From Eledone cirrhosa (Eukaryota), in NCBI GenBank assembly GCA_964016885.1, contig OZ024745.1, forward strand, positions 79,174,001-79,238,000: a DNA stretch of 64,000 nucleotides, written 5' to 3'. Shown here one piece after another: positions 1 through 64,000 of this stretch. Position 1 is the stretch's first letter. The number at the start of each line of letters is the position of its first letter. The notes under the pieces were generated by a model, which saw only the letters and a program-made list of their open reading frames with translations, did no database searches and had not been told where the DNA came from. The translations under genes and the position numbers were made by a program.

Positions 1-560
1 TCAAAGTAAACAATAGGTAATGTCTTGTGCTCTTGAAGCGTCAGTGGTCTTCAGCTGGTCTTTAAACTGCTTCTCTGATCTTCCAGTGAAGTGTTGACTA
101 TGGTGTGATTGGCTGGAGTGGATCTTATGAGGATCTTGTCAGATATGTGCACTTTATGTTCAGATCATCTCAAACGGTATTTGTATAGTGTAGATTCAGA
201 GTTAAGGGTATTGGTTTAACAATATTTCTGTGTGTGTATAATCCTATCTCGCCAAGTGACAATGGATTTTCTAGAGACACTGGATATTAAAGGTCTCTCA
301 AGCCATAATGTGTTTGCTAAGCATTTAGAATGCAATTTGTGATAGTTGTTTAGAAAAATTCTTTCTGACCTTCCCAGAAGATACAAATGCCTCTCTGCAA
401 CAGTTTAGAATCTCCTTGTTCAGTGTGTAGTCATCAGAAAAAATGCTACTTAAGTATCTAAATTGAGACAGTGTGGCATAGATGTTGTACTGAGAAAGTG
501 GTGGGGAGAGGAGACAGTGCATTGCTATTGATTGATGATATCAGTTTTCTGACAGTTAAC
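1..560 (-). mobile_element. Degraded RTE-like LINE, RT C-terminal fragment
   Basis: Minus-strand peptide FRYLSSIFSDD..LNKEILN..REAFVSSGK resembles the FxYLGS RT-thumb region; many stops. Confidence 0.55.
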
Positions 561-1562
561 TGACAGTCCAGTATAGATGTTAATACTCCTGCAATAATTA
601 TACATATTGTGACCTGTACGTCCTGATGTAGTTGTAAGGGTGCTGTAGTAACATACTTGTCATGGGCATTTTAAACCTGATAGAGCCCGTCCTACTCCAG
701 TCTGAACACAGCTGATTTCTTCCATAGAAGGAGAGAGAGGAAGAGTGAAAGAAGAATTGATCTCAGTACTGAACCTGTGCATTTTTTTTATTCATCTCAA
801 AAAGATGAAAAGTGAAGTTGACCTTAGCTGGATTTGAACTCAGAGCACAGAAAGCCAAAACGAATACTGCAAAGCATTCTATCTGACTGTGTGTTTAAAA
901 CATACTATCATATTAATCAGAAAAGATGTTAACTGTTTGGAAATTTATTCTAGCAGCGCCTAGCTAACCTTAATTTATATAACCTTGTTATATCATGATT
1001 TCTATTTTAAGCAGAAGGCCTGATATTTTGGGAAGAGGGGAGAGAAAAGCTAATTAAATTGACCGCAACTTGACTGGTGCTTTATTTTATCCACCTCGGG
1101 ATAACAAAAGTCAGAGTTGACCTTGATAGGATTTGAACTCAGAACATAAAGAGCCATAACCAAATACTATGGATCATTTTCTCTAGTGCTCTAATGATTC
1201 TGCCAATCCACTGCTCTTATAAATAAACTGTTTGGTCTGGTGTCCATTCTATTGACCCAGTCAGGAATGACCTTAACAATGACTGAAATAAAAAAAACAA
1301 AAATACTCTATCCTTAAGGAGCATTGGACAAAATACCTTGTGGTATTTGGTTACATTCCTTTATGTTATGAGTTAAACTCTTGCCTAAGTCAACTTCACC
1401 TTTCATTCTTCCACAGTCCATAAAATAAGAACTGGGGTCGATGTAGTTGATTGTGCCTGACAAAGTAAAATCAGAGGATTGAAAACAGTAAAAAAAAAAA
1501 AATTTATGACTTTTTCCCCCGATTTATTTCAATATTCAAACAATCACTTTGTTTATTTTAAG

Positions 1563-1653
1563 GTTCAACACAATACTGTAAGGGAAAATATCCTGGATGA
1601 AATTTTTGCCCGGATTGGATCATCAGAATCGAAACCTGTTACCCATATTCTTG
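1563..1653 (+). CDS. FANCI: FANCI exon ([30 protein letters not shown])
   Basis: ttttaag|GTT ... CTTG|gtaatg; 91 nt. Confidence 0.88.
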
Positions 1654-4600
1654 GTAATGTATGATTCTTCATCCTCCTTTTCTTTTTTTTTAACATATAG
1701 TCAGAGAGGGAAGGGTAATAGCCATGATCCTTTTCAGGGCTCCTGAGATAGGTGGGATGGATGGAGAGAGGTCCCCTCAAATTTGAAACATAGCTTGAAT
1801 GCTTTTAACAGAGCAGACTCTGTTAAATGCAGCCAAAGACCAAGTGGTGGTCTTAAATGAGGCAATGAATTAAGTTTATTACTTATGTAGACCACAGTCA
1901 GATTTGAACTCAAAACTAAAAGAGCTGGAATAAATACAAAGCATCCTGTTTGATGTTTTAATAATTCCACCAGTCCATAACCTTCGATTGGTACTTTATT
2001 TATTGACCTCAGAAGCATGACAAGTATTGTTGATTTTAGTGGGATTTGAACTTGGAACTCAGCACGTTGACTCCCTTGTCACATTTCCCATTTTGTCCTT
2101 GGGTTCAAATATGGTTCTACAATTTATTATATGAGTGTCATAATTTTTTTTTTTACTATATCATATGTGAAGCATAAGAATTATCTTTAACCCATGAGTT
2201 AGTGATGGGGCATTTGGTTGCTAGGGTCCCCCACGACATAGCAGATGGTCAAGAGGATTCTGCTGACATCAGTGGATTTGCAATTTTAAAATATCATTTT
2301 CCATCATATAATTTCAGATCTTTTTTCTCAAGTAGTGCAAACCAGACCCCAGCTTCTATTAAACTCAGACAAGAAACTGGCTACTATATTTAACCATTTA
2401 CCAACATTGCCGCCAACAACAGCCGCTAGTCTGTTAGACATTCTCCAACCTATCTTCAAATTTAGCACAAATTTGCGTGATACACTTATGCTGCTCCTAC
2501 GCAAATCTATGTTCTCGAGGTAAGAAATGATATCTCTTGCTCATACTCCCATCTCATCAATAGTACAGAATAATATTCGGTTTCATTGTTTCTCACATAC
2601 ACACACACACACATATTATATATTGTTGTATATATGTATATATATGTATGCAGGGCAATAAAGATAGACGGTAGCCACGGAGTAGGCAGACCCAGAAAAA
2701 CCTGGGACGACATGATAAATTCCGACCTCACACGCTTACACCTCTCCAAGACAATGTCACTGGACCGAGACCTTTGGCGGTACTCAGTAATAGAGAAGAC
2801 CCGCCTTACCTAAATACAAAGTAAAACCTACTACAGTCAGTAGGCATCTCTAACAAAACACACCCCGTCCCACCACCCCCACCCCATCCACACCGCCCCT
2901 TTCAATGTAAAGTTATGTTGGTGCCACAACATCCAGGCCGAAACAAATGAGATCGTGTAGGTATCACGACAAAAAACACACAGTCCACGCTGTAATGTGG
3001 CCGTGTAGGCAACACGGTAAAAACCTCCCAGCCCCACACTGTAAATGTGGTTGGTGTTAGGAAGGGCATCCAACTGTAGAAAACCTGCCAGACAGTCCTA
3101 TGCGAGCAAGACAATCACTCTTGCCTCAAGTGGGACTACCCCCGTCCAAACCCATGCAAGTGTGGAACACGGACGTTAAACGTTGATGATGATGATGATG
3201 TATGTATATATGTATATATATATGATTATATATATATATATGTGTGTGTGTGTTATCAGACTATCAACACTATCAGACTGTCTGTATTATTAGTCAACAC
3301 TATTAGACTCAACTCTGTCCAGCTTTGCATAGTTTTGCTTAGCTCTGTTCAGCTTGGTTTGCCTTAACTCAGCTCAGCTCTGTCCGGCTTGGATTAGCTT
3401 GATCCAGCTTGGCTTACTTTAGTTCAACTCGGTTTAGTTCAGCTTGGTTTGGCTCAACTCAGTTCTGTCCAGCTTGGCTTGGCTTAGCTTAACTTAGCTC
3501 TGTCCAGCTCAACTTAGCTTTGACCAGCTCGGTTTTGCTTGGCTTAGCTCTGGAGTCAGGGATTGTATCTTGGATCCAGCATCATCATCATCATCATCAT
3601 CATCACCGTTTTACGTCCGTTCTTCCACGCTAGCATGGGTTAGACGGGTTGTCCTGTTGTGGGCAGTGTCTGGTCGGCTGACCATGCCTTGCTCATACAG
3701 GAACTGATTTGGCTTGATTTCTACAGCTGGATGCCCTTCCTAACACCAACCTCATTTACAGTGAGTGCTGGGTGCTTTTTCGTGGTGCCTACACGTCCAC
3801 TTTACAGTGTGGGCTGGGTGCTTTTTTGCCGTGGCACCTCCACGACCACCTTGCAGTGGGGGGTGTGGGGGCATATTGTCTATCTGCTTCAGCTTCTACC
3901 CATGGGAGGTCGGGTACTCTGTATTACTGCGTGACGCCAGAGGTCACGGTTGTGTGTCATCGCCTTTGAGAGGTGTAATTGGGTAAGGTCGGCTTTTAGT
4001 CAGCACTATCAGATTGACTGTATTATAGGATCTGATTCAGAATTGGATCTAATCTGGCATCATCTCTGATGTCTAGTCAACACTATCGAACTGTCTGTAT
4101 TATCTGATCTGATTTGGGATCAGATCTGATGTCTGTATCATTAGTCAACACAATCAGACTGTCTGTATTATCGGAGCTGATCTGCGATTGGATCTGATCC
4201 AGGATCGGATTAACACAGCCCTGCCTAGCTCAGCTCGTCTTAGCTTAGCTCTCTCCACAGTACCAATATTGTTCAAGGGAAAGGCAAAAGCTGATATACC
4301 TTGGCACCATTGTTGTTGCAGCCCATTATATTTTCCAGCTGAGTGGATTATGAGCATCACAAAATTAAAGTGTCTTGCCCAAGGCTACAACACACTGCTT
4401 ATTCCAGGAATCAAACTCACAACCTTAGTCACGAGCCTACTACCCTTACAACTGAGATTTAAGGGAATGGTCATCACAATTTCTCAGGAATGTGAACACT
4501 GGTTAACACTCCTTACACACACATACCTGCTCCCAATACACAAACACACCTGCTGCCAATACACACCAATACACACCAATACATACAGACACCTGCTCCC

Positions 4601-7600
4601 AATATACACACGCCTACTTCCAATACACAGTCACATGCTCTTAATACACAGATGCACCTGCTCCCAATACACACGCACACCCACACCTACCCGCAATACA
4701 CTTGTGGTTTAATTAAGGAACAAACAAAAGAATCATAATTACGTCACCTCTCCTGAAACTCTGAGATAACAGCACTCCAGTACCTCCTTAAGAGACTATA
4801 TATTATCTAAGGGCTTCGGTTTCTGTCTGCTGGTAGTTTGCTGATATAAGGGGGAAAATAAAAATAGTAGTGCCTTGGTGAGGCAAATTTTCTATTCGAA
4901 ATTTTTTTAAAATGTCCCTTTAACAAACTTAGCATCCTGATCTTAATTTCCTATATTTTTTAAATGTGCTTTAACAAACTTTAATATTTACTTCGTACAC
5001 CTCTGTGATGTATAATACTTATCTCTTAAGCCAGCCATTATTGGCTGTCTTACCCTTAAGATCTACCCCGTGGATCGTTTTAGCCATAATGTTAATATTT
5101 AGTTTATTAGATTGGTTTTTATTTAGCAGCGCCTTGGTTAGACAAATTTTCTATTCCAATTTTTTTTTAAAAATCTCCCTTTAAGTTTATTAGATTGTTT
5201 TTTTTTTATTTAGCAGTGCCTCTTTGAGGCAAATTTTTTAAAAATGTCCCTTTAACAAAGTTAGCATCCTGATCACTTATTCCAAATTTAAAAAAAATGT
5301 CCTTTAATAAAGTTAGTGTCTTATAAACAGGTTCAATTCCTCGCTGGTCTAGTAGAATTCATTGATACTGATGCCAGTTCTATACTTAGGTCGTCTGGCG
5401 GTCATAAAAGTATGCCTTTGGTTGAGATACACACACACACACACACACCTATAGGAGTTGCTAAATATGAGCAATGCAATAGAAACATTGACCACGTCTT
5501 GACCAAACAAAATATAATATTTTCACCAAAAACTACCTTTAAACTGCCCTTTAAACACATGTCAGATGGATTACAATATTCATTATTACAATTACTTTGA
5601 CTGTTCCCTGACAACTAGTACCAGTTTCAAGATAGAATTATCTTAACGAAGTATATATAATTTCACTTGATTTTCACCAACAAACCACGTGTGGACATGG
5701 ACGGGGAAAAAGGAAAAAAAAACAAATCACTACATCCCTTAGGGATCGCAGTAAGTACTCCACAAAACATATAAACAACAATATACACACAGATTTATAT
5801 ACAGATATATACCATATGCATATACACACACGTGAAAAGAAACCACACTATTTCGTGTGAGACACTATACCGGCCAATCTTACGTACATTGGTAAAATAT
5901 TTCCGAACATTGACTTCGCTTCTAACCCACATACACCTTTTAATTATATATATATACTAGCAGCTGAAAGTTAATAATTTGAAAAATATTATTGAAAGTT
6001 TATTATAAAGAAGCAGTATCAGGAAAAATAACGTTATTTCGCTGTTAATAAACTGTTGCCTTCTACAGTACGTTTCATTTAACTTACGCAGCATATTTAT
6101 TTGTTTACATGCACAGACTCTTCTGTACACACACAACATTTAGGAAAACGGAAACAAAATACACAAAAAAACAAAACAAAAAACAGGCATTTTATTTCTA
6201 TCGTAATCAAGTGCGCTAAACCTATATTGTTTACATTCTGTGTTTTTCTACGGATGGGCAGAAATAACAAAATTGCCATGGTGATATCCATCGATGAAGT
6301 ATGCGACAAAACTGGTCGATGTTCCAAAATAGAACGTTGCCCAGAAGATCACACCTGCCATATCTATACGGAACCCGAAAACTCGTTTTGTAATCGTTGG
6401 GTCGAATGTGGAACCTGTCACATCTCTGTCTCCCTTCAATGCGCCACAGGCTTCCGGAAGATCCCAGGCCAAAACAAGAAACATCATATTGCTACGATGA
6501 ATAGACTCTGGGAGATGGTCCAGCTAACAAACTGGTCCTTTCAGTGCCTGGACTGTATGCCTGCTTCTCCCATTGCTGCGGAACAACAACAACAAAGACC
6601 GAAGATCGTGTCTTCTACCATTGTTCCCGAACAACAACAACAAAAACCGAGGATCATGTCTTCCTCTACCATTGTTCCTGAACAACAGCAAAAACCAACG
6701 ACCGTAGCTTCTGCTACTACCCCCATTGAAGGACTTCATCAACAACAGCAACCCATGTCTTCTACCATGCCTGTTGAAGGAGAAGAAGAACAACAAAAAC
6801 CGACCGTCAATACGGAGTTTGAGGAAATACGGCAAATGATTTCCGCTTTAAGCCAAGAAATAGCGGAAATAAAATCAAGCGTTCGTGTAGAACCCCACAA
6901 TGAGGGATCTTACCGGAGTGCCTTGTTAAAAATCTCCGCGTACCTCATGTTGAACCTAGACGCATTGAGAATGCCACTGAATCTGCAAACCACGAAGTGA
7001 TTGCCATTGGTGTACCAGAAGACATAGTTGATCTTCAGGCATTTGCTGCCAGTTCATCCAAAGACCTGGGCTGTGCTCCCGCAAAGGGTGCTCTACGCCT
7101 TGGCCGACCAGGTCCGAAACCCAGGCTAATTAGACTGTCTTTTTCAAACTCAACTGAGGCACGTTCATACCTTGTAGCCTCTGATAAAGCTAGGCGTGAA
7201 AGTCGGATTGCTTTCCGAACACGCCCTGGTCTTCCACCTGATGTCCGCCCAAAGCTGCGTGCTGCAGCTTCCTTAAACCGCAGCTCGGCAGAACATGAAA
7301 GATTCAGCCTACGAGATGATGGGCAGATATGGAAGTTTGTTAAGGCTGGCGAATCATGGAAAAGAGACATCAGCTGGTCTGAAAACACTGTACCCACAAC
7401 AACGGACAATAAAGAAACTGAAAAACTCTGGGAAACTAAATCAGAACAACTTGCCATCCCCTGCACATAATCATAGACTGGAATCAAGGTACAAATTGTT
7501 GTCCTTGAATGCACGTAGTCTATGCAATAAGATTCATCTTTTTGACTCCTACGTCAAAAGTATCAACCCTGACTTCATTACAGTCACGGAAACTTGGGCA

Positions 7601-10600
7601 CATCCCTTACTCTGTGATGGGGTTTTCAGCATGACTGGCTACAACCTGTTTCGTAAAGACCGCATTAATTGTCGTGGTGGTGGTGTAATGGTCTATGTTC
7701 GGTCAAATCTGTCGGCAACCCTTGTGCTGATTTGAACCAATCACAGCAGGAAGTTTTTTTCTGTGATATACGTATGACCATGTCAACACTGCTACTTAGA
7801 GTCGTTTACCATCCCCCAAATTACCATCAGGACACTCAACTTTGTGATATCCTCAGAGCTGCTGCCAAGAAGACAGCCACTTATGTTTTCATTGCAGGTG
7901 ACTTCAATCACCCTGAGATTGACTGGGAAACCTTTCGTTGGCCGCCAAATGCAAATGACTTCCTTGAGCTAGTGCTGGACTCGAGTTGGTCCCAGGTGGT
8001 CACCTCCCCAACGAGAGGTGACAACACTTTGGACCTACTCTTCACCACTACTCCTGAAACGGTCATTAGTGTTACTGCTGAGGAACCTTTAGGTGACTCT
8101 GATCATGCTATGATCATTGCCAATCTATCCCTCATGGGCAGTAACAAGAACCACAACCATCTCCAAACTGCTCACTTTGACTGAAATAAAGCAGACTGGA
8201 ACTGCTACTGCACCGAGTTGCAACGGCCAAACTGGCTTGAGTTCTACGACACTGGAGATGTCAACACTGTACTCCAGAACATCCTGAACTCAATATGGAC
8301 AGCATGTGCAGCATCGGTGCCACGTAAGCGGAAAAAACATCCCAAAAGCGCAATTTGGGAGACTGCAGCAGTCCGTCTTGCCAGAAAACGACGGCGCAAT
8401 GCTGAACGTGAGTACAAACTTCACAAATCAGACATTAATAGGAAGAGGCGAAATAGATCGTCCAACCACCTCAAACAGGTGACAAAAAAGGCAGTGCTTC
8501 AATTTGAGCAGCGCATAGCAACCAGCCCTGACAGTAAGGTGTTCTGGAAGTATGTTCACTCAAAGCAGAGGCCTCACTCTCTGCAGGTATTTTCACTATT
8601 GAAGATCAGAGTGTACCATCTCCACCACCTATGACACCGGACTCTATTACAACCAATGGAATTTACACCTGCAATGCTGTGACGTCACCTAAAAAATAAA
8701 CGCAACCATGCCTCTCCTGGTCTTGATGGTGTTACGTACCTGCTTCTTAAACGTGGTGGGTACTTCCTTCTACACCAGTTATCACGCTTCTTCCAATTCT
8801 GTCTGCACAACAGTGCTACTCCAGAACAGTGGAAAACTGCCAGTGTCATTCCTCTGTTCAAAAAGGGTGACCGCACATCACCTGTGAACTATCATCCAGT
8901 CAGTCTTACTAGTTGCATCGCCAAACTGATGGAATCCTGTGTCAGAGAAACACTTTGGAACTTCTGGAGCTCTCACAGTCTTATCCGGCCCTCGCAATTT
9001 GGATTTATCCCCAACTCCAGCTGCTGTGATCAACTTATAGAGTTTCTTGAGGACATCACCCGGATCACTGATGGCGGCTCATGGGTGGATGTTGTTTACC
9101 TTGACTTTGCGAAGGCCTTCAATTCTGTGCCACACAAAAGGCTTATGGCAAAACTCTCTGCAATGGGTGTGAAGGATGATCTTTTTAACTGGTTGAAGTC
9201 CTTCATTCTCAGTCGAAGAGAGGTAGTCACGGTTCTGGGACAGCATTCCTCACCATATGAGATGTCATCTGGTGTACCACAGGGATCTGTTCTTGGCCCC
9301 CTTTTGTTTGTGGCATATATTAATGACATAGATGCCAACTTAAGGAATGCCACAGTACTAAAGTACCTTGAGATAAAAAGGACAGATCCTGAACACTATA
9401 GATCTTGCTTGATCCTGAACACTATAGATCTTGCTTGCAGTCTGACCTGGACATAATGCAACAATGGATCTCAGACTGGCAACTCAAGCTAGCTGTGGAC
9501 AAGTGTACCACCATGCATTTTGGGAGTAAAAACCCAGCGTCCACATACTCCCTCCACAGCACTAATATCAAGAAGTCTTCCTGTGAACGTAACCTGGGCA
9601 TTACGGTCAGCAGCGATTTGCGTTGGACGAGGCACGTCTCTAAAATTGTCAAGAGGGCCGAGAGTGTCTTAGCATCACTCAGCAAGACAGTTGTCAGCCG
9701 CTCTCCAGATATCTATTTAAAGTTGTATATAGCTATGGTGCGGCCACACTTAGAATTTGCATCACCAGTCTGGGACCCCTATCTTGCTCAGGACATTGAC
9801 CGCCTGGAAACTGTTCAGAGATGTGCAACCAAGCGAATACCCTCCATCAGGCATCTACCATACTCTGAGCGCCTTGCTTCCCTGGGCATGGATTCATTGA
9901 AGCTCCGACGCCTGGCAACTGACTTGGTAAACACCCACAAAATTGTTAACCATGTTGCCAACAACAACCCTGAGTACCTTTTTGATTTCCATGTGTCTAA
10001 CACTACGTGGACATGCCCACAATGTAAGAAAACAGCACAGTTCCCATGACTTTCTGAAACATTTTTTCACACTCAGAGTTGCTGAAGCATGGAACAAACT
10101 ACCTGCATCAGTTGTTAGCTGTCGAGACACTGCATCCTTTAAGGCCTCCATGCTTCCCGAGATCCGCCAACACTACAGCTAACACATACACACATGTACT
10201 TCCCTGACATTTGTGTATTATTCTATGTACTATACATACACCTTTGACGAGTTGTAGTGCACCTGAGCACTTTACACAATAATTTCATTATTATATACAC
10301 CTACCGACGTCCTAGATAAAGTTAATTCTCTATATTTATCATGATAAATTAGAACACAGACAGCTGACCACATGAATATACGTACATATAAATATGTATA
10401 CAAACACACCCACAAACTAGCCATTCCCCTAAAAAACCAGATACTTTCATAAAGACTTTTTACAACTGGTTATAAAGTGTATGCCCATATTTGGACAGCC
10501 AAGCCCCCTGATGAAGACAGCCATTTCTACCATAAAAAAAAACAATGATTCAGTTTGCAGGTAGCTGTTGAAACGGCAGGAGCTCAGCCGTCGTGGTCCC

Positions 10601-13600
10601 GACTCTTTCACATTACCACACTCTACTGCCCCAAGTATCAAGTACTCTGGTGAATAATGGTCTAACAGGTTTTTACTGCATCCATTTTGATTTATATATG
10701 TATATATATATATATATAGAGAGAGAGAGGTGCGAAATATTAGTCGCAGTGTGAGCAGCTCAACAAATAAAGAATTTGGAGCTGTTATATACAAATTTAA
10801 GGTATCAAAACATATATTATGTATGATATTTGTGCTTCTCAGTAGAAAAGCTCAATGGGAATTTGTCCAGAGCATCAATAATTCAAATTCATAGATATAT
10901 ATATAGAGAGACAAAGAGACATATTCCTTTTGAGAAAACAGTATTCTGTACACACTCAAAAAGCACATAATATTTAGGAAGAATGACATCCTGTTTTGTT
11001 TGTATCTGCAGCCTTGGGTTAAACATTACACCACCAGGGCAGTGGATTGGCAGTATCGGTAGAGAGTCGGACGCCATGCTTTCCAGCATAGTTACGTCCC
11101 TTTATGGTCTGAGTTCAAATCCTGCCGAGGTTCACTTTGCCTTTTATCCTTACGGGGTCGATAAAATAAAGTAATGTACTGGGTAATTGCTGGCTTTGTG
11201 CCAAAAAAGTAGAAACATTTATTACACCATGCTGTAAATCCTGGCAGATTTTGTACAATATACTTTATTGCAACTTTATTTAATTGACGTAATTCCTCTG
11301 ATAGTATGAGCAATACAAAGACACCCAATTTGTTTAGCTTCATAACATGACAGCTTGACTAACCCATGCAAACACGGAAAATAGTGAAAATGAAAGCTAT
11401 CTGTTTTTTGTTTTCGCATTGTATTCAGCTTATATCTTGTCATATTTTGATATCATCTTTATTAATATTTGAATGTTTTTTTTTTTGTTTTTTCTCATGA
11501 ATTATGTTATGGATCTGGATGCTCTTTCAGACATTTGAATGCACGGAAAGTGAGTGCCAAAGGGTTCCTAATAATTTTGAAGCACTTCCGAATTATTGGC
11601 AGTCTTCCTTCTAGTCAGCTGAATCAATCATTTTCTTTGAGTCAAGTAAAGTATTGTTTTATATTTTTATACATGCTCAAATAATCAATAACTTTTCCAA
11701 AATTGATACAAAATCATAAATATCTCCCAAAATTGATACAAAATCATAAACATAAAAACACATCAATTTTCTTTAGCTACAAATTCTGTGTTGACTTATC
11801 ATCATCATCATTTTGTGCTAATCTTTTAAGATATAAATCAAGGAATCACAGCTATTTTACTTAAACTCAGTTGATCTATGAATGAAAGGCCATCTGTATG
11901 ACACCTGTGTGTGATGTGTAATGTTGCTTAGTAGTGAGACTTGGGCAGCAAATGCAGAAGATATGTGAAGACTGAAGAAAATAAGAACAAGGTGTAAAAA
12001 GTTCTGGGAATTACTAACTCTGTTGACAGTAAAAGGATTTTCTCTCCAAAAGAAAACAGATTGTATGATGTCTGTCTGAAAAGTGCAATATTGCATAGCA
12101 ATGAGACTTAAGTGGTGAATGCAGAAAGTGTGCAATGGCTGAAGAGAATATATACAACAAAGCATGGATGTGCTGAGAGAAAAGCTGGCTATAACAGGAA
12201 TCAGATGTAGTGTTCAAGAGTAAAAACTACTGGACATGTGATGCGTATGGAGGATGATTGTTGGGTGAGGAAGTGCCAAGAAATCCCAGAGGAAGGAAGC
12301 TGCATTAGGGGATGATTAAGGAATATTTGGGCAGAGGTTGTGAAAGCTGATCTCAAATCACTGAAGCTCACAGCAGAAAGGACTGTAACATGTGAAGGGA
12401 TGCTGTGCTGAAAAGGACTTGCCCAACCCATGCAAACATGGAAAAGTGACGTTAAATAATGATGACGAATGCCTCTGACAATCATTATAAAAACTAATTA
12501 GGAATTGGCTTTTAGAGTGTTTCTCAATCTGCTGGAAATAGCAGCCAAATGACCTTCAAATTGCATTCTACTGTCTTGAAAAAAGAGAGACATTGGATAA
12601 TGTAGTCATCATTATCACTATTTTCCTTGCTTGCATGGGTTAGACAAACTGTAACATTCTCTGGCTTGATGTCCTTCCTACACCAACCATTTCACAACAT
12701 GTAGCAGGTTCGTTTTCTCATAGCACCTTCACTACTACCTGACAGGGTGGACTGGATGCTTTTTATCATGGCACCAGCACTATCACTTTACAGTGTGGGC
12801 TGAACACATTTTGTTGAAGCACCAGCACATTTTATTGTGGGCTGGTTGCATTTTATCATGGAAAACTCTGAAAGAACCTGAAGGCAGTCATGGTTGAATT
12901 TATTCGGTGATGGCTGACCTAGATATGAATAGCAACAACAACCATTATAATAGCCTCCAGATTTATTGAAATAAACTGAACGATATATGAACTGAAATAT
13001 GCCAATTTCCTTTACATTGTCCTGTATATATGTAGTGTAGCTGCAGATGCATCTGTTTTATATAGCTGGTGGGTTGCATCTATAGTTGGCTTGTAATCAG
13101 TTGTTTGTTGGTGACTGAGCTGAGTCAACAAGGATTACATACTGAATATAGGTATGGTTTCATTTTTGGTTAGTTACTATGTTGGACAATTTATAAAGGT
13201 CTAATGCAGTAATGATGTTGACAAAGGCGTTACTAATGATTTCTAAATCTAAACATAAGGTTTACAATTTGTGTGGGGAGGAAAGTTGATTGTATCAATC
13301 CTAGTACTTGACTGGTGTATTTTATTTTATAAATTCTGGATGGATGATATACAAGGTTGATCTCAGCAGGATTTAAACTCAGAATGTTAAGAGCTGTAAT
13401 TAAATGCCACAAATATTTTGGCCAATGCTCTAATGAATCTGCCAACACACCAACAATGGTGTAAATAATGAATGTATTGCTATCATCATAATTTTACATG
13501 GTAAGTGGACATAAAATGATGATTACAGTACATTGTTCACGGCATTTGAATTATTCAGTATAGTCATAAACTAAAAATGAAATCATACCATATCCAAAGT

Positions 13601-16600
13601 GTTTAAATTGTAGTTCAGTTCTAATAATTTCATTGACTCTTTCTATATCATATGGTCTGTTAAAGTGGAGCTTATTTGACCTGATCAACATTATAACAGA
13701 ACACTGGGTTGTATGAATATAACAAGACACTCGGTTGTATGTACAATGTTTATTTAACAAGGTTGAGTTATGTAGAGCAGAATAGTTGACATGACAAGAG
13801 AGATGAAAGGATGAATTAAAGTTAGTTGTTTACCGTTTTGACTGGTCAGGAAGCGAGAGAGTTTACCCTTGGCGGAACTCGCCTGGCCGAAGGGCCAGGC
13901 AAGTTAAAAGAGAGGGAGTTAGCTTTCGGCTCTCTCCTTTATACTTCCCTCGGGCGGAAGTCCCTAAGAAGGTTCTGCCACCTCAACAGGAAGTAACTTC
14001 AGCTACTTCCTGTCTAGAGAGCGCCACTGGCGATGTGATCGCCACAACAAGGGAGGCAACTCTTGCTACATTATCTCCCACCAGATTTTTAAAACATAAA
14101 AATCAAATGAACCATGTATGAAGTAAGATGGCTAACATGTAACACCAAAGTCCAGGCATGAAAATTACAAAAAAATAATGTTTGCAATAAAAGGAAAACA
14201 GCAAAATATAAGCATGCAAAAATTAATGATAGATATCAAGGTAGCCAACCGCTCTTGGCCAGAGAACGACTGGACATCTATCTATCCATCACACAAAGAT
14301 ACAATGTAATCAATCTAAAAGAAGAGGTCAAAGGAGCAAAGAAACGTGCTCGAACATAGTTATTAAAAAAAAGGTTCAAATGTTCAAAATACAGTTCACA
14401 GGTGACAGCAGGAAAGAAAGTGTGTCCTCAAGAGAATATATGCAGGTGGTTTCTAGACTGTGGTACAACGTAAAATTGGGATTTTCTCACAGGAAGAGTG
14501 CTGCAAAAATAAATTCTGTTTTGTTCTGCTGGTTTTGGTTGTTGATAAAGCAAAGATGAAGCTGTGTTGTTGTTGTTGATGTTGTCTCGCAGAGTGAGCC
14601 TATTTGATGTTGTTTCCATTCACAGTAAAAAGTTTCCCAGAAAAAATGAGTTGCGCAAAGTGCTAGAAATAACAGCCAAAGTTGATGGTCGATGTTGAGA
14701 ACGCGTTGACCTGGTAGGGTAAAGAGGCCAGCGACCAAAGAAATAAGCATTCTGAATAAATGCGCAGTTTTCAACGGCAAATTTACATGGTAAATTTTTA
14801 AACTGGCAAATAGGAGAATATAGCTTAAGGCTGGAGAATCCTTGGCAAGAAACATTATCTATGGTGTGTGTTATCTCAGTGAGTCGAGATGTGTGCTCCC
14901 ACACGTGCCGAAACAAGGTTAAAGTCAAGTTGAATAAAAAATATTTCTATTGCGCGAGAAAATGGCGCAAAAATGAAAGGGCAACAGGTTGTTGGCAGCC
15001 ATTTTGAAAAATTTGTGTGTGAACGTGATAATATGATGAAAAAGAAGGAAAGGCTTTGTATATGGCGAGAGTTCAATTTTTTTTGGAAAGTGATGGGATA
15101 TATCGAGTGAGTGAAACACATTTAAACGATGTAAACACGTTAGGTGAAGAACAACATTTTTTCTTGTTTGTTTGCTGCTGAGAAAACGATTACTTCTATT
15201 TTTCGTTGTAGAAAAAATCCATGTGGAATGTTGTTAGAGGAATTTTTTCTTTTGAAGTACTGCTAATTAATTTTCTTTTTTTTTTTATATTCACACAACA
15301 CCAGCTCCTATTATTTTTTTTTTTCGGGGTCACCAATTATAATAGGGTTGTATGAATATAACAAGACACTCGGTTGTATGTACAATGTTTATTTAACAAG
15401 GTTGAGTTATGTAGAGCAGAATAGTTGACATGCCAAGAGAGATGAAAGGATGGATTAAAGTTAGTTGTTTACCGTTTTGACTGGTCAGGAAGCGAGAGAG
15501 TTTACTCTCGGCAGAACTCGCCTGGCCGAAGGGCCAGGCAGGTTAAAAGTGAGGGAGTTAGCTTTCGGCTCTCTCCTTTATAGTTCCCTCGGGCGGAAGT
15601 CCCTAAGAAGGTTCTGCCACCTCAACAGGAAGTAACTCCAGCTACTTCCTGTCTAGAAAGCGCCACCGTTGATGTGATCGCCACAACAAGGGAGGCAACT
15701 CTTGCTACATTAACAGGAATAGCTAACTCAGACGGAGAAAAATATAGAACTGAACTAGGCTTGAAAGCATTGTCTGAGCAACTAATCTGGAAGAATAAAT
15801 AGAATGTGAAAGAGTAGTCACTCATTGTGTAAGGTTTATGTTAACATATTAATGGTGGAGAGCATTAAAAATCTAAAAGAAATATATATATGTGGTGAAA
15901 TAAATAAAACGATATTTGTCCACACTCTCGTTACACCCTGTTCACATGGGAGGTTGGTTTTCTCTGGCATCACATTTTCCAATCATCTCATAATGGGGAT
16001 GGTAGTGTAGAGACTGAGAAATATATCCACATGTAGCCCACTTGCTCATTATCTTCCTCCTTCCCTTCCTTTTGAGTCTCCTGTCCCCCTTTACCTCTCT
16101 CCTTTTTTATCTGAATTACTCTCATTCACTATACTTCACTGCCCACATAACTGGGGTGAGCTTAGGATCTGTCAGATCCCATTTACTCTCATATTCACTA
16201 CAAGATGTTGCTCACATAAAGAGAGGTGCTCATACACTCACTCCCATACCCACTGCATTGTTGCCCATATTGCTGGTTCAGTGGTAGAATGCATTAGTCC
16301 TGTATATATATACCCAACCATCACTCCTCCTTAACACCACTTTCAGCAATTTCCCTACCCAACACTTGCTCTTGCTCTTTTTCTCCCCCCCCCTTCTTTC
16401 AGTTGTTTCCTCACAGTACTGCATTCATCATATTTCCTTACCCCCTCTCTCTCTATCTACCTCCCTCCCTACATCCTAAGCGGAGGACACAAAGATTGAA
16501 AAGATTCAGTATAATAATAACTATTGTTACATCTTTTGAATGATCAAATTTGATTGTTCAAAAAATGGAACTATAGCTATTACAATCACAAATGTTGTTT

Positions 16601-19600
16601 TTTCTTTTTCACATTTTGTAGCTTCAAGTCGATGTACATTCTCAAAAAAAATATAATCCTGTTGCTAACAGTGCTTTGTGTATAGAAATTATCCGAAATA
16701 TACGGCGATCCCTGAGCCAACAGGCTGATGTGCGATTCTTGATATATTCAGTAAGTTAAAATGTATTTCTTCTAAATAAATATGGATTGTAAGTTTACAA
16801 TAAACCAGCTCTACAGCTTAACATCTAGGTTTGGTTCCTCTATCATAGTTATTTCCTTTATTCCATAAAATTTCATGGAAAATGTATGATTATAACAAAG
16901 TCAGAAAACAGCACAGTTCCCATGACTTTTGGAAACATTTTTTCACGCTCAGAGTTGCTGAAGCATGGAACAAACTACCTGCATCAGTTGTTAGCTGTCG
17001 AGACTCTGCATCCTTTAAAATCTCCATGCGTCCCGAGATTCGCCAACACTACACCTAATGTTCCCCCTCCACACATACACACATGTATATCATGACTGAT
17101 ACACTATTCACTTCCCTGACATTTGTATATTATTCTATGTACTATACATGCACCTTTGACGAGTTGTAGTGCACCTGAGCACTTTACACAATAATTTCAT
17201 TATTATTATTATTTTATAACTTCCATTCTTCCAAACTCCTAAACTCAACAGAATCAGTCACTTCTTGATGGATACAATTTGGTTACAAATTGTTAAGGAA
17301 TTAACTTTATATAAAAGGTGTAGTGAATTTGTGGAAGCTCGAAGCGGCTAGGTTTGATAAAATAGTCATCAGTAATGTACTGGTATCAGTTTAGTTGACA
17401 CAACTGTTTGCATATTTGTGACTTTATGCTAACATAAGAAACCATATTAAATACAATATCTTGCTGTATCTTTTAAATTCAACTTCTGCCAAAGCTGTCA
17501 TTGCCTTTCATCGTTCTAGAGTTGAAAAAGCAAGTACCAGTCAAATACTAGGGGTCAGTTCGATTGACTATACCTCGTTTTTGTGAACTTTGCATTTGAA
17601 ATTCAAATTTCATGAAAGTCAACTTTGGTTTTTCTCCTTTTTGGCTTGATAAAATAAGTACCAGTTAAATACTTGAATCAATAAAATCAATATTCGACCA
17701 ATTCTTTACCATATTTTTAATGAAATGATTTTCAAATAATTTTGTAAATAATCAACAATTTGAAGGGATTTAGTAAAATAGGATGTTTAGCTTAATAATA
17801 TGATTCTGTGCTAAGAGAGGGGCTGAGCTGTCAACTGATCACCATTTAGTTATCTGCAACTTGAGACTACCTAAAGCCAAAGAAGCCCACAAAACTGGCA
17901 GGTACAGGATAAAGTAGGAAGCATTGGTGTATAAGAAAGTCAGGACCAAGTATGCAGATATTATTACATCCAAATTCAGAGAACTCCCTGAGCAAACTGA
18001 GGACTTTGAGACAGAGTGGAGATTGTTCAGTTCAGCAATTTCTACTTCAGTTGTTATGCTACATTTTTCATCTTTAACCCTTTATCATTTAAACCAGCAG
18101 TATCTGGCCAGAATTCTCTCACCTCTTTCTTTTCAAACCAGCTGTAACCGCCCGTTCATACTTATGTTAAGGTATTATTCTCAACATGAATAATATCAAA
18201 ATCTCATTGACTCAATATTATGTGAGGTAATGGCTTTACCATGAAAATATAATAGTAGATATAATATAAATACTAAAGGGTTAAATCGGCTGTATCAGCC
18301 GGAATTCTCTCACCTCTTTCTGTTCAAACTGGCTGTAACTGGCCACTCATACTGATGTTAAGGTATTGTTCTCAAAATAAATAATATCAAAATCTCATAG
18401 ATTCGATATTAAGTGGGGTAAAGCGTTTACCATGAAAATATAATAGTTAATATAGAGTAATGTAAATGCTAAAGAGTTAATATTTGTTAGATCCTTGTGT
18501 GCTTTTCTTTAACTGCTGTTTGACATTGAAAGTGAAAGGTGTAAACTAATTTCAAGTAGCCTATGTGTTCATATGATTTTCAAAAATCATTCCCATTTAT
18601 TATATTAAAAAAAATTTTTCTTTCTTTTTTTCTTTTAGGGGTTATGCAGCACCCTTTCCTACAATTCCAAACTGCAGAAACCCATTTTGAATCTTTTACA
18701 TTACCAAGTACTTTCATTTCTATTTTTCTCTGTCTGTGTGTGTGCATGTGTGTGCATGTATGTATATATATATATATATATATATACCTGGCATTCATTG
18801 ACTTGGAGAAAGTCTTTGACAGAGTACCTTCCTCCATAATCTGGTGGTCTCTTATAAAACTAGGAATAGATGAGTGGCTTGTGAGGGTTGTACAAACCAT
18901 GTACAAAGGTGCATGGGGAATAGCGATGCTCAGTATGCAAAAAAGTATCTGGTGAAAATTCTAACTAGTGTAAAAATATAAACTACGGGTACTAAATGGA
19001 TGTAATGAGATCTTAGTGGTTGCCAACTTCTGCTACCTAAGAGACTTAATTAGCAGTAAGGCTGGATGTTCTGAAAGTATAAAAGTAAGAATTGTTTGGA
19101 AAATTTTCAGGGAATTACTACTTCTGCTGATTACACAAGATTTTCCCTTTATGGGGAAAGGCAGATTGCATGATTCTTGTGTAAGAATTGTGGTACTGCA
19201 TGAAAGTGAGACTTGGGCCTTGAATAGAAGTGATCTGTGATGATTGGAGAGAAATAAGATGAGCTTGCTCTAATGGATGTGTAATAGCAGCGAGCATGAA
19301 CAATGAAGCATTAACAAACTAAGAGAAAAGCTTAGCATAAGAGGGATTAAATTCTGTGTTCAAGAAAGATGGTGCTGGTGTGAACATATGATGTGTATGG
19401 AGGGTGACAACTGCATAAAGAAGTGCAGAAAACTCAAAGTTAATTGAAATTGTGGAAGAGGCAGACCAAGAAAAACCTAGTATGATGTGATAAAGCCTGA
19501 CCTCACAAAGCTGATCCTTATATAGGAAATGACACAGAATCAAGTTGACTAGTGATATGTCATACTATAATATATAATATACTCACTTTCTCACACAAGC

Positions 19601-22600
19601 AGGATGCAACGAGGAGAGAGAGGATGACAGTAAAAAAGTAGAGAGATATAATGACATTTAGATCTCCCTTCCCCTGCCAATATGGTTCTTCCATTTCCTC
19701 TGTCCTCACTATCTAACCTCCCTCTCCCATCTTAGGCTTTCTCCCACTCACATCCCTGAATTGCCATTCCCCTGTCCAACCATGCCAGCATGGAAACACA
19801 GACACCCACCCACAGTATACTGCCAGATGTATAGAAAAAAACAAAATGTAGTGAGTTTGTCACTTGTGAAATCGTACATTTAGAATGTTACAACAATCTT
19901 CATTCTTGGTGGATGAATGAGCTTAGCAACAACTTTTGAGACTGCAATCCTGAAATTGTTTGTGGTAGCATGTATAAAAAGTGTGACAAGTTCGGCTGCA
20001 TGTCGTTCATACAAAAGGACAGGAGCAATTAAGTGGATTCCCATGTGTATCCTGGTTTTTAGAATAGGTGCACAATATCTCCATGTGTTGTATGAGTTGA
20101 CTAAAAGGAATTGTATCAGGAAAGGCATATGGTTGACAAACAGTGTCTCAAAACATCCCATCCAACCCTTGCCAGCATGGAAAATGGGACATAAAAATGA
20201 TGATGACAATGACATCACTGACAATTGGGTTGCAGACAACTACATAGCTAAGAATTTGGTAGGTTGTATTATATCAATGGCACTACGATGATCTCTACGT
20301 CCAACAAATAACTCAGTCCACTTAGCTGTAAATTGATGCTTAATGAATATAAGCAACATGCTGCTGTAAGTAGTAGATTCTATGTAAAACCAATGAATAC
20401 TTTATCACAGCCTGTAGTACTGAGTTTAACTTCTCATGTAAGCCTGGCGACAGTAATGAGAAAGAGAAATAGTGTTAGTATTTATCTTCAAAGCAGTTTT
20501 CCAATAGTCTTGAGTCATGTTGCCATTGCCTCTTTGCCATATTTCTGATTACAAGCTATGTATCATGTGGCTGTTGTTCTCTCATCATATATATTAAACA
20601 ATGGTTAGTGTCTGGCAATCAAATGGAAACAATGTAATGTTTGAAAGGACTTTTCAGTATGGCCTAATATGTAGCAACCTCTCTAGTGCTAGTGCCACGA
20701 CATGATGCTCCCAGTACACACTGCAATGTGTTAGTGTTGGTATCATGATAAAATGCACCCAGTCCACTCTGTAAAATGGTAGTACTGTGTCACAAAAGAC
20801 ACACCTAGTGCACCCTGTAAGGATGTTGGCATTAGGAAGGGCATCCCTCCATGGAAACCATACCAAATATAGAATGTAATGAGCAAGATTGGTCACACCA
20901 ACCCATATGGTCTCAAGCTGTGACAACCCATCCAACCCATGCCAGAGTAGAATGTGGATGTAAAAATGATGATTATGATGATGACATCAACCACCAGGTG
21001 TGTGTTTATGTGTGTTATTACTATATAACTGTTTTTTGTTAAATCTCCAGATTAAGAAATACTTTGAACCAGTTGAAGATGTTAATCCACCCCTTCGTTT
21101 AGAGACTTGCCTGCTCACCCTTGGATCACAAATCTGCCTTGGGGAACCACTGGTAAGTTCATTCTATACTGAAATTAGGTTTCTTTTTCTTTTACTCATT
21201 TTTTTCAAAATTTCTAGAACATTCCTTCTCTTGTATTTTGTTCAATGAAGATTATTTTCTTCAGTGACAACTGGCAAAATCTTATCATACTCTCAGCAGT
21301 CAACTATTTCATTATTGCCTTTGTTTCTGAAAAACAAATCATTATTAACTCTTAATAAAACACCAGTAATGCACTGGGGTCGATTTAATCAACTTTCCCC
21401 TCCCCTTCAAATTGCTGGCTTTGTGCCTGAAGTAGAAACAATTATTAACTCTTAACATCTTTTATTGCTTCAAACTGCATTAGCAAGACATTCTTAAAAA
21501 CTATAAAACAGCACAATAAGCATGCATGGGAATTGAATAAGAGGTGTGGGTTAGAATCCAATTTTTTTCTATTATGGGGGTTCATATGCCCTAATATTAG
21601 ACTATTTTCTATAGTCAATTTACAGTGAAAGCTTCTAATTCTATTTACTATATATATATATATATATATTTATTAAAATAACAGATTAAAGTTTAAGCAA
21701 AGAATGGCTGCTTTCACCCTTAACGGGATCTTCTGAAACTAACAAAGTCAATCTGTGAACGCAGAAGTGAATATTTCAAAAAACGTTGCAACCGGAGGAA
21801 GACAGGAAGACGATACTTTGGTTCGTGGAAACGTTCCCTGGCAAAGAACGGGAAAAAACGAATATAAACGTCATTATTTAGAGCGGTGAAAAACAATTAC
21901 ACGCAAAGACAAAACCACATTTATGGTATAAAAGAAGTCGTAGACTAATATTCTATTAGGTGGTTCATAGAGACGTTCTCTGGCAATGAACAGAAAAAAT
22001 GAAGATAATACGTCATATATGGAGCGTGGAGAACAATTGCACACAAAGACAAAACCAAGTAAATGGTATAGCAGAAGTCATAGACTAAAATTCTAACTAG
22101 GAAACCGAATGATTCTCGGCTTCAGAGTTAAGAATAAAGTAAATAAAATACAGAGGTAATTGAAATTAAATAAATACATACACGCATCCATATACGTACA
22201 TACACAAGCATACGCGAAAAACTCGCCATAGGTATACAAGTACACGCACATATAAATAGGTGTGTGTGTGCGCGCGTGTATACAAATAATTAAATAAATG
22301 TATATAAATAAATAAATACGTATGTAACAAGCGCACACACATACCTACATGTAAATACACATATGTTCAGAGACGTACGTCAACCAAAACACGAAGTACA
22401 CATATACACACCCTACATACGTACGAACCCGCATACTCACACAGACGCAAAACTCACGTATACACATAACCAAAAGCATATGTACCAGAATATATAATAT
22501 ATACGCCATAACATATACAATCAAATATACGTATGAGAAAGTATACATACCTTCACAAAACATACAGGTAATATATACTTACCTATACAATAAGTAATGG

Positions 22601-25600
22601 TATAAACATAACATATACTTAGCTACCACATCAAGACGTAAAATATCCGCGTATAGATCGTACTATCCGTTAGGGTACAACGTGGGCTGTAATACAGGAA
22701 AGTTTTGTGCAATTTATGTTTACAAGCCGAAATTGCCTCAGATTTTTTGTTTAAGATGTGGTCTGTGGCGTAGAGTATTTCCAGGGCCTCAGCGGCGCAG
22801 AGGGCACATGGTTTTTTATTTCCGTTATACGATCTAGCCCTAGGATCTCCCAGTGTAACTTATATTGGGTGTGGTTGTATTTTAGACTCCAGATATAAGC
22901 TGAAAGTGACGTCATATTCCTTCTTAGAGAGTAACGAAAAGAATGGGTATGCATGTAAAGACGCTGCTTGAATCTATTGGCGGTTAACCCTACGTAGGCC
23001 TTACGGGACGTGGGTGTTTCAACCTTACATTTGTAGACAATGTTACTAGAGAGGCATTTCCCGGATTCCTACAATTACAGTTAGTACTAACTACAGGGTT
23101 GCACGTGTTCCTACGGCTAGGTAGTTTAGCTAAATTTGAAGCTGTGATGTTATGTGCAAGGTTAGGAGTCGTAGAGTAAGAAATTTTAATAGTATTTCTA
23201 TTAAAAATTTTACTATATTTATGTGTATGGGAAAATGCTTCGTAATAAGGGATAGAAAGATCTTAGCTAATGGTGTGGCCACTTCCATATTATATGGTGG
23301 GTTATACCATATAATGCGACGGGATCTATTTCTTCTAGGTCTATTCTCGTACTCTGTATATGCTACCTTATCGACAAATCCACTCCGAGCAAGAGCTTCA
23401 TTGTAATATGTGGAATGGTCGTTGAAAATATGCTCGTTAGTAGATAGACGGAAAAGCCTCAAAGAAACGTTTCTTACCAGGTTCTTGGTTATGCTGGCTG
23501 GATGGTTAGAATGCTTTAATATTTGCTCTACGGTTCTTATATATTTGATATATATTTATATATATTTGATATATATTTATCCTTATCGAGCCCTCTTTGA
23601 ATTTTAGTCTTCAAATTTATTATTATTACTATATATATATATATATACATACACACACACATATTATCAGCAGCATCACCATTTAACGTCCATTTTTCCA
23701 CACTAGCATGAGTTATTTATATATATATATACACTTTAACCACTCATATTGCAAACCAAGTACCGTATATACTCGCCTATATGTCGCACTTTTTTAACGA
23801 TAAATAAGTATAAATTTTTGGGGTGCGACCAACTTCGTAGCGTTTACATTTATTTCTATCTGACTGAACCATCCGTCATTAAAATCCATAGAAATGCATA
23901 CCCGGTATTTAAAATGTGATTTCATTGTCTTAGCGTTGCTATAAACATGTATTGTGACGTATTTACTTTAACAGGAAACAGATTATTACATGTGGCATTT
24001 CTTTTTAAAATTAGCAAGTGAGAAAAGTTGATAGTTGAAATTTTTTTTAGAATTCTCTGAGAAATATGAATTCCGGTAAGAGAAAAAGTTATCAAACAGT
24101 TTTCAAGTTAAAGGTGGTTGGTTATGCAGAAGAATTTGGAGTATCAGAAAAGGTGGTGAGAGGTTGGAGGAAACAAAAAGAGAAGCTGGGAGAAATGCCT
24201 AAATCAAAGAGAGCAGCAAGGTTTGGAAGATCTTGAAAAAGAGCTAAATGATTGGGTTTTAGATATCAGGGAAAATGGACACATTGTTACAAGACTTTCT
24301 ATAAGAACGAAAGCCCATCAACTTGCACCAAAGTACCACTTATCCCAATTTAAATCGTCAGCAGGGTGGTGCACCAGGTTTATGAATAGGTTTGGACTGA
24401 CTCTTCGTCAAAAGACACATATTGCACAAAAGCTGCCAAAAGATATTGATGAGAAAGTACACAATTTTGTAAAATTTGTGTTAAAGGAAAGAAAAATATT
24501 TGATTTTGCCATGGAGAATATAGCCGACATGGAGGAACACCCATGTACTTTGACATGCCAGGCAACACAACTGTGGATAGTGTAGGTAACAAAGCTGTTA
24601 CAGTCAAAACCACAGGTCATGAAAAACAACATTTTACTGTTGTTCTAGCATGCCAGGCTGATGGAAAAAAACTTTGTCCTATGGTTAGTTTCAAAAGGAA
24701 AATTATGCCGAAAGACAATTTTCCAAGCGATGTGATTGTGAAGGTACATCTGAAGGGCTGGATAGACGAGAACTTAACAAAGTTATGGCTTGATGAAGTG
24801 TGAATGAAAAGGCCAGGGGCATTACTGAAGCCACAAAGTTTGCTAGTTTGGGATATGTTTCGATCTCACTGCTGTGAGTCTGTAAAGGCTAAGCTGAAGG
24901 ATTGTAAAACAAGTCAAGCAGTGATTCCTGGTGGTTGCACCTCAGTCTTACAACCCCTTGATGTGGCAGTAAATAAGCCCTTCAAGACTTATATCCATAA
25001 ACTCTGGACTTATTGGATGATATCAGGTGAAAAAGAAATTACCAAAGGTGGATCATTGAAAAGACCTGGCTTGAGATTAGTGGTGGAGTGGGTGAAGGAG
25101 GCTTGGGAAAGTATTCCTGCAGAGCTAATAATGAAGGCTTTCAAAAAATGTGGCATATCAAATGCGATGGACAGGACTGAAGATGATGTGTTATATGAGG
25201 ATTTAGTTGGTGAAAAGACATAAAATGCAGAGAGTGATGAGGGAGATGATATTGAAGAATGTGAAGATGAATTGAATGACTATTATAACAAATGCACAGT
25301 TACAGATGAAGAAATGAAAAAACTATTAATTAACAGGTGTAAAAGTAATAACTTTATGGATAAACACAAAAATTTAAACTTTATCTGCCTTACCTGTTAG
25401 ATTTGTTGCAAAAAAAATCAATAATGACCTAGATGTTGACTTCCATCAATTCTAGCAGTTTTCCAAACAGGTGAATTAATTAAAAATGCAGATATAATCA
25501 GTACAAGGTTTTAGTCTTTCTCTACATTCCAGGCAAATATTTTCATTGAAAAAAATGTATAAAACCTTTTCACCAGTCAAAATAATATTTGCAATGTACT

Positions 25601-28600
25601 CTTACACAATGTACGGTGTAAATTTATGTAACAGAATGTTCCCAATATATAAGTTCATTAACAGGTGTGAACATGTATTGGTGTTGTATCTTTCAACCAC
25701 GTTGCTGTAATATTTTCAATGGTGTCCGTCAGATCTTCGCTTTCACTTTCAAAGTAACTCTCATCGTCAGAAATAAATACATCTGATTCATTTGAAGATA
25801 AATCACTAACATTATCTTGTGTTTCTTTTTCATTTCGAATGTTGTCAAATGTAAAACCTTCAAAGTCGGAATTCGCTACTTTGGGAAGCCATGTTGATAC
25901 ACAAAAAAATCTGTTATACTTTCAACGTTAAAAAACGTGTTATTTCAAGTTGTTTCACTGTATTAAGAGTGGTTCGGAGTTTATATCGCAACGTCAAAGT
26001 AATGGAAAGCTAACAGATTAGTAGTTGCAATTATCATAAAAAATAGTAGTTTGACGGCCCAAATTTCAGTGCGACCTATCTGCGAGTCAATGGCAAATAG
26101 CCTATTTGTTAAATGAAAAGTGGGTATGCGACCTATCTGCCGGGGCGAGTATATATGGTTGTGTCATATCGAATGATTAGCGCAGCAGCATCATTGTCAA
26201 CTGTTTCAAGAGTAAAGATGATGCACTAGATAGAGGAAACTATAGAGTCATCAAGTTGATGGACCAGGTCATGAAAGTAACAGAAAGAGTCATAGCACAG
26301 CTGACTAGCAACTGGGTTAATCTAGATAAGATGTAGTTGGGATTTGTGCCAGGTAAAAGTACCACAGATGCTTTCTTTGTGAAGCAACTCAGAAGTATCT
26401 AGCTAAAGGTAAGCTGCTCTACCTGGGATTTGTTCTGGAAAAAGCTTTTGACAGAGTCCCCTGTGCCACAGTTGGTGGGTTCTTAGAAAACTAGGAGTAG
26501 ATGTGTAGCTTGTGAAGGCTGTGAAGGCTGTACAAGCCATGCATAGGGGAGCAGCAGCAGCAGTATAGTAGATGAAGTAGTGGTAGTGGTTTTGTTATTA
26601 GTAATAGAAGAAAGGTGCAGGTGAATAGATTCATGAGGTATATGAATGTCAAAGAAGTGATAGTAGTTGCAATAAGTTCTGAATTCCTGCCTGTGTCATC
26701 AGAAGAGTATCACCTTGACCTGATTCCTTGTTTTCTTTTTCTTTTTTTATCTTATTCTAGGCTCATCTAGTGTGTTGTGTTAACCAGTGTGTACTGAAAA
26801 GTCATACATTAAATGAAAGCAAAGTTATTAGTAATACTGATGATGAAGAGGAAGATGATGATGAAGAGGATGGTGTTGAAGAAAACTCAAATTGTTTGAA
26901 AGAACTAGAAAAGATCCTTACATCTCTTACACGCCGAATGATAAAATGTGAATTGGAAGAGTTTGAACTGGTAAGACTTTATGGTTGTTTTATATATACA
27001 CATATGTCAATCAATCAATCAATTCCCATGATTCTCTGCTGCCATCTAATTCTATTGTTCATCATATTTAGTAGGTTAGAGGGATTGCAGTTTATGTTGT
27101 CACATATCTGCTTGTTGTCCTCTGTTAACTCCTTGTGTTGGTTCCCACAAACGAACTTCACTAACAATTTCGTCTTTTGCTCTCCAGTGATACTCTGTTA
27201 ATCTGCTTCTATGCTCTTTGATGATATCTGATGCCGGACATAGATTCTTGTACAATCACTCATTCGTCAGATAATCTCTCTAAGTGACATTCAAAACTAC
27301 TCTTAGCATGTGAGTGTAGGCTCCATCCTATCTTCTTTCCAGTTTTAAGATAAGGGTCCCTGCTGGGCAGCCATACAATAAAACAGGTAACAGTTGCTTG
27401 AAAGAGGCTCCTTTTCATGTTGTCTGTAAGTCTAAGTTTCCACACTAGAGATAACTTGTCAGTAGCACCCTAGGCCTTACCAATGCATTTGTTTACATTG
27501 CTTGCACAGTTAGAGATTTTACTACACAGATAAGTAAATTCTTCTACTCAGTTGAAAGGTGTGCCGGATTCTGTTTTGATGTAAACTTATGTAGTCTGTT
27601 TTGTCTGAGTTAACATGGAGAACTGATACCTTTGGTTGAATGTTCAAGACTATGGAGAAGGGTTTCTGATTAGTTTATTGGATCAGAGAGTAGAACTAAA
27701 TCATCAGTGTAATCTGTGACATCTGTGATTATTGTGGCAGGATTACTCCTTCATGAATGTAGTGTATCTTTAACAGTATCAATAGAAGTTCAGAGAATGT
27801 AATCCAAACAAATGATGAAGATATAGGTTGCTAAAGTGTCATCTTGTAGTACTCCTGCAACAATTTCAAAGAAACCTGTATCACCATCTGGAGATTATAC
27901 CATTGAATATGTGTTTTTGTAGAGCATCATAATGGCTTTTACTGTTTCATTTGGTATACTATAGGCTAGCAGTAATTCTTCAGTTTTATCTCTATGAATT
28001 GAATCGAAAGCTTTGGAGAAATCAATGAATAGCAGACCAGCATTTAAATTTTTATCTTTCACACCTTCAAGAATTCTGCAAACTGTTAAAATTTGACTGG
28101 TAGTTGATCGTCCTCTTTGAAAGCCATTTCAATTTTTTTTTCAATACCTTTTCAATTTCTGGATGTATGCAGTTAAGCAGCATACATTTTTGCAGCTATT
28201 GCTACAAGGGTTATTCCCCTGTAGTTTTTGTGCCACATCAAGATCTTCTATTTAGGGGAAAGGAGGGTACATCTATTAGTCCATGTTTCTATAGTGTTTT
28301 GATTACATAAGTCATTATGGAACTTCAAGAGAATGGTGGTATTTCATCAAAGCCAGGAGCTCTGTTCGATTTCAATGTTTTTAGAACAGTTTCCAGTTCA
28401 GCATTTGTAAAGTCTCTACATTTGATATTGAGTTGTTCTGATATTTGTTTTATAGACATTTCAACTATCTAGTTTGCCAAGATTTTGGATGTGATATTTC
28501 TATATTTATAACCTTTCTTTTTCACTCATTGCTTTGAGATTTGTCTTGGTTGGATTCTTTTTTCCACTGATTACATCAATGGTTTGCCAGGCTGTTGCAG

Positions 28601-31600
28601 CTTAATTATTTTTAATTGCTGTGTAGGTAACACGGTAAAAACCTCCCAGTTCACACTCTAAACGTGGTTGGTGTTAGGAAGGGCATCCAGCCATAGAAAA
28701 CCTGCCAGACAGTCCTATACGAGTGAGACGACCAATCTTGCCTCAAGTGGGATAATTCCCATCTAAACCCATGCTAGCATGGAAGATAGACGTTAAATGA
28801 TAATGATGATGAGGAGGATTGAACTAGGTTGATTATTTTGCTGAGTAAATTCTTTTTCAACTGCTAGATATGTATCAGATAGATTTTTCAAAGCTTTTTC
28901 ACAACACTTTGCATTTCTTCTTTGGGGCTCTTTATTCTTTAATTCTGCAGCTTCTTTGAGTGTTTATCTGTTTTGTCTTATTTCTTGGTTTTTTCCCATG
29001 AAACATGTTTTCTTATTTTAGATTTTATTGAAATATTCTCTTCAGCCACCTTTTTATGTGTTTTAATGAAAGTCTCATATCTTGTGTTCCATGTTTCAGC
29101 ATTGGATATTTGAAAGAAAGAGTTAAAGCTGTTTCTCACTGACACAGCATATCTGTTGCAAATATCTGGATTTCTTAGGGCTGCCCAATCATCATTTTTG
29201 TGGTTCTCTGTTTTTTTTTTTTTTTTTTTTAAGCTTAGTTAAATCTTTGCTGTTTGCAACACTATTAACCCGTTTTTCAATACAATTTAAAGCTTTCATT
29301 GCACAATGGCTTTGTAGAATTCTTACATCCCCATTTGTTGAATTGATTGAATTCTTCCATTCTTCCATGCTGAGGCTGAAACCATGGTCCATTCTTTTCC
29401 ACATTCTTGATATTTAAGATCAAGATTTTCGTGATATATGCAGTGCTCTTGAATACAGATAATGTCAATATTTTGAGATGCTGCAAATGATGTGAATTCA
29501 GGTAGATGGTGTAAATTGCTGGGTGTTGGAACATTAACAGTTGAATATTTAACTGTTTGTTTGCATTCAAGAAGATTTTGCGTTGACTCTGTAGTTGCCT
29601 TTTCAGACACCAAGACCGAAGTCAGGTTCTCAGCAAAATGTCTGACAAGCAATGCGGTATGTATTTGAATTGGCAACTTGAGTGTGATGAATCTTTCGTT
29701 AGCTGATTACACAACCATGGACTCTTTTGATAGAGCTGTTGACGTTTTAGGATTGCTCAGCATCAATGGGAGAATCATTGCCTCAATTGAGCTCTTCTGC
29801 TGTCTTTTCACAATCTGTCATGCTGCAGTCCTATGACTTTACCATATCTCTGGCATGGGTGCTATGCCTTGTCAAAGAGCAGCCCGTAAATATGCAGGGC
29901 ACGGTCGTCCCTCAATGAGGTGTTTTCAAATACCTCCATAGATGCATAAAATACACAGAAATATATAAAATCATTTAAGTATATAAAAATACATACAAGT
30001 GCATAAGACATAAGCAAATATAATTATATAAAATATATATAAATAAATAAAAAATATACAAATATATAAAAATATATAGATAAATATGCATATATACAAC
30101 TTATTGGATGGTTGTTGACTCTCTTGAGTCTTTTCACCCTTTGACAGGTTTTGTTTTTCATCCCACAGTATCCAAAAAATCCTCCTCCTCACCAAACAAG
30201 CTTGGTGGGGTTGCCAATTTAGTTACCAACAACCCGACCATGCAACAGGTTGTACTGAGTTACATGTTACCAGTAGCGTTTAAGAACGACCTGACACATT
30301 GTGTCATATATATATATATATATTAGAATTGGTGCTCTGAAATAGCTATATATATATGAATGTATATATACTGTATTTTGCAATACACTTTATGCTTAAT
30401 TAAAAGCATTTCGAAGACCTTATGCTATTGTTTTAGAGTAGTGACAGACTCACTTACTTTAATTTCAGCAAACAGGGGGAGATAAAGCTGACAAGGCCTT
30501 GTTTCTGCATTTATTGATGCTTATCAAAGCCAACTACTCCTCTCTGATTATTTACTAGAATTCTATAAGAACCAAACATCCATGATTTCAGCAGACGGGA
30601 GGAGTAGTTGGCTTTGATAAGCATCAATAAATGCAGAAACAAGGCCTTGTCAGCTTTATCTCCCCCTATTTGCTGAAATTAAAGTAAGTGAGTCTGTCAC
30701 TACTCTAAAACAATAGCATAAGGTCTTCGAAATGCTTTTAATTAAGCATAAAGTGTATTGCAAAATACACTATATATACATTCATATATATATATATATA
30801 TTGACATTGACAGTCGATCGACTTTCGTCAAATCGGACCGACGAAACATTGCTTCCATTGGTCTTTCAAATTGCTAATACTATCTATCGGTTGCAGGAGT
30901 AGAAGGAGCAACGTGAAATAAAGTGAATTCCAGGTGAGCTGGGGGCCCGACATATAATCCTATGCTATACTGAGTGCATTTTATCATAACACCAACACTG
31001 GGGAAGTTGTCATGTACTAGACGCAGCTGAAGAATCCTCCTAACCATTTGACAGGTTGGACGCCTTTCATATCACCAACCACTTTAACTTTACAGAATGT
31101 ACTGGGTACATTTATTTTGTAGATCTCCAACATTAGAGAGGTTGCCATGCCCCTGACACAAAGAGTCATCTCAACCCTTAATATATGTATATTTATTTAT
31201 ATTAGTAAAAAGACTTGAGTATAGGTTAGTTCTGTGACAAGACACTTAACTCTAAGTTAAATCTTGGATACTGAACTATTATCTCTAAATTATGGAATAG
31301 AGTACCCTGCCACATGTCTTGATCCAATGGTGTGAGCTTTAGCCCAACTGCCCTTCCTCTTGTCAACCATGAGACACACATGTACGATATACACCCCACA
31401 TGTCTATTGCTCTCTCTCTCTCACACACACACATAGAACACTGAGGTTACACAACAATAGCAATCATATAAAAGAGAGTGCCTACACACACACATTCATA
31501 CATACAGGTATGTTTTCCTGTTTGAAAAAGGCTTTATTCATTAGATCAGATCCCTTATGTTTGTTAACTTCCTTAATGCCAACATTTTGTTTTCTATTTT

Positions 31601-34600
31601 TCATTTTTTATCAGGATAAAGCCTCTGACTATTCTAATAAAACGAATGTTGGTATCAAAAACCATATCTTGGCATCTTTGATCCTTGGTGTATATGAATC
31701 TTTGATTGAGTATAACTTTTTCTCTGGAAAATCCAGGTATGTAATATATAATCCATTGGGTTATAATTAAACTTTACCCCAGGTGGGTGGAAATTGCCTT
31801 AAGGCCACACATGTATTTAGGGTAACAAGAATTGATAAGCTAGCAACTGTCTGTGTTAGTAATAATTGAATTGGAAATAAAAGCTGAAAAGAGATTTGTG
31901 TAGTTGAGCTGGTACTTAAAGTAGAGATTAACATTTTAGATAGTACCCTTCATTCAGCTTAAAACAACTTCACATATTAAATATGTATGTATGAACCCAA
32001 ACTCCTGATGGAGTCATGACATATACTGCGTCTTGAGCACTTTAAACTTAGCAGAGCCCATCTCTTCTCTAGGTTGGAACACAGCTGATTCTTCCAGGGA
32101 AGGAGATTGAGGAAGTGAGAAAGACATATAGAGGAAGAATTGCCATCAGTACTGGACTAGTACTTTTTTTTATTGACCTTGAAAGGATGAAAGGCAAAGT
32201 TGATCTTAGTCAGATTTAACTCAGAGAACTGGATATTCTTTCTAACATTTTAATGGCTCTGTCAATTTTCCACACTACATATATTATACTTTATTCCAGT
32301 ACTAGACTTTCTCTTAAGCACATCTCAGCACTGGGCTTTCTCTTCAGTGCCTAAAATATTTCATTCCTGATTGATTCATAGTTTTCTAGAGATTAAATAA
32401 GTTCCACATTGAAAAAAATTGCTCTCATATCTATAACAGTGCTTACTGTTATACACATTAACATTTTCAATCACATTCAAAGAAAGTAGTTATAACAAAA
32501 TACTGGTGTGTATGAATATAACAAGACACTAGGTTGTGTATATATTGTTTAAGTAACAAGTTGCAGTTATGTAGAACAGAATGGTTGACAAGTCAATGAG
32601 TAGTAGATGAAAGAATGAAGTAAAGTTATTTGTTACCGTTTTGAAGTTGGCTCGCAAGATGCCATGTTAGGGTTGCCAGACGAACGCGCCAGGCAGGTTA
32701 GAAGGCCAGGAGCCGAAAGGCAAATGAGAGATAGAGATCGCTCTGAGTATCCCTTTTATAGGGTCTCAAGACGGAAGTGACAAAAAGGGTTCTGCCACCC
32801 CAACGAGAAGTAACTCCAGCCACTTCCTGTCTAGAGAGCGTTAATCTATTGGTGATGTGAGTGTCACAACAAGGGAGGCAACTCTTGCTACATTACCTCC
32901 CGCTAGATTTTTAAAACATAAAAATTGAATGAAACATGTATGGAGTAAGATGGCGAGCATGTAACAGGCGTGAAAATTACGAAAAAAAATAATGTTTGCA
33001 ATAATAGGAAAACAGCAAAATATATGCATGCAAAAACAATGATAGATATCAAGGTAGCCAACCGCTCTTGGCCAGAGAACGACTGGACATCTATCTATCC
33101 ATCACTCAAAGATACAATGTAATCAAAGTAAAAGAAGAGGTCAAAGTTCAAATGTTCAAAATACAGTTCACAGGTGTGCAATCACATGACAGCAGGAAAG
33201 AAAGTGTGTTCCAGAGAATGAATGCAGGTGGTTTCTGGTATGTGGTATAACGTGAAATTTGCAACCTCCGAAGGGATTTTCTCACAGGAAGAGTGCTGCA
33301 AAAATAAATTCTCTGGCTTGTTCTGCTGGTTTTGGTTGTTGATGAAGCTGTGTTGCTGTTGATGTTGTTGTCTCGCGGAGTGAGCGTATTCGATGTTTAA
33401 ATTCACAGTAAAAATTTTCACAGAAAAAATGAGTTGCGCAAAGTGCTAGAAATAACAGCCAAAGTTGATGGTCGATGTTGAGAATGCGTTGACCTGGAAA
33501 GCCAAAGTTGATGGTCGATGTTGAGAATGCGTTGACCTGGAAGGGTCAAGAGGCCAGCGACCAAAGAAATAAGCATTCTGAATAAATGCGCAGTTTTCAA
33601 CGGCAAATTTCCGTGGTAAATTTTTAAACCGGCAAATAGGAGAATATAGCTTAAGGCTGGAGAATCCTTGGTGAGAAACATTATCCATGGCGTGTGGCAT
33701 CTCAGTGAGTCGAGATATGTGCTGCCTACATGTGCCAAAACAAGGTTAAGTTGAAAAAAAAAAAAAATTTCTATTGCGCGAGAAAATGGCGCGAAAATGA
33801 TAGTGCAGCAGGTCGTTGGCAGCCATTTGAAAAATGTGTGTGTGAACGTGACAATATGATGAAATAGAAAGAAAGGCTTCACTTGGTATAACAAATATGG
33901 CGAGTTCAATTTTTTTGTGAACGATGAAAAAAAAAACTTTGTGGAAAGAATAAGCAATAGTTGAGATTCAGCAAAAATAAATGTTCATGTTGAAAAAGAG
34001 TCTGTCTGAACGAGAATTTCACATGTGCGTGTATTCGTTTCTGTGTCTGCAAATTTTTCATAGTTTGTTAATAAAGTTTGCTGCATTTTCGAAATGTTGG
34101 TCGACACATTCCAACGAAAATGGGGTACTGCTAATTAATTTTTTTATATATATTCACACAACACCAGATCCTATCATTTTTTTCTTTTTTCGGGGTCACC
34201 ACTTATAATAAAATACTGGTGTGTATGAATATAACAAAGATGCTCGGTTGTGTATATAATGTTTAATTAACAAGTTGCAGTTATGTAGAACAGAATGGTT
34301 GACAAGTCAATGAGTAGTAGATGAAAGAATGAAGTAAAGTTATTTGTTACCGTTTTGAAGTTAGCTCGCAAGAGGCCATGTTAGGGTTGCCAGACGAACG
34401 CGCCTGGCTGAAGGGCCAGGCAGGTTAGAAGGCCAGGAGCCGAAAGGCAAATGAGAGATAGAGATCGCTCAGAGTATCCCTTTTATAGGGTCTCAAGACG
34501 GAAGTGACAAAAAGGGTTCTGTCACCCCAACGAGAAGTAACTCCAGCTACTTCCTGTCTAGAGAGCGTTAATCTATTGGTGATGTGTGTCACAACAAGGG

Positions 34601-37600
34601 AGGCAACTCTTGCTACATAGTCATACTGACAGTTACAATACAAATAGTACTAGTTCACAGATGTACTGTTTCCTCTATCTATCTCTCTTCTAACATTACT
34701 ATCTTGATGGCCTCTGCTCTTCTGAATTGACTAGCTGCATCACCCAGCCATTCACAACTGTATTCCCTCTCTCCCAGACCCTACAATAAACAATAAGTTT
34801 TCCTGTTCCTACTCCCAAGAAATGCACTCCTCTGGAATTCTCTCCTTATCCACATTACTTCTTGTAGATGTTGGAAACTGAATATCAATCTCTAAAATTC
34901 ATGGGCACCAATGTTTCTACCTTAAGTAACCAAAAACATGAACCTCTTCAGTTTCAATTTCAATTTGGTGTACCAGTTGTGATCTATATTAGAGTACTGA
35001 TTGTGGTCTATATTGGAGTACGAAAAGTGTGAGACCTCTTCTCCCTCGCGATTTCTACGCTTAACTATAGCTCACCGGATTACCTCCAGATGCCCAAGCA
35101 TAGTTTAAAATGAAACACTATATGAAGTAAAAGAAAATATATAGAGAGAATGCTGAAGGCATCTGGGTCTGTAGGTCACACTATAACCACACGTATTGTT
35201 AACCAGGTAATACTAGAAGGTGTCATACCAAAAGATTGGTGCAGTAGCATCATTGTCAACTGCTACAAAGGTAAAGGCGATGCACTAGATAGAGGAAACT
35301 ATAGAGGTATAAAGTTGATGGACCAGGTCATGAAAGTAACAGAAAGAGTTATAGCACAGTTGATTAGGGACCGGGTGAAAATAGACGAGATGCAATTTGG
35401 GTTTGTACCAGGAAGAGACACCACTGATGCCCTCTTCCTTGTGAGGCAGTTACAGGAAAAGTACCTAGCTAAAAGTAAGCCACTCTACTTGGCATTTGTC
35501 GACCTTGAGAAAGCCTTTGACAGAGTTCTACGTGCTATAATCTGGTGGGCTCTTAGAAAACTAGGAGTAGATGAATGGCTTGTGAAAGCGGTACAAGCCA
35601 TGTATAGGGGAGCAGTCAGCAAAGTTAGGATTAGCAATGAGTATAGCGAGGAATTTAGCGTGCAGGTTGGGGTCCACCAGGGCTCTGTTCTTAGCCCCCT
35701 CCTGTTCATCATAGTCCTGCAGGCAATAACGGAGGAGTTTAAGACCGGATGCCCATGGGAACTCCTGTATGCTGATGACCTCGTACTTATAGCTGAATCT
35801 ATGGTAGAACTAGAGAATAAATTCCAAACTTGGAAGCAGGGACTAGAAAGAAAGGGTCTCAAAGTCAACAGGACAAAGACTAAGGTCCTTGTAAGTAGAT
35901 GAGAAAACAGAACCCAGATCCCCTCAGGGAAATGGCCTTGCTCAGTATGTAGGAAAGGTGTAGGTAGGAACTCCATTCTCTACCCCAAATGCAAACAATG
36001 AGTACACAAGAGATGTAGCAGGATCTCAGGAAGCTTAATTAAGAATGTAGGCTTCACATGCAGCAGCTGTGCTGGGACAGCAAGCAGCAAACAACCACAG
36101 GAAACAAGTACCACCAATCTCTGGGAGGGCTCTGTAGAAACAGTAGACAGCTTCTGCTACCTAGGTGACCGAATTAGCAGTGGAGGTGGGTGTTCAGAAA
36201 GTACAATAACTAGGGTAAGAACGGGCTGGAAGAAGTTTAGGCAACTACTACCACTGCTAGCTGCAAAAGGCTTCTCCCTCAGAATGAAAGGCAGACTGTA
36301 TGATGCGTGTATCCGAACAGCGATGTTGCATGGTAGTGAGACCTGGGCGCTGAAGGTGGAAGACTTACGTAGATTAGAGAGAAAAGAAGCCTGCATGCTC
36401 CAATGGATGTGTAACAGTAATATACGTGAACAACAAAGCATAAATGAATTGAGAGAGAGACTGAGCATAAGAGGAATCAAATGCTGTGTGCAGGAGAGGC
36501 GGTTGCGCTGGTATGGACATGTGATGCGTATGAAGGATGACAGCTGCATAAAAAGGTGCAGAGCACTAGAAGTCGATGGAAACCGCGGAGTGGGGAGACC
36601 GAAGATGACCTGGGATGAGGTGATAAAAGCCGACCTTACCCAATTACACCTCTCAAAGGCGATGACACACGACCGTGACCTCTGGCGTCACGCAGTAATA
36701 CAGAGTACCCGACCTCCCATGGGTACAAGCTGAAGCATATAGACAATATGCCCCCACACCCCCCACCGCAAGGTGGTCGTGGAGGTGCCACGGCAAAAAA
36801 GCACCCAGCCCACACTGTAAAGTGGACGTGTAGGCGCCACGAAAAAAACACCCAGCACTCACTGTAAATGAGGTTGGTGTTAGGAAGGGCATCCAGCTGT
36901 AGAAATCAAGCCAAATCAGTTCCTGTATGAGCAAGGCATGGTCAGCCGACCAGACACTGCCCACAACAGGACAACCCGTCTAACCCATGCTAGCGTGGAA
37001 GAACGGACGTAAAACGGTGATGATGATGATGATGAGAGAACAAACAGTGGATAATGTGGTCAAACAAGAAGAAAATGAAAATGTACATATAATAAATGCA
37101 GTAAAATACATGCAATAAAATACCAAAACATAGTTTGAGATCTGCACAGGGGTAACTAAACATAGGTACAAATTTTCCTAGTATTATAGAAAATGGATTG
37201 GGAAATATACAGATAGTAAGGTAAAGATAGGGATAGAGTTCATAGTGTTAATAGAGAGACTTCCAATGGTTTGCCAGTTTGTGTGCAGCACGGGAGAGGG
37301 TTACGCCCATAAGTGTTTTAATTGCTATGGATAACTGCAGGTTAAATTCCATAAAGTGTTGTCCATGGTTAGAGGGTGATGTTACTTTCTGTGTTCCGCC
37401 AGTCTAGAGGGATAAGTTTGGTCCTCTGGTAAGCTTTGGTAGTCCAATTGAAGTGCACACACAAGCACACATATAGTTTCTTTTATTATTATTTTTTTTT
37501 TAATCTTATTTATTTACAGTGAAAGCAGCTTTGAGAATGTTATGAATCTGTTTGCTAAACATGAGAAACTAGCTGCTATTTTGAAGAGCAAAGTGAAAGG

Positions 37601-40600
37601 ATCAAACACCAAAAGCAGTGCTAGTTTATTTTCCTTGCACTTTATAGTTGAAATATTGCACAATTTATTTGAGTAAGTACTGATACAATACCAGCTAAAG
37701 GTTCCTTAATTCCTTAGTCTTTTCAACACTATGTTTCTAACAAAAGACAATGACTAAATTTTTTTTACTAATTTTGAAAATAATCAAGAATTTGGATGGA
37801 TTTTGTAATAAACTAACTTTCTCATGAAGCTGGTGTTTGGAACAAAATTTAATGGTTCTTATTTAAAATTGATGTGGAAAGTTAATAGATAAATGTCAAC
37901 ACTTTTAAAACAAACAGTTTTGTATCAAAGAACCAGGAGTGGTTTCAGGTGATTTGGTATCAAAAGGGTTAATCTGTCATCTTATGACACATAAAATGTC
38001 ATTTTTCTCTGATCCCAAGATAACTTATGCAAGAAAAGCTCTTGCTGATAGTTAAACTCAAGATAACTGTTATTGCTTATAAATCATTATTTTATCCCGC
38101 CGAGGTTGACTTTGCCTTTCATCCTTACAGGGTCGATAAAATAAAGTACCAGTAATGCACTGGGTAATTGCTGGCCTTGTGCCTAAAGTAGAAACAATTA
38201 TTTTATTGGTTTATATGTATACATAGTTGCTATTGAAATTTCTTATACTGACCAATCAAAAAGCATTTTACAATTGTTGTTAGTAACTTTTGGCTCCCAA
38301 TTAGCCAAACAGAATAAAATTCTAAAATACCTGGAATTATTGGCAAACTATTCTTTTTTCAGGCTGTAGCATTTAAGACGTTTGAGGGAGATGGGCCACT
38401 GAAAATGATTTTGCTTTTAACCATACAACATGGCTAATTTATCAATATTTGGGGGAAGGAAATTTTTTAGTTTTACTTCTAAGTGGCCTTTGTTACTCAC
38501 AGGTTGCAGCTCACCTTTTATTACTCTAGCTACTATACTACCAGTATAACCACCACCAGTACTAATTGTGTTTCTAAAGTAACATAAACTATCAACTACT
38601 GATGGTTATGATGATAATGATAATAATATTGATGGTAATTTTCTAACAGTCAAAATACTATGATAGACTTCAGAAGGATATAAAACAAAGTTAACCTTGG
38701 TAAGATTTGAACTTAGAATGTAAAGAATGATAAATAAATGCTGTAAGGCATTTAGTCCAAATCTCACATTCTGCCAATAATAATATTAAATGCTGTCTTC
38801 ATTGCAGGGAAACTACTTCAGACTATTCATTGACATTGAAAAGTTTGAGAGAACATAAAGACTTTGTGCGACACATATTTAGTGTTGGCTTGCAAAAAAT
38901 CCATTTAATAAGAGACCGTGGTTTCTGTGATGAAAAAGACCTGTCTGATAAAAACAAATTTGTTTTGCTTTCATGCCGTCTTGGAAGGTATGTTCTTTAT
39001 TATTGATACTTTGTTGTTGATGAAAGAAATAAAACCATTTACCTTGCCATTCTTGCCCTAAACATCACTGTTGTCTAGCTGCATAATCCATAAACCATAT
39101 TCATCCAAACTCTGACCAAAATTTCTGGGTCTCACGAAAGCTTGTAAACCTACGTCTACTAACTATCGTTTTTTCCCTTCCAGTCACATGCTGTTGCTCC
39201 ACCTGTTACTTTAGCATGCATCCCATAATGCTTCAGTTGCTGTTTTTGTATCATCTCTTCCTTTTAGCAATGGGCTTTAATCAGTGGAAGCTTTGAGCTC
39301 AGCACTGCCAACAAAATGAATAAAGCATTCAACAATTAAACACTGCCCTCTGCTCCATGTAGCAGTGAGCTGTTACATTATCTCCCCATGATATGTATTT
39401 CAAACCAAAGAAAGAGGTTAATATTGGGAAAGTTTAATTTCTTTTCATACCATTTCTGTTAACAGCCAATGGCCCAATAAGGTGAAAGAAAATAAGTGAA
39501 TTGTTGTTGTTTTTTTTATTTAGTAGGTCATAAAAAATATCTCAGACCAGAAACTCAGCAATGTGGTAGTTAGGATGCATGTGCATGTCGTAAGAGACGA
39601 GTAAAAGTTTGTGTCAGGAAGGGAATTAATTAGACTGTAGAACATTGTCTCAAAAAGTCCCACCCAACACACATTTGTATTGAAAAGTTGAAGTATAAAT
39701 GATGATGATGTGCTTGTTTTAGCAGCCCAGGAAATGTTGGCTATGTAATCAAGTAATAATTCAGCAGGAAAATTGACAAAATATTACTATAATGACTCCA
39801 AGGTAGCCCCAGTACAGTGAAGCCTGATTATTCCTGCTTGGCAACTCATTCTTAAACATCCTGAGATTGGTCATTTGATTCAGTTTTGTCTGTATTAAAT
39901 GACCACTTTTTAATGTCTGATAGTCTGGTGAGTGAGGTCAGGCGATATAAGTTAAAGTGCAGTTTTGAGTTTTTTTGCAGAAGCAGTATAAATATTGGTA
40001 ATAAGGTTATTATTTGAAAGAGACTTGACTGACTGCTTCCTTTTCATGCCAGTCACTGTCAAAGACATCTGGTATCCTTGGTCCCCAAACTGCTGATTTT
40101 CTCTGTAAAATTTGGAGCCCCATGGGGTGGAGTGGCTGATGCAGCAGGTATTACTGGCTGTTTTCCATAGTAATGCTTTGGTTATATTGAAATATAATTT
40201 CTAAATGGGGTTGTAGAGTCTGTTGGTCCCTCTCCTTCCTCTTACTTTTGTTATTTTATTTTTCATTGCAAACATTATATGATTTAATTGAAACTAGCTG
40301 AATTGATGAATCATTCCACAAGCAGTTAAAATGTGATTTTTTGAGAAACTATAATCATTCAAAATACAAAGCCAGTTCTAACTTACCTAGCTATACAAGA
40401 AAAAAAGGTTATAACTAGGAAATACAAAAGATTCCTACTACAGCCACACTCTTTAGAAATGAAATAATTAAGAAGGAACTATATTAAACTATCAGCTCAA
40501 AGGTCTTAAGTTCAAATCCATGAACATGGGATCATATATCGGGCCCCTGGAAGTCAGGGACTCCACTTGAGTTCTAGCTGGTCTGTGATGGCATGTCATT

Positions 40601-43067
40601 TTTCTTGCTTTAGCGAGCAGGAAAAATGGATGTTAAATGATGGTGATAATGTTTTATTCTATACTTGGGCAGTATTCTATGCTGGAGTTCCGGGTGTGCA
40701 TGAACAAAATAATTCACCTATTTCCTCACTGCCTCCTTCTCACTGCTTGAGATATGATTATATATAATTCATTGCCCATCATCATTATGATTGCAGTAAC
40801 ATTGTGAGGTTGACTGGTCAGATGACCACATTTTGCTCATACATTCTGTTTTTAGCCTGTTTTTTTTTATGGTTGGATGCTCTTCCTAATGCCAACTACT
40901 TTACATCATGTACTGGGAACATTTTTCATGGCACCATTTCTAGCTCTCTTACAAGAGTAGAACAACAACAACAGCTTCATTGTTAGATTGTTATTTATGG
41001 AGACAGAACTTAGTTGATAATATAACCAAAACAGAAAGAGAACAAAATAACTGGACCCCCTCAAGCTCTACTGATATCACTTCCATTCTCTTTTCTCCCT
41101 TCTGTGCATGTGATGTATATTTACACATCATATGACATCCCTAGTTCATCTTAGTTGTTGAAAATAAATACTAGATCATCTAAAAGTATTCGACCTATCC
41201 AGAATTAAATTAATCTTTCATTAGCATAACACCAGGAAACTACAAGTAAATACTAGTTCTTAAAAGCTTTTGCTTCCTTTCAAACTGTGAGAATAGTTAC
41301 ATTTCTTTACATTCACAACTTACCATAAATACCAAGAAGTTAAATTATGTGTAACAAAATAAAAAAAAGTATTTTAAAAGAGCCATAAAACTTTTTAACC
41401 TGATCAGCACTTGGTAGAAAAAAATGTCTGAATAGTTTCCCATGTTTTATTTTAGATTAAACAAAGCCATATTGTGATTTTAACATTAAACAATTTAAAT
41501 AATCTTTTTAATAGACTTTGTCTGAAATATTATCAAAGATTTGGTCCCAGCAGTGATAAAAAGATAAAAAAGACTGAATCTACTCTATGCTTAGAGATTT
41601 TAAGAGTTATTGTACAGCTTTTGTTTGACTCAACCGCTCCTGACACTCATAAAAAATGGTTTTCTCTGTTGTGTAAGTAGCATTTTATTTTAAACTATTA
41701 AACAGTTCAAGTAATATTGTTATGAATACAATTTGCAATATCTGAAATTATGACTTGTTACCACCTATATATGTGTAGATGGCAAATGTAAAATCACTTA
41801 CCTTGTCAGCTCCGCCCTAACATCACTGTTGTCTAGCTGTGTAATCCATGAACCCTATTCACCCAAACTCTGGCCCTAAATTCTGGGTTTCACATGAACC
41901 CACATTTGTTAACTACTGATGGCCAGGAGAAAAAAGATCCTATTATTTTGCCCTTCTACTTGCATGACAGTTCCCCCTCCTGTCACTTCTGTTATGCCAT
42001 CCAGCATGCCTTCCATCCAACACCCATTTTGTCACTTCCAGTATGATACTTGTTACTCCTTCCACTCACATCATATTGCCCCTCCTGTTACTTCCAGTAG
42101 AACACCCATCACCCCACAAATAGTAAGTGTATGCATGGGCATGCATAAATGTAATCATGCATGTATATATCCATCCCAAAGACTAGCTTTATTCTTCAGG
42201 ACCAGAAAAATAATGCAGTTCTTATGAATTGCTGTTTACAAGTCTCATGTAAAAGCCACAATGGAATACTGCTTCCACATCTGAAACAATGCTGCTGCTG
42301 CTACACATACAGCATCATCCCAAAGAAAGCCATTTAACTGATTGACAAAGACTTGTTCAGCAACATACCACACTCTGTTCTACAAATGCATTATCTCCTC
42401 ATTTTGTTTATTTTACTGCTACTACAATTGTCTCTACTCCTCCAAATCATCTAGTTATATACCACATCCACCTAGGCCCACCTAACATGCTACACTCTGT
42501 TCTACACCTCTAGTGACCCAATTTGGGTCTCACCATTCTGCCTCTGCACTAACCACCCAGTCTAATCCCATCTCTCCAATATGTCAACTCATTGGAACTT
42601 CTTCCCCATTCACATTTTTCCTGCAGACATCAATTTAGAAACTGTTTAGTTTGAACTAAACAATTTCACCAGTGTCCCAGAGCCTTTGAAGGCCATAGGC
42701 TGTTTCCTCCTGGTTAAGTGGTGGAGATTTCCAGCATTCTTGGGCCCTGTACCACCTCCTTACTCACTGCTATCAGGGCAGAGGTAGCCACCTGTAGGAA
42801 TAAGCCTCCCGATTTGGAATGGCTATTACAGTGTGTCTCCTTCTTCATCCTCTGAGGCAACACTTTTTCCATTCTGTCCACTGGGACCATGAGTTCACTT
42901 GCGCCTAGGGTTCTGCATGCCAGACAGCGTTCTCCTACATCATCTGGACTTGTATCATTGGAGTAATGATGTTTGAGTATTCTCTCTCTCTCTCTCATAC
43001 ATACACACACACACCATCATCATCATCATTTCCGTTTACCGTCAATTTTTCCACGCTTGCATGGGTT

Positions 43068-43101
<34 letters not shown>

Positions 43102-46100
43102 CTTCCCGAAATACGCCAAAACTACATCTGATGTACCCCTTCCATACACATGCACACATGTGTATATCATGACTCATGCACTGTCCATTTTCCTGACGTT
43201 TGTACATTACCCTATGTACTATACATACACTTTTTGATGAGTTGTAGTGCACCTGAGCACTGTACACAATATTTCATTATTATTATTATTATATAGTTCA
43301 AGGAAACAACAAAACAGAGATACAAAAAGTCTTATTAATTTCATGCTTCATATGGAAAAGGGGAAAGAAAGTTTGACTTGTCGGACTTTAGCCTTTCTTC
43401 AGGAGTTCAAAAAATAGAGATAGGATCACAAAGGATAGACACAGAAAATAAAAGGTAGTATATATATTAATCAAAAGTGAAATGAAACTCATTCTTTGGC
43501 AGGTAGTTCAGTAGATGCACCCATAAAATTGTTTCCATGAATGCTTATACTGGTGTGAACATTCAATGAGAATATCTGATGAGTACTGCATGAAAAAATT
43601 GTATGAGAGAGAGTAGCTGAGGCACGGGAGATGTGGCAAAGTAGTATTAAAGTAATGTCCCATCTTGGGATACTGAGCCTCATAGATGAAATGATGGAAG
43701 ATTAAGTTGATTGGTGATATGCTGTACAATAGTTGTCTATTCCATTCCAGTTTGCAACAGATATTAAAATATTGATGACAATATTTTTCTCCATTCTAAC
43801 ACCATGTTATTTCTCTTCTTCCTGCTTCACCATTTCTCTGCAGTAAAAGACAGCAATTCCACACAGGCTTCAGAGTCCCAAATGTCTAGTAAACAGAGCA
43901 TTTTGGAAAAACATACAAAACTCATTCAGGTTTGTAGCCAGTTTATTTGTTTTTCCTATCTTTCTTCTTTTCAGTTTATCTTTGTTTTGTTTCTTTTTGT
44001 CCTGGAAATTCAAGCAAATACAAGTTAGAGAAGACTTTTCGCCGTGCAAAATACATTTGCACTGACATAGGACTTATTAAATAACGTATACAAGGTAACC
44101 AGAAATAACTCCTAAATGTGATAACAGATCCCAGCCTGGATGGTAGAAGCTGACTAAATTAAATTGGTTTGATAATCAGTACATTATTTCTGAGTGTATT
44201 ATTCTTCACTGAAGGCAAAACATAAGATCAAGATATGTGTATTGTTTTTAACTGCAAACTTGCCCAGCTTGTACCAGCTCAGTAAATAAATTGTATGTAA
44301 AATTATTGAATGTATCGTGGTTCAGTGTTCGCCAACCTTTCAGACCTCACAGACCACTAAATTCATAATTTTAAATCCCGCAGACCACTAATATGAATTA
44401 ATGGTCAATGGTTGAAACAATACTGAAGCATACGTGTGTCATATTGTCAATAGATGATACATATGTGTAAAATTCTTTCATGGATGTTAGTTCTTTACTA
44501 AGGAGAAACATTTTTTGTGGAGTTATAAAGTATATTTTAACCAAATGTTATTTTTGTTAATAAAACATAAAAATTGTAAATAATGTCCACATTTTTCTGC
44601 GAACCACCAACATTTTCTTTTGGACCACCAGTTAGTGACCACTGTTGTGGTTGATGGTAATAATATTTACATAGTTTATTGCTGTTGTATCATCAAGTGA
44701 TTGTCTCAGACATTTGTTTGGATATCCATTTGATTTCTATATGATAGAAAGGAAGTATGGGGCTATAATTGTTTGAGCATCACACAAAATATCTACCAGT
44801 TTTTATTTGCAGCTCTTTAAATTCAGAATTCAAACCTTGCTGTGTTTAAATTTACCTTTCATCCTTCCAGAGCTAATTTAATCAACTGGTATTGGTTTCT
44901 CTCAAGCTCTTCAAGCAAGAGACCAGCTGAGAGTTCCAAACAAATCTTCTTAGTGCTGCGTTTTGTTTTCAGGGCAGATATGGATGTAAAACTTCAACCA
45001 TTTCAGAATTGCTGTGTGGAGCAGTGACTCCACATATTACTAGCTTTGAAAGACAAAATGATTGGACAATAGCTGACACATACACACACAACTATATTTA
45101 ACAGGATATTTGATACATCTGTCATTATTTTCAATGACAAATTCAAAGTATAATTGAAAGATGGTGTTAGCCATATCAGAGAGTAAACTTATATGTCACC
45201 TTAGTGGAGGCTACACCTCACCAATGACTTGGTGAGGTGTAGCCTTCACTAAGGTGGGTTGTTCATGACATCCTACCAGTGTCCAACAGCAAGTGTACAA
45301 GATTTGGAAACATGTTGAGAGGATCCTTCAAATTTCTGTGATGTGTGCAATGTGATGTTACATGGTAGTAAGACATAGGCTGTGAAGACTTGAGAGAAGT
45401 GAAGTGAGCATGCTTTGATGGATATGCAAAGTTAATGTGCGTGAACGACAAAACATGGATACTGAGAGAGAAACTAAATATAAGAGGAATCAGATGTCGT
45501 ATGCAAGAGAGAAGACTGTGCTAGTATTGACATATAATGTGCATGGATGATGATCATTAAGAAATCCCAGCAGAAAAAAACTGCAGTAGAGGAAGACCTG
45601 GAGAGCTGAAGCTCACAAAGGAGATGGCGATGGACTGCAACAGGTATAAGGATGCTGTCCTGGAAAAGAAATGTCCAACCCATGTGAGAATGGAAAAGCA
45701 GGCGTGATGATGTTGCTGCTCTCCATTTTATAAATAATATACTTATTACATTTAACTGTCTAGATCATCATCACAATAAAATGTGTAGCTCTGCTCTTTT
45801 GCTATCATACAACAACAGTCTTACGGGCAACATTTCCCAGATGATTTGGTGCCTATTTACTTTTGCTGAATAGAATAAAGTATTTTGCACAGAAAAATAA
45901 GGAAATCTTGGCAGCTTGGTCTTGCCAAGGAGATAACAACCCCTCTAGTGTTGGTACCACAATAAAATGCATCTAGTACAATGTAAAGTGGTTGATATTA
46001 GGAAGATAATCCAGCTGTTAAATCCATGCCAAAAAGGGAACATATAAGTGTGACCTGTCCATAAGGGCCATGACTCGGCATAAGAATTGACTTGAACTGT

Positions 46101-49100
46101 CCAACCAGTGCTATCATGGAAAGCAGATGTAAAATGATAGTGATAATGATGATAACTCATGAGCATGTAGTTCATTTACTTTATTCACTCAGCTATATTG
46201 CCTCTACAATGTCTTAAGGGACCTTATCTAAAAAAGGAAAAAAATAGAAAGGCCTTTATAAATCTATTAAAATTGCTCTCTATAACTTTCTTATTATTTC
46301 TATAGAGACTGGCTGTTAATATTCTCACGTCTGACAAGGAAACCAAGAACATTGTTGAACTGAACATTTTGCTGGAAATTCTTGGCCTCTTATGTGAGCA
46401 CCTAAATCCAGGACAACTTTATGATGAAATATTACATTGGATTGATGATGTTGCTAAATCAAATGGAATTGGTAAGAAAATAATGTTGTTGTTCTTTAAT
46501 TCCAAATCAACTCTGGTTGAGCAGACCTATGTATGATCAAAGGCCTTCCAAACATGACCATCTTGTCTTTTTGTTTTTAAACAAATCCAATGTCTTCTTT
46601 TTTTAAAGATTGTGGGATTTGAAGCAGATTTGACTGCCATTTCTTTCGTTTTGAATGACCAGGTAGAGGCTCTCTCTTTGTCACAAATTGTTTTCCTAAA
46701 TTATTTATATTAGGGTTCACTTATAATTTTCAAAAAGCAGTATATAATGATTTCTGAGTCAGAACTGTGTCTTATATATAACTATGATTATCAGTTGCCT
46801 CAACTTGATTAAGCCAAAGCCAACCACAAACCCAAGCAAACGTAAACTATACACTTACAATCAACCCCAAACATTACATCCAGTCCACTCAAGGAATAGC
46901 TAAACCATGCATGTCCTTCTAACTCTGTCCCCACATCCTGGTAACAAACCACCAACCTGTACTAATTACTGGTGTTGAGATGACAGACATAATCAGGCAA
47001 CAGTGATATATATTTGTAAGGTAAATGATAGTATAGGTAATTAATCTTACGAATAATTATTTTATTGTTTCTACTTATTGATGACTAAAAAGTAAAGTTG
47101 GATTCAATAAGATTAAGATTTTTTAAAACTCCTAGCTGTGAGGTATCCCTATAACATATCTAATTTAGCTCTTTACCGTCTACACTATTTTCACTTTTGA
47201 CTCTATGTGTGTTTATGTGTAGGGTTATTTCTATTTATTTTCTCTAGATGCAGATACAAATGTAGCTTCTAAAGTTCTTGGTTTGTTGATGAAGATGTCA
47301 AAGAATGTGCGAAACCCAGTTGGGATGTTAAAGAAAATATCAAGAGACCTCCATAGTAAGCTTGGAGACATTGACAAGGTAAACAAAACTTATATGATTT
47401 ATATACAAATTGTAAAGTGGTTGTGTTAGTACCACAATAAAATGTACCCAACCCATAATGTAAAGTACTTGTGCTGGTGCCATAATAAAATGCACCCAGT
47501 CTACCCTGTCAGATAGTAGTGGTGGTGCTGTGAGAAAATAAACCTGGTACACACCATGAAGTGGGTAGCATTAGGAAAAGCATCCAGCTATAGAAAGCAT
47601 CCCAAAATGGGATATATGAGCAAGACAGACATCTAACTTGTCTGTCTAGCCACAAAACATGACAACCCGTCTAACTCATGCAAGCATGGAAAATTGATGT
47701 AAAACAGTGATGATGATAGCAGTGCACTTGATCTATATGAATAATATATGCAGATAACTGTAGCAAGAGTTGCCTCCCTTGTCATGATAATCTCATCACC
47801 ACTCTCTAGACAGGAAGTAGCTGGAGTTGCTTCCCTTTGGGATTGACAGACTCCCTGTTGGTCACTTCCGGTCACCTCCTATAAAAGGAACAGGTCACCA
47901 CGATATCTCTCTCTTGCCTCCTGATTTCTGAAGTGGTAACACCTGCGACCTTAGCTTGTGATGATTCCTTCTTGATAATCCTTTGCTACCAAGAACAATG
48001 CAACTTGCAGCCTGAGAGCCTAAGATGTCAATATCAGCTAGAAAAGATCTCTTCTTTTCTCTACCAACTTCAGCCTCGAGTTATGACCATCGGGTAACAA
48101 ATCCTTAATATTTAATACCTTTGACTTCCATGAAGTAAAAACATTATTATAACACACACACCGGTATTTACTGTCTTTTTTATGTTATATGTACACCGAT
48201 ACTCATCTCCTAAAGTGGTGACCCCCGACCTGATTTTAAAAAAAAAAAAAAAAGAATGGGAAATGGTATACGGTGTATATAATATAAAAAATAAAAAAAG
48301 AAAGACAAGAAAAAGAGAAAAATATAACAATTTAATACAAAACGAACACCGACAATTATTGACACACAGACAAACAACAATTGTATAAATGTTTTTGCCT
48401 TTTTTTTCTCTCCTTTTCTGCCCTTCTCTTCTCTGGCTAAACATTTTTGAGGATGACAAGATGGAGTCTCTCTTCTCCATCAATAGTGTTTTTGGCGCGA
48501 AATGGTCCGCCATGTTGGATTTTTTTTTTTTTAGGTTCCTTGCCCTTACCTTAGTATAACAGCATTCACTTAATCGCTTGTTTACATATTGTCCTGGATG
48601 CATTATTTTTCCGGTCCAGTGGTCTGACGGAAAAATTTTGTTTTCCTTTTCTGTTACGTTAGAGACATTTTTCCAAACGGTAGATTGTCTGCGCTATACC
48701 AATGGCTTCCCACTCTGTTCTGCCAACGTACACGGGTGACGTGAGGCTATGGTTCTCACAGTTAGAAGCATTCTTCAGGGCGAACAGAGTTGACGAGGAA
48801 CTACAACATTCTGTGGTCCTTAGCACAATTCCACCGGCAATTCTCCCAGCGGTTAAGGACCTCGTGTTAGAGGCAACCACAGACTCGTCGTACACGTCTC
48901 TGAAGGCTGAAATACTCAGCCGGACAGAACAGTCTTCAGGAAAAAGATTTAGGGCTCTGGTCCAGCTGGAGCATATAGGGGATGGCACCCCATCGAACCT
49001 CCTTAGGCGAATGAAGGACCTAACGGAGGGGTCTGCAGCGGAAACTGTCCTGCTGAAGCAGTTCTTCTCGCGCCTGCCGACCAACGTACAGGCAATTTTG

Positions 49101-52100
49101 GCCCCCATGAGGGATACAAGCACAGTGGATCAGCTTGCTGCTTCTGCGGACAAAGTTTTCGAGGTGACGAATGCCGGAGGCAGCGACCCCCTTGCCGCTG
49201 TTTACCACCCAGCTCGGGCCACACACGGCCATGTGATCTATGCGGCAGCGCCAACAGACAGCTCGACCATTATAGCGATGCAAAGGTCCATTCAGGAGCT
49301 CACCATAGAGCTCCACAAGATGAAGGCCTTGTGTGGTGGCTGTTCGCGCCCCCGCAGTCGCGGGAGATCGCAAAGTTTTAGACAGCATTCTAAGTCACCA
49401 GCTTCATCTTTATGCTGGTACCACGAGCGATTTGCTGAGAACGCGAATCACTGCGTGCAACCTTGCTCCTGTCATAAGGCGGGAGACGCCTAAGAGGTCC
49501 TCTGATGGGGACAGTTGACCTCAACATAAAGCCACCAAACCGCCATTTCTTCATTAAGGACCTAATGTCCGGAAGAGGTTTCCTCATGGATACAGGAGCC
49601 TCCTGTAGTATTTGGCCAGTCCATTGCCTGAAAGATACCCCCATAGAGTCATCTGTTACGCTGCAGGCAGTTAACCACTCGTCTATAAAGACGTACGGAC
49701 AAATCTCGCTCCCTCTTAAATTCCTAAATCTTCGAAGGGATTTTAAGTGGATTTTTACGGTTGCCGATTTGCCATATCCCATCTTAGGAGCGGATTTCCT
49801 CCACAACTTCTCTTTAACTGTGGGCGTCCGTGGCCAACGCCTGGTGGATAACATCACCGGCTTTTCAATTGATGGCCAGGAAGCCAATGCTCCGATAGTC
49901 AGCCCCATGTTCTTTGTCTCTGCCGCTGGAGACGCCTACCATTCGTTGCTGGGTTCTTTCCCGGAGCTCACGGATGGAAATTTTCGAGTCACTGACCCAA
50001 CACACTCGACCGAACATTTCGTTTCCACCACTGGTGCCCCAGTGTTTTCACGTCCACGCCGCTTACCGACGGAAAAATTAAAGGCAGCACGGTCCGAGTT
50101 CGACCATATGCTGCAGCTGGGCATTATTCGCCCATCTACGAGTCCTTGGGCTTCACCGTTACACATGGTGCCCAAGACTTCCGGCGACTGGAGACCCACT
50201 GGGGATTATAGGAGGTTAAATGCCATGACCGTTCCGGATAGGTATCCCATTCCTCATCCCACGATTTCACATCTTCACTGCAGGGGTGTAAGATTTTTTC
50301 TAAGTTAGATTTAGTGCGAGCCTACCACCAAATTTCGGTTAGGAAGGAGGATATTCCGAAAACGGCGATTACAACCCCTTTCGGATCCTTCAAATTTTTA
50401 ACCATGCCTTTCGGACTCAGGAACGCCGCTAGCACTTTTCAGCGGTTCATAGACGAGGTCACGCGTGGTCTGGACTTCGTTTATGCTTACATAGACGATA
50501 TTCTCGTCGCTAGTTCCTCTCCGGAAGAGTATATGCGCCACATGCTTCTCTTACTTCGGCGACTTCAGGATTACCGCGTTCGCGTGAATCCTGCAAAGTG
50601 TGTTTTTGGTTCCACTTCCCTACATTTTTTAGGCCACCTCATCGACGCCGAAGGTATTAGGCCGCTCCCTCAGCGAGTTCAAGCCATACAGGAGTTACCT
50701 CCACCTACTACACTTCACCAGTTGCGTCACTTCTTAGGCCTAATCAATTTCTATAGGCGTTTCATTCCTCATTGTGTTAATTGGCTATCTTCCCTTACTG
50801 ACATTTAAAAAAATCGTTGTAAGAAGAATGAAGACATTTCCTTGATACAAGGACAGCTTCAAGACTTCCAGTCTGCCAAGACAGCACTCGCTAGTTCTTC
50901 TTTGCTAGCCCACCCGGTACCAGAGGCCAAGCTTTCGCTTTGTGTTGATGCATCTGATACCACTGTGGGAGCAGTTTTACAGCAGTCTTACGCTGAAAAC
51001 CAACAACCTTTGGCATTTTTCTCGAGGAAGTTGAAACCAGCAGAAACGCGTTATAGCACGTTTGGGCGGGAATTATTAGCCATATATCTGTCGGTGAAAC
51101 ATTTCTCTCATATTCTTGAGGGGAGAAATTTTACGGTTTTTACCGACCACAAACCGTTGACCTTCGCTTTGAGGGCTAAAGCCGACAGATATTCGCCCAG
51201 AGAGACAAGGCACCTGGACTACATTTCACAATTTACAAACGATATCCAGCACATTGCCGGCTTGCACAACATAGTTGCAGATGCATTGTCACGTTTGCCA
51301 ATCAGCTCCATCTCGTCATCCCAGGAGATCGACTTAGGTCGTTTAGCTGCAGACCAACCTGCACTCCAATCGTTGGACACTCTTTCTACTGAATTTGCGA
51401 CTTGCATTTTCAAATATCTGCCTTTGTCCACCACCGACAGGCAGATTCTATGTGATGTATCTACTGATGCACCACGACCACTTGTTCCTGAGACTCACCG
51501 TCGAATTGTGTTCCTGGCTTTGCACAACATTTCTCATCCAGGATCTACTGCCACAGTTAAACTCATAACAGCCAGATTCTTCTGGCCAAATATGAGGCGC
51601 GACATTGCTGCTTGGTGCCGTTCCTGTATCGCTTGCCAGAAATCGAAGATCCATAGACACATCCGGACTCCACTTGGTACTTTCAGTACTCCAGATGCTC
51701 GGTTCCAACACATCCACATTGACATCGTTGGACCTTGGCCTTTCAGCAGTGGATATTCTTACATATTGACGTGTGTCGATCGTTTTTCAAGGTGGCCTGA
51801 AGCCATCCCTTTACAAGACATGACTGCTGAGACTGTAGCACGTGCCCTGGTATCAGGGTGGATTACCCGCTTTGGGGTACCAACTACACTCACCACAGAT
51901 CGTGGTAGACAATTCGAGTCCCATCTCTTCTCTGAGCTCACAAAAATAATTGGAGCTCAACGGATTCGGACCACAGCCTATCATCCTGCTTCAAATGGAA
52001 TGGTGGAACGATTCCACCGCCAATTAAAGGCCGCTCTTCGCGCCTATCCAGACTCTCAACGTTGGAGCGAGTACCTTCCTATTGTGTTATTAGGAATTCG

Positions 52101-55100
52101 GTCATCAATAAAGGAGGACCTTGGGTTCTCCCCGGCCGAATTAATTTACGGTGCTCCTCTAGCGTTGCCTGGGCAAATGCTTGCCCCGGTTGATCTTGCT
52201 TTCCAAGATCCGCTTTCCTACGTATCCCGTCTGCGTTCTTATTTACAGGACCTGCCGCCGATGGATACGAGGAAGCAAACTGTAAAACCTGCGGTCCCGA
52301 GGAACATTGCCTCGTGGACCCATGTGTTCGTAAGGAACGATGCTGTGAGACCACCCCTCACACAACCATAGTCTGGACCCTACCGTGTGTTAGCACGCAT
52401 TGACAAACATTTCACTGTAGACGTTAAGGGGTCCAGAGAGACAATTTCGGTGGATAGACTGAAAAGGGCACACAATGACGCTCATACACCCGAGCCACAA
52501 ATACCCCAATCTTTCTCTCTTGTGCATACACCTGCTCCTTCTGCCCCACCTTCACCTACATACAAGACTATGACCCGTTCCGGTCGGAGAGTCCACTGGC
52601 CCAAAAAGTTCTGCCAAACTATTTTTATGTGAGCTGGCCATTGGAGCCTTATATTTTTTTTTCTTGCTATTCTTGTTATTTATTGATTTATTGTATTGCA
52701 ATGTACCTCTCATTACCATTTCACTGGATGTATATATATGTTTTTCGTTTCCTTTACAACAAACATTTTAAGCTAATATAAATATACATTTTAAGCTAAA
52801 TTTGCCGTGGAAAACAGCGCATTTATTAAGAATGCTTATTTCTCTGGTCGCTGGCCTCTTGACCCTTCCAGGTCAACGCATTCACAACATCAACAACAAC
52901 ACAGCTTCATCAACAACTAAAACCAGCAGAACAAGCCAGACAATTTATTTCTGCAGCACTCTGCCTGTGAGAAATTCCCTTCGGAAGTTGGAAATTTCAT
53001 GTTATACCACAGACCAGAAACCACCTGCATTCATTCTCTGGAACACATTCTTTACTGCTGTCATGTGATTGCACACATGTGAACTGTATTTTAGATATTT
53101 GAACTTTTGACCTCTTCTCGTACTTTTATTACTTTGTACCATAATTTTCATGCCTCTTACAAGCTCGCCATCTTACTCCATGCATGCTTCTTTCGATTTT
53201 TATATTTTAAAAATCTGGCGGGGGATAATGTAGCAAGAGTTGCCTCCCTTGTCATGACAATCTCATCACCGCTCTCTAGACAGGAAGTAGCTGGAGTTGC
53301 TTCCCTTTGGGATTGACAGACTCCCTGTTGGTCACTTCTGGTCACCTCTTATAAAAGGAACAGGTCACCACGATATCTCTCTCTTGCCTCCTGATTTCTG
53401 AAGTGGTAACACCTGCGACCTTAGCTTGTGATGATTCCTTCTTGATAATCCTTCGCTACCAAGAACAATGCAACTTGCAGCCTGAGAGCCTAAGATGTCA
53501 ATATCAGCTAGAAAAGATCTCTTCTTTTCTCTACCAACTTCAGCCTCGAGTTATGACCATCGGGTAACAAATCCTTAATATTTAATACCTTTGACTTCCA
53601 TGAAGTAAAAACATTATTATAACACACACACCGGTATTTACTGTCTTTTTTATGTTATGTGTACACCGATACTAATCTCCTAAATAACTCTCAATGATTT
53701 GTTTTCTGAAAGGAATATGAAGTTGAAGAACACAGCTATTACAGTGCCATTACTACTCAGACCTCTGGTTCAGTATTATGTCTGTTGTTAGTTTATGTCT
53801 CAAATGGTCTTGATGAAATAAACTGGGTCCTCCAGAAGATGAAAATGGAAATGTATGCCAACAAGGATGCTACTACAGGTGAGTCTGCTCAGTACTTTAT
53901 TTGTATGTGGGGGTGGAGGCATTTGGCCTAATGGACCAAGTTATGAAAGTAATGGGAAGAATTCTTGCACAGCTCATTAGGGAAAGAGTCAAATTATATG
54001 AGATGCAGTTCAGTTTTATGCCTGAGAAAAGCACTACAGATTCCCTCTTCTCAGACAACTACAAGACAAGTTCCTAGCTAAGAATAAGCTTCTGTGTTTA
54101 GCTTTTGTTGATATAAAAGACCTTTGACAGAGTACCTTGCTCTGTTATCTGGTGGTCCTTAAGAAAATTAAGTGTAGAAGAATGGCTTGTGAGAACAGTG
54201 CAAGCTATGTACAGAGGAGCTGTCATTAAACATCCATTTTTCCACGCTTGCATGGATTAGACAGGTTGTCAAGTTATGAGACAAGCTGGTCATACGGATC
54301 TGTATTTTGTCTTCATTTCTATGACTAGATGCTGTTCCTAACACTAACCATGTTACTGTGTGGATTGGGTACTTTTTATTGTGGAACTGAAATGACCACC
54401 CTAGCAGGGTGGACTGGGTATTTTTTGCTGTGTCACCAGCACAACAACCTTACTGGATGGACAGGGTGCTGCCTGTGTCACCAGCATGATCACCTTACAG
54501 TGTGGGCTGAGTGTTTTTTTGTTGTAATACCAACACAACTTTACAGTGTAAGAGTGATGTGAACAGTAGTGGGTGTTGGAGCATGGGAGATGTATGGAAG
54601 AGGGTATAGTGGTTAAGAGGTGTCTACTAGATGTTGTGACTCCTACTGACGACTATACAGTGTGGGCTGGGTGCTTTTTGTTGTGAAACTTACACAACCG
54701 CTTTACAATGTGGGCTGAGTGTTTCTTTGTTGTGAAACCTACACGACCAATATACAATGTGGGCTGGGAGCTTTTTGTCCTGATAAGATGTAGTTTTTCA
54801 GTGATGAAATCCTGAGAAAAATAAAAGACATTATTAAAGAATTATTTTTAGTGGTATGAAATGCTATATGTAGTTAGAATCAATCCTGGTTCAGATTTAA
54901 ATATACCAAGTGTTTTGGAATAGTAAGCACGCATGTTTATTTATTTATCATGAATATATACTGTTAAATCCTTGCAAAACACACCATACCTGCGCAGACA
55001 CCATAATCTAATTATAATTAAACTGACTATTGAAGATAATGTCTCGCTTTTAATCTTGTTGAAGCTTATTTGAAAAAGACTTTTAGGGAAACCTATAATT

Positions 55101-58100
55101 CTAATGAAGTAAATTTATAATAGTCGGCGATTTCCCATAATTTTGCATTTTATTTGATCTTCTTGCTACCTGTAGTTATTTTCGTCGTCATCATTGTGAT
55201 TGATATGTATGAGTTAATAATATGCGAAAATAAACTCTGATGATCCGACGTTAAACCAATTCCTGATGGCATAAAACCATAAATAAATTTTGTATATACA
55301 AGGTGTCCCCAAAATATATACACTGTTATTAGAACACTGTTGAGGTGTGTATACAATTTTTAGGACACCCTGTATATAGATAGATATATATATATATATA
55401 TGGAGGCACATGGCTTAGTGCCTGGAGCATTGGCCTTGCAATCGAAAGGTTGTGAGTTCAATTCTCAGACCGGGTGATGTGTTGTTTCCTTGAGCAAGAC
55501 ACTTTATTTCACATTGCTCCAGTTTACTCAGCTGTAGAAATGAGATGATAGGGACTGGGGTCCCTATCATTCCACTGCAAAGTGGTCGTGGAGGCCCCAT
55601 GGTAAAAAAGCACCCAGCACTCACTGAAAATGAAGTTGGTGTTAGGAAGGGCATCCAACTGTAGAGATCAAGCCAGAATCAGTTCCCGTCCCACCCTTGC
55701 AAGCAGGGAAAAGCGGACGTAAAATGATGAGGAAAAGAGAAAGAAGGTGAAACGAAGGAGAAGTAAACATTATGACCAGAGTGACAGGTAAACAGTGACA
55801 TACGCTCACACACCGCCAATGATACGCTATTTATTTTACTCTTTCTTCGCTGTTTTTCAATAACAATGTCTTATAAAGTTATAAATGTTATTATGGCGAA
55901 TACGTTGGTGTTTCTTAGTCTGTTTATATATATATATATTTATTTTGTTGAAGATATTTTTAGCTAGTAGATCGACCAAGTAAAGTCTTGGTGTCGTTAC
56001 GTTTTAAACCAATTCGAATAACTGAAGGAGAAAGGCATCTCTGCTGTGTGAGTCAAGATTTACTTCCCTTTGACTGTTACATTGATTTGATTCCACGAAA
56101 ATCTCAGATATTTGTTAGGAGTGTCATGAATATGATTCAGATTTTAGTCATTAGACTGCGGCCATGCTGGATCATCAACTTAAAGGAATTTACTCGGTCA
56201 TATCGACACTTGCACTTATTTTATCGATCTCTTTTTGTCGAACTGCTTTGTTACAGCCCATAAACAGTAAATACAGTCATGTATATCATCATCATTATTT
56301 TAATAAAGTACCAGTAATGTACTGGGTAATTGCTGGCCTTGAGCTAAAAGTAGAAACAATTATTTTAAGTCTATCTTTAGTTACGTCCCTTTACGATCTG
56401 AGTTCAAATCCCGCCGAGGTTGACTTTGCCTTTCATCCTTACGGGGTCGATAAAATAAAGTACCAGTAATGAACTGGGTTATTGCTGGCCTTGTGCCTAA
56501 AGTAGAAACAATTATTTTAAGTCTATCTGAGTTCAAATCCCGTCGAGTTTAACTTTGCCTTTCATCCTTACGGGGTCGGTAAATAAAGCACCAGTAATGT
56601 ACTGGGAAATTGCTGGCCTTATGCCAAAAGTAGAAACAATTATTTTACGTCTATTTTCCATTCTTGCATGGATTAGACGAGCTGTCGTGTTCCGAGGTCT
56701 TCCTCATACTATGATTGTTTCACATTAAAAAGTGAAGTATTTACCTCTAACATTTCATATATTTACAACCTGTCTGCTACTAAAGATACATTTAAATTGA
56801 CAAACATATTTTTAGATATTTTCTAAATCATTATAGGATATTAAGACTTATGTTTACGATAAAATATATTGATTTCTCTTTATTTTCATTACATTAAGAA
56901 ATTGGAAAACATTTCAATCATTACATGATGTTAAAATTTAACTGTTTTGTTACCAATCAGGCCTAAACCAGCTCTGGCTCTATGAAATAAAGTCATCCGT
57001 TTTAAAGGTTTCCAATTTATATTAAAATCTTCCAAGATAATTTTATATAAGAACCTTACATTAAGTTACGATCTTAGTAATGAAATAGTTAATAATTTTA
57101 ACACACACACACATATGCTATATCATCATTATCATCATCATTTTACGTCCGCTTTTCCCTGCTTGCAAGGGTGGGACGGGAACTGATTCTGGCTTGAATT
57201 CTATAGCTGGATGCCTTTCCTAACACCAACCTTATTTACAGTGAGTTCTGGGTGCTTTTTTGCCATGGCACCTCCACGACCACTTTGCAGTGAAATGATA
57301 GAGACCCCAGTCCCTATCATCTCATTTCTACAGCTGAGTAAACTGGAGCAATGTGAAATAAAGTGTCTTGCTCAAGAAAACAACACATCATCCAGTCTGA
57401 GAATTGAAATATATATATATATATATACACACATATGCTATATATATGTATATATCGTTTCTCTCACTATTAATATATGTGTGCACTCTGCTTTCCTTTT
57501 TGGTTGGTATCCTAATGATGCTGGCTTAATTAAAAGCATTGAATGAGTGACAGAATAGTCAGAGATACACTGATTCTTCTGATGTCTTTGTTTATATTAT
57601 TGTATTTTATATATATATATATATACACACATATACATCCAACCAGAAAACTTTGCCAAAAAGTAGCACAATATATAGTATTAAACAGAAATATTCAGAT
57701 CTTTCTTGCAACAAAAAGCCACTTTGTACCCAATTGGAAGCCCACGACACAAGACACCATCCCACCAGACATCCTGAATCCTCCTTGATGCTTCCCCACC
57801 CCACCATCCTTCAATGATCACACCATGCACACACAAAATAACACCTTGTTGAAAGAGGCCTTAAGATTACAACATTACATTACAACCAACGATTACGCGT
57901 ACATGCAACCTTTTACATCTCAGAATTTAAGTTTGGGGAAACACCAGTTATGACACAAATATTTTGAGTGACTGTCCATATTTATGTATATACATGTATG
58001 GATGTGTGCATATGTACACGTGTATGATCGCGTATGTGCATGCATGTCTATGTTTAAAATTTTTTAATAATTTGTTATATATGTATGTATATAATTATTG

Positions 58101-59847
58101 GTATTTTTTGTCTGATATAATTTTACCTTCATTTAGCTTTTTACAAAATAACTGATATGTCAAGGGTTGCCGCTCTAGCTCTCCTTTTCACTGGGTGCTT
58201 TTTGTCGCAACACCAACACGACCGCTTTACAGTGTAGACTGGGTGCTTTTTGTCATGTCACCAACATGACCACTTTACAGTGTGGACTAGGTGGTTTTTC
58301 TTATGTCACCAACTTGACCATTTTACTGTGTGGACTCTGCATTTTTGTCGTGACACCAAAACAACCACTTTACAGTGTGGACTGGGAGCTTTTGTCGCAC
58401 CACAAAAACTACTATTTTAGTGTTGACTGGGCAGGTTTTGTCATGTCATCATCATGGTCCTTTTACTGGATGGACTGGGCGTTTATTGTCATGTTGTGTC
58501 GCTAACATGACCGAGTGAACTAGGTGCTTTTTGTTGTGTCACCAAAACGACTACCTTACAAGGCAGACTGGGTGTTCTTTGTTTTTTTACCAACTCGACC
58601 ACTCCCCAGGGCAGACTGGTGCCTTCTGTCGTGCCACCAACACAACCACTTTACAGGTTGGACTAAGTGCTTTAGTTGTGTCATCATCACAACCACATTA
58701 GAGGGTGGATTTCAGCTGAGTGTACTGGAACAACAGTGATTTTGCTCAAGAACATAACACATCATGTAATTGTAATTGTGTAATCATGTGATCCAGTAAT
58801 TGAACCCTTGACATGATGGTTAATCCAACACCCTAACCACTAGGCCATGTGTCTTCATGTGATATAAATAGATCGGCTTAAATGGCTTGGTTCTTTTCTA
58901 TCAATTAGTTGTTACAGGAATAGCCATAGAAATAATTTGTACATAAATATATTCTGAAAACATGTTTAACCCTTTAGCATTCACATTACATTATATTTAT
59001 TATTGTATTTTCACAGAAAACGCTTTATCTCACTTAATATCAAATCTACGAGATTTTGATATTATTTATTTTGAGAACAATCTGTTAACGTCGGTATGAG
59101 TGGCCAGTTTGAACAGAAAGTGGTGAGAGAATTCTGGCCGGTTACGGCTGGTTTAAATGCTAAAGGGTTAAATATATACCATTGTTTCATTTAAGCATTA
59201 ATGCAACACTTTATTCAATCAACTGGCTGTGACTTACCTATTATGACTACACCCACCATCTTCTAATATGTCTGAGATCTTGTTATATGAAATTCATTAT
59301 TATATCATAACTTTTTCTTTTAATTATATAATTTTAGACTCCAATACCCAATTACCAAGTCAAAATGAAGAAGTCATATCAGTAGTATGCACACGACTAG
59401 CATCTCTTGTGGCTGCATTTCATGAATTGGTTCAAACAGCCATCCCAAACTGGTCCAGTTGTGAACAATTCATTAAACAATTAACAAGCCTCTATACTAC
59501 ATTTTGCCAGTACATTAAATATGTAAGTTTTTCATGATTTTTTAAAAATACAGTATGGAACAACCTCCTTTATGCTGGTGTCATGATAAAATACTCTGTA
59601 AAGTGGTTGGTGATAGGAAGAGCTTCCAGCTGTAGAAAACTTGCTAAACAAAGGGTCAGGAGGACTCACCACCTGTGCCATAGACGTGACAACTTCTCTA
59701 GTGTTGGTGAACTACACAATAAATGATCATGCTGTACACTCTGTAAAGTGGTAGGTAATAGGGAAAGGCATCCAGCCATAAAAACCTGCCAAACAAAGGA
59801 TTGTAAAGATTTTTCAACTATGGCAAAAACATGACAAATTTTGTTGT

Positions 59848-59878
<31 letters not shown>

Positions 59879-61538
59879 GGGGGGGTCACAATAAAATGCA
59901 CATGGTAGAATACAGTGTTGTATGTCTGGTACCCAGCCCACCTGGAGGTCGGAGGCTCTGCTTTGTACTGACTAGTCTATGATGACAACTGCGATGTCCA
60001 ACTCAAGCTAGCTGTGAAAAAGGATGGTAAATGATGCTGATGATAAACCACAAGGACCTGTCCTCTTGACCAGTTTCTATTTAAGCATACACACAGCCTT
60101 ATAAGCAAATGATAGTCACAGACTAACCTTCTTCTCTTCAGATTCAGAAAATACTTCAGCCTCCATCAACTACTAATTCACTATAACGTTCAATTAAGAC
60201 CCACAGTGCAATACTGCTCCCAGAAGTTGTTTGTATCATCATCATCATCATTGTTTTATGTTGGCCTTACTATGCTTGCATATAGTTGGTGCAGTAATTC
60301 CTTCCAGCCAGCAGTATTTAAGTGTATGTTTGATTTTGTCATGCTTTGAGGTCCTTTGAGTTTTAAGCATTTTCCTTATTATTTTACTGGTGTCTGGTGG
60401 GATTCAAAGGAATTTAGCTTCTTTTTCTAACAAGTTGAGTAACCACATACAGGCACCCACATTAGCTCAGGTTCCTTTGTTGGCAGTAGCTATGTTGGTG
60501 ATTGTGTTGTTGAATTCTGTGGATGGTAATTTTGTTTCTTGGAAGAACTTGATTTCACTGGATTTTGTTTTCATGAGCAAGGCCAACTGGCCAGACACCT
60601 CTTATAATGGGACCACCCAGCTCCCAAATTACAGTTCCAATGTGAGAAGGGTACAGCTGGCCAACTGGCCAGACATGTCTCATAATATGACTTCTCAGCT
60701 CCACACTGTAAATGTGGTTAGTGTTACGAAGGGCATCCAGCTGTAAAAATCTCAGCCAAAATACAATCCCGTTTGAACAAGGTACAGTGTGACCAACTGG
60801 CCAGACTTGTCTCACAATGGTGTCATCCAGTTCTACACTGTAAATGTGGTTGGCAGTAGGAAGGGCACCCAGCAGCCATAAAAATCCAGCCCTAACACAG
60901 CCCCACTATATGTAAGGTATGGTGTGGCCAACTGGCCACACCTCACTCATAAGGGGACCACCCAGATTAAAAAATTCAGTAACAGCCCCGATATTGTGCA
61001 AGGTACGGTGTTGCCATCTGATCAGACTTGGCTCATAACAGGACCACCCAGTAACACGGCTTCACTATGAGTAAGGCTTGGCCGGTCCAACTGGTCTGAC
61101 CTCCTCATAATGAGACCACCCAACTGGCCAGACCCTCATAATGATACTATGCAGTTTTACACTGTAAACGTGGTTGATGTTGGGAAGGTTATCGAGCTGT
61201 AAAAATCCCAGCTAAAATACAGTTCCATTTGAGCAAAGTACAGTGTGGTCAGCTGGCCAGGCTTCTCTCATGATGTGGGCGACCTGTCTAATCCATGCAA
61301 GCATGGAAAAATAGACATTAAACAACAATGATGATGTATGTATCTGCGAAGCTATTATGATTTTCTGGCAGAACATATACATGTATATTATGATAAAAGA
61401 ATGGGATTTTTTTTTTCACAGTATTTGCAGGCATACAACCTAAAAGTTGGTCATTTAACACAGATGACTGAGAAACTGGTAAAACTTATAGGAACTCAAT
61501 TGACTCCTCAAGTATATGTATTTATAACTTATGTTCAG
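1563..61538 (+). CDS. FANCI: Fanconi anemia complementation group I protein, multi-exon, partial (17 exons in window, about 794 aa; 5' and 3' exons lie outside)
   Basis: Spliced translation matches remembered vertebrate FANCI motifs in order: [40 protein letters not shown]...[48 protein letters not shown]...FITYVQ. All junctions are GT-AG with consistent phase. Confidence 0.95.
2318..2519 (+). CDS. FANCI: FANCI exon containing the RKxMF monoubiquitination-site motif
   Basis: tttcag|AT ... TCGAG|gtaaga; encodes [14 protein letters not shown]. Confidence 0.92.
2650..3200 (+). mobile_element. RTE LINE 3' fragment
   Basis: Encodes [13 protein letters not shown]...DRDLWR; 3' UTR ends in (GAT)n like the 35150-37035 element. 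Confidence 0.8.
3255..4260. repeat. Degenerate pentamer satellite (AGCTT/GGCTT, GATCT) with ACACTATCAGACTGTCTGTATTA units, interrupted by an RTE tail
   Basis: Visible tandem 5-mers at 3310-3560 and 4020-4255. Confidence 0.7.
3580..3998 (-). mobile_element. Young RTE 3'-end copy
   Basis: Near-identical reverse complement of 36623-37035, including the (CAT)n tail. Confidence 0.92.
6254..7470 (+). pseudogene. CR1 ORF1 (PHD finger, Q-rich repeats, coiled coil, RRM-like region), frameshifted near 6930
   Basis: [15 protein letters not shown]...FQCLDC; continues in a second frame as VIAIGVPE...RLGRPG.KPRLIRL. Confidence 0.8.
7490..10182 (+). pseudogene. CR1 ORF2 (AP endonuclease plus reverse transcriptase), multiple frameshifts; YADD motif deleted
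   Basis: ORF-track fragments 7295-10182; deletion plus 26-nt tandem duplication at 9360-9437. Confidence 0.9.
10503..10597 (+). ncRNA. Type I hammerhead ribozyme fold
   Basis: CTGATGA 10508-10514; stem II GACAGC/GCTGTT; GAAA 10570-10573; stem III ACGGC/GCCGT; GTC cleavage triplet ending at 10592; stem I GCCCC/GTGGT. Confidence 0.7.
11037..11222 (+). mobile_element. tRNA-derived SINE with Meta-domain-like core (many degraded copies elsewhere, e.g. 770-870, 1070-1220, 13260-13445, 38090-38200)
   Basis: A box TGGCAGTATCGG, B box GAGTTCAAATCC, core GCCTTT(C/T)ATCCTTACGGGGTCGATAAAATAAAGTA. Confidence 0.75.
11531..11645 (+). CDS. FANCI: FANCI exon with SQ cluster ([38 protein letters not shown])
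   Basis: tttcag|A ... CAA|gtaaag; 115 nt. Confidence 0.92.
11870..12470 (+). mobile_element. Old RTE 3' fragment
   Basis: Degenerate similarity to 36200-37035 (GGACATGTGATGCGTATG). Confidence 0.7.
13691..15709 (-). mobile_element. Non-autonomous LTR retroelement 1 (LTRs ~13691-14070 and ~15337-15709)
   Basis: Direct ~375-bp repeats; PBS TGGTGACCCCG (rc 15325-15335); PPT-like TGGTGGGAGATAA before the LTR; LTR starts TGTAGCAAGAGTTGCCTCCCTTG; no intact gag/pol. Confidence 0.92.
16622..16750 (+). CDS. FANCI: FANCI exon ([43 protein letters not shown])
   Basis: tttgtag|CTT ... TCA|gtaagt; 129 nt. Confidence 0.93.
16900..17215 (+). mobile_element. CR1 3'-end fragment (same family as 5960-10293; another copy at ~43110-43290)
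   Basis: Close match to 10025-10293, including the (ATT)n tail. Confidence 0.88.
18074..18480. mobile_element. piggyBac-like MITE, tandemly duplicated
   Basis: TTAACCCTTT...AAAGGGTTAA termini; two ~200-bp units; related to 58966-59171. Confidence 0.7.
18639..18707 (+). CDS. FANCI: FANCI exon ([23 protein letters not shown])
   Basis: ttttag|GGG ... CAA|gtactt; 69 nt; fills the gap between flanking exons in phase. Confidence 0.8.
18790..19570 (+). mobile_element. Degraded RTE RT fragment
   Basis: [14 protein letters not shown]...LGIDEWLV and [11 protein letters not shown]. Confidence 0.8.
21051..21152 (+). CDS. FANCI: FANCI exon ([34 protein letters not shown])
   Basis: ctccag|ATT ... CTG|gtaagt; 102 nt. 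Confidence 0.93.
21670..23540 (-). mobile_element. 5'-truncated Penelope-like element (RT thumb/linker plus GIY-YIG endonuclease and 3' region)
   Basis: [35 protein letters not shown]...[16 protein letters not shown]; flanked by (TA)n. Confidence 0.88.
21682..21755 (-). ncRNA. Degenerate type I hammerhead motif at the PLE 3' end
   Basis: rc: AGTTT CAGAAGA TCCC-GTTAA-GGGT GAAA GCA-GCCATTCTT-TGC T T AAACT; core differs from CTGANGA at one position. Confidence 0.5.
23763..26158 (+). mobile_element. pogo/Tc2-type (POGK-like) DNA transposon, full length, decayed
   Basis: TIRs CCGTATATACTCGCC / GGCGAGTATATATGG; subterminal TGCGACC repeats; transposase relic inside. Confidence 0.9.
24066..25330 (+). 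pseudogene. Transposase (Brinker-like DBD, CENP-B HTH, DDE_1), frameshifted
   Basis: [13 protein letters not shown]; [14 protein letters not shown]; TTGHEK; [10 protein letters not shown]; [13 protein letters not shown]; FKKCGISN. Confidence 0.9.
26190..26550 (+). mobile_element. Degraded RTE RT fragment
   Basis: Matches 35248-35610 (GATGCACTAGATAGAGGAAACTATAGAG...). Confidence 0.8.
26761..26970 (+). CDS. FANCI: FANCI exon with acidic loop (AHLVCC...[11 protein letters not shown]...[12 protein letters not shown])
   Basis: ttctag|GCT ... CTG|gtaaga; 210 nt. Confidence 0.93.
27130..29900 (-). mobile_element. Old near full-length RTE/RTEX-like LINE (APE plus RT), with an RTE tail nested at ~28620-28810
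   Basis: Minus-strand relics [53 protein letters not shown]. Confidence 0.8.
30348..30793. repeat. Foldback/long inverted repeat (~195-bp arms, ~56-bp spacer) within (TA)n
   Basis: 30348-30542 is the reverse complement of 30599-30793 with about 2 mismatches. Confidence 0.95.
31615..31736 (+). CDS. FANCI: FANCI exon ([35 protein letters not shown])
   Basis: tatcag|GAT ... CCAG|gtatgt; 122 nt. Confidence 0.93.
32491..34617 (-). mobile_element. Non-autonomous LTR retroelement 2 (LTRs ~32491-32892 and ~34204-34617)
   Basis: Direct ~400-bp repeats; TAGT flanking duplication; PBS rc 34191-34201; internal region homologous to element 1. Confidence 0.93.
35150..37035 (+). mobile_element. 5'-truncated RTE-clade LINE with well-preserved RT
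   Basis: [36 protein letters not shown], internal PHD-like Cys cluster, [15 protein letters not shown]; (TGA)n tail. Confidence 0.93.
37520..37672 (+). CDS. FANCI: FANCI exon ([24 protein letters not shown]...LHNLF)
   Basis: ttacag|T ... TTTGA|gtaagt; 153 nt. Confidence 0.88.
38808..38987 (+). CDS. FANCI: FANCI exon ([33 protein letters not shown]...CRLG)
   Basis: ttgcag|G ... GGAAG|gtatgt; 180 nt. Confidence 0.88.
41515..41672 (+). CDS. FANCI: FANCI exon (LCLKYYQRF...[11 protein letters not shown]...)
   Basis: taatag|A ... TTGT|gtaagt; 158 nt. Confidence 0.85.
43844..43929 (+). CDS. FANCI: FANCI exon ([28 protein letters not shown])
   Basis: ctgcag|TA ... CAG|gtttgt; 86 nt; phase fits both neighbours. 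Confidence 0.78.
44323..44644. mobile_element. hAT-type MITE
   Basis: CAGTG...CACTG termini with an 8-bp TSD TCGTGGTT/TTGTGGTT (7/8). Confidence 0.75.
45197..45256. repeat. 60-nt hairpin (28-bp stem, 4-nt loop)
   Basis: CACCTTAGTGGAGGCTACACCTCACCAA-TGAC-TTGGTGAGGTGTAGCCTTCACTAAGGTG; one G:T pair. Confidence 0.9.
46306..46471 (+). CDS. FANCI: FANCI exon ([12 protein letters not shown]...[14 protein letters not shown])
   Basis: ctatag|AGA ... ATTG|gtaaga; 166 nt. Confidence 0.85.
47248..47378 (+). CDS. FANCI: FANCI exon (...[17 protein letters not shown])
   Basis: ctctag|AT ... AAG|gtaaac; 131 nt. Confidence 0.9.
48216..48234 (+). promoter_or_regulatory. Primer-binding site complementary to the tRNA-Trp 3' end
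   Basis: TGGTGACCCCCGACCTGAT versus expected TGGTGACCCCGACGTGAT. Confidence 0.85.
48702..49493 (+). CDS. gag: Gypsy Gag (intact ORF, 263 aa)
   Basis: [10 protein letters not shown]; C-terminal [18 protein letters not shown] (Cx2Hx9Cx3C). Confidence 0.92.
49490..52632 (+). pseudogene. pol: Gypsy Pol (protease, RT, RNase H, integrase) in the -1 frame to gag; disrupted near 50260, 50806 and 52369
   Basis: FLMDTGAS; [12 protein letters not shown]; YIDD; DAS/RELLA; HPG...C..CQ; DRGRQF; NGMVERFHR; GPY motif. Confidence 0.94.
53713..53878 (+). CDS. FANCI: FANCI exon ([17 protein letters not shown]...[12 protein letters not shown])
   Basis: ctgaaag|GAA ... ACAG|gtgagt; 166 nt. Confidence 0.9.
55299..55372. 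mobile_element. Miniature Tc1/mariner-type MITE
   Basis: TA|CAAGGTGTCC...GGACACCCTG|TA; nearly whole-length palindrome. Confidence 0.65.
55402..55730 (+). mobile_element. tRNA-derived SINE with an RTE-derived 3' tail
   Basis: A box TGGCTTAGTG, B box GAGTTCAATTC, CCTTGAGCAAGACACTT core, then tail matching the RTE 3' UTR and ending TGATGA. Confidence 0.82.
56305..56646 (+). repeat. Head-to-tail array (~2.5 units) of MetaSINE-like bodies
   Basis: Repeated CTGAGTTCAAATCCCG...GGGGTCG.TAAA...AAAGTAGAAACAATTATTTTA. Confidence 0.8.
57121..57407 (-). mobile_element. Second copy of the RTE-tailed SINE, 5'-truncated and inverted
   Basis: Reverse complement of 55456-55730. Confidence 0.85.
58190..58700 (-). 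repeat. ~47-bp minisatellite derived from the RTE/SINE 3' UTR unit (similar arrays at 54340-54780)
   Basis: Repeated CACTTTACAGTGTGGACTGGGTGCTTTTTGTCGTGACACCAACACGAC-like units. Confidence 0.75.
58966..59171. mobile_element. piggyBac-like MITE with TTAA TSD
   Basis: TTAA|CCCTTTAGCATT...AATGCTAAAGGG|TTAA. Confidence 0.8.
59338..59522 (+). CDS. FANCI: FANCI exon (...[10 protein letters not shown]...[11 protein letters not shown])
   Basis: ttttag|AC ... TAT|gtaagt; 185 nt. Confidence 0.93.
60580..61335 (+). repeat. Degenerate tandem array built on the RTE tail (GGCCAACTGGCCAGAC units)
   Basis: About 8 variants of GGCCAACTGGCCAGAC..CTCATAA interleaved with CACTGTAAATGTGGTT. Confidence 0.7.
61422..61538 (+). 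CDS. FANCI: FANCI exon ([39 protein letters not shown])
   Basis: tcacag|TAT ... CAG|gtcagt; 117 nt. Confidence 0.93.
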
Positions 61539-61639
61539 GTCAGTATAACTTATGTTCCTACATTTATATCATGAATAACCATATATGTTCCAAGTCTCGT
61601 CCAACATTTTCATTAGAATGAGTATGGACATATGTATGC

Positions 61640-63360
61640 ATGCACAATTGATTAGGGACATAATTAATTTTATGAGATGCAGTTTGACTTTTTACCCAGG
61701 AGAAGCACCACCCTACTATCTTTTACCCAGGAGAAACACCACCCTACAACTACAGGAGAAATATCTAGTTAAGAGTAAGCCACTATGTTTAGCATTTGTT
61801 GACCTTGAAAGGTTTTTGACAAAATCCCATGCTCTGTAATTTGATGGTTACTTAGGAAGCTAGGGAAAGAGAAATAGCTTGTCTATGTACAGAGGTCCAA
61901 CTAACAAGATGAGAGTCACCAATGAGTACAACGATGAATTTTGTGTGCTGGCAGGAGTCCATCAAAGCTCAGTCTTAAGCTCTCTCTTGTTTATTGTAGT
62001 CCTCCAAGCCATAACAGGAATTCGTGACTGGCTTGTCCATGGGAGCTCCTATATGCTGATGATCTAACCGTCAATAAAAGATATAGAGAAGTTCCAAAGA
62101 GTAAAGGAAGCAGGAAAGAGGATAATAAACTGCTACCATCATGGAAATGACAGTGCTCAGTATATGGAAAAGGAGTAAGTAGGAATTCCATAGTCAACAC
62201 AGCGGAAGCTGAGGGCACACGAGAGATGTAGTAGGATCACAGGTAGGCTGTCAAGGAAAGTAGACTTCATATGTCATATGTGTATAATGGCAGGAGACAA
62301 TAGTAAGAGTACTATTGTCAAATGTTCAGAAGGCCCACATGGGAAGTTTACCAGCCATTGGTGTGTGTGTATACCACAGTTGCTCTCTTCCTGGTGAGAC
62401 AACTACAAGAGTTTTTGACCAAGAAGAAGCTATTTTTTGCTTTTGTTGAACTAGAAAAAGCCTTTGACAGAGTACTTTGATCTGTCATCTAGTGGTCCTT
62501 AAGGAAATTAGTTGTAGAAAAATGGCTTGTGAGAACAGTGCAACCCATGTACAGAAGAGCTGTTAGTAAAGTGATAGTAGCAGTGAGTTTAGTAAGGATT
62601 CAAGGTACAGGAAGTTCGTCAGGATTTGGTCCTCAGCCCACTTTTGTTCATAATAGTCATCCAGGACATAACAGAGGAGTTTAAAACTGGCTGTTCTTGG
62701 GAACTTCTGTATGCCGATGATGTCCCTCATAGCTGAATCCATAGAACTAGAGAATATGTTCCAAATGTGGAAACAATTTAGAACCAAAAGGTCTGAGAGT
62801 AAACTTTTAAAAAAATAAAGTGTTAGTAAGTAGGAAAGAAGACATGACCGTGATTCTCTTAGTGAAGTGGCCCTATTCAATATGCAGAAAAGGAGTAGGC
62901 AGAAACTCTAGACGATGTACAAAATGCAAATCCTGGATACACAAGAGGTGTAGTGGTATAACAAACAGAGTAACAGGAAAGGAAGACTTTGTATGTAATA
63001 GATGCATAGGGGTAATCAATAGTAAGTACGTCAATGATGTATACCTTTTTCAATCATAAGAAGGATCCATGGAAGTGGTTGATAGCTTCTGCTACCTAGA
63101 TGATTTAATTAGCAGTGGAGAAGGATACTCCAAGAGCATAGTAACTAGAATAAGGTTAGAATGGGAGAAGTTTAGAGAGTTCTGTTGACAACAAAAGGTT
63201 TCTTCCTATGAACGAAAGGATGGCTGTATGATGCCTTTGTGCAATGTTGTATGGTAGTGAAACAGAAACTGATTACGGAGGGTATGCGTAGACCAGAGAG
63301 AAATGAAGTAAGCATGCTTCGAAGGTTGTGCAATGATAATGTATGTAAATGACAAAGCAT
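61640..63360 (+). mobile_element. Two degraded RTE RT fragments (another at 53930-54230)
   Basis: [50 protein letters not shown]. Confidence 0.85.
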
Positions 63361-64000
63361 GTGTGTTTCAGATATGTAGATCACTTAAGGAAGAACCCAT
63401 CAATATCAATCATTTGTTTTTGCTTTGAACTATTTCCATTTCACATCTGAAAAGAGGGTATTAGGCCTGAAATATCATGTTAAAATATACTGGGTAAAAC
63501 ATTACTTTGTTGTATTTTATTTGTCATCCTTGGTCCTTTATATATTTCTACTGCATTGTACCAGCTTTTTAAAACTTATCAGTCATTTATTACATATCTC
63601 ACAATGCTTCATATTAACTATACTAATATATATATTACCTTAAATAGCAACTACCCAGCCATTTCTATTCTCCATATATTTCATCATGTTTTTTGCTGTG
63701 ACCATTCTTCTCTCCCCTTCTACCTACCTATTTCACCACTTTCTACTCACCCCTCTTTCTTCTCCTCCCTTTCCCTCTATCTACTCTTACCCCACTTTCT
63801 TCCTCCCCTTCTCCCTCTCACTTTCACCCCCTCATCTGACCGTTTAGCAGTTCTCTTCTCACCTACAACTGCGGCGATCGTACGTGTGTCTTGTTTCTCT
63901 CGATTACTCAGTCTCGAGCTTAAGTTCTATTATCGAGTGGTCTTGGATGTCCTACCCATAGCTGCTCGCACATTGCTCGGTTTGTGTTTTTTTTTTCGCT

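What the first reader, a model, noticed from the sequence alone, without database searches (positions are those of the whole stretch)
13691..53683. Helper-parasite LTR system in one gene: two ~2 kb non-coding LTR elements plus a Gypsy element sharing the same cis-signals
Seen in sequence: elements at 13691-15709 and 32491-34617 (minus strand) and the Gypsy element at 47759-53683 (plus strand) all start TGTAGCAAGAGTTGCCTCCCTTG...CTAGACAGGAAGTAGCTGGAGTT. All use the PBS TGGTGACCCC and have TTTTAAAAATCT(G/A)G(C/T)GGG(A/G)G(A/G)TAA at the PPT. The three LTR bodies diverge beyond the first ~80 nt. The small elements have ~1.3-kb internals with no intact gag/pol and a PBS cut to 11 nt followed by an A-run. 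Established: tRNA-Trp priming plus a CHCC gag defines the CsRn1 lineage; TRIM/LARD-type elements replicate in trans. Inference: this is a non-autonomous family with at least two LTR subtypes, mobilised by this Gypsy lineage. I am not aware of a description in molluscs.
Basis: partly seen in the sequence, partly recalled or inferred. Interest (0 to 1): 0.72.

Follow-up and report, generated by a model that had tools for sequence, protein, structure and literature searches.

The report
Gene-less LTR family swapping with helper
The two 2-kb elements are copies of a gene-less jumping-gene family found at over a hundred places in this animal genome; it likely borrows the proteins of the neighbouring Gypsy family and has likely traded replication signals with it and with a second gene-less family, a kind of partnership already known from plants.

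Summary
Observation confirmed, with small corrections. The two small elements (family S) are dispersed and non-coding: 110 exact LTR-end/PBS signatures genome-wide; of 40 sampled, 25 resolved as two-LTR units (median 2.2 kb), 22 with exact 4-bp TSDs. The Gypsy (G) meets the CsRn1 sequence features, but this copy is broken. S and G share more than signals: S's interior is homologous to G's 3'UTR. Three coding G copies carry the whole S interior and an S-like U3, and a tree of the shared segment rejects G monophyly (p=0.001) while their integrases are 95-99% identical. This points to repeated exchange, likely in shared particles. Against a single helper: S is mostly older than sampled G (LTR pairs 97.1% vs 99.3%), its 12-nt PBS also occurs in a sister coding family, and some S copies use other PPT/U3 cassettes, one from a second gene-less family (N). 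All three elements lie in FANCI introns, likely by chance. Non-autonomous LTR elements are published in bivalves; modular swapping in plants. The scan noted the tRNA-copy accidents elsewhere in this genome, but not family S by sequence. New member of a known kind.

The parts
13692..15709 (-). Element A, non-coding LTR element of family S; no clean TSD
15338..15709 (-). A 5' LTR (372 nt, TGT...ATA; 7-nt deletion near its end)
15324..15335 (-). A PBS, 12 nt complementary to tRNA-Trp, then an A-run
14071..15323 (-). A interior: S leader plus about 1 kb homologous to the long 3'UTR of mosaic G copies; PPT at 14071-14090
13692..14070 (-). A 3' LTR (379 nt)
32491..34617 (-). Element B, family S; TSD ACTA at 32487-32490 and 34618-34621
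34204..34617 (-). B 5' LTR
34190..34201 (-). B PBS, 12 nt, tRNA-Trp
32893..34189 (-). B interior; from about nt 206 on it is 90.5% identical to the 3'UTR of coding copy L388; PPT at 32893-32912
32491..32892 (-). B 3' LTR
47759..53684 (+). Gypsy element G (CsRn1-type), broken copy; TSD TAAC at 47755-47758 and 53685-53688
47759..48214 (+). G 5' LTR (TGT...AAA)
48216..48234 (+). G PBS for tRNA-Trp, full length with one extra C and one substitution in this copy
48684..49493 (+). gag frame with CX2HX9CX3C (CHCC) at about 49413-49466; DUF7041 hit
49478..52632 (+). pol (PR, RT, RNase H, integrase) with a frame break near 50242-50308 and stops at 50806 and 52369
52634..53228 (+). G 3'UTR, blocks 73-94% identical to S interiors; PPT at 53209-53228
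53229..53684 (+). G 3' LTR
2290..61571 (+). Host FANCI gene, span of exons detected by Pfam; all three elements are intronic

Best explanation
Elements A and B are copies of a dispersed, gene-less LTR family (S) that is likely copied by the proteins of tRNA-Trp-primed CsRn1-type Gypsy elements, the G lineage among them, and has likely swapped sequence with them during reverse transcription. Shown: S has LTRs, a Trp PBS, a PPT and 4-bp TSDs but no gag-pol; S and G share the 3'UTR, PPT and U3 head; mosaics exist between S and G, S and N, N and G, and S and H. Inferred: S RNA is packaged with helper RNA, primed by tRNA-Trp, and integrated by the helper integrase; template switches in particles holding two different RNAs move the 3'UTR-PPT-U3 cassette between families, at least once from S into coding G. 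G is a likely helper, probably not the only or the first one.
For: Family: 110 exact signatures. Of 40 sampled, 30 had a second LTR and none of the 30 had coding sequence inside; 25 were fully resolved, 22 with exact TSDs. Shared junction: 178 exact places of a 34-nt PPT/U3 word; the first 30 are 19 S, 8 coding G, 1 G-LTR only and 2 G/S mosaics. L377, L378 and L388 have G coding sequence (94.6-96.1%), then the S interior and an S-like U3; L377 and L388 end in G-type R-U5, and L377's LTR pair is 99.2% with TSD GTTT. L377's UTR segment is 98.8% to S copy L030 and 94.1% to the best G copy of another subgroup; its U3 is 97.6% to S copy L226. In the UTR tree 24 coding rows fall in 4 places among 46 S rows; AU test p=0.00104; integrase ends are 95.1-99.2%. 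L193/L194 have integrase and U3 of a G subgroup but a UTR segment nearer S (94.6% vs 91.7%). L316 is an N interior between two N-U3/G-type R-U5 LTRs (99.1%, TSD CTTC), switching at the pyrimidine tract about 25-35 nt past G's TATA. Twenty places join the S-type LTR end to a full 18-nt tRNA copy; 8 continue to 32 nt with a mismatch at nt 19, consistent with real tRNA-Trp priming.
Against: S LTR pairs have median 97.1% (n=25) against 99.3% (n=13) for G, so most S insertions predate the sampled G burst; the G sample was biased to the window's pol, and one mosaic G (L388) is older (95.2% with gaps). No S copy with a G-type U5 end was found: the search gave 13 places, 11 coding and none an S interior under a G LTR. 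The S-to-G switch in L377/L388 lies at the shared TATA box, not at the expected R start. The AU test used a quick tree on 261 columns, left out L220, and was run after the tree had been seen. Direction of transfer is unresolved for most cases. L244 joins an S 5' half to sense RNase H-integrase of another family without matching LTRs, and L317 has a mosaic LTR at one end only, so DNA-level rearrangement also makes mosaics.
Confidence: 0.78

Rival explanations
1. S is an ordinary internal-deletion derivative of an older long-UTR G-like element, amplified by its own parent, and L377/L378/L388 are survivors of that parent.
For: S from about nt 206 on is colinear with the 3'UTR of L388 and L377 (84-90%); the first 55 nt of the S leader resemble G2 and G leaders at 78-84%; non-coding UTR may diverge faster than integrase.
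Against: S has its own R-U5 (ending ATA, not AAA), 2-nt spacer and 200-nt leader, absent from all G copies seen. None of 30 LTR-A hits had sense coding sequence beside it. The three long-UTR copies sit with two different S subgroups.
Confidence: 0.12
2. The mosaics come from DNA-level gene conversion or unequal recombination between genomic copies, so they do not show shared particles; the helper is some other Trp-primed family.
For: S and G share homologous tracts at both ends of the swapped block; L244 and L317 are asymmetric mosaics; S is mostly older than sampled G; at least four other Trp-primed coding families exist.
Against: N/G and S/H mosaics join families that show no extended homology in the comparisons made and carry matching LTR pairs with TSDs (L316 99.1%, L131 97.6%). 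S-type PPT plus U3 head was seen only in S and G among 30 places.
Confidence: 0.08
3. The small elements are heterogeneous one-off deletion products with no amplification of their own.
For: Lengths vary 1.8-2.9 kb and 15 of 40 sampled places were not resolved as complete two-LTR units.
Against: Shared leader, PBS and junction at 110 exact places, individual TSDs in 22 of 25, multi-copy subfamilies.
Confidence: 0.02

Closest known systems
CsRn1 clade of Ty3/Gypsy (CsRn1, PwRn1, AgCR; PMC2582038, passages and section 6 read)
   Same: tRNA-Trp PBS, 4-bp TSD, TGT...AAA or TGT...ATA termini, CX2HX9CX3C gag, PR-RT-RH-IN order. The clade is reported in 9 of 12 cephalopod species (PMC6238403, passages).
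   Different: The described members are coding. My search for CsRN1 with non-autonomous listed 8 papers; I read passages of one, which links no non-coding family to this clade.
TRIMs, including biv-TRIM and Helenus/Ajax (PMC6934838 abstract and passages; PMC10886601 parts 1-3 of 6)
   Same: Non-coding LTR-PBS-PPT-LTR units moved in trans, present in bivalve molluscs; animal Helenus also has 4-bp TSDs and Gypsy-type PBSs.
   Different: TRIMs are under 1000 bp with 100-250 bp repeats; S is about 2.2 kb with 340-450 bp LTRs. No partner was found for biv-TRIM; here a partner lineage and mosaics are seen.
Elongated non-coding LTR families of sugar beet (PMC13570524, passages) and Culex cqUNK elements (PMC3286476, passages); LARD size class
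   Same: Kilobase-size non-coding LTR elements; in beet, modular groups, chimeric elements and template switching between families.
   Different: Animal CsRn1 context; no tandem-repeat interior as in Culex; here coding copies carry non-autonomous sequence.
Wheat RLC_Angela and Wilma/Sabrina/WHAM systems (PMC9744471, passages)
   Same: Non-autonomous families that share motifs with a partner and can change partner, with LTR transfer by template switching or gene conversion proposed.
   Different: There the switch is inferred from LTR trees; here individual mosaic insertions with junctions are seen, including transfer into the coding partner.
VL30/MLV and ETn/MusD (recalled, not read here)
   Same: Non-coding RNAs packaged by a related coding element, with recombinants known for VL30.
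   Different: Retroviral systems; not compared by sequence.

Membership tests
CsRn1 clade (element G) | PBS for tRNA-Trp | tested here: met
   G copies carry the 18-nt PBS; tRNA-Trp(CCA) genes confirmed by ARAGORN
CsRn1 clade (element G) | Gag CX2HX9CX3C (CHCC) | tested here: met
   residue 244 of the gag frame
CsRn1 clade (element G) | 4-bp TSD and TGT...AAA/ATA termini | tested here: met
   11 of 13 resolved copies with exact 4-bp TSD; termini as in PMC2582038 section 6
CsRn1 clade (element G) | PR-RT-RH-IN order | tested here: met
   Pfam RVT_1, RT_RNaseH, Integrase_H2C2 and rve in order; DTG protease motif
CsRn1 clade (element G) | RT tree groups with CsRn1/Kabuki references | not tested
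   no reference sequences on hand
Non-autonomous LTR retrotransposon (family S) | Two LTRs, PBS, PPT, no gag-pol | tested here: met
Non-autonomous LTR retrotransposon (family S) | Many dispersed copies with own TSDs | tested here: met
   110 exact places; 22 of 25 exact TSDs
Non-autonomous LTR retrotransposon (family S) | Mobilisation in trans shown experimentally | not testable with these tools
   inferred from shared signals and mosaics only
TRIM | Total under 1000 bp, repeats 100-250 bp | tested here: not met
   median 2208 nt, LTRs 338-448 nt; definition from PMC6934838
LARD | Kilobase-size non-coding interior, over about 4 kb in the usual definition (recalled) | tested here: not met
   1.8-2.9 kb; works like one but falls between the TRIM and LARD sizes
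Helenus/Ajax (TRIMp3) | tRNA- or 5S-derived Pol III promoter in the LTR | not tested
   not searched; S LTRs have a TATA box at nt 128-133 and exceed the size limit
Catalogued Repbase/Dfam family | Match to an existing entry | not testable with these tools
   no repeat library available

The most novel reading that the evidence does not exclude
S is a shuttle rather than a passive parasite: an older gene-less lineage that rides several tRNA-Trp Gypsy families, exchanges whole 3'UTR-PPT-U3 cassettes with them and with a second gene-less family, and has supplied the promoter end and 3'UTR now used by the young coding family, so that a non-coding passenger steers the evolution of its helper.
Probability: 0.3. 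Interest if true: 0.62.

Novelty: new member of a known kind. Interest (0 to 1): 0.38.

Why it matters
Naming the helper of a non-autonomous LTR family usually rests on shared motifs alone. Here mosaic insertions record which RNAs likely shared a particle, and one case points from passenger to helper. That makes partner choice testable from an assembly in an animal lineage. Practically, protein-based annotation misses S and N, although S outnumbered coding G 19 to 8 in the first 30 places sharing the PPT/U3 word. As a kind of system it is known.

Tried and rejected
(1) Family H as helper: L131 holds H gag-protease between S LTRs, but of 20 full H regions none had an S-type LTR or 3'UTR of its own; L131 is a single chimera. 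(2) A coding donor for the type-2 or N cassettes: no sense pol within 1.5 kb upstream in 15 of 15 type-2 places or 30 of 56 N places examined. The G2 family has a similar PPT and head but no extended match. (3) An S copy with G U5: none among 13 places. (4) Simple restoration of the S PBS to 18 nt: 0 of 20 places. (5) One search used a pattern one base too long (1 match); redone. (6) ARAGORN found no tRNA in 12 of 12 loci; they are LTR elements with extended PBSs; tRNA genes came from two clusters. (7) Sequencing runs: no RNA holder listed; no reads laid. (8) U3 and R-U5 trees were not built, only identities. (9) Literature: 9 searches listed no description of this family or of cephalopod non-autonomous LTR elements; the library lacks most subscription papers, supplements were not opened, and Repbase/Dfam could not be checked. 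(10) Scan notes by sequence and by words returned nothing. (11) Twenty further PPT/U3 places were not examined, so the share of mosaics rests on a small sample.
Full report
Observation. The three elements are as described. A spans 13692-15709 and B 32491-34617 on the minus strand; G spans 47759-53684 on plus. LTR pairs are 96.4, 97.2 and 98.5% identical without gaps. B and G have 4-bp TSDs (ACTA, TAAC). A has none; a 3-nt slip at its left end could hide an ATGT duplication (inference). A and B align over 1494 columns at 78% and their LTRs are homologous throughout (72.5%). The S PBS is 12 nt against this genome's tRNA-Trp. FANCI exons flank all three elements.

G is CsRn1-type. It has CX2HX9CX3C in gag, RT, RNase H and integrase domains in Gypsy order, an 18-nt Trp PBS in most copies, TGT...AAA termini and 4-bp TSDs in 11 of 13 resolved copies of 22 examined. 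These are the features listed in PMC2582038 (passages; section 6). I built no RT tree with references. The window copy has a frame break and two stops and cannot itself act as helper. Its family is large and young: 1406 first-look candidates, the best 40 at 97-100%.

S is a real family. A's interior drew 1234 candidates; 40 were scored, and the copies behind the 30 loci are 86-92% identical to A apart from A itself. An exact 26-nt LTR-end/PBS word occurs 110 times (control 0). I fetched 40 of those places not seen before, in list order on contigs 1-2. Thirty had a second LTR and none of these had coding sequence inside. Twenty-five resolved fully: 1828-2938 nt, median 2208, LTR pairs 92.5-99.2% (median 97.1), exact TSD in 22, one mismatch in 2. 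The other 15 were truncated, interrupted or not resolved by the script; one of them, L244, runs into sense RNase H-integrase of another family without matching LTRs. Of 30 best hits to A's LTR none had sense coding sequence beside it; four lay antisense inside Gypsy genes.

The link to G is closer than shared motifs. A 34-nt PPT/U3 word occurs at 178 exact places. The first 30 are 19 S, 8 coding G, 1 G LTR without coding sequence and 2 mosaics. Twenty longer regions (nine of those 30 plus eleven new picks) gave three mosaics, L377, L378 and L388: G coding sequence at 94.6-96.1%, then about 1.1 kb of S interior and an S-like U3; L377 and L388 continue into G-type R-U5, while L378's LTR is cut short. 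In a tree of the shared 256-nt UTR segment (70 rows) the 24 coding rows fall in four places among S rows. Holding them together is rejected (p-AU 0.00104; quick tree, L220 left out, test run after seeing the tree). Integrase ends across the G subgroups are 95.1-99.2% identical, while the UTR segment is 84.9-94.1% between subgroups. L377 is 98.8% to S copy L030 in that segment, and L388 is 96.8% to window element B. L193/L194 have integrase and U3 of one G subgroup but a UTR segment nested in an S subgroup, the clearest S-to-G case. For the others the direction is open.

The system is wider than one pair. Of the 25 resolved S copies, 17 have the G-type head, 5 a second PPT with a shortened U3 (15 exact places) and 3 a U3 from another family. 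That family, N, is also gene-less: about 410-nt LTRs, 1.4-kb interior, 18-nt Trp PBS, 56 exact places, no sense pol upstream in 30 examined. S/N mosaics include L233, L237, L248, L321 and L133. L316 has an N interior between two identical N-U3/G-type R-U5 LTRs (99.1%, TSD CTTC) with the switch at a pyrimidine tract 25-35 nt past G's TATA, where the transcription start is expected. This is the predicted product of a first-strand jump between two RNAs. L131 holds gag-protease of a distant family H between S LTRs (97.6%). The 12-nt PBS with A-run is shared with coding elements: 11 of 13 places with a CTAAA-type U5 end have sense gag downstream, most in a sister family G2, and six match the first 42-55 nt of A's leader at 78-84%.

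Priming. Twenty places join the S-type LTR end word to a full 18-nt tRNA copy; one of them is another coding family and one showed no S match. None is a plain repair of the short PBS; most have an inversion, deletion or foreign sequence right after nt 18. Eight run to 32 nt of tRNA-Trp with a mismatch at nt 19, and a ninth has further changes. Nt 19 faces tRNA position 58, usually m1A (recalled). This supports reverse transcription primed by tRNA-Trp. The scan had noted such accidents in other elements of this genome (unreviewed AI notes, not independent support).

Mechanism. Shown: anatomy, dispersal, TSDs, shared cassette, mosaics. Inferred: transcription from the S LTR, packaging with helper RNA, Trp priming, integration by a CsRn1-type integrase, and exchange by template switching. 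Against G as sole helper: S is mostly older than sampled G (97.1 vs 99.3%; G sample biased to the window's pol), although some S copies reach 99.1-99.4% and L388 is older. No S interior under a G-type LTR was found. The L377/L388 switch is at the TATA box rather than at R. One-sided mosaics (L244, L317) show that DNA-level events also occur. I give about 0.78 to trans-mobilisation with G among the helpers and exchange during replication.

Comparison. S works like a TRIM or LARD but meets neither size definition. Non-autonomous LTR elements are published for bivalves (PMC6934838, abstract and passages; PMC10886601, parts 1-3 of 6), mosquitoes (PMC3286476, passages) and plants, where modular reshuffling (PMC13570524, passages) and partner switches (PMC9744471, passages) are described. 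CsRn1 elements are reported as common in cephalopods; that survey's de novo step excludes small deleted copies and the word non-autonomous does not occur in its main text (PMC6238403, passages). Nine searches listed no description of this family. Supplements were not read and repeat libraries were not available, so it may be catalogued. The host was not identified by any search.

Verdict. A real, probably undescribed family of a known kind, with unusually direct sequence evidence for its partners. Interest 0.38.

Noticed in passing
window 53685-53712: G ends 28 nt upstream of a likely splice acceptor (AG at 53711-53712) of a FANCI S4 exon, in sense orientation; an effect on splicing is possible but untested.
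   Followed up: no
L113, L114, L118-L122, L125, L126 (around 1500-1570): An S subfamily with a double PBS: a 32-nt tRNA-Trp copy with a mismatch at nt 19, a repeated LTR end, then the usual 12-nt PBS.
   Followed up: partly
L158-L186 at about 1505: Family H has an 11-nt PBS followed about 13 nt later by a second stretch resembling tRNA-Trp, possibly a split PBS.
   Followed up: no
L145-L156: All 12 loci checked from the tRNA 3'-end search are LTR-type junctions with PBSs extended to about 28-38 nt, not tRNA genes.
   Followed up: partly
L124, L127, L191, L304/L305: Fold-back products in which a PBS is followed by inverted LTR or inverted PBS sequence, or two PBSs face each other.
   Followed up: partly
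L142 (G000:C28 near 96.24 Mb): Three-LTR tandem of an internally deleted S copy, each unit with an 18-nt PBS.
   Followed up: partly
L386 and L226, about 200 nt after the PBS: Some longer S leaders hold a relic of PBS nt 8-18 followed by a T-run, perhaps an old junction with a full-PBS element.
   Followed up: no
G000:C4 353.39-353.49 Mb and 277.41-277.44 Mb (L187, L188): Tandem clusters of tRNA-Trp(CCA) genes, 7 confirmed by ARAGORN; over 35 motif matches in the larger cluster.
   Followed up: partly
L006, L016, L018 and others, 5' flanks: Many S, N and H insertions sit in (TA)n microsatellites; not counted against a background.
   Followed up: no
window 33458-33543: Element B has an internal tandem duplication of about 43 nt.
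   Followed up: no
window 6083-10049, 35126-36733, 24160-25223: Two broken non-LTR retroelements (endonuclease and RT hits) and a Tc5/pogo-like transposase relic in FANCI introns.
   Followed up: no
window 30342-30799, 55457-57408, 3588-3998 with 36624-37035: A 201-nt inverted repeat with a 56-nt loop, a 280-nt inverted repeat pair, and a 98-99% identical inverted pair 33 kb apart.
   Followed up: no
window 62811-63056: PHD-finger hit next to a weak RT hit, likely part of another non-LTR element.
   Followed up: no
L345 (G000:C5 near 83.93 Mb): A 1.7-kb mosaic with an unknown U3, G-like U5, S-type PBS and leader, and an integrase-end fragment; LTR pair 96.4%.
   Followed up: partly
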